Notes: generated from the sequence alone by a model not told the origin. A stretch of 64,000 nucleotides of DNA from Octopus vulgaris (GCA_951406725.2 OX597815.1:100626001-100690000); one strand, 5' to 3'. Numbered from the stretch's first letter, positions 1 through 64,000 are shown. Numbers and translations are program-made.

Positions 1-255
1 GGTTAAACAACAATGTACCTATTTGATTGATCTGTTAGTATAATAGTCAAATTTCCCTCAACAGACTCTCAGTTGCTTTGAAAATGAACATCTATGTAAA
101 TTCCTGGCCAATATTTTTGTCTGCTATTTCCAAGGTTGCTATCCACCAATAACTCATGTAAAATTGAAGTAGAATGTAACAACTGACTATTAACTTTAAT
201 TTTATTTGTATTTTCTTTCTTTAGGAATTATATTTTATTTCTTTATTATTTACAG

Positions 256-562
256 GAATGTTTATTACCATGTTGACTTGTCATCTGGTATCGAACCTGG
301 GAAGACTGCAGTTGTAGAATTGGAAGAGATATACACACATGCTTTGCAAGCTTATCCTTCTCAAATAGCACAATCTGAGAAACAGTATGTTGTGTTCAGT
401 ACCAACCTCTATTTGTTCTCACCATATCGAGCGATTAGTCAATCAGCTGTTGTTACTTGTGCTTCCTCCAATATAGAGTTCTACACTAAAAAGAAGCCTG
501 TTTCTCAAGCTGAAACTAGTATCAACTATGGACCTTACCCCAACAAAGAGCCTTTTACTGCG
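256..562 (+). CDS. RPN1: Ribophorin I internal coding exon (first one visible; earlier exons lie upstream of the window)
   Basis: Acceptor ttacAG|G at 255/256, donor GCG|gtatct. Encodes YTHALQAYPSQIAQSEKQYVVF...YLFSPY...INYGPY, typical ribophorin I lumenal sequence. Phase 0 joins the next exon. Confidence 0.92.
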
Positions 563-1228
563 GTATCTATATATATCTACTTTTTATATTCTTTAACCAT
601 TCTATGCTTTTGTTTTGCGTTCCACTCTTTACCATACTTGTATAGCTTGTGTGGCTCTACATATTTAAATATTTGCATATAGATTGTTTGAACCAGTTAT
701 ATTTTAGGTTTTCACAGTTGAATGTTTTCCTAAAACTAGTTATAGGAAGAGTGTGTAGAGCCTGTTTTTACTTCTACCAGATGAAGCTTCTCCCGTTCTG
801 CCTATATAAATAGGCACATGTCTTTTAGCCTCAGGCCAGCTTTAATTGAATAAATGTATTCCAGCTGTGGCCATCCAGGTTTTTTCCAAATGTGTTATGT
901 CTAGAACTACCTTATTCATTGTGTCCTTCCTTAAAATAGTTGAAATAAATTTGGCTGCTATTTCTAGAACAACCATGCAGAGGTTTACTTGTTTGTTTGA
1001 GCAATGGATGCTGTATACTGAGTGACATATTGCCATATGATTAAAGTGTGTATGTTTTGATATATAAAGAAGTGTATAGAAAATTTTAGAAATTTGTAAG
1101 ACTATATAACTTACATTTCAATGTTGACGAAAAATGTGTATCTGATATGTTAATGATATGTGTTGTTTCTCACACAATGATTGTCATCTAATGACCCACT
1201 TAGTTATGATCTATTTTGTTTTCTGCAG

Positions 1229-1435
1229 GAAGAGCTGAAAGTCCATTTTGAAAATAACAGTCCATTCTTGACTGTAACCAACATGGAACGTGTTATTGAA
1301 ATTTCACACTGGGGCAATATTGCAGTGGAAGAACATTTTCAAGTAACTCATTCTGGAGCCACACTGAAAGGGCCATTCTCTCGTTATGATTATCAACGGA
1401 ATCAAGATGGTGTCTCCTCTATCAAATCTTTCAAA
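1229..1435 (+). CDS. RPN1: Ribophorin I coding exon
   Basis: ctgcAG|GAA...AAA|gtaaac; 207 nt; [35 protein letters not shown]...[10 protein letters not shown]...SSIKSFK (hallmark SHWGNI and FSRYDYQ). Confidence 0.97.
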
Positions 1436-1710
1436 GTAAACAACATTACACAAATCTTATTTTATCTAATACTTTTTCTCCTGTAATTACTGGTTTAAAT
1501 TAACACCTCATGTTTCATGGAGTAATTGAGAGGTGTTTCAAATAGATATTTAATATCTTTATGAATGAAATCCATATAAAACCCAGCTAATTAGTGAAGG
1601 TAATCAGCATTGTTGATGTATAATTGTAGCTAATGATATATTTATGATTGAAGTAAACAAAGTGATAGTAATAAAATGTCTTAGATTATTACTAATACAT
1701 TTAGGAAGGG

Positions 1711-2413
1711 CATCATCATCATTGTTTAGCGTCCGCTTTCCATGCTAGCATGGGTTGGATGGTTTAACTGGGGTCTGGGAAGCCAGAAGGCTGCACCAGG
1801 CCCAGTCTGATCTGGCAGTGTTTCTACGGCTAGATGCCCTTCCTAACGCCAACTACTCCGTGAGTGTAGTGGGTGCTTTTTATGTGACACCAGCACAGGT
1901 GCCAGATGAGGCTGGCAAACGGCCACGATCGGATGGTGCTTTTTACGTGCCACCGGCACGAGGCCAATTGGGGCGGCGCTGGCAACAGCCACGTTCGGAT
2001 GGTTCTCCTACGTACCACCAGCACTGGTATGACAGCTGCAATTTCCATTGATGTTGATCGATTTTGATTTTCACTTGCCTCAACAGGTCTTCACAAGTAG
2101 AGTTTTGTGTCCCAAGAAGGAAAAGTATGCATAAGTGGACTGGCTACATCCTATGTAGAGGCCACGGGTTATGGTCTCACTTGTCCTGCCAGGTCTTCTC
2201 ACGTACAGCATACTTCCAAAGGTCTCAGTCTCTAGTCATTTCCTCGGTGAGACCTAAAGTTCGAAGGTCGTGCTTCACCACCTTGTCCCTGGTTTTCCTG
2301 GGTCTGCCTCTTCCACAGGTTCCCTCAACCACTAGGGTGTGGTACTTTTTCACACAACTATCTTCATCCATTCTCGCCACATGACCATACCAGCGCAAAC
2401 GTCTCTCTTGCAC
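1711..2413 (-). mobile_element. 5'-truncated RTE-clade LINE (ORF2 C-terminus, 3' UTR and (GAT)n tail)
   Basis: ORF 2225..2413 reads RRLRWYGHVARM...GTCGRGRPRKT...DLR, the characteristic RTE ORF2 C-terminus. It ends in catcatcatc at 1711. The same 3' UTR recurs at 8155, 14270, 54745 and 60826. Confidence 0.85.
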
Positions 2414-2639
2414 TAGCCATAAAAATCACGCAAAGGCAGACAGCAGGGATTGGTGCAGTTTTCTGACTTGCCAGCTCCTGTAGAACCATCCAACCCATGC
2501 CAGAATGGAAAACAGACATTAAATAATGATGATGATGATTGCGCTTTGTGTATCCCTTCAAGGATACACATGTACATATATATATGTCTCTATCAGTCTG
2601 ACATAATTTTGACTGTAAAGTAATCTTAGATAAGTCAGC

Positions 2640-2879
2640 TTAAGCCTTTACTTATCCTGTGTATCACTTGTAATATGCAGGATATATTTCCCTGGCCTCC
2701 TTGCATCATATACTATATACATTCCCAATTTTTTGTCAGCTACAAGAGTAACTTGGGACTTAGGAAAGTTTTATATTACTCAGAATGTATGAAGCAAGGG
2801 CTAACTAAAAGTCTGAAAAAAAGAAACATGGATGTTTAGGACAAACTTATGAAAATAATTTGGACAGGTAAAGGGTTAA
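2640..2879. mobile_element. TTAA-flanked piggyBac-type MITE (second family)
   Basis: ttaa-gcctttacttatcc ... ggacaggtaaaggg-ttaa: imperfect short TIRs between TTAA sites. Confidence 0.5.
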
Positions 2880-3503
2880 AATGAAAAATTAATATATAAT
2901 TTTTGCACTTTTTTAACAAAATAAGTTTAAAGAAAGTTAGTAGTGGTATTGATCCTTCATCTGATAGTGTTACCATTCGGTTATGGTAAAGAAAGAAGTA
3001 AATGTAAAAATAATGAAATAATTGGTATTGGATTAAAAAGTTAAGATGGGATTTAGTGGTTTCTTATTGATTTAAAAACTTTGATAGGACAAGCATTATG
3101 AATAAAGTAAGTTTGGAAAAGTCATCAGCGTATTCTGCTAATCTGAAAGTTTTGTCACAATTCTTAAATTGATAATTTTTCATATTTTCTGCAAGTTTTG
3201 TTATAGATTGATTCATTTCTTAACTGTAATTCACTAGGATCAGTTTTCTTTTAAACCTCATTAAAAGAGTCCAGTACCAATACATTAACTTCTCATATAT
3301 GTAATGGCCGAATAGAAAAGGACAGTTTTTGGAAATAAGAAAATTCATATTCTAATTCTGAAAGTAAGCAGGAATTCTGATTAGGAATTGTTTTATTAAT
3401 GTGTTTTGTAATATGTCACATTCTGCAAAATGTAAACATGAGTGTGTAGTTGTGCATTATCTTCAGGTGAAGAAGTCTTTTTATCTATTTCTTTGTTTGG
3501 GCT

Positions 3504-3723
3504 TTAACCCTTCAGCATTTAAACTGGCCAAAATATTCTTCCTCTTTTATGTTCAAACTGGCCAGATCCAGCCTCTCCTACCTACTGTATAATGTTAGTC
3601 TAAAAAACATACAATCACATAACTGAAATCGCAAAAGCTACAAGAAAATGCTAGATAAATTCAAAACAATGTAGATAAATAAGTGTTACATTTCATAGAA
3701 TAATCTCAATACCAAAAGGTTAA
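3504..3723. mobile_element. piggyBac-type MITE (~225 bp family)
   Basis: TTAA-cccttcagcatt ... aataccaaaagg-TTAA. Homologous copies at 11709, ~17930, 23272 and 39650. Confidence 0.7.
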
Positions 3724-3864
3724 GTATAAAGTTACATGCATACTAGACATGGAAGAATTCTAAAGTTGTGTTAAGTAATCCTGAGACCAATCTAAAATGT
3801 ACTTTATATATATATATATTTATTGTATACATAAATATGAATTTTATTCTTTTTTTACTTCTAG

Positions 3865-4057
3865 ACTATTCTACCAGCTGCTGCCAGAGATGTCTATTAC
3901 CGTGATGAAATTGGAAACATTTCTACTAGTCATTTGAAGGAAATGGATGATTCTGTTGAATTAGAACTCCGTCCTAGGTTTCCACTGTTTGGTGGTTGGA
4001 AGACCCAGTATTACATTGGCTACAATGTACCCAGTTATGAATATCTTTACAATAAAG
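3865..4057 (+). CDS. RPN1: Ribophorin I coding exon
   Basis: ttctAG|ACT...G|gtagac; 193 nt; [23 protein letters not shown]...[28 protein letters not shown]. Confidence 0.97.
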
Positions 4058-4742
4058 GTAGACCATTCACTACTGACATTGCTGGGAGGGGATTAAAAAT
4101 GCTGTGTTTATACAACTTAATTCATCAAGATGTAAATATTACAGCTTTCGTTTACAAAATAACTGCTCTTTGTAATAACTTGTTAAGATACCTTCACAGT
4201 ATTTTTGTTTCTAGAACTGTATCTTTAAGAGGTAGGACACCTTTTGTAGGTCCTCCTAGATAATGGAAGGTTAGTACAGGTTAAATTTGAATGTAGGAAA
4301 TTGAAGTGGTTAATTCTTAGTTGAGGTAGTTCTATATTCAACATGAGGTAGATCACTCCAATAGATTTTATAAGAAACTAGGTCTCACCACTCTGTCTTC
4401 TACTTAACATGTATCTGCGAGAATTGTTGACGTTTGGTTCTCCCAAGACATTTCTGATCAAGCAGACCTCCGACCAGAAGCATTCCATCTCATCCTTTTC
4501 AGAGTTTCTAAGACTACATTATCCAATGTGTCCTTTTTATTTTTAAGATGTTGGGATGGGGTTGGATTTGTGGGAATTTTCAGCAGGTCAAGCAACCTTG
4601 GAGACGCTTCACTTATTTGCTCGTTTATCTGCAGAAGCTGTCTTCACTGGGTGTTTTAAAGGTACATGAAGACAAAGCTAAAAGGTGGTTGTAGGGAGAT
4701 GTAATGGTTGGAAGGAAGAAGTAGATAATATTTAAAATGACA

Positions 4743-4960
4743 TAAGGTGGTGAGCTGGCAGAAACATTAGCACACCAAGCAAAATGCTTAGTGGTATTTT
4801 GTCTGACTTTACATTCTGAGTTCAAATTCCACCAAAGTCGACTTTGCCTTTCATGTTTCGGGGTTGATAAATTAAGTACCAGTTGTGTACTAGGGTCAAT
4901 CTAATTGGCTGGCTCCTTCCCCCAAAATTTCGGGTCTTGTGCCTAGAGTAGAAAAGAATA
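4743..4960 (+). mobile_element. tRNA-derived SINE, family A (aaggtggtgagctggcagaa...gagttcaaattcc...gcctttcat...aagtaccag)
   Basis: Pol III B-box-like GAGTTCAAATTCC. Many homologous copies in the window. Confidence 0.75.
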
Positions 4961-5899
4961 TTTAAAATGACATGAAATGGAAGATACTGAGGATCGGAGA
5001 CGAGTAAGTGAAGCGAAGTGAGGTTTGGTGGGAGTGGTGTAATAGTAGTGATGATTCAAGGAGCAGAGAATACAGGATGTTCATTTAAGTAGTATTGGAG
5101 TGTCTGTTGGTGTGAGAGAGTAGATTTTCCTCTCAGTGAATATCCTCTTCATTTAAGATCCATCTTCTTTGCTGGCAGAGATTGGATGGACCAACAGAAT
5201 CCAATGAGTCAGAGGACTGTGCCAAACTCTTGTGTCTGCTTTGGCATGGTTTCTATGGCTGGATGCCCTTCCACTTTACAGAGTATGCTGGGTACTTTTT
5301 TTTTGTGTGAATTCAGTACTGATGTGGTTGCTGTATAACTCACATGGCTAAAAGCCCCCTCAACTAAGTAGGAGAATCGTAGAAAAGAGGAAGCTTTGTG
5401 CTGAGAGTTGAGAGGCTAAAGTTGATGTAGAGGAGATAAATAGCTACCCCGCCTTATAAGGGTGAGTGGGAGTAGTTGGAAAGATAGATGAATATGGTGG
5501 TGATAAAATGTCAGTGCATATCTTCAAAGTACAAAGATGAATTGAAGAGAGACAAGAAACAGAAGATTGAAGAAGGTGAGTGGGAGGAGAGTGACAGGTG
5601 GTTGGTATTGTAGGGAGAGGTGAATGATGAACAAGGTAGGAGCTGTGGCTGATGAAAATATGAGTTGGAGAAGGTGGTAAGAAACAGAAGTGGCTCAGGG
5701 TAGAGGTGTTGTTAAGTGACTATAGGAAGGCAAAGAGCAGCAGAACAATAATAATAATAATAATAATAAAGGTGTATATAGATGACTATGGGTGGGTAAA
5801 GGTTGCAAGAATGTAAGGAGGAGAGAGAGAGAGAGAGAGATACAATGACAGATATGGAGGAGGTCTGGAAACTAATTGTCCAATGTCTTTATTGTGCAG

Positions 5900-5999
5900 G
5901 AGACAAGTATTTGTTGAAGATGCGTCTTATGGATCATGTATTTGATGACCAAATTGTTGATCATTTGACAGTGAAGATAATCCTACCAGAAGGCTCCAA
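5900..5999 (+). CDS. RPN1: Ribophorin I coding exon
   Basis: gtgcAG|GA...AA|gtaaat; 100 nt; [34 protein letters not shown]. Phases match both neighbours. Confidence 0.95.
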
Positions 6000-7099
6000 G
6001 TAAATATGCTTTTTTGTTTTTGTTAATTTTCTTATGTTTTTCATAAACTGTAGCCAATATGAGCACCATATGTTCATCAATATCAGCATCAGGAATGCAA
6101 ATATTGTATAAGGTCTAATCTAAATGCCCAATCAAGTTAGTAAAACTATTTCAAAATAAAGGAATTACGTTTGTTAGTCCATTATTGTATTTTGTTTTAT
6201 TGTTTTGTGCTAGGGTGATGTGATATAGTAACCAACATCTTAGTAAATTGACTGTGATCTAATTATAGTTGTTTCACTTCAGTTAAAAGCATAACCACTA
6301 CATGACTTCGTTTCTTCTATGTAAGGTTCTATGGTAAATAATATATTCCAACTGGATGTAGTTATACCATCACTATAGGACATGTGTGAAGGAATCTAGC
6401 CTAGTGGCTAGTGTGTTAGGCTTGGGATTGTTAGGTTGTGGGACTGGGTGACATGTTGTGTCTTTGAGCAAGGCACTTGGTTTCACATTGCTCCAGTACA
6501 CTCAGCTGAAAATGAGTACCAGGGATTAACCCTGTGACATACTGGCGTCCCATTCAATAAGAATTCCTATACTCTCAGCCTTGAAGGTCTTGAAAATTTG
6601 GACAAGCTCCTGCCTCATGAGCCTGTAGGCTTCAAGTAGACTTTAGGATATCTGTTATACTGATACAGTTATATCCCCATCATATATTTACTATACTGTA
6701 TACTGGTAGTGTTATATCCATATTACATGATTTTTAGTGTGTGATAAACTTGTACAGTTATAGCATCAACATAGGAGATCTACTGTATTGTATACTAGTA
6801 CAGTGTTATCCTTATTATAGGATGATGTGTGAATTCAGTTACACTGATATGCTTTATACTGCATAGTTTTACACTTACTTTCTGTACCCTGGTATACTTT
6901 GTATACTAGAGTACAAAAATAATATACTTTGTTCATTTTTGTATTCATGCTTTCCCTGTCATTGACTCTTAATTGTTTTTCGATTAAGAAATGTCCTATT
7001 TCACATGTCTTTGAAGTTGAAAAGCTAGCAAATGACTTGGTGATAGGGGTAATGACATCATTGCTTGAAGCTGAGTGATTTCCAAAGAAGTGCAAATGT

Positions 7100-7320
7100 A
7101 AACAAACAAAAACAAACACACATGCGTGCATACAACACTTATATATGCATATATGACAGGCCTATTTCAGCTTTCATTTACCAAATCCATTTATGAGGTT
7201 TTGCTTGCTGTGGGCTATAGTAGAAGACATTTGCGCAAAGTGCTGTGCAATGAAACTGAACCTGAAACCACATAGTTGGGAAGAAAACTTCTTAATGACA
7301 CAGCCATGCATGCACCTAAT
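7100..7320 (-). mobile_element. tRNA-derived SINE, family B (reverse orientation)
   Basis: Reverse complement of ggctgtgt...aagttttcttcccaac...ggttcag...cttctactatagcc...ggatttggta; same family as 47815. Confidence 0.6.
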
Positions 7321-7569
7321 AAGTGTGTGTGTGTGTGTGTGTAAATGATGTGATAAAATATTAATTTGCACAAAAAGCTCAGATGGTTTCAAAGGTCTGT
7401 TATTAATGTTGTCTGCACTTGTTTAAAATAGAAATAAATTATAATGCACAGAAAATTACTCAATCCTTTTTGGTTTTTTTTGTGCTGACCATGAAATACT
7501 TAAAAGTTGAAGTACAGTGTTTTTTCATTGTTGATATTTTCATATTTTCAATGTTGATATTCTCTTTAG

Positions 7570-7708
7570 AAACATCAAGCTAAGGGCTCCTTTTGAAATT
7601 GTTCATGGTAAAAGACAGTTGCATTTTACTTACTTGGATACAATTGGCAGACCTGTTATAGTATTACACAAGAACAATTTGGTGGAACAGCATATTCAAG
7701 ATTTTGAA
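7570..7708 (+). CDS. RPN1: Ribophorin I coding exon
   Basis: ctttAG|A...GAA|gtaagt; 139 nt; [10 protein letters not shown]...[30 protein letters not shown]. Not in the ORF track; translated by hand. Confidence 0.95.
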
Positions 7709-8154
7709 GTAAGTCTTCTGAAATACATTTTACATTTCTATAGGAACTTGCGTTAATCTCATCAACAGAGCAGTTAATCCAAATAATACTAAAATTATAA
7801 CTTTTCAAATGATAACCTGCTTGTTAAAAATGAAAAAAATACAGTAGATAAGAACTTTTAGTTTAGAAATCAAGGTTTCTGGTTTAAATCCAGTTGAGGA
7901 CCATGTAACACATCCAGGAATAAGACACCTGATTATGATTAGAGATCAAACTGATCAAAATATAATAGATACAAATTGGCTGATTTTTGACCTGACATTT
8001 GGAGTTTGGATAGCCTCTGCTGGTGATCTGCAATTTATGGTGAAATCACTTGATACAGTAGTGCTATCTGCCGGTGCTGATGAGAATCTCATCAGCCAAT
8101 ATAGTAGTCTGCTTTTTAGCATTTGTCATCTACACAAAGTTATTTCTCGAAACA

Positions 8155-8527
8155 TTTTGCCGGTGGCACGTAAAAAGCACCATCCGTTCATGGCTGTTGC
8201 CAGCCTTGCCTGGCCCCCGTGCCGGTGGCACGTAGCACCATCCGTTCGTGGCCGTTGCCAGCCTTGCCTGGCCCCCGTGCCGGTGGCACGTAAAAAGCAC
8301 CATCCGTCCGTGGCCGTTTGCCAGCTCCGTCTGGCACCTGTGCGGGTGGCATGTAAAAAGCACTCACTACACTCACGGAGTGGTTGGCGTTAGGAAGGGC
8401 ATCCAGCCATAGAAACACTGCCAGATCAGACTGGGCCTGATGCAGCCTTCTGGCTTCACAAACCCCAGTTGAACCGTCCAACCCATGCTAGCATGGAAAG
8501 CGGACGCTAAATGATGATGATGATGAT
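8155..8527 (+). mobile_element. RTE 3'-UTR-derived element with internal tandem ~60-bp units and (GAT)n tail
   Basis: Reverse complement of 1711-2000 (ORFs 1755+ and 8188- translate nearly identically). Repeated gccggtggcacgtaaaaagcaccatcc units. Confidence 0.8.
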
Positions 8528-8890
8528 TTATTCTAAGGTGTTATAACCAACTCATCCAATTTAGGTTGGATCTGCAAATTACTATTTGTTACAAAAGCTG
8601 CTGGGCTAATGTTCTAACAATACTGCCAATCCATAAAAATACTAAGTGACCAATAGTTTTATTGTATATAGAGATTATTTATTTTATTGGTAGTTTGTGG
8701 TTAAGGTCACTGTAATTAAACTGTAAAATAGGTTCGAGAACCAAATTTATCTCTTCTTGCAATCACTAAGAAAGACATAAAATCATATTTTCCTAAGTTT
8801 TCTGTTAAATCTGAAAATTTGAATTGAATGAATTAGTATGTAATTTCTAAATGTAGTAATTTGATGTCATTATTTTTGTTTATATTTCAG

Positions 8891-9010
8891 CTGAGCTATA
8901 GCTTCCAGAAGTTCTTATTATTACAAGAACCACTGCTTGTGGTTGGTGCTTTTTATCTGCTCTTCCTTGTTGTTATTATCTATGTCCGTTTAGATTTCTC
9001 CATTACAAAG
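8891..9010 (+). CDS. RPN1: Ribophorin I exon encoding the transmembrane helix
   Basis: tttcAG|CTG...AAG|gttagt; 120 nt; [40 protein letters not shown]. Confidence 0.96.
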
Positions 9011-9982
9011 GTTAGTATTATCATTAACACATCTTATTTTGTAATTGTTTTAACTGTTTGAATAGTTTATTCATATTTTTTGTGGTTTAATCAGAGAAAG
9101 ACGGGTAACACGTAGGGCATTTTCCTGTTTGCATTGACATTGAGACAAGGAAAAACAATCATGTCTTATGGGTTATCCTCAGACTGGAAACCTGGTCCAA
9201 ATGATTATAGCAGAGCTCACTCTGCTAAAGACACCCAAACCTATGTGGTGGTGCTAAGCTCGGAGACATTTAGTCTATAATCCAAGAAGAACAATTACAG
9301 TCCATCCAATGGGCTTCTGCACAGTTTCATTTGGAAGGATTGGATTGACCTAAGGCAACAGTAGATGGTTGTTCAAACATGGTGCACAATGTGATTGAAC
9401 CTGAGGCCATGTGGAAATAATGTGAACTTCTAAGCTACACAGTCATATTCTGGTGTTCATTTATGAATGGAAGAAATTGTTTCCTTTTGTAAATCATAGC
9501 CATTTGTATATGATTGTACTTAGTACCATACTTTTATGAATAGTTTTGAAGTACCTATGTAGTTGAAAGCGCACGCACGCATGCGCGCGCACACACACAC
9601 TCTTAGCTTTCACACTTGTCTCAGCCAAACATTGAAGATATGACATAGGGAGGGTGAGAAAGTTGCATCAGCAGTTGGCTGGTACTTATTTTTAACAGAG
9701 TTGACTGGCATAATATGAAATGAAGTGCCTTTTGCAATCACAGAAGTGTGAAATAAAAGACCCCTTTCTTGACAAAAAAAAACAGATTAGAGTTAGCAAC
9801 TTAGCAACAGGAAGTACATCTAACTGAAAAGCAATATTACCATTTTGAGAGAAACCGGTGAAGGTTGGCAACAGGAAGGGCATCAAATTGTAGAAAATCA
9901 TCTGCCTCACTAAATTTCATCTGTCCCATGCAAGCATGGTAAAGTAAGTGTATGATGATGAAAGTATTTATATGTTTGTCCA

Positions 9983-10015
<33 letters not shown>

Positions 10016-10526
10016 TCCACTCCTCATAGGTATTCATTTCTTATCAAGTCCTAACTCACTTTTCCTCCAAAAATGGAATGGACTGCCATTAAAATGTTGG
10101 TTGCAGACTGCTTGCAGAGAACTGCACCAACTGGGTATTTATTCTTGAAACAGCTGTAAGAGACAATCTGCACCTTCCTTCTCTTTCAGTTGTAAGGATT
10201 AACCTGTGATGAACTCCCTTAGCCTAATATTTAATATCAATACTATGAACTTGCCTTATAACTATTCCTGGTATATACAAGCATATACACAACTATTATG
10301 GATATTTCTGAATGGAACTGTTACCAATCCCTTGTGATTTAAACTCCTTAAAGCATTTCCCCCACTGTGTGCTATATAATTATAACATGATCCAATACCA
10401 GTTGTTTGCCTGTCTATACATTTATTTTTATACATGTATACATAATATACACTCGTGTATGTGTATACATTTATATTATCTTTGTGAGTGTGTGTTTATA
10501 TATTTATAAATCTTCGTAAGTATGTT

Positions 10527-10559
<33 letters not shown>

Positions 10560-10615
10560 ATATGTTTTACATATAAGTATGTACATGCATAAACTCTCAA
10601 TATTTCTATAAATAG

Positions 10616-10861
10616 GATGAAGCTAAAGAGAGCAAAATGAGAATTGCAAGTTTGATTGAAGAAGTTCAGAGTAGCCATGATAAGAGAAGTGCTCTGTATC
10701 AAGCATATGATGATGCTACAAACAAGTTTAAAAGCAACAAAGAAGCCAGTGTTTTCCAGACAAGTCGCAAGAAAATCGATAGTGATTACAAACAGCTGAC
10801 TCAGCGGATACATACCCTTCAAGCTACTCTAAAAGAAGAAGGAGCAGAAGCTGCTGAAAAA
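10616..10861 (+). CDS. RPN1: Ribophorin I exon (cytosolic helical domain)
   Basis: aatAG|GAT...AAA|gtgagt; 246 nt; DEAKESKMRIASLIEEVQSSHDKRSALYQAYDDATNKFKS...EAAEK. Confidence 0.93.
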
Positions 10862-11708
10862 GTGAGTTCATTTTCACCGATCTTTTTTTTTATCTCCATT
10901 ATTTTAGCTGTTTCTTTTGCATCAGATCATTTATTAGGTTAGCTTTTTTTACTAGTATTTCTTGATAATATACACATCAATATACATGCATAACTTTTTT
11001 TATTATAGAGAAAGATTTTCATGGATTTTTCAATAAAGTCAATCCTTTATTACTCAATTGGTCTTTTTCCATGGATAGTGGACAGTAGTAAAAATAGGCC
11101 GGCTGGTATAAAGGACACATCTTGAAGTGTTGTCTTATCCTTATGAAGACAGAAGAGAATGTTGAAGATTATTTACATGATATGAGCTTGTACTTGTTTT
11201 TCACTGTTCCCTGCAGAAAGAATATCCAGTACATTTAATTTTAGAGTCTAAAATTTTAAATGTTCACTTGTTATTTAAGATCCTACGTAATTTTTGAGAT
11301 ATACTACACTTTCATAATATAACATAGTTTCTCTGGCAGTTCTGCATCAAATTATCAGGATTTATAATTTACTTTATGAGAATAAAGTGAATTATTTAGT
11401 CACAAATTTATTTTGTCATTTACAATCCAATTTTTCTATCATATTCTTATTTAAATTGTTAAAATAGTTTTTCTTTACTTTGCTGTGTCAAATGCAAAAT
11501 TCTCAGTTATTCTTTAATCTCAATTTTCTCATGATTGAAATTTCATTGCTTCAAACAGGGAAAGATATTTTGATCACTTACCATTCAATATGTCTCACTC
11601 TTCTTGAACATTTCTTAATGTTCCCACTTAACATCTGCTTCAATCCTCTCCCCCATTTCACTGAAAACCCATAATCATCATTTCAATTTTGCTTGTTTGA
11701 CTTGAGTC

Positions 11709-11936
11709 TTAACCTTTTAGTATTTAAACCGGCCATATCTGGCCTAAATATTCTACCTGTTTTATGTTTAAACTGGCAAGATCCAGCTTCCCACACCTAC
11801 CCTGCAATGTCATCCTAAAAATAAACAATCGCATCTTCTAAATCTCAAAGCTATGAGATAATACAGGATTAATTTTATAAAATGTGAATATATAAGTATA
11901 ACACTTGACAAAATAATCTGAATGTTAGAGGGTTAA
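11709..11936. mobile_element. piggyBac-type MITE copy
   Basis: TTAA-ccttttagtatt ... aatgttagaggg-TTAA. Confidence 0.72.
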
Positions 11937-11996
11937 ACTGTTCCTGTCTGAATGCATTCACATGAGTTAATACTGTTTTGTTTTAATATCTAACAG

Positions 11997-12179
11997 GTTG
12001 CTGAGCTGCAGAAGCTTGATAGCCAATACAAGGAACTTATCAATCAAGCTATAAATTATGCTGAGAAATTAATAAATAATAAAATGAATAAACAAGCCTA
12101 CATTGAGAGTGAGCCAGCTATAAGTAAGAAACGAGCTGAGATTAACCAGAAAATGGAAGCTCTTAGTAGTTCTCTCTAG
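11997..12179 (+). CDS. RPN1: Ribophorin I terminal coding exon
   Basis: taacAG|GTT; VAELQKLDSQYKELINQAINYAEKLINNKMNKQAYIESE...MEALSSSL, ending at TAG 12177-12179; 183 nt. Confidence 0.92.
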   Translation, partial: VAELQKLDSQYKELINQAINYAEKLINNKMNKQAYIESEPAISKKRAEINQKMEALSSSL

Positions 12180-12242
12180 TAAACATTGCCATCTAGAGTG
12201 AAATCATTTATCAATTCATAAACATCTTTTGTTTGTCTGGAC

Positions 12243-12551
12243 AATAAAAGAAGAAAAAAAAAAGTTATTTCATTTCATACTGTTTTGTTCTACTCTATTT
12301 TGGAATAAAACATCCCAATTCTTAATTTGTATTTTTTCAATTTTTGGTTTGTTTCTCTTTCTTTCTCCTTTTCTATATAACCTAAAATTTAGCTCAAAGA
12401 AATTTGTTTCATTTATAACAGAGACAGCTAATCTAAATTGAAGTATTTTGAAAGGAAAGTGTTATGCAGTAATGAAACTGCAGTTATATTATTAATTTAT
12501 TATATAATAGGAATCTTTTATAAAAATATTGAAAGTTTTAGCAGCAATAAA
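12243..12551 (+). promoter_or_regulatory. Candidate RPN1 polyadenylation signals
   Basis: AATAAA at 12243, 12304 and 12546. The last is followed by a T/GT-rich tract. Confidence 0.45.
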
Positions 12552-13084
12552 TCTAAACATTGTTTCAATGTTAATTTTGTTTCATCTCTTTTTAATGCTA
12601 ATTCTGTAATGTGAGTCTCTTTTTCATTCCTGGTTGTAGCCATTTTATTTCATTTATGCTGTTTACCACCTCACATTCACCATTTCACATGGGAGTTTCT
12701 ATGTTATCACTCAGCCTGCTAGAAATAGCAATCACATCTACACCCTACTGCCTTAAAAGGATGGATGGTGCACAGGATGGTCACCACTTGAATGTCTTTG
12801 ATGGTGGGTCTGCTCAATCAGGGATGACTTGAGATTTAACAATAATCATATAATCTTTCACCTCATGAATTTTGCTTTTATTCTTTTACTGGCGTCAGTC
12901 ATTGTACTGTGGCCATGATGGGGCAGCTCCCTTCAATGATAGAGTTGATGACATTGACCCCTATTATTTATTTAATCAACTGTGGAATGATGAATGGCAA
13001 AATGGACTTAAGTATGATTTGAACTCATCATCATCATCGAAATATTGTTGCAACAGTCATTTTTCTACATAATAACAGAAATTT

Positions 13085-13640
13085 ACATCACCAGTCTGGA
13101 ACCCCTATCTGGCTTAGGACTTTGACCTCCTGGAAACTGTTCAGAGACATGCAACCAAGCGAATACCCTCCATCAGGCATCTACTATACTCTAAACGCCT
13201 TGCTTCCCTGGTCATAGATACATTGAAACTCCGACGTCTGGCAACTGACTTAGTAAACACCCACAAAATTATTAACCATCATGCCATCAACCATTTTGAG
13301 CTCCATGTGTCTAACACGTGGGCATGCCTACAAAGTCAGAAAACAGCACAACTCCCATGACTTTCAGAAACATTTTTTCACTCTCAGAGTTGCATGGAAC
13401 AAACTAGCTGCATCAGTTGTTAGTTGCCGAGATATTGCATCCTTTAAAGCCTCCATGGTTCCTGAAATTTGCCAACACTACACCTGATACCCCCCCCCCC
13501 TGCCATATGCATGCACACATGTGTATTCTAACTCATATACTGTTCACTTTCCTGACTTTTGTACATAATTCTATGTACTCTACATGTACCTTTGATGAGT
13601 TGTAGTGCACCTGAGCACTATACACAATAATTTCATTATT
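13085..13640 (+). mobile_element. CR1-like LINE 3' fragment (degenerate RT C-terminus and 3' UTR)
   Basis: Translates VWNPYL..D..LETVQRHATK and TRGHAYKV...FFTLRVAWNKL. The 3' end gttgtagtgcacctgagcac is shared with the inverted copy at ~17210. Confidence 0.75.
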
Positions 13641-14269
13641 ATAAAAAAGAAAAACAGAGTTATGTTTTCAGGTAATATACAGTTCAAACAATAGAACATA
13701 TTTTATGGCAAAAAGATGTCTGATACTTTGATCTTTCTGCAATGAACATTTCTGCTTGAAGCCTTCTCTTGTGTTACAAAAACATATTCTACTGTTTCAA
13801 TTAGTTGTATTACAATTTGCTGACATAAAACTATTACTTCATTTGTTAAGGTATCTCTACAGATATTCTATAGAAATTATAGCCAATACTGATTAATGGG
13901 TAAGATAGGTACTGAAGAAGGAGCAAAAAACTCCTGACATATGGCATATACACCCATTTTTCATTTCCATCTCATTGTTTGTTTACATCTGGTGTTTCGG
14001 ATACAAAACATCATAATGAAAATCAGTGCTCGCTATAATTTCTATAGTATCTGTAGAGGTAACCTTAACAAGTGATGTAAAGAGCACTGCTAATACATTT
14101 GAACATGGTAATCACTTATAAAATCATTTAATATACTTTATAGTATATTATGGTTGCACAATGAAATACCTTGTCTCTGTAAGTCAGTATAAACTATTAC
14201 TTATTTCCTTGGGTTCTATTGTTTCAATATTTATTAGGTGTTCAACAAATCTTGCTACAAGTATAGCAG

Positions 14270-14375
14270 TCATCATCATCATCATCATCATCGTTTAGCG
14301 TCCGCCTTCCATGCTAGCATGGGTTGGACGGTTCAACTGGGGTCTGGGAAGCCAGAAGGCTGCACCAGGCCCAGT
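14270..14375 (-). mobile_element. Short 3'-end fragment of the RTE element
   Basis: (CAT)n followed by gtttagcgtccgccttccatgctagcatgggttggacgg..., matching 1711-1805. Confidence 0.75.
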
Positions 14376-16584
14376 TACACATATTAGTTACTTCTACTTT
14401 AATTATGCAGTCACATTTTAATTAGTCACAATTGCCACTGTAATTAGTCATAGTAGTAATTAGTCACAACTACCACTAGTAATAGCAGTAATTAGCCTCA
14501 GTTGCCTCTGTAACTATAAACCCATTTGTAGAGTTAATTAGCCACAATTGCTGCTAATCACAAAATCACTTGTAGCAGTAATTAATGACAACTGCCACTA
14601 ATTATACAGTCATTATAGCAATAGTTAGTCAAGCTCCCATTGTAATTACAGAATTACATCACTACCTTTCTTATATTTTTAAATAGAATTTCATGTTTTT
14701 GTCTTAATTTCTATAGAAAATCTTTCTGAAAGTCTAGACCTTCATTGAGAAGGAAGACCATCAAAATTATGATATAGTATTACATCAATGAAATGAAACA
14801 TTTTCTACTTATATTGAAACAGTTGGGCAAATAATTGTATGACTGAAATAAAGTAAACACTGTAGGTTGATGTTTGTAATGACAACTTAGGCAAAGGGTT
14901 GTAATTCTGGAATGTAAGAATTGAATATAACATGGTACATTTATTCAGTTGAGATCTAGTTTTAACTGGAATAATAAAGTAAATACTACCAAAACATAGT
15001 GCAGTGTCAGACAAGATGGCAGCTCAAATCCAAAGACATTCTAGCCACGACCACCCATCTTTCTTTGTTTCTCAGATGCAGTGTATCTAGGGTCATACAA
15101 TGTGTCCTTCCTTTAAAACAATAGTGTAATTTGGAAAAATCTGGCAGGTCATACGTTTTCATAGAGCCTCCTCCCTCATGGTATTTAATTACAGTGCTTT
15201 ATGTTTTGAGTTCAAATACCATCAAAGTCAACTTTGGCTTTTATCATTCTAGGGTTGATAATCTAGTACCAGCTGATATAATCGTCCTCAAGCTGATGTA
15301 TATCATCTATATATGGTTACCTAACCAGCTGTTCAGCAAAGGGCAGTTGTTGAATGACATAACCTACAGGTAACACGTTCAAAGGTTGCACAATATAAGC
15401 ATCCTATTGGCATTTTATCTTGATAAAAAAAAGACAAAAGTAGGTGGAAACTTAAGGTTTCTGGTAAGAAAAAAAATGCAATACATACCTATACATGGAG
15501 AATTGAAACTAAAATGCTGAAATTATTATCCCTGGGTCAACAGTAATATTAAAATAGAGATCATCACACTGCAGGTCAGAGTATGCAGTATCCTTCTCTG
15601 CTAGGCAGAAAGGTACCTACTTGTTAGGTTTTAAGCAATCTAAGAGCAAGAGAGACAGAGCTATGAAATATCTTATGAACAAATAAAGCCTTTAAACGTC
15701 CAAGATGCAACCACAAGTGTCAGTTATGTAAGTTTTTTGTAGAGGACATAACACATGTAACCAGTAGTTACTGAAAAATGTCTTTGAGATACCACCTCCT
15801 GCTGCAACATGATATTGCTATCCACAGAAAAAAGTTGCTCTGAGATAAATACAAACAACACCTCTGCTGTTTACACACAAGGAATATTGGTACAAACACT
15901 GAAGTCTGATACCGTTATTTACAACAGTAAAGAAAAATAATGTATGGCCATTGAAGTAAGCTACCATGCAGATATGCACATCTCTTCCAAAATTTGCAAA
16001 ATGGAGAATATTTATGAACAACTGTTTCACAGCTTGCTGTTCATTTATCTTTAATTATAAAATCGCATACCAATAATTATTGGTGCATTTGGTTATTTTA
16101 GTAAATGTCTAAGTAACTTTATGGAAAAGCTAGGAATTTCAGGCAAAGAGAGCCTGGCTAACAAACACTTTAGAGATAACATCTCCAAGTGAAACAGTAA
16201 AGATATGCAAGACTTTTTCCGTAGCTCAACATGTAACATTATTGTAGTTATCCATATTCCAGTGATGGAGCTTTGCTTCTTTATTAGAAACCAGATCTCT
16301 CTTTCTTGGAAGAAATCTAATAATTAAAAAAAAAAAGTCATACTTTTATACAAGAGTATATAGACAATATATTCACACTATGCGAATGTGAATATACTAA
16401 CATTAGCATAAGACAAGTACACATCTTTAATATTTTCAGATCTACATAAATATATTTACCATACTTAACATATCAAGTTCTATTTCTTCCATTTTTACCA
16501 CTAAACTTTCACGCTACGCACATACATACACACATGTATATGCATTGTGCATTTACTGATTTACCTCCCTTATACAACCAATTT

Positions 16585-17100
16585 ATTGGGTTGAGAAATA
16601 ATTCATGAGCGAGTTTTTACAAATTTAAAAATGCATGTAGAAATAAAACGCATTGGCAAAATATTTTATCTTGTAGAGCAAAAAATTCTCTTTCAAATAA
16701 TATAAAACAGTTTGGCAATGCCTTTTATTTCTGCATGCATTTTTGAATTTGAAAAAAAAAACAAAAAACAAAAAAAAACGCTAATGAATTATTCCTCAAG
16801 ACAACAGGATTTGGCTCCTTGCCATACTCTGCAAAGAGTCTTAAGTGGCTGTCAAAGAATTACTATGACTTCACCTAATTTCTGGCTTTCTAAGTTTCCC
16901 AATTTTAATCCCTTGGATTAATATATGTAGGATGCAGTTGAGAAAGATACCAACTACTCTGCTTGAAACACCAAGGCAGAGCTGGGGTCAAGACCAAGGA
17001 AGTGTTCAAATATCTTCCGTGGGGCACTGTGAGGAATGCATGTGCCAGCTTCTGAAGCTCTCTTAAGGCTGAGATATTGTGTTTTATTTTCCTTTTATGC
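16585..17100 (+). mobile_element. Tc1/mariner-superfamily transposase remnant
   Basis: Degenerate QQDLAPCH...FW...PNFNPLD motif (QQD-AP-H and SPDLNP-D catalytic region). TIR-like attgggttgagaaataattc at ~16586. Confidence 0.55.
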
Positions 17101-17204
17101 AAACTGTCACATCTAGCCTGAACACCCTGCATATATATACATGTACACATACCACAATTATGCTGTTGGTGATGGATTGCTACCATTCAGTGGTTTTAAA
17201 ACAT

Positions 17205-17930
17205 GAGCTTGTTGTATACAGTGCTCAGGTGCACTACAACTTGTTGAAAAAGGGGTAAAAGAAAGGGACAGAAATTAGCAATATGTTGAGTAAAGAAAGA
17301 CAGCAATGAAAGCTAGAAGTACAAAAGATAAAGTGCAAAAAGACTGAAAAGTGAACATTAAAAGAGCCATAAGGAGGAAAGGATGCATGTGGACATCAGA
17401 GGTAGTGTTATTGATTTTTCGAAAGATACAATGTTCCAACAGTTAACAACTGACAAGGGTCGTTTATCTCATGTTTCTGAGTCATAGGTGTTGTGCTGCT
17501 TTTTCATTTTATAAGTGTGTGTCTTACAGGTGACAGAGGTATTGAATTCAAAAAGCTGGCCAAAGTTTTTGGAAAGATTGTGGATAATCTTCAGGGCTTC
17601 TAACAAGTCAGCTGCTGGATCAGAGAAGCAAGATATTCTAGATATGGTGATAAAGGGAGTTCATCTGATTACATGTCAATGAACTACTTCCAGTTGATCA
17701 ATACTTGGGATGGAGGTTCCAGACTGGAAATGCAAACTGTAAGTGTGAATGTACTATACTCATATATAGTTTTAAATAAATAGCTACATGAGTGGTTGGC
17801 AAATGTCTTATTGAATAATACTAAGACATCAACAACCTTTCTTGACAATTTTAGAAATGTAATTTATCCAACACAGTCTATTGTTGACACTATGCCTAGG
17901 TCATGTTCACTTGTAAATTTCTTAACTGTT
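17205..17930 (-). mobile_element. CR1-like LINE fragment (reverse)
   Basis: Shares the 3' end with 13600-13625. The reverse strand shows decayed AFPVWNLHP...DQLEVV and DLGIVST (RT C-terminal) motifs. Confidence 0.6.
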
Positions 17931-18849
17931 TAACATTCTGTCAAATGTAATGCATATTTTAATTGACATTGTTTTAATTAATCATGCATTATATTAGAGT
18001 GTTGATATTTTGATGACGTGATTCTTTTTAGAATGACATTGTAGGTAGGTATGAAGAGGCTAAATCTGGCTGTTTGAATATAAAATAGGCAAAATATTTG
18101 AGCTGAATATGGCTGGTTTAAATGGTAAAAGGTGTGGTGCAGTAGGTGAATTCAGGGTTTTTTCTCCCAAATGGCGCACTTGTCTACAGCCAACAAGAGT
18201 TGCCATTTAGAAATCCACTGCCTTTGTTTAATCACATTTTGAAGTCTTGTTAACATTGTCATTGTAGGGATTGTAGCTAAGAAGCAGTTAATCATATTAC
18301 ATGACATGAGTTAAAAGCTAGTATTTAAATAGAAGACAAAAACTAAACTATAAAAATGCATCTATCACCTCCCTTGCTGGACCCCTTTTCCCCAATACCC
18401 ATAAACAATTTTCCATCTCACCCCACTCAAGGGAGGGGGTCACCGCTCAATTCTACAAAGAACTGGGTTAGATAAATATTGTTGGTGTTGCTTTATAGCA
18501 AGATGCCTTTCCTGTCACTACCCCTTACCTGTTTTTCAAGTAAGGTAGGTTATATTCCATCCATCTTCAAAGTGCAGAGTGAATGAAGTTCTGGGCAAGG
18601 ATTCTTTGTGGAAAACTAGTTGCTGCCCATGCAGTAAATATCCCCTTCCCATACCACCAATATTGGCTACGGGAAAGACAAAGGACGATAATTTGGTACC
18701 AGTGTAGTTGCAGTTTAACTCAGAATTTAAACAAATTTTGTAATTTCTTCTGTTCAATGCTCTAACAATTCCATTAGTTCATCACCCAGGATTGTGCTTC
18801 ATTTTATTAATTCTGGAAGGATGAAAAGCAAAGATGACCTCAGCAGATC

Positions 18850-19205
18850 TTTTATCTTTTATTTGTTCAAGTGATTAGACTGCAGTACTGTTTTGAAAAA
18901 TTATCTATAGACTCCAGTACTTTTTTTTTAAAGCCTGGTATTTAGTCTATCAGTCTCTTTTGTTGAACCACCAAGTTACAGGGACATAAACACACCGGCA
19001 CTGGTTGTCAAGCAGTGTGTGTGAGGGAACAGACATACACGTAGGTATATATGACGGGCTTTTTTCAGTTTCCATCTTCCAAATCCATTCATGAGGCCCA
19101 AGGCTATATCAGAATACACTTGCCCAATGTGCCATGCTGTAGGACTGAATCCAGAATTATGTAGTCAGGAAGCCAGCTTCTTATCACACAGCCATGCCTG
19201 CACCT
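18850..19205 (-). mobile_element. tRNA-derived SINE, family B (reverse)
   Basis: cacagccatgcctgcacc end; gggctttttcagtttcc...aaatcc...cacttgccca body, as in 47815. Confidence 0.6.
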
Positions 19206-19307
19206 ATAAAATGTACACAGTATTCTGTGTTCTATTACATAATGTGTGTAGAGTTATCTAACTAGTTTATTATATAGTGATAGAAGTATTAACTATATTA
19301 GCAATAC

Positions 19308-19490
19308 AGATGGCAAGCTGGCAGAATTGTTAGCATGTCTTTATGGTCCGAGTTCAAATTCCATTGAGGTGAACTTTGCCTTTCATCCTTGACAAAATAA
19401 GTACCAGTCAAAGAATGGGGTCAATGTAATTGACTAACCCACTCCTCCAAAATCACAGGCCTTGTGCCTATTGTAGAAAGGGTTATATAG
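19308..19490 (+). mobile_element. SINE family A copy
   Basis: aagctggcagaattgttagc...gagttcaaattcc...gcctttcatcc...aagtaccag...ggccttgtgcctat. Confidence 0.7.
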
Positions 19491-20285
19491 CAATGAATTT
19501 AAGGAAGCTGATCTCAACGTGGACCCATGAATGCTTTTAGTGATGTCCACTTTGTTACAAGCATTCAGGTCAGAGGATGACTTAAAATCTTGATTCACTG
19601 ATTCTTATTACCTGAAGTCATGAATCATGGTTTCCTATCACTTTTCTCAGAAACGAAGCTAAAGTTGAGGGTAATGCCCTTCTTCTTATCATTAAACCAT
19701 AAAGAAAATACAAGCCAACTTGGAAGCTTCCATATGAATATTTACTTAAGTAGGAATAGCAACCAAATCACTTTCAATTCACACTTGAACATCTTAAAAA
19801 AATAACTGAAGTATATAGATACTGAAAATGTGTTGGCGATAATTAGAATATTTTACGTTATAGAATTTCTGTCAGAACTGTCTTGGCACAAAAGAATTAA
19901 TCCCACTAGAAAGCCTTATTGTGCATAGCAATGGGTGCAAGGATTTACAATTATTCATTCATTTAGAAAATCTATAAAGAGGAAAGTGAATTTGAGAAAA
20001 AAAAAATGCGTGATGAAAGTCAAACTATGAAGTATATATATTTCAGAGGTTTATTATGATAAATGAATATTTTTATTTTCAATCAGTCTCAAACAGGTGG
20101 TACAGAGTGAAATATTAACACAGTACCATGGCAGATTAGAACATACAATTTGCTGGGAAACAGGGATAGGGAATTTAAAAAAACAAAATTTACAGAATTT
20201 TCATATATACGACTGTCTGAGTGTAAATATATATATATATATACATATATACATGTGTGAGCATATAAATGTGTCTGTGTGCATG

Positions 20286-20322
<37 letters not shown>

Positions 20323-21151
20323 ATACATACATACATACATACACACACATACATATACACACTCATTTTTCTTCACATAACTTGTGTAGATCCAGTTTTT
20401 GTCATTCATAATGCAAAAAGAAAAAGTGTTTTTTTTCAATAAAACCAACTAAATGCTAAAACAAAATATACAAATGAATGATCTCTGATTTTTTTTTTAG
20501 ACATCATGGCCTTAGCCATGAAGTCTAAAAGACCTTTACTGCTGGCTATTAAAAAAAAAATCACTTAGATGCTAGAATATATCAAGAACATTTTGATGAG
20601 ATATAGAATTTTTTTTCCAGTTATTTTTATGGATTATATTAGAGAAATGTATATCATTGTTGTTTAGTTCCAGATCAATCAATGATCACAGACATTCCAG
20701 CCATGACAATCCCATCACTTTAGGATTACATTTTCTAATATATCCTGTTTGTATGTCATATGGTAGGGTATGATTCAAGGAAGATATGGCTGCTGTATCT
20801 AGCAAGTCTAGCAGACATATAAAGGCTCTCATGTTGGTGAGTGTGAGAAAATTGGAGATTTCTGTTTTCACACACACAAATCAAACACATTGTCATCATA
20901 AAATGCCAGAAAGCATGCTTAATATACTGATATTCTTAATTAAAATTTATACTCATTGCTAATAGGCCTTACAGAAGGGATATTTTATATCCTAAACATA
21001 TTCTCTTACTAGTTTTAGCCTGTGGGCTGTTTCCATGGAGGGGCACCATCAACATACATGCATGAATATACAAACACATAATGATAATAAGAGTTAACAT
21101 CTATTTTGAAATAACTGCCAACAATCTTATAATAAATATTTGACTAAATAA

Positions 21152-21186
<35 letters not shown>

Positions 21187-23271
21187 TTCTTTGTTTAGTT
21201 AATGCTTGTATTTATGTTGGTTTTTATGTATGTTTACTTTATGCATTTAAAACACTAATTTTACACACACACACACACAAATACAATTTTTTTTATTGGC
21301 TCCAGTTATTGGACTGTCATGACTTTGTTATAGAAATGCCATATAGCTAAGAAGATCTTACAAATGATGAAAAAATATTTTATAGGCATGAAATGTTAAG
21401 AGCTACAAAGGGGACAATGGAAAATTGTGAAGTTGGTACAAGGCACAAGGCTAGATATTTTGAGAGGCAAGGAGAGATACTTTCAAAATTATCAGCCTTA
21501 AACTTGACTAACACTTTATTTTAGCAGCCACAGAGTGATAAAGTGTAAAGTTCACAGCAGTGGGATATGAACCAACTGAGAAAGGGGTGTAAGTACTGGA
21601 AAGTATTTTGTCTGCCTTTCTATTAGTTCTGCCAATAAGAATAATCATTTCAAATATAATCATAAAATATTATTGCAACTAACGGTAGTCATCAAATATT
21701 TTAACCAAAATACAGTTTACAACTTTTATTTCTGTTAGCTTTAAAAAAAAAAAAAATCAATGTCATTGTTTCTAAGAGATCTTAATTGAAGAAATTTATA
21801 GTAGAACTAATTAGAGATTTTACACTTAAAGGCTGTGGAGTTAAGAAGTTCATGTCTCAACCATGTAGCTTTGGGCTCAGCCCCAGTGTAGCATCTTGGA
21901 AAAGTATCTATACTAAAGCCCTACACTGGCCAATGCCTTGTTATATATATATATATATATATATACATAATATATATATATATATACACATACATATACA
22001 CATGTGTGACTTATAAACAGTGAAGTCCCCATTTGCAGATGAACTGCAAACAGTGAGGTTTGTCGACATTTTCTGTCAACAGATTGTCTGCATGCTCTGT
22101 GCTTTTCAATTGTTTGGGGGGAGGGGGGATCCCCTTACAAGCAACACAGGGATTGATTGGTACCAAAAAGAGCTTTCAGTTGTAAAGATCCTGCCTCAAA
22201 TACCTCTCCTCATCTAGGCCATGCTAGCATGCTAAAATAGACACTGAACAAATAAATATATGTAATTAGATAAATGCTTATGTTTACAAATTTCAACACA
22301 TACTCAACACAAGAGTTTATAGTTATTTTGAAGCAATTAATAGTTTCACTGAGAATATGAAGCTACTTGTGAACTTTCAATCTCTCTCTCAACACATGTA
22401 TGAGAGAGAGAGAGAGAGAGAGAAATTAACGCTGCAAAACAAGGCATTTAAAAAGAGCTGAATTTCATACATATTAGCTGCTCGAGTTCATCAATGATAA
22501 ATAAACAAGTATCTATCTATCTATATATATATATATATATAAACAAATATATTAATTCCTAGTAACATGAACATTATGACCTTAGTGTTACATAGAGCCT
22601 TTTGTTAACTTTCATTCATTGTTAAACATGATCAGTATTATCGATATGGCAAGGGTTGTCAGAAGTTAAGTTCCTTGTGAGTCTACAAGTTGGTTTCAAC
22701 TACTACAGTTCAACCTTATCCAAACACATCTATGATCAAAAGCATTCTAGCCATACTCATCTTGTCTTGGTTCCCCACCCCCAGGCATACATCTTAGGAC
22801 AACAACATTCAGCATATATTTTCTATTTTAAATGGTAGAGTGTGATTCAAGAGAAATTTAGCTGTTCTTTCTAACAGTTTGAGTGACTATATTAGAGGCT
22901 GGTTCGTGTTATATGCTATTGCTTCATTTCAATTATAAACACATTGCAATCTGAGGTTTTCATCTGAGGAACTGTTTCTCTGTATGTAATCAATATTATT
23001 ATAATTATGAGGGTGATGAGCTAGTAGACTTGTTAGAGTGTGGGAGAAAAGCCATATGGTATTCATTCCAACTCTTTACATTTTGAGTTCATATCTCACT
23101 GAGGTCAGTTTTGCCTTTCATTCCTCAGGAGTTAATAAAATAAAGTACCAGTTACATATGGTGTTGACTAACTTTTTCCCTTCAAAATCAATGACCTTGT
23201 GCTTAAATTAGATGCAATTATTATTAATATAAAATGGAGTACCAGCAAAGCACTGAGGTTGATGTTACTGG

Positions 23272-23497
23272 TTAACCCTTTAGCATTTAAACCAGCCATA
23301 TCCGATCCTAATATTCTACCTGCTTTATCCTCAAATCAGCCAGAGCTGCCTTCTCACACCTACCCTACAATGTCATTTTAAAAATAACCAATCATCATCA
23401 AAATCTCAAAGCTATGAGATAATGCATGGTTGACTCAAAATAATGTCAATAAATAAGCATTACATTTCACAAAGTAATCTGAATGCTAAAGAGTTAA
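23272..23497. mobile_element. piggyBac-type MITE copy
   Basis: TTAA-ccctttagcatt ... aatgctaaagag-TTAA. Confidence 0.72.
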
Positions 23498-24366
23498 TTT
23501 CCATCCATAAATCTCAGGCCCTGTTTGTCTGCCAGAAACATTATCATTATTATACTAGTTTCACTCAATGGAATACGAGTGTGTGTGTGGCCATGCTTAG
23601 CAGAATTACATCAACACCATTATTTATAAATCAATACTTATTTAATTGACCTTAGACAAAAGATAAACAACAAAGTTGATGTGAGGAAGATTTGAAGTCA
23701 GAACATGACAAAATGCAAGATATTTTATCAGATACTACCAATTCTGCTGTCCACATCACTATTATTATTATTATTTATATTAATTATATTATTGGAACTA
23801 TTAAAATCATAAATAACTTTACAGCCAGCTACCCATGCTAGCATTATTTGGATGAATTTTGAAACTCCAATCATAATTATTAAAATTAAATTTGACGCAT
23901 GATCATTATTTGTATGAAATGTTGGAGAAGGTGATCTAGGAATAGACGACTTTCTTATACAAATGAGAGGGCAACAAAGGAAACAAAATTTTTTAGCCCA
24001 GAGAAAAAGCAAGAGGGTGAGTGTGTTATATTTACATACACAATACAATTTATCATACAGATTAACTCAGTGGGACCAGCAGCAAAGTTCAGATTATGTT
24101 CCAGAAAAAAAAAAGAAAAGAAAAAAAAAACTATATACAAAGACATATCTTTATCTGCCTTTTCAGACAAAATTACTTGCAGCTGATACTTCTGTCAACA
24201 GACAAGTGTTTACAATTTTTTTTTCCATTTATTTACACAAGGGTGAGGTGATATTTTGTCTATTGCTTGTCAACTAAAATGCTTGTTCTAGACTAACAAA
24301 AAACTCCCCACTCAAAAATCAGAATAATTTATTGAAAGGCAATGGGGGATAAATACATCTTTAAAA

Positions 24367-24397
<31 letters not shown>

Positions 24398-24756
24398 AAT
24401 AATAATAGTAAGAAGAAGAAAGCTGAGTGGTTGGCAATCATTAGTGTATTTCAAGTAAAGAAGGTAGTCAAACTTTACTGACAATAAATTAAAGATGGCC
24501 TGACTATTATCCCCAGATAGTTTCTCTCATCAAATTAAACTATCAAAAGCAATTTAGTAATTTAACAAGATTTCAAAACTTATTTATTTTTTTTTAAAAA
24601 CGTTTCAGCAAGTGAATTCTTCCATATAAATATTTAATTGAAGTAAAATGAAAGGGGTAACAGAAAAAAAAAAAGGGAATATAAAGAAAAACAAAAACAA
24701 ATAGTAAAATCACAATAAGTAGTTAATTAAAGAATATCCTAATCAATGCACTGTAG

Positions 24757-27700
24757 TTATTGAATTCGTGTTTTCTTAAAACTAAATGGATAGCCATCTG
24801 TTTTCATTTTAGTTCTTTGCAGTTTCCACCTTTGGCCAGAAACTTTTTCCTCATCAAGTACACTACGACTTATGTCAGTGTCCACAGGTGTTCTGGGCAG
24901 AGGGTAAGGTTCTCGAGTTTCAAACATGTTGCCCTTTTTATCTACTCGTACTACATGTACACGGGGCATGTCACACAGGTGACTGGCTGAACTGCGTGAT
25001 GATGCTCGCAGACAGTCTACAATGGGTATTACCCCAGGGGGGAGGGCCTGATAGTCAGATGCTTTACTGTATGTTCGGCCAACACGGATCCGAGAAGTTG
25101 GGGACTGGGTTCTAGAGTAAGTCCTGATTGGTGGGGTCATGGATGTTTTCACAAGTTCATCATCCATACTACTTGATGATGATGCAGAAGAGGAGGGAGT
25201 TAACTGGGATACTTGTAAGGTATTTTCTGATACCTTAGAAGAGCTACTACTACTGCTTGTATTAGATACACTGGTGTTGCAAGTTGACACAGTATTTGCA
25301 TTATTAGATTTATTAGATTCGTCATTCGTGTGAGCTCGTCCACCAGTATCTGATTCTTCCAAGTCCCATTTAAAAGGTCCAAGTTTAACACGCTGCCGCA
25401 GTTCTTTTAGAGCACGATTATCTACAAATTTTTTATTAAAGTTGTCAGCACATGTACTACAACAATCATCTGCTGTACTGCAGCATGGCTGAGCTGCATT
25501 GCTTTTGCTATTTGTCCTGAGATGGTCTTGTGAAAGTTTAGAACTGATCTTTGTATCATTCATATTGTCTGTAAGAGCCAAATCAATTTGGTATTTTGAT
25601 GCACTGTCATTATTCGAATCAAGCTTTTGTTCCGACTTTGATCGGCGCATCTGTTGCAATACTGGTGTACTTTCATCAAGAGACTTTCTACTCCTCAGTG
25701 AACGCCTTGTTGATACATGCTTTGTGCTATCCTCCTTTTTACTTGTCTGGCTAGCTGACAGAGACTCTAATGAGCTCATTTGCTTCAGAGAGACAACAGG
25801 GTTTTCTTTCAAAAGATTGACACTGAGCTTTTTCTTTAATTTACATCTGGGTTCTTTTTGCTTAGAAGGTTCTCGAGAGATTTTTTTCAATTCAACTCCA
25901 ATTACTTTTTTAGAAGGGGTTTTTGTTAGGGATTTTTTGTGGGGTGATTTGGCAATTGTTTTGTGAGGAGTTGTAGTCAGTTTGGTTTTAAAGTTTGTTC
26001 TAGATACTTTTGAGGAATTTTTGGATGATTTTTGATTTGTTGTAGTGGAGGGTTTTACTTGACTTTGCAGAACACCACGTCGTTTGTTTGGTTGTGGACT
26101 TGGTGAGCGTTTCCGCTTGCAAGCCCGAACAGATCTTTTGTTCTTTCCATGACAATTCATGCACATTGTATTAACAGACAAAGCTATACTTTGAATATTT
26201 TTCATCAAGCTTTCTTTTAAACTACAACGACATATTGAATTGCCATCTAAAATACAACCCATACACTTGTTCTGAACACAGCTGGCCTGACAGCGTTTTT
26301 TGCAGCAACAGTATTTACATTTCCCATTCTTTAAGGATGGACGGTCTCGGCGAAGGCGTAAGTTTATAATATTTCCAGGGTTCAATAGTTGGGTTTTCAT
26401 TTGCTCAGCAGAGACAGTCTCTGCACTGGTCTTTCGGGGTCTTCCACGTAGCCTTCGACTGCCAGAGTCTGTCGATTCTTCTGAATGGCAACTATTTTCC
26501 TGCAGTTGTAATGCTAGCTCTTCACATTTACTGCTTTTATTAAAACTTTGCAAGTCATCTTCCTCACAGGTTACTTGCTCTTGTTTCTCATTCTTGCAAA
26601 TGTCAGAACTGTCATCCTTAATAGTTGATTTGGACTGACTATTGTAGGAAATTCCAACCTCACTTTTCTCCTCTACCTCGCACTTCACTTTTGAATCTGT
26701 CTTAATATCAACCTTAGATGAACTGTAAGTCTTAATAGAAGTAGATTTTTCAGTTTTTATTTCAGTTTGAGACTCTGATGAGGCACGTTCTTTCTCTCCA
26801 CTTTCCAAATTTTTATCCTCTTTTATATCAGATTCCATTACTGATTGATCAGTGTCTGCAATCAGAGTCTGTGAATTGAAATTCTCATTAGTTTTAATGT
26901 CGTCTGTTACAGACAAGTCGCATTTAATGTCACAAGACTTCTGAGGAGCACCTGTCACATCACCAACAGGTTTTTTACCATCACATAATAACCTGCTAAT
27001 TTCAGTGTCAGAAGAATTAGCCAACTCACATTTAAAATCTGATGGCTGGCTAGCAACATCACTGCAACTAACTGGTTGGCCTTCATTCACATCACTTTTG
27101 GTCTTGGAAATCAATTGTTCAGCTCCAAGAGTATCAGAACTCACAGAAGTTGTTTTGATTTCAGTATTATTTTCACTAGGTTTCTCCTCAACAGAATTTT
27201 CTGATATTTGTTCCAAATATTTATTTGGATCAATATCAACAGATGTACCAGGTAGTTGTGCATCCTCTTCTGATTTCTGACTAGTACTGGTGTTTTCAGG
27301 TTCTAAATTTTCTGTCATTTCCTTAGTCAAATCACTTTCAGTTTTACTGTTCACTAAACTTTCCAAAGCATTTTGTTCATCTTCACAAAGGGAGGGTTTA
27401 AGGCCTGTATCCACATTAGGAGAGTTGCAAACTTTGTGTGAAACTGGAATGTTAGAACTACTGTTTACAGAAATGACTAAATCTGATGTTTCTGATGATG
27501 ATGATGAGGAGGAGGAGGATGATGATGATTCAGCTGATGAAGAAGATATTAACTTAAAAGGCAATTTGCTAGACAGGCAAGGAGTTGAAGCAACAGATGT
27601 CTGTTGTACCATGTTGGAAGGAGAAGCAGTGTTTAAAGTAGGAGACAGAGAGTCAGCAGCACTGTTAATTAATTTTTGTGACTCTTTGATACAGGAAACT

Positions 27701-30700
27701 GGGGCTGATGACTGAGAGTTGGATACTTCCGAAGATAATGGTTCCATACATGATGGCGATGATGATGAGGAAGAGGAGGAGGCTGACACAGGCACCTTGA
27801 TAGGGTCTTGCACAGATGATGAAATAGGAGTTGCTGATGACTGCTCAGGAAGTTCTAGAGAAGAACATGATGCAGTAGATGAAGAATGTAAATGGGCATC
27901 TTCTGTTAAAGAAGAGGAAGATGTAGTGTGAATGGGTTCAAAAGGATGTGAAGAAGTGTTCTGATTACTAGTTGATTCAACTAAATTAGATGACAGTTCT
28001 GAAGACATCATCAAGTCTTCATCAATTGATGCTGATAGGGGCACTGATTCAGAAGAAGCTGATGATGCCACAATTGGCAAATCAGATTTATTAGATGATG
28101 GGGTAATTACATTAGAATCTGAAAAGTCAGTTGATGATGAAGGAGATGGCAATTTTTGACTGTGTGGAGGAGATCTGTGATTTGTAGATGAACAAGGCGT
28201 TGGAGATGGAGGGAAAGTAGAAGATATCGGTGTCACTGATGGTGAATCAAGTTTACATTCAATTGATTGGGATACTGTTGTTGGTACAATGTCATTAGAT
28301 GATGACAGTGTTGGAAGCTTGCTGTCAGATGATGATGATGATGATGAGAGTCCTAGCAAATCAGTGTCAGATGATGATGATGATGATGATGGACCTGGTG
28401 GTTTAGCACCAGATGATGATGATGATGATGATGAAGGCTCAGGCAACTTGACACTAGACAAAGAAGAAAGCACAGGGGATTTGGCGTCAAATGATGATGA
28501 CAAAGACCTTGATGGTTTACTAGCAGAGTGGAGTGAGTCTGAAGACTCAACAGGACTACAACTGGGAGTTTGTGTTATATTATTAGAAGATGATGGTAGT
28601 ATTCTTTTAGTAGAAGATGAAACTGATGTCTTAGAGCTTGCTACTGGAGTGGCTTTTGGCTTCTTAGAATAAGCAGATGAAGATGGGGCTGTCTCGGATG
28701 AAACAGATGAAGATGGAACAAACTCTTTGGAAAGAACAGAGGATGGGGTTGGTTCGTTGGTAGTGACAGAAGTTGATGACATTAAAGTTAGGTTATTTGG
28801 TGATGGGGCTGATTTAACTTCAGACGAAAGAACTAAATCTTTGGCACAATGAGATGAAGTAACAGAATCTGATGATGTTGAAACACTAGAGGAAGGAGCA
28901 GATGAAGTTAATGACTTACTTTCTACAGGAGACATCCTACTTGGGGACTTAATGGAAGGTAAGCTAGATGTGCATTTGGAGGAGTGATTACCTGATTTAG
29001 ATTGAGAAGGTGAATCAGACTCAATTACAACTTGATTTGATGAGGAAGCTAATTCTGAAGATGACTGAACAGACGATGAAATAGGAGTTGGGGATATGGA
29101 GTTAGAAGAGAATGTAGAAGAGGGAGATTTAGGGTCAGAGATTTCAGAATTTACATTTGAAGAGGAGGATGAAGTATTCTGACAGGAGACAACAACAGCA
29201 GACATTTTTGAACTGGTGGATGATGCAAGTTCTGTAGAGACAGAGTTTGGTGATGATATTATATCTACTGATGAAAGTGTGGTGTTGATACTAGAGGAGG
29301 AGCTTGTTATGGGAGTTAATGAATCAGAAGAGTGAGGCATTTTGGTATCAAAAATGCTAACAGAAACCGATGGGGGAATTGAAGAGGAACTTGGCCCAGA
29401 ATTACATGAAGATGAACTTTTGTTCAGAGAAGAGACACGAGAACTTTTTTCACCAGGTGGGAAGCTATTTCTCAAAGTAGAATTTGCATCTGTAGTATCA
29501 ACACTGACTGTAGAACTAAGAGAAGGAGTGTCAAAACCAGTAGCAGAACTAGAAACTGGGGTGTCACTAGCTGTAGCAGAACTGGAAGCTGGGGCATCAA
29601 TAGCAGAACTAGAAGCTGGAGCACCAGTAGCAGAACTACGAGGTAGAATTTTAATGCCATTAGTAGAATTGGTAGCTAGAGTATTCAGACTAGAGGTAGG
29701 GGTAACTGGTGAAGATTTTGAACCAGAAATTAGGGTAACCTCAGGAGCTGATTTGAGAGATGTCTCAGAATCTTTGATAAAATTGGAAGCTATCTTAGAA
29801 GTAGAGCTAGACGCAGGTTTCTTTTCAACACTAGAAGAGCTAAGTGCTGGTCTCTTGACATTAGAAATGGAGCTGGGAGCTTTTCTTTTGATACCAGATG
29901 TCACACTAGGCTCAAGTGTCTTGTCACTGCTTATGCTGCTCAGTGTTGCTGCTTCACTGCCAGATGTAGAGCTCAACATTGAACTTTTCACATCAAATTT
30001 AGAACTGGAAACTGCTGTTTTGGGATCAGAAATGATGCTAGGCATTGCTGATTTGGAACCAGTTAAAACAACTTTAGGCATTGGAGATTTAAGATTAGAG
30101 ATAGAGGAAGGTGTTGAAGTCTTAGTGATAATGGTAGAACTGGATGTTGAGGTCTTTGGTACAGTACTACAATTAGGAGCAGTGGTAGTCTTGGCTGCAG
30201 TGCTAGAGGAAGAAGCTGTAGTCTTAGAAGTAGAAGTAGGGGGTGTTGTTTTAGATGCAGTGTTAGAAGTAGGGGCTGTTGTCTTAGAAGCAGTGGTAGA
30301 AGTAGAAGTAGGGGGTGTTGTTCTAGATGCAGTGTTAGAAATAGGGGCTGTTGTCTTAGAAGTAGTGGTAGAAGTAGGTGTTGTCTTAGAAGCAGTGGTA
30401 GAAGTAGGTGTTGTTGTCTTAGAAGCAGCGGTAGAAGTAGGAGCTGTTGTCTTAGAAGCAGTGGTAGAAGTAGGGGCTGGTGTCTTAGAAACAATGGTAG
30501 AAGTACGAGTTGTTGTCTTAGAAGCAGTGCTAGAAGTAGGGGGTGTTGTCTTAGAAGCAGAGGTAGAAGTCGGGGGTGTTGTCTTAGAAGCAGTGGTAGA
30601 AGTAGGAGGTGTTGTCTTAGAAGCAGTGGTAGAAGTAGGAGGTGTTGTCTTAGAAGCAGTGGTAGAAGTAGGAGGTGTTGTCTTAGAAGTAGTGGTAGAA

Positions 30701-33700
30701 GTAGGAGCTGTTGTCTTAGAAGCAGCGATAGAAGTAGTAGGTGTTGTCTTAGAAGCAGTGGTAGAAGTAAGAGCTGTTGTCTTGGCAGTGATGGTAGAAG
30801 TAGGAGGTGTTGTCTTAGCAGTGGTGGTAGTAGCTGTAGTCTTGGAAGCAATAGTAGAAATAGGAGCTATAGCCTTAGAAGTAGTGGTAGAGGTAGGAGC
30901 TATAGTCTTAGTAATAGTGTTAGAAGTAGGCACTGTTGTTTTCGATGCAATAGTAGAGGAAGGAGAAGCAATGGTAGAAGTAGTGATAGAGGTAGAAGCT
31001 GTAGTCTTAGAAGTAGTGGTAGGAGTTGTAGTTTTAGTAGTAGTGGTGGTAGAAATAGGAGTTGTGATCTTAGAAGTAGTGGTAGAAGTGGGAACTGTAG
31101 TCTTAGGAGTTGTGGTGGAAGTAGAAACTGTTGGCTTAGATGCAGTGGTAGAAGTAGGCACTGTTGTCTTGGATGCAACAGTAATAGTGGTAGAGGAAGG
31201 AGAAGCAGAGCTGGGTGCCAGAGATTTGGATGTAGTATTGGAAAGGACCACAGTAGATTTGAGGGCAGATTTGGATATAAGTGTGTTGGAGGTTGAAGTA
31301 GAACTGGGTACTGCAGGAGAAGAGGTACAACTAAGTGATAAAGCTTTAGAAGTTGTTGTAGAGGTGACTGTAGCTATCTTGGATGTTGCTGTAGAAGTGG
31401 GTGGTGGTGTCTTGGGGGTTGTTGTAATACTTACTGATGTTTTTGTACTAGATGTAGAACTGGGGGTTGGTGTTTTGCTAGAAGTAGTAGTAGTAGAACT
31501 ACGTGCTGGAACTTTGGGAGTGGTTGCAGAACTGGGTGTTGGTGTTTTGGGGGCAGATGTTGAACTGGGAGTTGGTGTTTTGGTAGAAATAGTGGTAGTA
31601 GTAGTTGTAATAGAACTGGGTGTTGGTGCCTTGGGAGTAGATGTAGAATTTGGGGCTGATATTTTCATGTTAGATGTGGAACTGGGGGCTGATGTCTTGG
31701 TAGTTGCAGAATTGGGGGCTGGTGTTTTGGTGCTAGATGTAGAACTGGGGGCTGGTGCCTTGGGAGTAGCTGTAGAACTGGGTGCTGGTGCTTTGGGAGC
31801 AGTTGTAGAACTGGGGGCTGGTGCCTTGGGAGTAGTTGTAGAACTGGGGGCAGGTGCCTTGGGAGCAGTTGTAGAACTGGGGGCAGGTGCCTTGGGAGCA
31901 GTTGTAGAACTGGGAGTTGGTGCCTTGGGAGTAGTTGAAGAACTGGGGGTTGGTGCCTTGGGAGCAGTTGTAGAACTGGGGGCTGGTGCCTTGGGAGTAG
32001 TTGTAGAACTAGGGGTGGGTGCCTTGGGAGTAGTGGTAGAACTAGGGGCTGGTGTCTTGAGAGAAGTGGCAGAACTGGGGGCTGGTGCCTTGGGAGTAGT
32101 TGTAGAACTGGGAGTTGGTGCCTTGGAAGTTGCTGTAGAACTGGGAGTTGGTGTCTTGGGAGTAGCTGTAGATCTGAGTGCTGGTGTCTTGATGGTAGAT
32201 GTGGAACTAGGGGCTGGCATCTTGGTAGATGTAGAACTGGGGACTGGTGTCTTGGCAGATGTGGAACTGGGAGTGGGTGTTTTGTTAGATGTGGAACTGG
32301 GGGTAGGTGTTTTGCTAGATGTGGAACTGGGGGTGGGTGCCCTGTTAGATGTGGAACTGGGGGTTGGCGTCTTGGTAGAGGTGGAACTGGGGTATGGTGC
32401 CTTGGTAGAGGTGGAACTGGGGGCTGGTGCTTTGGTAGAGGTGGAACTGGGAGCTGGTGCCTTGGAAGAGGTGCAACTAGGGGCTGGTGCCTTGGAAGAG
32501 GTGGAACTGGGGGCTGGTGTCTTGGTAGAGGTGGAACTGGGGGCTGGTGTCTTGGTAGAGGTGGAACTGGGGGATGGTGCCTTGGTGATAGCTGAAGAGG
32601 TGGGTTCTGGTGTCTTGGGAGCAGATGTTGAGCTGAGAGCTGGGGCCCTAGAAACAGCTGTAGTGGTTGGTGATATGGATTTAGCTGTAGAGTTGGATGC
32701 TAGTATTTTGGGGGTATCTGTAGAACTGAATGCTGGTGTCTTGGGGGCTGAAGAAGAGCTGGGTATTGAGGTTTTGAGAGTTGAAGAGCTAGGGGTAGGT
32801 GGTGAGTTTGGTGATGGAAGGTGGGGGGTACATGTAGAAGTTGGTGATGATGCATTGTGGGTAGTTGTAGAAGTGGGTGCTGGTATTGTAGAAATGGGTG
32901 TTGGTGTTGTAGGAGATGAAGATGAGTTGGGTGATGATGTTTGTAAGGTTGAAGAAGAGCTTGGTGTTTGTGTCTTGGGGGCAGTTGTAGAAGTTGGTGC
33001 TTGAGTCTTGGGGACAGAGGTAGAGCTGGGAGCCAGGCTCTTAGGGAAAGATACAGAACTGAAGGCCTGTGTTTTGGGAGTAGTTGTAGAGGTGGGTGCT
33101 GGTGTCTTTGGAGCAGAAGTAGAGGTGGGTGCTGGTGTATTGGGGGAAGAGGTTGAGTTGGGTGCTGGTGATTCAGAGGCAGGGACTTGTGACTTAGGAA
33201 TAATTGTAGAGGTGAGCACTGGTGTTTTAGAGGCAGATGCAGAGCTAGGTGCTGGTATCTTAGAAGCAATTGTAGAGCTGATTGCCGGTGTCTTAGAGAC
33301 AGCTGTAATGCTTGGGACTGCTGTCTTGGGTGCAGCTGTAGAAATGGATGCTGATGTGTTAGGGGAAGATGTAGAAGTGATTACTGGTGTTTTGTGGGTA
33401 ATAGTAGAAGTAGTTGCTGGTGTCTTAGGATTAGTTGTAGAAGTGGGTGCTGGTGTCTTAGGCGCAGCTGTGGAAATGGATGCTGATGGCATGGGGGTAG
33501 ATGTAGAAGTGGTTGCTGGTGTTTTGGGGGTAGTTGTAGAGGTAAATGCTAATGTTTTGGGGGTAGATGTAGAAGTGGGTGCTGGTGTCTTGGGGGTAGT
33601 AGTAGAGATAGATCCTGATGTCTTGGATGTAGCAGGAGAAAGGGGTGTTGATGTTTTGGGAATAGTTGTAGAAGGGGGTGTCTTGGGGGTAGTTATAGAG

Positions 33701-34761
33701 GCAGCTGTTGGTGGCTTGGGGGTAGTTGTAGAAGTGGGCGCTGTTGGTTTGGTCTTGAGTGAAGATGCAGTATTGGCAGCCAAGGTCTTTGTTGTAGAAA
33801 CAATACTGGCTGGTGAAGCCTTGTGGGTAGAATTAGTGCTATGTGAAGGGACCTGTGGGGAAGATGTAGAGCTAGATGCCAAATTCTTTTGAATACAAAT
33901 AGAAACTGATGTTGGAGTACTGTGTTGAGAGCTTGAACTGGGCAATGGAATTATAGGAAGAGTTGTAGTGGTAGTTTCTGAAGCGTTAGATGTAGAGTTA
34001 AGAGTTAAAGACTTGGAGGAAGATGTAGAGGTGAGCACTGTTGTTTTGAGAGCAGATGAAGTTGTGGGTGTTAGCATTCTTGGGATGTCTGTTGTGGTAG
34101 AGACTGGTGTCTTTGAGGCATTTGTAGTAGTGGAAGCTGGTGTTTTTTGGACATCTATGGTGGTGGAGGCTGGTGTCTTTGGGACATCTGTAGTAGAGGC
34201 TGGTGTCTTTAGGACATTTGTTGTGATGGAGGCTGGGGTCTTTGCAGCATCTATAGTGGTGGAGACTGGTGTTTTTGGGACATCTGTTATGGTGGAGGCT
34301 TGTGTTTTTGAGACATTTGTTGTGGTGGGGGCTGGAGTCTTTTGGGCTTCTGTTGTGGTGGAGGCTGGTGTCTTTGTGGCATCTGTAGTGGTGGAGGCTG
34401 GTGTCTTTGGGGAGTCTACAGTAGTGGAGGCTGGTGTCTTGGAGAAAGACACTTGAGTTTTGACTGTAGATATTTTTGTAGTTGTTGATGTTTTAGGGAC
34501 AGTTGTCACAGTGGGTGCTGCTGCATTAGAGGAAGATGTGGTGGGGGCTGGTGTCTTGGAGGCAACTGTAGAGGTGCTTGTTTGGATTTTAGGAACAGAT
34601 GTAGAACTAGGAACTGGCATCTTGGGAGTAGCTGTAGAACAGGGTACTGGAGTTTTGAGAACAGGTGAAGAGTTTGGGGTAACTGTAGTAATGGTTGCTG
34701 AAATTTTTGAGAGAGATATAGAGCTGGGAGAAGCAGTAGTACTAGGTGCTGTAATTTTGGG
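24757..34761 (-). CDS. ZNF292/RLF/ZNF654-like gene, terminal exon 3' part (after the frameshift): Ser/Thr/Pro/Lys repeats, AT-hook, Cys cluster, basic NLS-like segments
   Basis: Stop-free frame from 34800 to TAA at 24759-24757 (the track ORF from the first ATG is 3287 aa). Composition continues that of the upstream frame. Contains RRLRGRPRK and KRKRSPSPQPNKRR. Confidence 0.85.
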   Translation of the reverse strand, partial: PKITAPSTTASPSSISLSKISATITTVTPNSSPVLKTPVPCSTATPKMPVPSSTSVPKIQTSTSTVASKTPAPTTSSSNAAAPTVTTVPKTSTTTKISTVKTQVSFSKTPASTTVDSPKTPASTTTDATKTPASTTTEAQKTPAPTTTNVSKTQASTITDVPKTPVSTTIDAAKTPASITTNVLKTPASTTDVPKTPASTTIDVQKTPASTTTNASKTPVSTTTDIPRMLTPTTSSALKTTVLTSTSSSKSLTLNSTSNASETTTTTLPIIPLPSSSSQHSTPTSVSICIQKNLASSSTSSPQVPSHSTNSTHKASPASIVSTTKTLAANTASSLKTKPTAPTSTTTPKPPTAASITTPKTPPSTTIPKTSTPLSPATSKTSGSISTTTPKTPAPTSTSTPKTLAFTSTTTPKTPATTSTSTPMPSASISTAAPKTPAPTSTTNPKTPATTSTITHKTPVITSTSSPNTSASISTAAPKTAVPSITAVSKTPAISSTIASKIPAPSSASASKTPVLTSTIIPKSQVPASESPAPNSTSSPNTPAPTSTSAPKTPAPTSTTTPKTQAFSSVSFPKSLAPSSTSVPKTQAPTSTTAPKTQTPSSSSTLQTSSPNSSSSPTTPTPISTIPAPTSTTTHNASSPTSTCTPHLPSPNSPPTPSSSTLKTSIPSSSSAPKTPAFSSTDTPKILASNSTAKSISPTTTAVSRAPALSSTSAPKTPEPTSSAITKAPSPSSTSTKTPAPSSTSTKTPAPSSTSSKAPAPSCTSSKAPAPSSTSTKAPAPSSTSTKAPYPSSTSTKTPTPSSTSNRAPTPSSTSSKTPTPSSTSNKTPTPSSTSAKTPVPSSTSTKMPAPSSTSTIKTPALRSTATPKTPTPSSTATSKAPTPSSTTTPKAPAPSSATSLKTPAPSSTTTPKAPTPSSTTTPKAPAPSSTTAPKAPTPSSSTTPKAPTPSSTTAPKAPAPSSTTAPKAPAPSSTTTPKAPAPSSTTAPKAPAPSSTATPKAPAPSSTSSTKTPAPNSATTKTSAPSSTSNMKISAPNSTSTPKAPTPSSITTTTTTISTKTPTPSSTSAPKTPTPSSATTPKVPARSSTTTTSSKTPTPSSTSSTKTSVSITTTPKTPPPTSTATSKIATVTSTTTSKALSLSCTSSPAVPSSTSTSNTLISKSALKSTVVLSNTTSKSLAPSSASPSSTTITVASKTTVPTSTTASKPTVSTSTTTPKTTVPTSTTTSKITTPISTTTTTKTTTPTTTSKTTASTSITTSTIASPSSTIASKTTVPTSNTITKTIAPTSTTTSKAIAPISTIASKTTATTTTAKTTPPTSTITAKTTALTSTTASKTTPTTSIAASKTTAPTSTTTSKTTPPTSTTASKTTPPTSTTASKTTPPTSTTASKTTPPTSTSASKTTPPTSSTASKTTTRTSTIVSKTPAPTSTTASKTTAPTSTAASKTTTPTSTTASKTTPTSTTTSKTTAPISNTASRTTPPTSTSTTASKTTAPTSNTASKTTPPTSTSKTTASSSSTAAKTTTAPNCSTVPKTSTSSSTIITKTSTPSSISNLKSPMPKVVLTGSKSAMPSIISDPKTAVSSSKFDVKSSMLSSTSGSEAATLSSISSDKTLEPSVTSGIKRKAPSSISNVKRPALSSSSVEKKPASSSTSKIASNFIKDSETSLKSAPEVTLISGSKSSPVTPTSSLNTLATNSTNGIKILPRSSATGAPASSSAIDAPASSSATASDTPVSSSATGFDTPSLSSTVSVDTTDANSTLRNSFPPGEKSSRVSSLNKSSSSCNSGPSSSSIPPSVSVSIFDTKMPHSSDSLTPITSSSSSINTTLSSVDIISSPNSVSTELASSTSSKMSAVVVSCQNTSSSSSNVNSEISDPKSPSSTFSSNSISPTPISSSVQSSSELASSSNQVVIESDSPSQSKSGNHSSKCTSSLPSIKSPSRMSPVESKSLTSSAPSSSVSTSSDSVTSSHCAKDLVLSSEVKSAPSPNNLTLMSSTSVTTNEPTPSSVLSKEFVPSSSVSSETAPSSSAYSKKPKATPVASSKTSVSSSTKRILPSSSNNITQTPSCSPVESSDSLHSASKPSRSLSSSFDAKSPVLSSLSSVKLPEPSSSSSSSSGAKPPGPSSSSSSSDTDLLGLSSSSSSSDSKLPTLSSSNDIVPTTVSQSIECKLDSPSVTPISSTFPPSPTPCSSTNHRSPPHSQKLPSPSSSTDFSDSNVITPSSNKSDLPIVASSASSESVPLSASIDEDLMMSSELSSNLVESTSNQNTSSHPFEPIHTTSSSSLTEDAHLHSSSTASCSSLELPEQSSATPISSSVQDPIKVPVSASSSSSSSSPSCMEPLSSEVSNSQSSAPVSCIKESQKLINSAADSLSPTLNTASPSNMVQQTSVASTPCLSSKLPFKLISSSSAESSSSSSSSSSSSETSDLVISVNSSSNIPVSHKVCNSPNVDTGLKPSLCEDEQNALESLVNSKTESDLTKEMTENLEPENTSTSQKSEEDAQLPGTSVDIDPNKYLEQISENSVEEKPSENNTEIKTTSVSSDTLGAEQLISKTKSDVNEGQPVSCSDVASQPSDFKCELANSSDTEISRLLCDGKKPVGDVTGAPQKSCDIKCDLSVTDDIKTNENFNSQTLIADTDQSVMESDIKEDKNLESGEKERASSESQTEIKTEKSTSIKTYSSSKVDIKTDSKVKCEVEEKSEVGISYNSQSKSTIKDDSSDICKNEKQEQVTCEEDDLQSFNKSSKCEELALQLQENSCHSEESTDSGSRRLRGRPRKTSAETVSAEQMKTQLLNPGNIINLRLRRDRPSLKNGKCKYCCCKKRCQASCVQNKCMGCILDGNSICRCSLKESLMKNIQSIALSVNTMCMNCHGKNKRSVRACKRKRSPSPQPNKRRGVLQSQVKPSTTTNQKSSKNSSKVSRTNFKTKLTTTPHKTIAKSPHKKSLTKTPSKKVIGVELKKISREPSKQKEPRCKLKKKLSVNLLKENPVVSLKQMSSLESLSASQTSKKEDSTKHVSTRRSLRSRKSLDESTPVLQQMRRSKSEQKLDSNNDSASKYQIDLALTDNMNDTKISSKLSQDHLRTNSKSNAAQPCCSTADDCCSTCADNFNKKFVDNRALKELRQRVKLGPFKWDLEESDTGGRAHTNDESNKSNNANTVSTCNTSVSNTSSSSSSSKVSENTLQVSQLTPSSSASSSSSMDDELVKTSMTPPIRTYSRTQSPTSRIRVGRTYSKASDYQALPPGVIPIVDCLRASSRSSASHLCDMPRVHVVRVDKKGNMFETREPYPLPRTPVDTDISRSVLDEEKVSGQRWKLQRTKMKTDGYPFSFKKTRIQ
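30230..30820 (-). repeat. Coding minisatellite, 33-bp unit (ASKTTPPTSTT)
   Basis: Repeated gtcttagaagcagtggtagaagtaggaggtgtt on +. Confidence 0.9.
31730..32580 (-). repeat. Coding minisatellites: 33-bp unit (PKAPAPSSTTA) then 30-bp unit (KTPAPSSTST)
   Basis: Repeated gtagaactgggggctggtgccttgggagcagtt and gtggaactgggggctggtgtcttggtagag. Confidence 0.9.
34090..34445 (-). repeat. Coding minisatellite, 33-bp unit (PKTPASTTTDx)
   Basis: Repeated gtggtggaggctggtgtctttg on +. Confidence 0.85.
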
Positions 34762-37700
34762 AGAGATGCAGAGTTGGGGGTCGGTGCTGTAGAGGTTGCT
34801 TTAACACTGGGTGCTGGAGTTTTGTAGGAAAAAACAGAGTTAGGAGCTGATGAATTGGAGGTGGTTGTAGGAGTGAGTGTTGTTGTTTTGGAGATAGGTG
34901 TAGAACTGAGTGTTGGAGTTTTAGGGATGGGTGTGTTGAGGGAAGTTGCAGAACCAGAGTCAGGTGTCCTGGGGGTAGTAGTAGAACTAGGTGCTGGAGT
35001 TTTGGAGGAAATGGTAGAAATAGGGGCTGGTGTTTTAGAGACAGCTGTTGAGGTGAGTGATTGAGTTTTGGGGACATATGTAGAGCTGGAGACTGGTATA
35101 TTAGGGGAAGATGTAGAACTAGGTGCTGGAGCTTTGGAGACAAATGTAGAGTGAGAAGCTGGTGCCTTGGGGGAAGATGTAGAGTTAGAGGGAACAGATG
35201 TACAGCTGAGATCCAGAGTTTGAGGGTTAGCTGTAGAAGTAGTAGATGATGTGCAAGGAGAATATGTAGGCTTAGGGGGATATGTAGAGCTGGGTGTTGG
35301 TGTCACAGAAACTGATATGACTGGTGTTGTGATGGAGAATGAGTCACTGGAAGTTATTGGTTTCTGAGGTCCAGAGGTATCAAGAGATTTTGTTTTAATA
35401 GATGTGCTGTTAGGTGGCACTGTTTTGAGAATGGTAGATTTTACTGAGTTGGGAGTGGAGGATGAAACTGTACTAGAAAGTTTGGTGACAGAAGAAACTG
35501 AATCAAGTGCTTTAGGTAAAGTAGAAGTGGTATTAGTAGTTAAACTGGTAGGTAGCATCTTAGAATTATCTGTTGCTGAGCTGAAAGCTGATGTTTCGAG
35601 GCTACCTGAGGAGCTAGCAACTAAATCCCGAGAAATATCTGTTAAGCTGCCATCTAGTGCTTTCAAACTGTCAGAGCTGGGGACTGATATATGTGGAGAA
35701 TCAGAAATTCTGAGAGCTGATGTTTTTGGACTATCAGTTGAAGTTCTAGGATTAAGAGTAGAGCTGGAAGCTGTTGTGATAGAGGTATCAGTGGAGGTGG
35801 GTGCTAAGGTCTTACAGTTATCAGAAGAGCTAGAAGCCAACATCTTGGGACCATCAGAAGAAATGGGCACCAAGGTCTTGGGGCTACTGATAGAGCTGGA
35901 AGCCAAGATTTTAGGACTATCAGTCAAGTCGGGAGCTGAGGTTTTGGTGCCAAGAGATTTGCTGTCCGATGAGGTTGTGAAACTACCACTTGATCTCATA
36001 GAATTAGGATCATTAAGTGCTAGTGGCTTTGTATCAGCACTTGAACTAATAGTTTTTAGTCCAGCTGACAAAAGTTGTGGATCAGATGAACTGGGAATTG
36101 AAGTCTTAGATGTTGACAATGAACTAGAAGCAGTAATACCAGAGGTTAACGGCAATGATTCAGATATATTGGGTGTACATGAAGATGAAGACAAGTCAGT
36201 AACTAATGTCTTGGTATCAGATGTACTTCTTTTTGTAGTTTGTAGATCAGAGGAGTTCGGTGTAGAAGTGGAGCTGGGAGTAGGAGTAGATATCTTCAAA
36301 GGAGCAGGAGAAGTAGAGATAGGCTGGGGATCTCTTTCAGTTGTAACAGAGATGGTAACTGGAGTCTTTTCAGTCACAGTAGGATTGGAAGTTGGAGGTG
36401 ACTTACTCATAATGTTGACATTGGAACTTGAAGAAATAGATGTGGAAATGTTGAGATCAGAAGAACTAGGAGTTGGGGGCTGTACAAAACTATCACTGGA
36501 TGCTTTGGTGTTAGAAGTTGATGCAGAAACAGGACTAGCCAAAACAGTGGGAACAAGGGATGATGTACCAGAAGAATCGGCCAAGTGATTATTGATAACT
36601 GACAGAGAACTGGCAGCAGAATTATTAGTTGAGTTCTTAAGAAGAGGAGAACAATTAGTTGAGATACTGGGAGTAACTGAACAAGAAACCCTCAAATTGT
36701 TTTCAGAAACAACAGGTAATATCTTTGCAGGAGTGAGAGAATGAGATAAACTAGCAGACTGAGGTGTGTTTTTGAGTCCTAGGGAGTTATTCTGAGCATT
36801 AAAATTTTGCTTATCAAATGAACTAGAAGATGAGGTTTCAGATGATGAACAGGATTTTGGAGTGTCAGTGGCAGGCAAGGAACCAGAAATAGAAGTGTTG
36901 GCAACTGCAGTTTCAGTAGAAGACAAAGAACTGGAAACTGAAGTCTTGATAACAGGGAGGATGTCAGATGCCCTATTATCATTAATATGTAATGAACTTG
37001 GTATTAGAGCATTGGTAGTAGATGAGGAGCTGGCCACTATAGATGATGGGATCATAGTAGAGGAAGAGGTAAAAGTTGAAGTATCAGTAGCAGAAGAGGA
37101 AGTGAATGTTGAGGAGTTGGATACTGGAACCTTAGCATTAGGTGATGAGCTAAGTTCTGGATTTTTAGTGGCAGATGGAATAACCCTGACACTAGGTACT
37201 TCAGACATTATGTCTGATGATGAATTAGAAACTAGTAGTGGGGTACTTTTTGATGAGTCTGGACCAAGTGGAATTGGAGTAGAAGAAACAAGTTTAGTAT
37301 TTGGAGATAAACTTGATACCGAAACCTTTGGGTCTGATGATGAGATATTGGTTGATGTTTCAGTATATGGAGGCAAACTAAGAGTTGGAGTAATAATATT
37401 TGTAGATAAGCAAGGGACCAAAATCTTGGGATCTACTGAAGAAATGGGAGTTTGGAGTTTTATTGGTGAAAGTGATACATTTAGATGAGGGAAAGTGTTT
37501 TTGCTTGAAGTAGCAGTGCAAAACTGTGGACTATGTAGAGAGTGAGGAGTAGTTTGTAGGGTACTAGAGCCTAATGTACTGGGTAGTGAAGTTTGTGTGT
37601 CAGAACTAAAAGGAACAGAGTGAGAAGAGGATGGAGTTAAATGAGTAGATGGTACTGGAGAAATAGCTTTAGAGACAACAGATTGCTTAGAAGAATAGGT

Positions 37701-38287
37701 TTGGTTTGGAGTGACTGACTGAGGTAGCAATGTGTTAGCTACTTCAGAAGTGTCAGCAACAGAAGAAGTTAAAGATGACGATGATACATCAGATTTAGAT
37801 GAAGACATTAAAACAGAAGCTTCTGAACTAGGACAGAACCTTGGTTGAAGTTTTGAAATGGAAGACGATTGTATATTTAATGCAGAAGTTGGAGGTGATG
37901 ATGTTAAGGCAGGTAATGACAAATAATTTGGAACCTGTATATTGTTTAGAGCAAATAAATCTCTCGTCGGTTTGTCTGAAGCAGGAGACAACTGCATTTC
38001 AAGATTTTGTGATGTTGGCAACACAGAGGTCTTGTCAAATGTTGCAGTGGACGGATCTGGTGGATTGATGGCTGAAGCTTGTGGCAGAGTGGCTGTCTTG
38101 TTAACTGATAATGCTGACTGGGTTGTTACTGCCAGTGCTGAACACTGAGATGGTGACAAAGAGTTGTTATCCACAGACAGCCGGCATATTTTCTTAAGTT
38201 CAGGTGTAATACTGGATATATTTGGCATCTTCACTGATTGTTTTGTGGTAGAATGAATAAGCATCTCTGGTGCAGGCTGTGATGCAT
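34762..38287 (-). CDS. ZNF292/RLF/ZNF654-like gene, terminal exon 5' part (Ser/Thr/Pro-rich)
   Basis: Acceptor ctacttccAG|AT at 38288/38287 in phase 1, matching donor AAAG|gtaaga at 43174 (G+AT=Asp). Ser/Thr-rich translation up to ~34762, then Leu/Gln-rich out-of-frame text. Confidence 0.82.
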
Positions 38288-38844
38288 CTGGAAGTAGAGA
38301 ATGGGGACAAAAAATAATTGATTTGGTAGTAAACATGAGTGATGCTAATATAATGGAATACAAAGATAACAAATGGAAGCATTACAAAAGTTATGAAAGA
38401 AACATATTCAGTATAAACTTGTGCTGATGAATGCTATAATGACTACTTTCATACCATCCTACCTGAGATCACTCTTGTTCTTAAATACAAGCTTGCTGTT
38501 TTAAAGTGATCAAAATTACAACCTTGCATCAAAATTCATAATATATGTTCCAAACACCAGCTTAGTAAAGATTAAGTTATTTCACTCAATTTTTTTATTA
38601 TTTTCAGGCAATGTATTTCAACAGAAATATGATAAAAGAGTTAATGCTATGCTTATGCTATGTTGGTACCATGTTAATGCTATGTTGATTCTGTGTTATG
38701 CTGTGTTTGATGCTATGTTAACGATATTTTAGTGATGTACATTATTATCTTGGCTAATGCCAGCACACTAATTATTAACACTAATCCTGCAACTATTTCT
38801 TTGCGAAGTAGAGCAAATATCTTAAACTGATAAGATAGTGATTT

Positions 38845-39430
38845 AATCATCTCAACTCATCTAGGTTGTCCCACAGGACGCCCCTTTTAGGGGTTTTGGT
38901 TGCACATACTATAGGAGTCACAGGACACTGCTCCATGTGGTCCCACAGTTTCCATCTAACTAGGAATATTAGGGTCTCATCCATTGTCTTATATTCAAGA
39001 TCCTCTGTATGACATCCTGCAAGTTCAAAGCCAGCTATCTGATCTGTTAGGTCCTGCTGATAACTAAATCCACGCCCTGCTGTCGACGCTTCGATTTATT
39101 GTTGTCAAGGTTTTGTCTGTCTCCTACCCTTCAACCTGTCTGGCCTGGTAAGACCTGCCTGAAGATTTCTCTCCCTCCAGCACAGCTCTCCGGATCACTG
39201 GAGCACGCAGGCACTTCACTGCGACAAGGTACTTGTTGAATTGACTGTTGACTACACAGTAGTTCTTCCACCCTTTGACGGGTTTTATTTTTCATCCCGC
39301 AGGATGTCCAACAATCGCCCTCCTCACCAAGCAAGCTTGATGGGGTTGCCAGTTTAGTCACCAATAACCCAACCATGCGACAGGTTGTACCAGTAGCTTT
39401 CAAGAGTGACCTGACTAAATGCTGTGGTTC
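38845..39430 (-). mobile_element. Non-autonomous RTE-related element carrying an RTE-type 5' leader
   Basis: The reverse strand contains ccttgtcgcagtgaagtgcctgcgtgctccagtgatccggagagctgtgctgg...ggtcttaccaggccagacaggttgaagggtaggag, resembling 5' UTRs of RTE-clade LINEs as I recall them. It is a GC-rich island in an AT-rich intron. Confidence 0.5.
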
Positions 39431-39649
39431 TTATTGGCTTTTTGGCCTTCTTTTGGTGGAATATAGAATAAACATGGGAAGCAAATTGTGGTTTCAGAAA
39501 CAATTGTTTCTAACACAGGCATCAGGCCTGAAATTGTGTGTTGGTGGGGGTGGTGTTAGTGGATACCCTCAACATCAGTACTTGACTGCAAGGCACGGTC
39601 AAACTTGGTAGGATTTGAAACCAGAATGTAAAGAGCCAGAACCAATACT

Positions 39650-39876
39650 TTAACCCTTTAGTGTTCAGATTATTCTATCAAACATAATGCTTATTGATTC
39701 CCATTAATTTGAATTAATCATGCATTATCTCATATCTTCAAGATCTTGATGGTGTAATTACTTAATGTAGAATAACATTGTAGGGTAGGTGTGAGAGCCT
39801 GGATCTGGTCAGTTTGAACATAAAACAAATTAACTATTTTGGCCGGATATGGCCGGTTTAAATACTAAAGGGTTAA
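39650..39876. mobile_element. piggyBac-type MITE copy nested in a SINE-A remnant
   Basis: TTAA-ccctttagtgtt ... aatactaaaggg-TTAA. SINE sequence continues on both sides (~39500-39649 and 39877-39920). Confidence 0.75.
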
Positions 39877-39929
39877 GGCATTTTGTCTGATGCTCTAATG
39901 ACTTAACCAATCCATTATCCTAATAATAA

Positions 39930-41711
39930 CACCGGGGGACACATATTTTATTGAATGATATCTGACACTTGCTTCTAAGTAATTTGGGTGCACTGAATAT
40001 GAATTTCAACACAGTTTGGCTCTATCAGGTCCTGATTCTTATCAACAGCCTATCAATTTTCTAGATTTTTCAAATTAGGACTAAAAATTTAAGTCATGTA
40101 TTCAAATTTATTTTCAAGTTTCATAAATACAAGCAGTTCAAACTACAGTAAAATTACATTATAACAATAGAAATACTTAAAATAAAAAAATTAAGAGATA
40201 TGAAGCTTTCACTGACAAAACTTTTCTTTTATAAGATTTTCTAGGGTATTTTGCTTGTTGGTGGCAGATCTCTTTTCAAGCACGAACAGTAATCAGCCAT
40301 CATGTGGTAATCTCAGCATCTTTGGTACTATTCCTCCATAATTTTTATATCTTAGTGGAATTTCTCCCCTTGTTTGTCACTTACAGCACCTAAATTACTT
40401 GGAAATTAGTCAAGATGGCTATTCAAAAAATGCATTTTTACATCCATAATGCAACCTAACTCTTTGTAGCCCCTTAAAAAAAATGTTTTTTTATGATTTC
40501 TTCGTAGTTATCTGCCCAATAATTGTCTAAAAATTTTCTATAAAGTCCATGAATGAGAACCAGGTAATTCTTTTGCATTCGTTCATGACATTAGGAAAAT
40601 TAGTCTTTAATTAATGTTCTTATTTATGGACCATTGAAAACTCGTGCCTTGATTTTTTCCTAACTTGGAAATTTTAAAGTTATATATTCGAAACACATGC
40701 TGTTCATATCTAAAGCTTTTACATATTGTTTAACGAGGCCTAGTTTCTTAGGTAGAGGAGAAAATATGGTTTTATCTCTGGTCACTAAAAGTGAATTAAC
40801 TAGGTTTTTTTCTTCTCCAACAGTAAGTGATGTTCATGTTGGCTAGATTTGTTTGAAATAATGTTCTTCCTTGGCTCTGCTGTCCCATAATCAAAGGAAG
40901 CAGGGATCTGCTTGTTGTCGTTGCATAAAATTAACCATTTTTAAGTCAACACATGATCCATTTGTGTTCCCTATATTTAATAAAATCTAAAACCTTTTCT
41001 ATATGTTCATACTTTTCTTTTAATTTTCTTGAATTGCCCAATTTGTATTCAGCCATGTACATTGCCATTATGCAACAACACGCACTTAAGACTTCTTTTT
41101 GAACTGTCTGAAGACAAGCACCAATCATTTGCATAAGAAGACCCAACCCCCATATCACCTGTAACAAATCAAGTATGTTGCAGCAATATACTAAACTATC
41201 CTCTGTTCTAATATATTTAAGAAGTCCTTCTCTTTTCTCTGTAAAATGTAGTGTATGTGTTTGAAGTAAGCAAAATTTTCTCTCTAAGTCTTGAAGCTAA
41301 AATTTCCACAGCCGTTTTTGGCAAATTTAGATCACTTACAAGATCATTCAACTCAGTCTGGCTTAAACTTAAGCAGATCATTTTGACTTTCAAATACACT
41401 GGAGTCAAAATCAGTGTCAGACTTCCGAGAGTGCATACCAATATTTTCTGGAACATCTTCAACTAATTCTTGAGGTGGCAGACTCTTAAATACTGGGATG
41501 GGGATTTCTTTTGAATGTAGCACAGGTCATATTGCAGGGTCGAAATTTGGGTACTTGATACTATATTTATTTTTCTTAGTGAAGCCCAAGCAAAATCAGG
41601 ACCTAATAGAGCAAAACCAAGTAAAAATTTGTGCTCAACACACCCAAATTACCTAGAACTAATTGTCAAATCTAATTCAATAGACAAAAAATTGAAATTT
41701 GTTCCCCAGTT
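39930..41711 (-). mobile_element. Chapaev3-type DNA transposon, internally deleted, with a pseudogenised transposase
   Basis: Ends CACCGGGGGACAC / GTTCCCCAGTT, both flanked by TAA (3-bp TSD). Sub-terminal inverted repeats ~39972-40038 and ~41592-41660. Transposase remnants ELNDLVSDLNLPK..EILASRL, IKYREHKWIMCVDLKMV, LGLVKQYVKAL, HFLNSHLD.FPSNLGAVSDKQGEKFH and MMADYC. Confidence 0.8.
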
Positions 41712-42599
41712 TAAGAGGTGAATGTTTGTCATAGCAGTTGTTAGTTGAAATGGTGAGTGATAGAGTAGATGGTTAAGACGCAATATCAACTGATGCTTCA
41801 ATGTGACAAATGACTGTAAATGATAGCAACTTGTATATAACATACACACACAACTACATTAACAAGATTCTTGTTAGCCCTTGATCATTTGTGATCAAAC
41901 ATACATATAATCAAAGAAATTTCAACTGCAGTCATCCATCTTTTATCCAAGCTACATTATCCAATTTGTCTTATTTTTAAGGTGATATGGACTGAGTGTG
42001 AAATTTGGCTGCTATTTCTTGTAGACTGAGTGTCCTCATAGAAGTTTCTGCTGAAATGTTACAAATAACTGTGGATTTCTAGTAGAGAAAATATCTAAAA
42101 CATTTAAAGACAATTATGACATAGATATTTCCGAATCTGTTTTGTGAAAACAAATGAAGGAGGTGTTAGAGTAGAAGTTGTTAATAAAGACATTGAGGTA
42201 GGCAACATTATTTAGCCTTAAGGCAATTGGATCATATAAACCTATGATTAAAGGGTTTCCAACTGCAAACATTCTACCTTTTTTTTCTTTTACAAGATAT
42301 AGTTCTACATTATCCACTGTAATCTTTACCTTTGAGGACAGAAACTTAAGAGTTGAGGGAGATTTTGTTGCTATTTCTAGCCAGTCAAACTGCATAGTGG
42401 CTCCCTTGTCTCAAGGATATAACCCCAAGACAGCTCTGACTGAGAAAATCTATGATCAAAAACATTAGCTTAAATTACAGTGATTTTTTTTTTAAGATGG
42501 CAGAGGTGTGATTCAAGGAAATCTTATTTCTAGCATGGTAAACGATAACAAAGAAGTTCCCAAATATCATAGAAATAATAGTAGTTAGAAAAAGGCATT

Positions 42600-42950
42600 A
42601 ATAATGGTTTCACATTTTGGCACAAGGTCATCAGTTTCAGGGAAAGGGGTAAGTCAATAACATAAACCCTAGTGAAAAACTGGTACTTATTTTATTGACA
42701 CTGAAAGGTCAATAAAATAAGAAACTCTGCCAGATCAGATTGGAGCCTGGTGCAGCCATCTGGTTCGCCAGTCCTCAGTCAAATTGTCCAACCCATGCTA
42801 GCATGGAAAGCGGACATTAAACAATGATGATGAAAGGATGAAAGGCAAAGTTGACCATGGTAAAATTTGAACTCAGAACATAAAGACAGATGAAATGCTG
42901 CTAAGCATTTTGCCCAGCTTGCTAACAATTCTGCCAGTTTGCCACCTTAG
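42600..42950 (-). mobile_element. SINE family A copy with a nested RTE-tail fragment (~42720-42832)
   Basis: ggcacaagg...ctggtactt...gaaagg, then gaaactctgccagatcaga...atgatgatga, then aaggatgaaaggcaaag...ctgccagtttgccacctta. Confidence 0.7.
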
Positions 42951-43173
42951 TAAATATATTAATAATGGGAAAAGAAGTGAAGGAGCAAGTGTTGAAATGG
43001 TGTGGTGGGGAGTTGAAACAACAAAAGTACAAGTGAAACAAGGAGTGGTAATAGAAAGCATAGTAGAAAGAGAAACGTTTTGCTGAGGTCAAAAAGAGAT
43101 TGATATTTGCTTGAACTGGCTTTTCTTCTAGTACTAGAAAAGTATATAAGTGATTTATGACACATCATCTTAC

Positions 43174-46100
43174 CTTTTACTGGCAGTTCTTGACTTCTCT
43201 CAACAGATTTCAATTTTATGTTATCCAAACTGCCTGCTTTCACAGCTTCTGCAGATGATGTATTGGTTACTTTGAGACAGTCTCCTGACTCACTGGTAAT
43301 TACAGGCAAACAAGATTTGACTACATTGTTTGTGATGGGTTCTGTACTAGCTGGGTTTTTGTTGCTATCAGTTAAAGTAGATGATGTACTATCTCCTGAC
43401 TCAGAAGAAACTGTTGACAAACAGGCTTTGGTTACATTGTTTGTGGATGGGTCTGTACTAGCTGGTTTTACACTGCCTTCAATTAAAGTAGACAATGCAT
43501 TATCACCAGAATTGCCACTATTTACATCAAGCATCAGTTTATCTGGTTTACTCTGGCTTGTATCTGACAATAGTGGTAATTCCTGGTCTTCTTTAGCTAC
43601 AACAGATTTATCATTTGCTGTTATAGGAGTTTTACACAACGTTACATCTTCAATGAAAGATGCAGCTGTTTTCTGAACAGTTTCATCTATTGAAGCTGTA
43701 TTTGTAGAAATTTCATACATATCTTTGGCAGTAATATTTTGTGACAATCGTGATTTACAAGGTTCTGGCAACAACTGAGCAGCCGTCTCTTTAGATGTCT
43801 CCATCACTGATTTCTTGTTAACATAAGACACACTATCAATATTTCCTAGAACTTGATCGTTCATGCCAACAATACTTTGCAGAAGATTGTGCATAACATG
43901 CAGAATATCTTGTTTAGTTTTATTATCAACATCACAGCTGGCTGACATGAAATTTGATATAGTGCTTTGAGAAATATTACTTAGGCTTGCGTTTCGATTA
44001 AACTTTCTTTTGGATGGTTTTCTTCGTTTTCTTTTAAGAAAGGACCCAATTTCTTCCTCTGGTGGTGGCCATACAAGTTTTAACTGTGTCTTTTTTTGGG
44101 CTCCCTTGCCACTAACAACTGCAGTTTTCTCTTCTTGACATGTTTCCTTAACCCACCGGCAGTTCAGCTCTTTAAGAATGTGAGTCGCATGGTTGGGAAT
44201 GTGATTGATATATTTAAACCAAACTCGAAAAGCAATCTGACAATATACACAAGTAAATATCACTATAGGCTTGCTCAATTCAGAGACAGTTTCCTTAGTG
44301 TATGGTTGGAGATGAGTAATGGCAAGGTGCTTTACAAAATTTGAACGGTTGCGAAAATGGAAATCACATTTTCGGCAATATGGTGATAAAATACGCATCT
44401 TTCTACTTGGGGACATCGTCATTGTGCCATCACCAACAAGTAGCAATTCATCTTCACTCACAACACTCTTTGTCTCAATGGTTTCAATGACTTTATTAAC
44501 AACAGGGGGAGAATCTTGCAAAGGTTTATCTGGTTTGACTGGTTTCCTTGGTAAGAACTGATTTTCCATTTCTGACTTAATTTGAAGCATTGTTCTCTTA
44601 ATACATTCATCATTGTTCATGTTGGATCTATTAGAGCAAGTTGCTGGTTGATCTGTTTTCACAGCTTTACTTTCTACTTCCTGGTGGGCCATTGAGGAAT
44701 TCTGCACAGAACTATTTGGTTGATTAGGAATTTCTTCTTCACTGCAAACTGAACGGGAGTTATTTTTGTCAGTGATTTCAGTTGGTTCAATTTTTATTTG
44801 AGCATCTGATAAGCTCAATTGTTGGGAGACTTTACGTAACTTGATGATACGTTCACAATCAGGACAATGTTTAGGTTTTTCAGGCTGGGGCAAGTTTGCT
44901 GTAGCAGAAGGTGCGTCTTCTACTTTGCTGGTACCTGTAACAGTTGTCTGGTTCACTTTGGTTGTATTCACTGTAGTAAGATTATTTTGTGGATGAGATG
45001 TAGACCCTTCTGTCGCTTGTGAATCAGGTGTCACAACTTCTGTTTTTATATTGACTAAAGGTTTCACTATATTTGCTTTTTTAATACGTCTTCTGATGTC
45101 ATTCCTTTTCTTACAAGCTTCCTGGTGAAGTCTAAGTCGATGTGGGCCAAGCAGCAGACGACTGCAGATCTGACATTTGAAATATTCTTCACTTGTTTGT
45201 TTAACTTTGGGTTTTTTATCCTCTTTGTTTTCAGGATCAACCTCCAGTTGTTCCTCTTTACATTTGAAGACAGTGTTCGTTGTGGTTGTCTCCATGGTGG
45301 CGTTTATAACTGGAGATGTTGTCACATCACTTGAAGAGCCTTCTTTGCTGACTGGAGTCTTCATTGAACGCTCCTCAGTAGGGCAAATGGATGGCTTTGA
45401 GACATTGATTGTTTCAGTTCCAGGAACAGAAGGAACCACTTCTTGCTGCTTTTTAGGCACTTCTTTTTCAGGTGCTTTTGTTTTGGGATCCTCTAAAGTC
45501 AATGAGGGTTTTTTCTGTATTTGGCTTTTCTCTGCCAAGGAAGAGGTATTAGTTGATTTGGAAGTTTTCTTTACTAGGGGTACGCCACACAGTCTCAAAT
45601 GGTCATCCATTTCCTTACGAGTGCATGTGTATTGCAAACACTTAAGGCATTTAAAGAATTTAATTTTGCTGAGAGCAGAATCTTTTGCACAGAATATTGT
45701 AGCTGCTTCAGTTAGATTCTGCAGATCTGACACAGAAGCTTTACAAATAGATTGAATATGATTTTTCAGTTCAGAAACCTGGTCAAAAAAGTCACAACAA
45801 ATTCCACAGCGATACACCACAACATAATTCTTTCTTCGCCTTGAACTTGGTTTACTGTTCTGTTGTGTGAGTAAAGCCATTTCAAATTGGCTAACAGATT
45901 TCAGAAACTGACAATAACGGTCAATGTAAGATTTTTCTATTTTAGAAAGGAAAAACTTTTCAGTAGAGCAACCTGCATTATTTCCAGTAAGTGATGATAT
46001 GCAAGACTGAAGTTTTTCAAGTAATCGATCACTAGTAGGAATTTCTGAACTTACTTGATCCTCATTAATACCACTAGAAACATATAAACTTTTTGATGGA

Positions 46101-47677
46101 GTATCTTTGCCATCTTTGATTTCAGATGTTTGTTGAAGGTTTTTATCACATTTTGCAGACTTGTCTGATTTTTTCCCTGACTTAGTTTTAGTTTTACATA
46201 CGCACTTGCAGGGTGCAGTAACATTTACATTACCATCAGAAATGGAAGGTAATGATTTGTTACAATAGCAATGACTATCCTTCGTTCGAGCTTTATGCAG
46301 CTTATCAGAAGCATGTTGTGTTTGCATCAGTGAAGAAGAAGAAGATGAATTGTCACCAATGTTGGAAAAATCAATCTGGCTCTCAAAAGAGAGGCATGTA
46401 TGAACACTGCCAGATCTATCACAACTGCATGTGCCTAAAGTTGATGCACCACAATTAGGGAAGCCATTACCACTGCAGTGACTCACCTGTTGGTTTTTAA
46501 TGTCTCTTTCACAAGCATTTTGAATCTTGGAGGCCTCTGACATTGAATGCCGATGATCCCTTGACTGAATGCTATAGGGCTGTGTCGACAAATCTTTGTT
46601 AAAAGCCTCAAAGAGGTTTCTATTAGAGATACTATTTGGATACGTTTGATTCAAATGACAGCTATTTTTAGGGAGATTTTGTTTGCAATTACAAACCTCT
46701 TCAGTTACCTGGCAGCTTTTGGGAAGGCCACAAGCACACTTAGCTTCTGGTTTTGTTCCAACTTGATGCCCTCCTACTGAACCCTCCTCTGGTTCAGTGC
46801 AATTTTCTTGAGATGTTACTGTAGCGGCTGTTGTTGCTGAAGCTGCTGTTGTTACTGAAGCTGTTGCTGTATGTGGTTGTGAAGGAGGTGATGAAAAAAT
46901 TACATTAGAGTTTACATTTTCTTGAGAACATTGTTCAGTAAAGGCAGCCATTTCATTATTCTGAACTGCTGCTTCAGAGAGGGGCTGCTCTTCATCAAAG
47001 TTAGAAAATTCACTACATTCATCAGTGCTTTCTTCATGAAGAACCATTAACATTTCTTGATGTTGTGTCAGATGTTCCATACACATGGCATGCAAATCAC
47101 TAAATGACATTTCTATATCCAGGTGAAACGGACATATATTATTGAGCAGTCGTTCTATTTCATATAGATTGGCTGGATTCACAGACAAATTGCAGTATTC
47201 CACATTGTCAACAGTACGATGGGACATAGAGTGCCGGTTGCGTTGTGTCCGTTGTTTCTCTTTGGATTTTTTCACCTCTTTCGTTGGACTTACATGCAAG
47301 CCATCAAGCATGTTAGTAAGTTTGTTGACATACTTATTAGGGCTGCTACCATCAATATCGTTGTGATGGCTGCTACTGCCACCCAACGAAGATGAATTAG
47401 AGTTATTATTATTAGAATGGAATATTGAGTAGACAATCTCAAAATTTTCTTCACTAGGATCAAGAGCAAAAGCTGTGAGTCCTGACAGTTTAGCAAGTTT
47501 TTGACTGAGACCATCATAAAGATTCATGATCATTTGGCTGGTTTTGGAAAGTGCTACATTTCGGCAAAGAATCAACTCCATATCTTTATCTGCAACAGCT
47601 TGTTCTAAACAACCTTTGTCCAAATTGAAAGCATAGATACATAAATTGGTGTTCAATTGCAGAAATGTATCTCCAGC
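43174..47677 (-). CDS. ZNF292/RLF/ZNF654-like gene, 4.5-kb exon: end of the N-terminal domain plus five C2H2/C2HC zinc fingers
   Basis: Acceptor attccAG|GCT, donor AAAG|gtaaga. Fingers CGICCDFFDQVSELKNHIQSIC, CLKCLQYTCTRKEMDDHLRLC, CQICSRLLLGPHRLRLHQEAC, CRKCDFHFRNRSNFVKHLAITH and CVYCQIAFRVWFKYINHIPNH. LCIYAFNLD...LTAFALDPSEENF resembles ZNF292 LCVKALRLE...LSEFLIEPT. Confidence 0.88.
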
Positions 47678-47814
47678 CTGGAATACAGAATAAAAATGTA
47701 ATGTTAAGTAGGAAATATGAAATAATTGTAATAATAAAATTTATGAGAAAAATAAAGGAATGAAAAGAGAATGAGAGAGGGTGAGAGAAAGAAAAACAGA
47801 TTAGTGGTAATCGC

Positions 47815-48210
47815 AGACATGGTTGTGTGCAAAGAAGTTTGCTTCCCAGCTACAGGGTTCAGGTTCAGTCCCACAGCATGGCATCTTGAGCAAGTGTCTT
47901 CTACTATAGCCTTGGGCTGACCAAATACTTGTGAGTGGATTTGGTAGACAGAAACTGAAAGAAATCTGTGTGTTAGTGTGTATGTTTATGTCTTGTCTTG
48001 AAACTATGTAATATTTGTAAAACAATTATCACTGTCATTCATTTCCAGTATTCTGCAAGAACATGTCTCGTCATGGGGGAAATATTACCTTGCTGGAAAA
48101 CAGGCGAGGGTTGGTGACATGAAGGGCATCCAACAGTAGAGAATCTTCCATAATAATCTCCATACGACTGATGCAAGCATGAAAAAGTGGACATTAAAAT
48201 GATGATGAAA
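47815..48210 (+). mobile_element. tRNA-derived SINE family B, near full length with (GAT)n tail
   Basis: ggttgtgtg...aagtttgcttccca...ggttcagtcccac...cttgagcaagtgtcttctactatagcc...gaagggcatcc...aaaatgatgatga. Confidence 0.7.
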
Positions 48211-48247
48211 GGAGTACATATAAATAAATAATCCAAGAGAAAAATAC

Positions 48248-48388
48248 CTCTTCTCGTAGAGACTCCACAAGGAATGTTATTTGTTCAGTGTGTTGTGATA
48301 GTTTGGCAATGGCCCAAACACTGTCAGAAAACTTGTCCAAATCACCGTCGACCAAGTATTGGAGTCGTATCCACAATTTCAATAATGT
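48248..48388 (-). CDS. ZNF292-like coding exon
   Basis: tttctAG|ACA...GAG|gtattt; 141 nt; TLLKLWIRLQYLVDGDLDKFSDSVWAIAKLSQHTEQITFLVESLREE, comparable to ZNF292 ELTLFWSKLQQRVEPS...HIFFLIKVINSE. Confidence 0.85.
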
Positions 48389-49019
48389 CTAGAAATGGAA
48401 GTAGATTAGAACAATCATAAATATTTAAATATTAAAAGAATTAACAGCAGACATCAGCAAAGGAAAAAAGAATGGAAAAAAAAAGAGAAATAGGAAGAAG
48501 AAATTGATTTGAGGTAAAATGAAAAACAAAAATATCAAATTGTGGTTGTTTAATCCTACCAAGTCAGCCTTACTGAGCAAACTTATTGATGAAAGGCTTT
48601 CTAACTGAATATCCCATCTTTTTTTGAAAATAGTACTCTGTACAATCACTGTGCAGAAGGTACTCTTCCTTCTGTGCTAATGACATGATGCAAACTATCA
48701 CTTTTCTGATTGTGCCTCCTCTACAGTTAAAGGTAGGCAAGACAAACTCTCAAGTTTTGGTTCCACAAAAAATGCACTCAGTACCTACTAAAGTGGTTGA
48801 AAAATGAGCAGAGGAAGTGTAGAATTGTGAAGTCCTTGAGTCCTGTCTTATCAACAACTATTCAGCATCTCTAGTGTTGGTGCCACAAGAAAATGCATCC
48901 AACCATAGAAACCAAGCCAGTGTATGGGAGCAGTGTCTGTGATGGTGCGATCTGAGCAAAATTTCATTGTTATTTCTAGCAGGTAAAGTAACTAGGTAGA
49001 GGTTCCTTTGTTGGCTTGT

Positions 49020-50104
49020 AAGAAATCAAGTTGTTGAGCATTTTATGAATGCATAGAGATCCACTGACATGGATGAAAGTGAGTGGATGAACTAACTTGC
49101 ATGGACAGACAAGTCACAATGTATTGCAAAAGTCGGTGTAAGACTGTGTTAACAGAAAATGTGAGCTAAGTGGGTACTTCAGCAGTTGACACCAGATTTG
49201 AATGAGAGAAAGGTAAAAGTCTATTCTGGTCTGCTGGAAGCATTTGGAAACACTTCTTTAGTCTGAAGCTCAATCCATGGAATAGTGTCACACTTCTCCA
49301 AGATCGAAGAAATTCAAGAGCCAGTGACTGGCCAAAGAAAGTCATGATGGTTATTTTGGAGGATGATAAAGGTTCGTTCTCTTTGATTTTCTTAGTAAAC
49401 TAAATTGAATTTAGTTCGCTGTTACAGCTCAGATCTGATGCCCTCCAGTAGAATTGTGAAGTCTTTGAGTCCTGTCTTATCAACAACTATTCAGCATCTC
49501 TAGTGTTGGTGCCACAAGAAAATGCATCCAACCATCACTTTTCTGTGTTTGTGGCTGAGGAGGTAAATAGAGAGATAACAATGGCAAAGGGTGAGTGAAA
49601 AAAAGGTGAGTAAGAGTATGGTGGTGGAAACAGATTGATTAGGACAGTAAAAGGAGTGACAGTGTAATAGAGAGTAAAACGTATCTGGTCTGGGTTTGAC
49701 TAGGGAGAAGAATTGTAAAGTTGTGGAGTTCTTTTCTTTTCCTGAAAGGAAGATTAGTAAATTAAAATAGTTCAACAGAGAATTGAAACCATGTTGTGAG
49801 CTCATGGCACTAACCTCTTTTCAACATTGTTCATTGCTCCATCTTACAATTTTTGGTCCAATAAAGGACAGCCTTAATGGACAAGGTAATGACAAAGATA
49901 AAGTGAAAGTGACTGTGAAGAATCCACACCTGAATTTTTACAAAGAGGAATCAAAGGTTGGATTCAACAATGGTGTAAATGATTTGATTGTGGTGGAGAC
50001 TATGTTGAGTAATTCCTTTGTATGACCAACATGTTTAATTTGAACAATCTACGTCAGTTAAAAAGTCATGCTCACTTCTGTATTACTTTCAGTATAACCT
50101 TCAT
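49020..50104 (+). mobile_element. Mariner transposase remnant interrupted by duplicated DNA
   Basis: SPRSKKFKSQ..KKVMMVI..DDKG...DFL at ~49295-49395; FGPIKDSLNG...FYK...GDYVE* at ~49850-50012; TIR-like ttactttcagtataaccttcata ending at 50104. Confidence 0.65.
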
Positions 50105-50446
50105 AGAAATAAGACAATGGAAGTAATATATGGATGTTTGTAAGATGGAGCAATGAACAATGTTGAAAAGAGGTTAGTGCCATGAGCTCACAACACGGTT
50201 TCAATTCTCTGCTGAACTATTTTAATTTACTTAATCTTCCTTTCAGGAAAAGAAAAGAACTCCACAACTTTACAATTCTTCTCCCTAGTCAAACCCAGAC
50301 CAGATACGTTTTACTCTCTATTACACTGTCACTCCTTTTACTGTCCTAATCAATCTGTTTCCAACACCATACTCTTACTCACCTTTTTTTCACTCACCCT
50401 TTGCCATTGTTATCTCTCTATTTACCTCCTCAGCCACAAACACAGA
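49542..50446. repeat. Near-perfect inverted repeat: arms 49542-49849 and 50138-50446, 288-bp spacer
   Basis: Base-by-base reading shows ~3 substitutions and 1 indel over ~308 bp. Confidence 0.95.
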
Positions 50447-50811
50447 GTAAATAACACATTTGAATGATGATGACTAAACTTATGGTGTATAAGTCAATCC
50501 CACTAAATACCTACCAAGAACATTCTATAAAGTAATTGGTATTAGGAAGGGCAACCAGAATAGAAACCAAGCTGAAAAATGAAACATTTTAATGAGACAT
50601 GGTCCTCTGTCCTTTCAAAGAGAGCAACACCTCTGAATAACTAACTTGGACTGTGATGACCTCTCCAACTCATCAACCCATGCCAATATGAAAAGTAGAT
50701 ATATGATACAATGTGTGTGTGTGTGTGTGTAACATGTACAATAAATGGTTATGATGATGATGATATATAAAATGCAAGAAAATCCTACACAGGTGTGAGA
50801 ACATAACATAC

Positions 50812-50958
50812 CTTGGTACCACTATCAGCAGATACTCCTCTCAACCAATTCTGCACAAGAAATGTTTGAGCTATCATCACACAAAATCCCTGATGTGATT
50901 CACAATCTTGTAAATTCTTGATGATTTGCACTGCCATCTCACAAGAGATCTTTGAACA
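50812..50958 (-). CDS. ZNF292-like coding exon
   Basis: ttttcAG|TGT...AAG|gtatgt; 147 nt; CSKISCEMAVQIIKNLQDCESHQGFCVMIAQTFLVQNWL, comparable to ZNF292 ISEVDCKDALEMICNLESE...LCTAFLSRQL. Confidence 0.85.
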
Positions 50959-52168
50959 CTGAAAAGAAGAAAGGGGAAAAAAACATGAGGAGAAAAACAG
51001 TGTATGTCTTTCAAAGATCAAAGAATTTGATTTTAATAAACTAAATAATCAAGGAAGGAAAGAAGGTGCAGTGTAACAAAGAAAGGAAAGTATGAAAATT
51101 AGATGTGGTGAAGAATTACATGAATAATTAACTGTTGCAAAAATTTCTCTTAAATAAGAAAAAGGACAGAGAAACCCAAAATCAAAACCACTTAAGAATA
51201 TGATCAATATTTTCTATAAACTTCATGTATTCACTATGGGCCCCAAGATCTAATTAATGTTTTTTTGTTCGACAGAATGTATCTTCACATCAAGAGTGAT
51301 ATGTGCTGTTACTGATATGACTGACTGAAGCAAGAAGACCTACTGACATTAGAGTGTGTTTATGCTACTGTCAAACTTGATGCTGTGTGAATCTCTGCAC
51401 ATCTTATCACTGCAATTGTTTCTTTTCACAGTCACACTGTTCTCAAATTCCTTGTCTTTGCTGGTATTTTTTTATGCCTTTTCAATTTTTTTCAAATTTA
51501 ATAAATGTTTAATACAGCTTTTCACACTTTCTCATGAGAGGCCTTTAGAGTTTGGGGACCCTATTATTCTGTGTGTGAGAGAGAGTATTATACTGACTGA
51601 ATATATTTTTCAGTGGTAGTAAAGATAAACTCATTTGGTGTCTTTGATAGATTTTATTTTTCTCAAAAGTTTGATATTTGAAACTAAGATGGAATAGATA
51701 TTTGAAAATAATGAATATTGTCAAAGTGGAATAAATATGACTGCAAATTGAAAACAAGTACCTCATTAAAGTAATGTGCTTTCCTTAAATATTGCAGAAA
51801 ATTAACAATACTGTAAACCTAACAGAAAAAAACATGAAGATAATTTACATTTCTAATTGCTTATTGATCACATGTACTAGTTAACCACTGACTTCTGGCC
51901 TAGTTTCACCAATATAATGCTCAGAGATATAAAATTTCTTCCAGTTTTCTAGAAAAAGTCATTGAAACTAAACTAATAATGATGGCTTTATGTATTTAAC
52001 TAATGCCAATATAAAACAAAACTGACAGATGTCAGAGATTTTGAGAGAGTTTTCACAATTTTCCAATTACAAAGGATTCATTCATAAACTATGACAATTT
52101 TACTAATTCATCATCATCAATAATAAATATACAGAAAAGTTAAACAACAAATATATTTTTCAGCTTAC

Positions 52169-52371
52169 ATCCTCTTGTAGTTTTTCTACATTTGCAGAAC
52201 GGTAAAGCATTAAAAGTTGAGTCTCACGCAACTGTACATTGTCAGCAAGTTCAGGATGAAGAAAACACCATCTACAAAGATTCATGGCAAATTCTTCACA
52301 ATTTTCATCTAACAGCATCTCAACTCGGACTTTTAGCACCATGGGGTCTTCTTCAGCAAAGTATTCCATTA
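52169..52371 (-). CDS. ZNF292-like coding exon
   Basis: ccttAG|TA...GAT|gtaagc; 203 nt; VMEYFAEEDPMVLKVRVEMLL...CFLHPEL...KLQED, comparable to ZNF292 VNEFLAFEGPILLDMRIKHLI...CSDHPEI...KLIEE. Confidence 0.88.
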
Positions 52372-52832
52372 CTAAGGAAAAGGAAAAAATTATGAGACCC
52401 AATGGCATTTAACTTTGGAATATTTTTATAATTAAAATGTTGTCCAGACATTCCAATAGAGATAATTCTTATTGAAATTTAAATCAAGTTTTTTTTAATA
52501 TATTAAAAGCAAATTTTATACAAAACAATATCTAATATTTTTTGAATTGATAAAAAGTTTAAGTTTAATGTTGGACAAAAAGTCTTAATTTATATACAAT
52601 TTCTGAAATTGTAAAGTTATATTGCATAAAAAAATAGTTTTTGAATTTCTTTTGCGATTTTAATTTATTTTGTGTTTAAAGAGATTTAAAATCATTTTAC
52701 AAAAATATTGATTGCATATCCAAAATTTAAATTGGAATGCAAATTCTAAAATGTGAATGAAAAAGACAGTTTATCAAATGGTACAAAATATGGCAACAAC
52801 TTCTGAGATGACTGATTGATACATAAATTTAC

Positions 52833-53053
52833 CTTCACTTTCTTCAAGATCATCAGCACCAGCCATGATCCTGCTAAGAGTTGGATGATCCCAGTGGGTC
52901 TCCATCAGTTTCTTAATCAGCTGGAATTTACCATAATTGAACCGCTCCAGTTGTGTGTGGACAGCATCCACAGTTTCTCGGAACTTCTGCCGACATGTAT
53001 TTTCATTAGATAATTCTCTCCACTTGACATCCAATACTGCTTTAATACATAGT
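52833..53053 (-). CDS. ZNF292-like coding exon
   Basis: tttcAG|A...G|gtaaat; 221 nt; LCIKAVLDVKW...QKFRETVDAVHTQL...WDHPTLSRIM, comparable to ZNF292 EQFQTLVQVAHEKL...WKNPVLCTIL. Confidence 0.85.
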
Positions 53054-53818
53054 CTGAAATAAAGGAGAAGCTAAATGAGTTTAGGAATACAGTTTGGAAA
53101 TATTCAGCCTCTTATACTATAATCCAGTGAATCAGCAGTTCTCTTGATTAAATTGGAAACTTATTCAATGAGATTGGTGTTAAAGAGGCTGAATATTTTA
53201 CAGACACTTCTACATCTTAATGTTTAAGCAGAATCATCATGATACTGTTTAACAAGGCTGGACCATTTGATTACAGGTATAGTCAATTTACTGGGTTTCT
53301 ATAGTTTCCTATCTTTCAAATTTTATTCACAAAATATGGGTTGACCTCAGATTAGGGTAAAAAAAAAAAGAAAAGAAAAAGAAAGAAAAACCTCCCCAAA
53401 ACAACTAACTCTTTCCAAAGCAGTGAGGGGCAAATCTGGAACATTGTGCAAATTTTATTACTTGGCTCTGTTACTATCTACAAAGAAATATAAACGAATT
53501 GAGGTATATGAAACAGTATATCTCCAATCACCTCTTATTATCCTCTGTAAGGCCTAGCAGTTTTAATTGGGATCTGTTTTGCTGCAACACTTTATTACAC
53601 CATCCATTTACAACTAACATCCTGAGTATTGCAGTTATCTTCCCCTTGTACCATATACTTGCATCAGACATATCCAAAATAAGTGCAGTCATTTTTCCAG
53701 GATACCTCTGCTAGGCTTATATGCATACATAATAAATACACCTTCTTACAACATATTTCCACAACCATAAACATTACACTACTGATTCATGCATCATGTC
53801 TTTGAGAGAGAGAGAGAG

Positions 53819-53862
<44 letters not shown>

Positions 53863-54064
53863 TGTAAATAATGATAGTGAATCACCAGCCTTGTGTGCAT
53901 ATGTGTGTATGTGCACATCTATTTTAACTAGTAGAAGGTTACAAGAGTGACTAGAGGGCCAAGAATTTTGTGCATGGCACTTATCAAACTGGCCAGTTTG
54001 AAAAGTACCATGCACAAAACCCTTGGTCTTCAAGTTACATTTCTAACTTTTTGCCAATTTATAA

Positions 54065-54106
<42 letters not shown>

Positions 54107-54744
54107 TCAGAAGCTCATGTATTGAGTTCTATATATACTGTTCATTCCAATACCAACAAACAGGTGCAGACAGACAGCTAAAATGCACCCATTTTACAGT
54201 TTTAAATTCAGGTCACAGGATATCACAGTCCCCTATTCAACAATTAATTAATCTGCTTAACAGAATCTAACTATTTTCAAGAAATCTTCTAAATAGTCCA
54301 TGATGTCTGTTGATTGCTAACACTGTTTGACTGTGCCAAATGCCACAGATGAAATAAAGAATATATTACTAAGCTTCATTGCACTGTTTAGCATATAGCT
54401 AAATGAACTGAAAGCTCAGGCTCACCTCATTCAATAGTTTATTTGTATTTGTTGGCCTAAAGATGTTTACTTGAGTTGTTTTTGCTAAACACTTTCAACA
54501 AAACTGCCCACTTTTGTTCTGTACCTTGGTGTAAGCTTGAACTGAATATTAGCAATCCTGAACATTTTATTCTACCATTTTCAAAAAGTGGTAGAAAGTA
54601 GAATCAGTAGAGTGGAAGATAAAATGCTTAATGGGATTTAATTTTTGCCTTTCATCTTTCTAGTGTTGCTAAAAACAAATGCCAGTCAAATATTGCAAGT
54701 ACACCAACACTCATGATATTAAATTTTGGTATACACAATATCAT

Positions 54745-55270
54745 CATTGACCAGGGTTGGCAAGATGGAAGGCTGCACCAGACTCCAGTCTGATTTGGCA
54801 ATGTTTCTACAGCTGGATGCCCTTCCTAACACCAACCACTCCGAGGATGTAATGGGTGCTTTTACATGCCACTGGCATAGGTATCATTTGTGTGACACCG
54901 GTATCTGCCATCACTATGATTTTACTTGGCTTTTCAAGCACAAGATAATGCCAATGGTATCAGTCACTGCATTCGTGAAGCCCAACACTTGAAAGGAGCT
55001 TTTCACATGCCACTGGCATCAACCACTTTGCCTCTGCGAGGCCCAATGCTCGAAAAGTGCTTTTTATATGCCAGTTATGTGACACCAGCATCAGCCATGA
55101 CAACAATTTCACTTGACTTGATGGGTCTTCTCAAACACAGCACATCACCAAAGGTCTTGGTCACCAGTCATTGCTTCTATGAAGCCCAAAGTTCGAAGAT
55201 CATGCTTCACCACCTCTTCCCATGTCTTCTTAGGTCTACCTCTATCACAGGTTCCCTCCACAGTTAGAGA
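54745..55270 (-). mobile_element. RTE LINE 3' fragment (older copy)
   Basis: Homologous to 1780-2340, including the reverse-strand VEGTCDRGRPKKTWEEVVKHDLR segment. Confidence 0.75.
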
Positions 55271-55488
55271 TCAGCACACCCCTTATTCCTTTCTTGGTTG
55301 TCAGACTACTTAAAAAATTCTGGTCTTTGAAAAATTTATGTTATCAAGAATGACAAAATAATACCTTAGTATCTTTGAGTTAAATTTACTTATGACTAAA
55401 CAGTGGTTACTGCAGTTGAAACAATGTTACACTGGTAATAGCAAAACAGAATAAAAGAATTAAGAAGACTTAAATGTAAAATATTTAC

Positions 55489-55634
55489 CTAAATAATTGC
55501 TGACAAATTTTCTCTTTGGAATCATAAACTGCCAGCTCTCCATAGCTGGCAGCATAGTGGCAGAGGAAAATACACAGGGAGAAAACATACTCTTCATAGC
55601 TGTCGTTGTGTTTGTCTAGAAACTTTTGTAAGAT
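55489..55634 (-). CDS. ZNF292-like coding exon (most 5' confidently placed)
   Basis: ttttcacAG|ATC...AG|gtaaat; 146 nt, open (ILQKFLDKHNDSYEEYVFSLCIFLCHYAASYGEL...CQQLF). Phase 2 matches the next exon. Confidence 0.7.
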
Positions 55635-56895
55635 CTGTGAAAAATGTTAAAAAAAGTTATACAGATTATTAATAAAAAAGTAAAATAACAAAGCAAACAA
55701 AAGCTTATATGATAAATATATCTTGAATTACAGCACCTTGATCATTAATGACCAATGTAAGTTTCAAAACAAAACATCCTCTTAAAGCATCTTGTATGTA
55801 ATACACAAATGGGCTCCAGTCTTAGAAAAAATTACAATGAAACCAAACTTACTGCACCAACAAAACTCCATGCTAAACATTTGCTAGTGGTGACATCAAT
55901 AGTCTTTCTAACTGCCCATCTCAAATATCTTCCAAAGTATTAGTCATTTATCAAACTATCTCTCTTTTTCACAAAACCCAAACATTCCTTTACTAACTAC
56001 ATTACAGTCCATAGTTTGTTTTTAAATCCTACAAACTGTCCTCTGCAAACATCAACATTTTTTTCTTACCAAACACCCACTTCTTTACAAGATTTCCAAA
56101 TATGACCTAATACTTCAAGGTAACAACATTTAAATGTTACAAACATTTGTTTTACATCACAGTTCAGAGCTTACAGTTTCTAAGAATTCTAGTCTCTTTC
56201 AGTCTAGATCTCTTAAAACTAGGCATCTTCATGGTCACTGCTAGAAGTGTCATCTTAATGCTGTCATGGCTAGATGTAAAGAATACTTTGCTTTCTCTTC
56301 AGTGTTTTAGACCTGAATAGATTTGATAGTATAAGGTTCTAAATACACTTTATACTTTACTGTTAACTACTATTTCTATATCTAATGGCACTACTCTTTC
56401 TTTGAATACTGGTGTCCGTCCTAACTAAATTTACAAACTGTCCTTTGTAGAAAATCCTCAGATGTTAATCTATTATTGTTTAATTGTTCTTAAAGTCGCA
56501 TTTCATCATTTACACAGACACTAAACCCAAATCTTGTCCACTCCTCTTTATTTCTCTCCACTTATACTATATTACTTTCTCTAAACCTTGCATCAAATAT
56601 TTTATTCACATTCTTTCATTATAAGAACTGCAAGATTGTTGTTGTTATCTAACCCAGACAGCCTTGACTGAACAGAGCCAGTGATTAAAGGCATTACACT
56701 ACTGAATGTGCCCTTCCTTTTTCAAGATGGAGGGATGTAATTTGAGGAAGATTTGGTGACCATTTTTAGCAAGTCATGCAATTATGTAGAGTCCCTCATT
56801 GGCTAAACTATCCATATAGTAGAAACCCAAGCTACTATATGAAATCTTAAAATTTTTTAAATCATACAAATCTCCCACACATACCCAACAGAAAC

Positions 56896-56994
56896 CTTAC
56901 AAACTTTGCTGCAATTTCTTCCCAGACAGAATGGCAAAAAGAAAATACAAATATTTTGTTGGAAAAATGTAGCAGATATTTTGAAAAGACCCAT
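56896..56994 (-). CDS. Possible start-codon exon of the ZNF292-like gene
   Basis: ATG...RNCSKVCK|gtttct, phase 0. The junction CSKVCK|ILQKFLDKH loosely mirrors ZNF292 CQQLCQ|TLLEYAEKW. The rest is unconvincing. Confidence 0.25.
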
Positions 56995-57474
56995 TTGGTC
57001 AAACGGATTCTCACTGCTGATGTCCTTATATCTTATTGTCTTTAACCTGCTTTTTTACTGCAAAATTAATAAGCTTCTTCCAATATCTATCAGGAGTCAA
57101 TGCTACGTTAAGACATTATGAATTGCTTTCTTTTTCAACCAATATTTTAGTTTCCATCAGAGATCTTCTTTACCATATAATGAGAGATTTCAAATGTAAA
57201 TTGTCAAACCTGCATACATCCCCATTTTCCAATAAACTATTTCTAGTCTACTGGGCTATGTAACATGGAACTCAATAGGAAATAGGTTTCGTATTATTTA
57301 TGCAACTCTATGCTAAAGCAAAGTTTCAGAACTGCAATGCTTCCACAACATGGGGGATGTCTGAAATATTGAACCTTTCTCAATTGATGTGAGATGAAGG
57401 TTACAAATCAGCCTTTAAGAACAAGTGGAACAATAGTGGATCAACAATATATGAAGATGCCAGTCCCATACATA

Positions 57475-57695
57475 ATAATCCTTTCTAATATAGGCACAAG
57501 GCCTGAAGTTTTGGGAGAAGGAGATCATCGATTACATTGACCTCAATGTTCAACTGGTACTTATTTCATCAACCCTGAAAGGATGAAGTTATAATTTCAC
57601 CTTGGTGAAATTATAACTCAGAATGCAAAGACGGATGAAATTCCACAAAACATTTTGTCTGGCATGCTAACAATTCTGTCAGCTTGTCACCTTAG
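57475..57695 (-). mobile_element. SINE family A copy (reverse)
   Basis: taggcacaaggcctgaa...ctggtactt...gaaaggatgaa...ctcagaatg...ctgtcagcttgtcacctta. Confidence 0.72.
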
Positions 57696-59263
57696 CTCAT
57701 TACACAGTAATACAGTATACTGAGTTTCTGACTCACCAAATAGTAATCAATGAGCTTCTGCTCTACTGCATACCAGATACCTATTTTTATACATAAATTC
57801 ACTTGATTCTCACTTTTGATTTCATATCAAACATTTCATCCAATCCTATCTATCTATATCTCCAGCTCAATGAAAGTATCTTTCATTAACCACTTCAGTC
57901 CAGTGAAACTATCTTTTATAATCACCCAAGTCATGGGAACTACTAACCTGTCACAAACCATAATAAAGTACTCAAATTCAAATTACAAGCTTTCATCATG
58001 ATTTTATGATGAGTTTATGTTCATGTCAATAAATGGAAAAGTTATTTTGCTAAATCCATTCTGATATTTTCAAAATTAAAACAAAGTTAGAAATATAGTC
58101 AGAAAAGGGCTAATTTAATCATATGCTATCATCCCCATTCTTTAGTCTTGGATGCCTGAAAAGGCTACAAGGCATCCTTTTTCAGTGTTCCAACAATCAT
58201 ATCCAAGTTCACCTTTTAAGAACACTATCACATTCATTTGAATCATCAGCACACTAAGCTTAATTCCATATCAACTCCAGTTTTACATTTATAGAAATAG
58301 AATTCTACCATCACAAGAATATATAAAACACAACAATTACCATCAGTTATCAACATTTTATAGCATGTATCTCACATGTAACTGCAATTCTAGACTTCAT
58401 ACAAATATTTGAAGACAAAAATGACAACAGCTAAAAGAAATTTATACATAAACATATGACACTCATCTGACCAAAGTAAAGAAAATATTTATAATCAGTA
58501 CATCAGGTTTATCTTGGATGACACCAACCCTGCCTGAGATTTGATGTTTGTGTACTGTAACAATAAGCAGGTGAAAATATAGACATATTGCACTAATTTT
58601 TGGCCCCTGCTTCTTGTCTATTAATTCCCAGCCAGCATTTTTATGTTTTTAACAGATACTGCTGGATTGAATGGCACTGCCTAGGTGTTGAAAACACAAT
58701 ATCAAATGGGCAGCTGAAGATGGGATGTATACATTTGGTGTGTGTAGTTAATTGTGAACCATTTGTATTTAATATTTCTAATGACAAACAAAACCGGCTG
58801 CAGTACAGCATCTAAAACAAAAGTTGTTAATTGAAATTCTAGTTCTTGTGGGTTTAAACTTGTTTTAGAAGTTCTTGGTTTGTGGTATCTTTCTTTCTTT
58901 CTTATATATATATATATATATATTATATACCATATTGCAGGATTATCCTTCACTGGTATTTTAATTCTGGAAAGGATTATATTTGTGTACTGGTTTCTAG
59001 TTTATGGAGGTTTTGTTGCATAAATATAAACTGTAGAGTACATCAAGATGCAAGTTGTACCACAGGCATAATAAACCTTATACTATAATAAATTTAAGCC
59101 CTACTGTAAATATTGCACTATTCTTATTAACGCATCACTGTAGTTGAGCAGTTAGCATTAAGAATTAAACTTTTACTATATTATAGATAAACTGAAGTGT
59201 TTGAGTAGGCAAACAAAAAAGACCATTTGAAATATTGATAACTTCTGTTATCTACTGACAGCC

Positions 59264-59485
59264 TAAGGTGGTGAACTGGCAGAATTGGTAGCACGGTGGG
59301 CAAAATGCTTAGTGGTATTTCGTCTGTCTTTACGTTCTGAGCTCAAATTCTGCCGAGGTCCACTTTGTCTTTCATCCTTTTGGGGGTCAAGGAAAATAAA
59401 TACCCGAGGAACACTGGTGTTGGTGTCACTGACTTATCCCCTCCCCAGAAATTGCTGGCTTTGAACCAAAATTTAAAATCAATAT
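59264..59485 (+). mobile_element. SINE family A copy
   Basis: taaggtggtgaactggcagaattggtagc...gagctcaaattctgccgaggtc...ctttcatcc. Confidence 0.75.
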
Positions 59486-60825
59486 TAAACATAGACTAAT
59501 GAGCTCACAGATTAGAAACCACTGGAATAGAGTGCACAAAGAGTTGAAATACAGCATTCAACCTAAACATTTAAAACAATGATGCTAACAGTGTTGTTGC
59601 TAATGATGAAAGAACACAATAAAGCAAAACAGTAGAAACAAGATAGGTTTTGTGCAACCAAAAATTACTAAAATAGTTCAGTGGAATATGCTGTATGCTG
59701 TGAGGAAGAAGTCTAGTATTTTGGACTCTTGTCCTTATACAGAAAAAGAGAGTAAAATTGGACGCAAAAGCACAAACCAATACAGCATCCTACACACTCA
59801 CACACAGTATCCCTCCTACAACACATATACAACAAATACACCACGAAGTTACTACACACAAACACACAACTATAAAATACAGGGAAGAGAAAATAGAAAA
59901 CAAATTGATTATTAAAATTAATTATAAAGGCAGACAATAGCCATAGCTTAGCTTTATTTACTGTATAGAAGTATAAAAGGCCAAATATAAAAACAATGTC
60001 TCATGGCTTATAATTAATATTTTCTATTAATTAACCAGGTATAGCGAAATTCATAAAAAAAAGCAAAAAAATTAACATAAAATTACATGATGCTGTGAAT
60101 GAACTGAAATTCTTCCATACCAAATCAATGTCTTCACTAAATTATAGATTTCAACAAGTCAATGGCAATGAATTATGTATTACTGACTTGAGCCTTCTAT
60201 AAGTATCAGATTATCTGAAACCCAAAATTTTTAGGGATGTTTGACTTTTCTCCAAAATATGTGAACAAATATCTGTTTTAAATTTTACTGTATATCAACA
60301 TAGCTCTCTCAATAACATCTTGAATTTTCAAATTTAGGGGTACTGAACCTAATATACAACCTGATCTTCAAGTGCTTTTAGTAGAATTCGCTCATGGGGT
60401 CTGCCCCTCCTCCCATGATTAATTCATTAAAAAAAAAATGAAAAAATATTTAGCAATAATTTGAAAGATCGGTCATTAGGTTCATTCAGAATTTAAAATA
60501 TTTGCTATTTCAATAGACATGATTTCATAATTCCAATATGAAATGTTACTCTTTCAACTTTATACAGATCTCTATTTAACAAGATCTATTAAAGGTCCTT
60601 CATCAAATTGCATTTCCTTTAATACCCAGTAACAAACATCAGCTTCCCCATATCAATAACACAACCAAATCGCAGAAATATAAATAAAATTCACATTTTA
60701 CACCATGCATCTTTGGTTGATAAGCACTATTTTGACAGGAAAAAAAAAAAAGAGGGGCTATCAGATAGGAGTTTATCTAAGTATCAAATTAAATTTTTTT
60801 AGGTAATCTTTTTTAATCAAACAGT

Positions 60826-61517
60826 ATCATCATCATCATTTAGCATCTGCTGTCCATGCTGGCATGGGTTGGACGGTTTGACTAGGGCCGGTAAGCTGAG
60901 AGGCTGCACCAAGCTCCAGTTGGATTTGGCATGATTTCTACAGTTGGATGCTCTTCCTAATGCCAACCACTCTGAGAGTGTATGAAAACCCCTCACATAT
61001 ATTCGATAAGAAGTAATAGTACTCAGGACACTCTAGTCCCATTTATTTCAAACATGCAACAACTTCTAATTTCCTTTAAAAATATTTTTAACAGAAGTTT
61101 TCAGAGAGGGAATAAGTCGATTAAATTGACCCTAGTTTTTGACTGGTATTTAAAAAATTTTTTTTATAGACCAATAGTAGGATGAAAGGCAAAGCTGACT
61201 TCAGTGGGATTTAATCTCGGAATATAAAAGCCAAATAGCTACTGTAAAAACATTTTCCTAAAGTTCTTGTGATTCTACCAATCCACCACTCAACATAATA
61301 ATAATCCTTTTTACTAAAGGTGCAAGACCTGAATTATGGGGGAGCGGGGCTAGTTGATTATATTGACTCCAGTGTTTCACTGGTACTTAATTTATCGAAC
61401 CCAAAAGGATGAAAGGTAATGTCAACCTCAGCAGAATTTGAATTCAGAACGTAAGAACGGACGAAATGCTGCTAAGCATTTTGCCTGGCGTGCTAACAAT
61501 TCTGTCAGCTCACCACC

Positions 61518-61558
<41 letters not shown>

Positions 61559-61640
61559 CCTTTGTGTTATAGGCACAAGGCATGAAATTTTGTGGAGAGG
61601 GGGCAAGCCGATTACATTTTATCAAGCCCTGAGGAAAAGA
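60826..61640 (-). mobile_element. Cluster: RTE-tail fragment (60826-60982) plus tandem SINE-A copies with (TAA)n tails
   Basis: Repeated family motifs; (AAT)n run at 61518-61557. Confidence 0.7.
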
Positions 61641-62523
61641 GGTGGGCAAGACCTCCTGTCCACCTCCCAAAAACCACCCTTTTTTTTTTACATTTTTTTT
61701 TTCAACACAACCTCCCCCACTTTTCTGCAACGGGGAATACCAATTGGCAAAAATTGGCATTTTTAAATTATCACCCCCACTTCCTTCGTTTTTTACATTT
61801 TTTCAGATTGTTCTTTTAAATATGCAGAAAAATACGGAGATTATGATTCTGAAACCAAAATTTCCAAAAGTTTTTGTAAAATTTAAAAAAAAATTTTTTT
61901 TTTTTTTCCTGTAGTTACAGTTAGGGTCAGGGTTTTAGGGTTAGGGTTGGAGTTTTTAGGGTTAGTGTTGGGGAACAAAGTCAAAATTTACGAATTTTTT
62001 TAGTGGGGGGAATTTTACAATGCCGATTTTTGGCAATTTTCTGGAACCTCCGTATCCGAAAACGGGGTTTTTTGGCAAAAAAATAAAAAATAAAAAAAAT
62101 TTGTAAGAAAATGGGGGTGGGGGAGGAAAGTCTTTCCAAAAGGTGAAGTCAACTTCGGTGGAAACTGAGCTTCGAATGTAAAAATTAGATGGAGGAAAAA
62201 AATGTAAATAAAAAGGGTTTCTAAATTTAGGTGCACAAGGCCAGCGACCTCTTTGAATAATAAATGTATATTAAAACAAAGAAATCCAGAAAAGATGAGC
62301 CCTCAAAATTGATATCGCTGAAATATTTTGTGCTAAAAAAAAAACTTTCCGGAACAGTTCTCTCGCAGTTGAATTTCAGAGACGATAGAATAGCGTAGTT
62401 ATTTTCATAAAATCTGAAAAAGTCACCACAACAAACTAAAGATACAGGATTGATGTATCATCGTTCATCATCGTTTAACGTCCGCTTTCCATATATATAT
62501 ATGTGTGTGTGTGTGTGCGTGTA

Positions 62524-62588
<65 letters not shown>

Positions 62589-62599
62589 AATCCATGATT

Positions 62600-64000
62600 A
62601 AAACGCGCATCCTTTTACTTTATCAAAACTATTACTTTGTGTGGTGACGGCGGAAGAATTTTCTTAGACGTCGTGATGCGGTCGGCTTGCTCGTCACAAG
62701 GGCGCAAGTATGAATATAATTTTGTGATATATGTATACAGGGAGTATACATATATTTTGTATTGTCCATGATGGGGGTGAGTAGATGTATCAGAACATTT
62801 AGAATTTTGTTAAAACAGGAAGGCTCGATCATATTATAGATTTTGGCTCCGATTTCAAGTAGGTTAAAAGCAACCGCAGGAAAGTCTATCGTGAAGTAAA
62901 CAATAACAAAAAATGCACAACAAAGCAATAAAAATAAACAACGAATTAAAAAAAAAAATCCCTCTTAAATTACACCAGAAAAATTTCTAATGACAAACAA
63001 AACTGGCCGCAGCACGGCGTCTAAAATAAAAATTCATCCGCGCCCGTCAAACGTTGAAAATTCATACCCATCAACAAAAGCGAAAACTCTTAGATTAGTG
63101 AAAGCGTTACAAATTTTGCAGTATACTGGGTAAAATGGAAATTCCGCATTCATTTCTTAGTGCAATTACAAGAATAAATGAAAATTATACCACTAGGAAT
63201 GTGTTCTTCTTAGCCACCACCACCCGCTCGCTCGATTTCTGAGCGTCTTAAATTCGTAAAACTTTGTAAACATTACGAGTGTTTATTTCTTCCTTCCAGA
63301 AAAGGCGTCGAGCAAGAAACTGATGTATAGCTTCCTTAAAGACAACCTACCAATAATTAAGTAAGAACTCTAAGAGGAGAATAATATAATTTAAAGAATT
63401 TACGAATCAATTTCACCAAAATGTCAACTTTTATGCTTACAAAGAAAAAATTAATGCTTGCTTGTAATGTAAGGCAAACAGCTAGACGTATGTTTTGGTT
63501 TTCATTAGACTTCTTCATCAGTATAACAGTAAACGCATGTTTACTCAAAACGAAAGATGGCCTTTTTTTTATTATTATTTACAAGTTATATTTTTTCAAC
63601 TGATGTACCCGGCAATGATGTAAAGTGAAAACATTCTTAGACAAATGGAAAGAAACCAAGAGAAGTTATGTCAAATTTGAAATGCTGTTGAAGCAAGCCT
63701 TAAACTTCTATCGGTGGTGATATGACGTCATTGTCATGTTGGCCGAATGTGTGTAATTATTAGTTTTTCCATCGGTTAAGATTACTGTCCATATTTGAAT
63801 TCTAACTTTCGTCAAAGAGAATTCTTTCGCGAAATACGGTTCTTAGAATTCAGATATCAGCAGTTATAAAAACCCCGATAGTTTCGGTTGTAGTAGCACA
63901 GATTTCCGTCGATTTCCGTAAAAAACTTTTATTTTTTTACATAAGTAATGAGAGCGAAAGAGACTAAGAGGAAGCGATTTTACGACGAGAAGGTTTCACT
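62600..64000. promoter_or_regulatory. CpG-retaining region, probable promoter or 5' exon of the minus-strand gene
   Basis: CpG dinucleotides are markedly more frequent than elsewhere in the window. Minus-strand donor-like AA|gtaat at 62636/62635. Perfect CRE palindrome TGACGTCA at 63723-63730. Confidence 0.5.

What the first reader, a model, noticed from the sequence alone, without database searches (positions are those of the whole stretch)
24757..55634. Giant (~6,300 aa) invertebrate ZNF292/RLF/ZNF654-family protein with a 13.5-kb mucin-like terminal exon
Seen: seven phase-compatible exons (146+221+203+147+141+4504+~13,530 nt). From knowledge: the small exons align by eye with the N-terminal domain of vertebrate ZNF292/RLF, including several intron positions, and those proteins are ~1,900-2,700 aa. 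Here five fingers are followed by over 3,000 residues of Ser/Thr/Pro/Lys low-complexity sequence, then an AT-hook, a Cys cluster and NLS-like segments. No signal peptide is visible in the exons found. Inference: a nuclear chromatin protein with an enormous disordered spacer between two DNA/chromatin-binding ends. Automated annotation would probably split it into a 'zinc finger' and a 'mucin'.
Basis: partly seen in the sequence, partly recalled or inferred. Interest (0 to 1): 0.75.

Follow-up and report, generated by a model that had tools for sequence, protein, structure and literature searches.

The report
Giant octopus ZNF292/RLF-family chromatin protein
This is a real, spliced octopus gene related to the human gene regulators ZNF292 and RLF, predicted to encode a nuclear protein of about 6,330 amino acids once a likely one-letter assembly error is allowed for; its mollusc relatives are also very long, and its mucin-like middle is likely a repeat-swollen flexible linker rather than a mucin.

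Summary
The gene is real. Seven AG/GT exons are phase-compatible; an eighth, the first coding exon, lies about 65 kb upstream, outside the window. As assembled, the 13.5-kb last exon is NOT one frame: it breaks at ~34754 and stops after about 3,084 aa. All 4 of 4 sequencing runs laid carry one extra base there, and the O. bimaculoides model reads through, so this is most likely an assembly deletion; the corrected length is about 6,334 aa. Contigs from 3 of 3 RNA-guessed runs join 43174 to 38287. Orthologues pass Pfam's TPR_Rlf cut-off, and the N-terminal domain aligns end to end with frog ZNF292. No signal peptide, transmembrane helix or mucin domain was found. Size is a mollusc trait: 15 of 16 bivalve/gastropod hits are 3,605-6,248 aa, with five dispersed fingers and often the same C-terminal motif. 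Octopus-specific is the expansion of the post-finger linker from ~1,700 to ~4,300 aa by Lys-periodic 11-residue Ser/Thr/Pro repeats; other molluscs expanded unrelated repeats. Best reading: a single-copy ZNF292/RLF-type chromatin scaffold with a permissive disordered linker. Function is untested. No reads cover the last ~7.8 kb.

The parts
55489..55634 (-). Coding exon 2 (146 nt), N-terminal helical domain. Coding exon 1 (111 nt, conserved Met, phase-0 GT donor) lies outside the window at G000:C2:100746407-100746517, across an intron of about 64.8 kb
52833..53053 (-). Coding exon 3 (221 nt)
   Evidence: on spliced contigs X9 record 26 and X11 record 6
52169..52371 (-). Coding exon 4 (203 nt)
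   Evidence: X11 record 6 joins 52371 to 52833
50812..50958 (-). Coding exon 5 (147 nt); start of the Pfam TPR_Rlf region
   Evidence: PF25580 E=0.012 on this exon alone
48248..48388 (-). Coding exon 6 (141 nt)
43174..47677 (-). Coding exon 7 (4,504 nt): end of the helical domain (to ~47070), five fingers, basic run at 44035
45113..45808 (-). Three dispersed CCHC-type zinc fingers (start 45808, 45649, 45175)
   Evidence: matching fingers in bivalves and gastropods
44189..44377 (-). Pair of C2H2 zinc fingers (start 44377, 44251)
   Evidence: BLASTP E 1e-9 to 3e-4 against gastropod and bivalve orthologues
38288..43173 (-). Intron splitting the giant exon; spliced in RNA-guessed contigs, apparently absent in another coleoid
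   Evidence: table 8; P0003 is one uninterrupted ORF on a 426-kb contig
24757..38287 (-). Last coding exon, 13,531 nt as assembled (13,532 with the base shown by reads)
34754..34758 (.). Frame break: T run one base shorter than in 4 of 4 laid runs; likely assembly error
   Evidence: table 4; P0001 reads through; no convincing small intron (best donor 5 of 9 consensus letters)
29953..35189 (-). 33-nt (11-residue) Ser/Thr/Pro/Ala repeats with a Lys every 11 residues; net charge +121 over 1,600 aa; almost no aromatic residues
26431..26448 (-). AT-hook-like RGRPRK (pattern match; label recalled, no Pfam hit)
   Evidence: kept in P0002 and P0003
26149..26319 (-). Cys cluster conserved in coleoid orthologues, followed by basic KRKR at 26118; fold unknown
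24760..24843 (-). Mollusc-wide C-terminal motif (W-K/R ... F/Y-P-F/Y-S-F-K/T-K/R)
   Evidence: profile from 9 bivalve/gastropod C-termini ranks it first of 1,028 six-frame pieces, E=4e-4, next 0.56

Best explanation
This is a spliced octopus gene of the ZNF292/RLF/ZNF654 family that likely encodes one nuclear protein of about 6,334 residues, predicted to work as a chromatin scaffold whose mucin-like middle is likely a disordered linker enlarged by tandem repeats. Shown: exon chain, splice into the last exon, family domain, five fingers, no secretion signal. Inferred from reads: the frame break is an assembly deletion. Inferred from vertebrate relatives: the ~530-aa N-terminal helical domain is a protein-binding platform for co-regulators (human RLF co-precipitates KDM1A/LSD1, RCOR1 and CBX5), and the dispersed fingers with the basic/AT-hook tail hold it at promoters and enhancers. 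Inferred from comparison: the linker's exact sequence and length are loosely constrained; it grew by in-frame 33-nt minisatellite expansion inside a giant exon and would be a substrate for proline-directed phosphorylation and O-GlcNAc rather than secretory O-GalNAc.
For: Exon chain and phases. 4 of 4 runs restore the frame and 3 of 3 RNA-guessed runs join 43174/38287, while the DNA-guessed run continues into the intron. PF25580 passes cut-off in P0001, P0002 and 8 of 8 other full-length mollusc proteins scanned. Frog ZNF292 E=8e-11, collinear over ~440 aa. One locus found in G000. A complete 3,783-aa orthologue on ~12.7-kb contigs carries both ends. The terminal motif is shared with bivalves and gastropods. 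Highest 19-residue hydropathy is 1.37 in the two large exons and 1.31 in the N-terminal 600 aa of P0001, and the N-terminus is charged. Linker 4,285 aa against 1,729 and 1,675 aa in two other coleoids. In-frame indels of up to ~200 residues against O. bimaculoides, which is 97% identical elsewhere. Unrelated repeats in scallop, periwinkle, mussel and clam orthologues. Vertebrate function: PMC4381397 (section 9 and passages read), PMC12283078 (passages). Same gene plan as human ZNF292, eight exons with the last holding ~85% of the protein: PMC13512819 (passages).
Against: No reads were laid on 24757-34000; the RNA-guessed contigs extend only 1,456 letters beyond 34000 (to ~32,540 if collinear), so a hidden intron or a shorter isoform in the repeats is not excluded. 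Run types are guesses and all are contigs. Only the N-terminal domain links it to vertebrates: the fingers do not hit the ZN292-type finger family that frog ZNF292 hits, and there are 5 fingers, not 16. No experiment on any mollusc member was found. Which part of RLF binds LSD1/CoREST was not stated in what I read. The regular Lys spacing (81 of 128 gaps are exactly 11) could mean selection rather than drift. Only one vertebrate member was retrieved, so orthology was not tested on a tree.
Confidence: 0.72

Rival explanations
1. Same gene and protein, but the octopus repeat block is an adaptive device: a ~1,600-residue polycationic brush (one Lys per 11 residues) that coats or bridges chromatin or drives condensates and is switched by phosphorylation or O-GlcNAc, working like Ki-67 or MDC1 repeat regions (comparison recalled).
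For: Net +121 with 15 acidic residues in 1,600 aa; K-S/T-P seen 39 times against 10 in shuffles (repeats are not independent). Kept in frame in two Octopus species at 89-93% identity. Long exons encoding disordered regions are enriched in nuclear genes (PMC9825244, passages).
Against: Absent from the two other coleoid orthologues (lag-11 identity 0.12-0.17 against 0.59). Other molluscs expanded neutral, Gln-rich or acidic repeats at other places. Large indels between close species. No full CDK site in the core (0 against 10 in shuffles).
Confidence: 0.15
2. The main product is shorter: the frame break is a real allele giving a ~3,084-aa protein, or most transcripts skip or end within the repeat block.
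For: The assembled letters give a stop at 34506-34508. Scallop models have isoforms of 3,605 and 4,010 aa. 7 of 16 non-cephalopod models lack the terminal motif. No read cover below ~32,540.
Against: 4 of 4 runs from up to four studies carry the extra base in a homopolymer. P0001 reads through. The downstream frame is open for 3,347 codons and ends in a conserved module.
Confidence: 0.09
3. The Ser/Thr-rich exon is a separate or alternative secreted mucin next to a zinc-finger gene.
For: Composition and repeats are mucin-like (S+T 43% in the linker); orthologues are auto-named mucin-like; Pfam 'Mucin-like' hits the scallop P0024.
Against: Direct splice from the finger exon in 3 of 3 RNA-guessed runs. 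No Pfam family at E<=1 in either frame of the exon. No transmembrane or signal segment. The C-terminus is basic and belongs to the zinc-finger protein in other molluscs.
Confidence: 0.03

Closest known systems
Vertebrate ZNF292 / RLF / ZNF654 (Pfam PF25580 TPR_Rlf)
   Same: N-terminal helical domain aligned over ~440 aa with frog ZNF292 (21% identity between P0002 and frog); small exons for that domain followed by giant coding exon(s); widely spaced fingers; basic NLS-like runs
   Different: About 6,334 aa against 2,664 (frog); 5 fingers (3 CCHC + 2 C2H2) against 16; no hit to the ZN292-type finger PF25420; giant exon split by one intron; a 4,300-aa Ser/Thr linker; a C-terminal module not detected in frog ZNF292
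O. bimaculoides LOC106877042 (XP_052821856.1, 'uncharacterized, partial')
   Same: Direct orthologue, 97% identical over the finger exon, same splice junctions, same repeats
   Different: The public model stops at 4,259 aa inside the repeats and lacks the C-terminal module
Unnamed bivalve and gastropod PF25580 proteins (e.g. XP_060587858.1, XP_069141478.1, XP_070193168.1)
   Same: N-terminal domain 33-44% identical to the coleoid one, five matching fingers in most, 3,600-6,250 aa, shared terminal motif in 9 of 16
   Different: S+T+P 0.19-0.27 against 0.44; bivalves put the long linker before the fingers; different repeat units; the coleoid AT-hook/Cys module was not detected in them
Secreted and membrane mucins, lubricin-type repeats (recalled)
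   Same: Ser/Thr/Pro-rich tandem repeats in one giant exon
   Different: No signal peptide, transmembrane helix, or vWD/SEA/cystine-knot domain
Nuclear proteins with giant repeat exons such as Ki-67 and MDC1 (recalled, not tested)
   Same: Giant exon encoding disordered Ser/Thr/Pro/Lys repeats between small functional ends
   Different: No sequence relation shown; the repeats here are lineage-specific

Membership tests
ZNF292/RLF/ZNF654 | N-terminal TPR_Rlf domain (PF25580) above the curated cut-off | tested here: met
   46.5 and 44.4 bits against 27 in P0001 and P0002; window exons are 96-100% identical to P0001 there. The spliced window protein itself was not scanned; one exon alone gave E=0.012
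ZNF292/RLF/ZNF654 | Significant similarity to a named vertebrate member | tested here: met
   Frog ZNF292 E=8.1e-11, the only named non-mollusc among 20 hits; collinear alignment
ZNF292/RLF/ZNF654 | Widely spaced zinc fingers after the N-terminal domain | tested here: met
   Five dispersed fingers, conserved across molluscs
ZNF292/RLF (vertebrate paralogues in the strict sense) | 16 C2H2 fingers including the ZN292-type finger PF25420 | tested here: not met
   5 fingers; PF25420 hits frog ZNF292 but none of the mollusc proteins scanned. So it is filed under the family by its N-terminal domain, not as ZNF292 or RLF proper
ZNF292/RLF/ZNF654 | Small N-terminal exons plus a giant terminal exon, shared intron positions | tested here: inconclusive
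   Gene plan matches PMC13512819. Octopus introns map to frog residues 55, 106, 178, 246, 292, 339; from recall five of these match human junctions, but no vertebrate gene was fetched and a paper search did not confirm them
ZNF292/RLF/ZNF654 | Nuclear localisation, DNA binding, LSD1/CoREST association | not testable with these tools
   Shown for RLF and ZNF292 (PMC4381397, PMC12283078); here only basic runs and the lack of a secretion signal
Mucins | Ser/Thr/Pro-rich tandem-repeat domain | tested here: met
Mucins | Signal peptide or transmembrane segment | tested here: not met
   Hydropathy scan only, no dedicated predictor
Mucins | vWD, SEA, CysD or cystine-knot domains | tested here: not met
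   0 Pfam families on both frames of the last exon and on its last 597 aa
AT-hook proteins | RGRP core flanked by basic residues | tested here: inconclusive
   Pattern present and kept in 2 of 2 coleoid orthologues that reach it; no Pfam AT_hook hit

The most novel reading that the evidence does not exclude
Octopuses have turned the linker of an ancient ZNF292/RLF-type epigenetic regulator into a ~1,600-residue, Lys-periodic Ser/Thr/Pro brush: a nuclear 'mucin' that tethers a co-repressor-binding head to a coleoid-specific AT-hook/Cys-cluster tail across hundreds of nanometres and is switched by phosphorylation or O-GlcNAc, a new chromatin-organising device in the lineage with rearranged genomes and large brains.
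Probability: 0.15. Interest if true: 0.72.

Novelty: new variant of a known kind. Interest (0 to 1): 0.4.

Why it matters
It gives a complete model for a gene that public annotation leaves partial (O. bimaculoides) or mis-names as mucin or adhesin (scallop, periwinkle), and it flags a one-base error that would halve the protein in this assembly. It shows that the ZNF292/RLF family, studied only in vertebrates in the papers I found and linked to neurodevelopmental disorder, has giant mollusc members in which the N-terminal helical domain, not the finger array, is the conserved core. That points to this domain as the ancestral working part. A natural series of linkers (1,100-4,800 aa after the last finger, with unrelated repeats) makes it testable whether the length and chemistry of giant disordered regions matter in chromatin regulators.

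Tried and rejected
Small intron as the cause of the frame break: no good splice sites, and contigs are collinear through it. Programmed frameshift: unnecessary, since the DNA-guessed run also has the extra base. First exon inside the window or in the next 40 kb: not found. Genome search with PF25580: 2 weak hits with stops elsewhere, none over the cut-off, and it missed this locus because the exons are short, so it says little about paralogues. Solved-structure search with the N-terminal alignment: nothing at E<0.8. Fold of the AT-hook/Cys region from 3 sequences: pLDDT 43, uninformative, not searched further. Atlas look-up of the N-terminal domain gave no result. The N-terminal domain was not folded and no full-library profile search was made for it, so its spread outside molluscs and vertebrates stays open. 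No run is on record as RNA ('no RNA holder listed'); labels are guesses. The bacterial promoter scan is irrelevant to this organism. Long plus-strand frames at 29336-36585 were taken as antisense shadows of the repeats (not tested further). RTYSR/RTYSK at the C-terminus resemble Pds5-binding YSR motifs (recalled) but occur at this place only in coleoids; not pursued. Literature: searches for ZNF292/RLF/ZNF654, Zfp292+Rlf+CoREST (34), ZFP292+LSD1 (64), ZNF292+octopus (67: 1 listing, unrelated by title), ZNF292+invertebrate (68: 6 listings, none on this family by title or abstract start) and the locus, accession and Pfam ids (65: 0) found no description of mollusc members; one search was badly formed and uninformative. 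The library lacks most subscription papers, and supplements were not read, so orthologue tables may already list the gene. Earlier findings of this scan: none.
Full report
Observation. The assembled last exon is not one reading frame: it holds two overlapping frames, 38381-34509 and 34800-24760, and the spliced frame stops after 3,047 codons. The Ser/Thr register passes from one frame to the other at about 34755. No plausible small intron explains this (best donor 5 of 9 consensus letters).

Reads. I laid 4 of the 24 listed runs (20 hold the stretch) on 34000-53500. All 4 (three guessed RNA, one guessed DNA, up to four studies, all contigs) have one more T behind 34754, in a T run, which restores the frame. 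In 3 of 3 RNA-guessed runs a single contig passes from 43174 straight to 38287, while the DNA-guessed contigs run on into the intron. One contig (X9 record 26) carries the 221-nt exon and the 4.5-kb exon with 492 letters between, the sum of the three small exons. The contigs over the junction extend 1,456 letters beyond 34000, to about 32,540 if collinear, inside the repeat array. No reads were laid on 24757-34000 or above 53500, so continuity of the last ~7.8 kb rests on other evidence: a 3,347-codon open frame where ~150 stops are expected, repeat periods that are all multiples of 3 (27 of 27 rows against 4 of 17 outside coding sequence), and orthologues.

Missing first exon. The O. bimaculoides orthologue P0001 (XP_052821856.1, 4,259 aa, 'partial', 97% identical) has 37 more residues from the conserved Met. 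They lie in a 111-nt exon with a phase-0 donor about 65 kb upstream, outside the window, at G000:C2:100746407-100746517. The gene thus has eight coding exons and about 6,334 codons; an in-frame ATG 19 codons further up is used in the public model. P0001 has the same junctions and reads through the break in one frame. The organism is inferred to be an Octopus species from this identity.

Family. P0001 and P0002 pass the cut-off of Pfam PF25580 (TPR_Rlf), as do 8 of 8 further full-length mollusc proteins scanned (a C-terminal fragment scanned with them had no hit). A search with the first 530 residues of P0002 returned 20 proteins: 3 coleoid, 16 other molluscs (one unnamed, placed by similarity) and frog ZNF292 at E=8e-11. 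The domain aligns end to end with frog ZNF292. Human ZNF292 has eight exons, the last coding ~85% of the protein and all 16 fingers (PMC13512819, passages read), so small exons plus a giant exon is the family's normal plan. Octopus introns map to frog residues 55, 106, 178, 246, 292 and 339; that five match human junctions is recalled and was not verified. Against a closer filing: there are five fingers, three CCHC and two C2H2, which match mollusc fingers but not the ZN292-type finger family. Two searches of the own genome found only this locus, so it is probably the single counterpart of the three vertebrate paralogues; no tree was built.

Size. Of 16 non-cephalopod hits 15 are 3,605-6,248 aa and one is 2,835 aa. 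That search only admitted 2,080-6,621 aa; a second one over 927-2,645 aa gave 5 proteins that look like fragments. Giant size is therefore a mollusc trait, and a clam model of 6,248 aa is nearly as long. Some orthologues are auto-named mucin-17-like, fap1 adhesin-like or serine-rich repeat protein-like.

Both ends belong together. P0002 (3,783 aa, 25 cluster members, contigs ~12.7 kb) runs from the conserved Met to the same last residues as the window's exon, 52% identical over 722 aa of the tail. P0003, an ORF on a 426-kb contig, runs without a break from inside the finger exon to the stop, which suggests that the intron at 43173-38288 is an octopod gain. A profile built only from the last 42 residues of 9 bivalve and gastropod proteins ranks the end of the window's exon first of 1,028 six-frame pieces (E=4e-4, next 0.56). 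I chose those 9 of 16 by eye after seeing the motif; of the other 7 none scored above 0.7 bits, and several may be short isoforms. The larger AT-hook/Cys module is narrower: a search of 1.84 billion representatives with the last 597 aa found only 2 proteins, both coleoid-like, Pfam found nothing, and a fold from 3 sequences was uninformative.

The linker. Between the last finger and the AT-hook lie ~4,285 residues (S+T 43%) against 1,729 and 1,675 (S+T ~32%) in the other two coleoids. Its core is ~1,600 residues of 11-mers (types such as PKAPAPSSTTT and ASKTTPPTSTT) with a Lys every 11 residues, net charge +121 and nearly no aromatics. This periodicity is missing in P0002 and P0003. It differs from O. 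bimaculoides by in-frame indels of up to ~200 residues. Scallops have an unrelated Gln-rich 11-mer before the fingers, periwinkle a 14-mer, one mussel a 12-mer and the clam an acidic 38-mer. Repeated independent expansions of unlike chemistry fit a permissive disordered linker better than a conserved device, though they do not exclude a later function in octopus. No transmembrane or signal segment was seen by hydropathy and no mucin accessory domain by Pfam. Long exons coding disordered regions are enriched in nuclear genes, and repeat expansion is one proposed route (PMC9825244, passages read); the exon is C-rich (30%, core 38%), as reported for such exons.

Mechanism. Human RLF co-precipitates KDM1A, RCOR1, CBX5 and the MRN complex, and one of two finger fragments binds DNA (PMC4381397, section 9 read). 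ZNF292 occupies promoters and distal elements in human neural progenitors (PMC12283078, passages read). As the helical N-terminal domain is the only part shared with vertebrates, I infer that it is the co-regulator-binding core, that fingers and basic tail give chromatin contact, and that the linker is a flexible, modifiable spacer. None of these steps is shown for the octopus protein. Confidence 0.72; adaptive chromatin brush 0.15; shorter main product 0.09; separate mucin 0.03.

Novelty. The family domain is already assigned by Pfam on public mollusc proteins, but my searches (open-licence library only, supplements not read) found no paper on invertebrate members. Other papers in those listings were seen as titles and abstract starts only; PMC11790513 was searched by passage and was irrelevant. 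The mollusc architecture, the coleoid tail and the octopus repeat block make this a new variant of a known kind. It is a sound annotation result with a moderate surprise, not a new system: interest 0.40.

Noticed in passing
window 200-679 and 3865-4260 (+): Exons of a ribophorin I gene (PF04597, E 1e-24 and 2e-28) on the plus strand, converging on the 3' end of this gene.
   Followed up: partly
window 49542-50446: Long near-perfect inverted repeat inside an intron: arms of 226 nt (97%) and 94 nt (98%) around a ~290-nt loop, next to an 88-nt direct duplication at 48819/49448. It could form a long RNA hairpin (possible A-to-I editing substrate) or be an assembly artefact; read depth is low there.
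   Followed up: no
window 43281-43502: 111-nt (37-residue) in-frame tandem duplication near the end of the finger exon, 74% identical.
   Followed up: no
window 43372: T>C in 3 of 3 RNA-guessed runs and 0 of 1 DNA-guessed run; A>G on the sense strand, Thr to Ala. It looks like recoding, but the genome-based O. bimaculoides model already has Ala, so a polymorphism is more likely.
   Followed up: partly
window ~40250-41500 (-): Decayed transposase-like frames with many stops inside the intron that splits the giant exon (by eye; family not identified). Perhaps related to how this intron arose.
   Followed up: no
window 25134 and ~25085 (-): RTYSR and RTYSK motifs in a block almost invariant among coleoid orthologues; they resemble YSR motifs that bind cohesin's Pds5 (recalled).
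   Followed up: no
window 35049-35086: Cluster of differences and 1-base gaps near the ends of short contigs in the RNA-guessed runs; probably mis-laid repeat copies or a repeat-unit allele.
   Followed up: no
P0023/P0041 (Argopecten), P0027 (Ruditapes): Scallop models have isoforms of 3,605 and 4,010 aa; the clam model (6,248 aa) has six clustered fingers rather than the 3+2 pattern.
   Followed up: no
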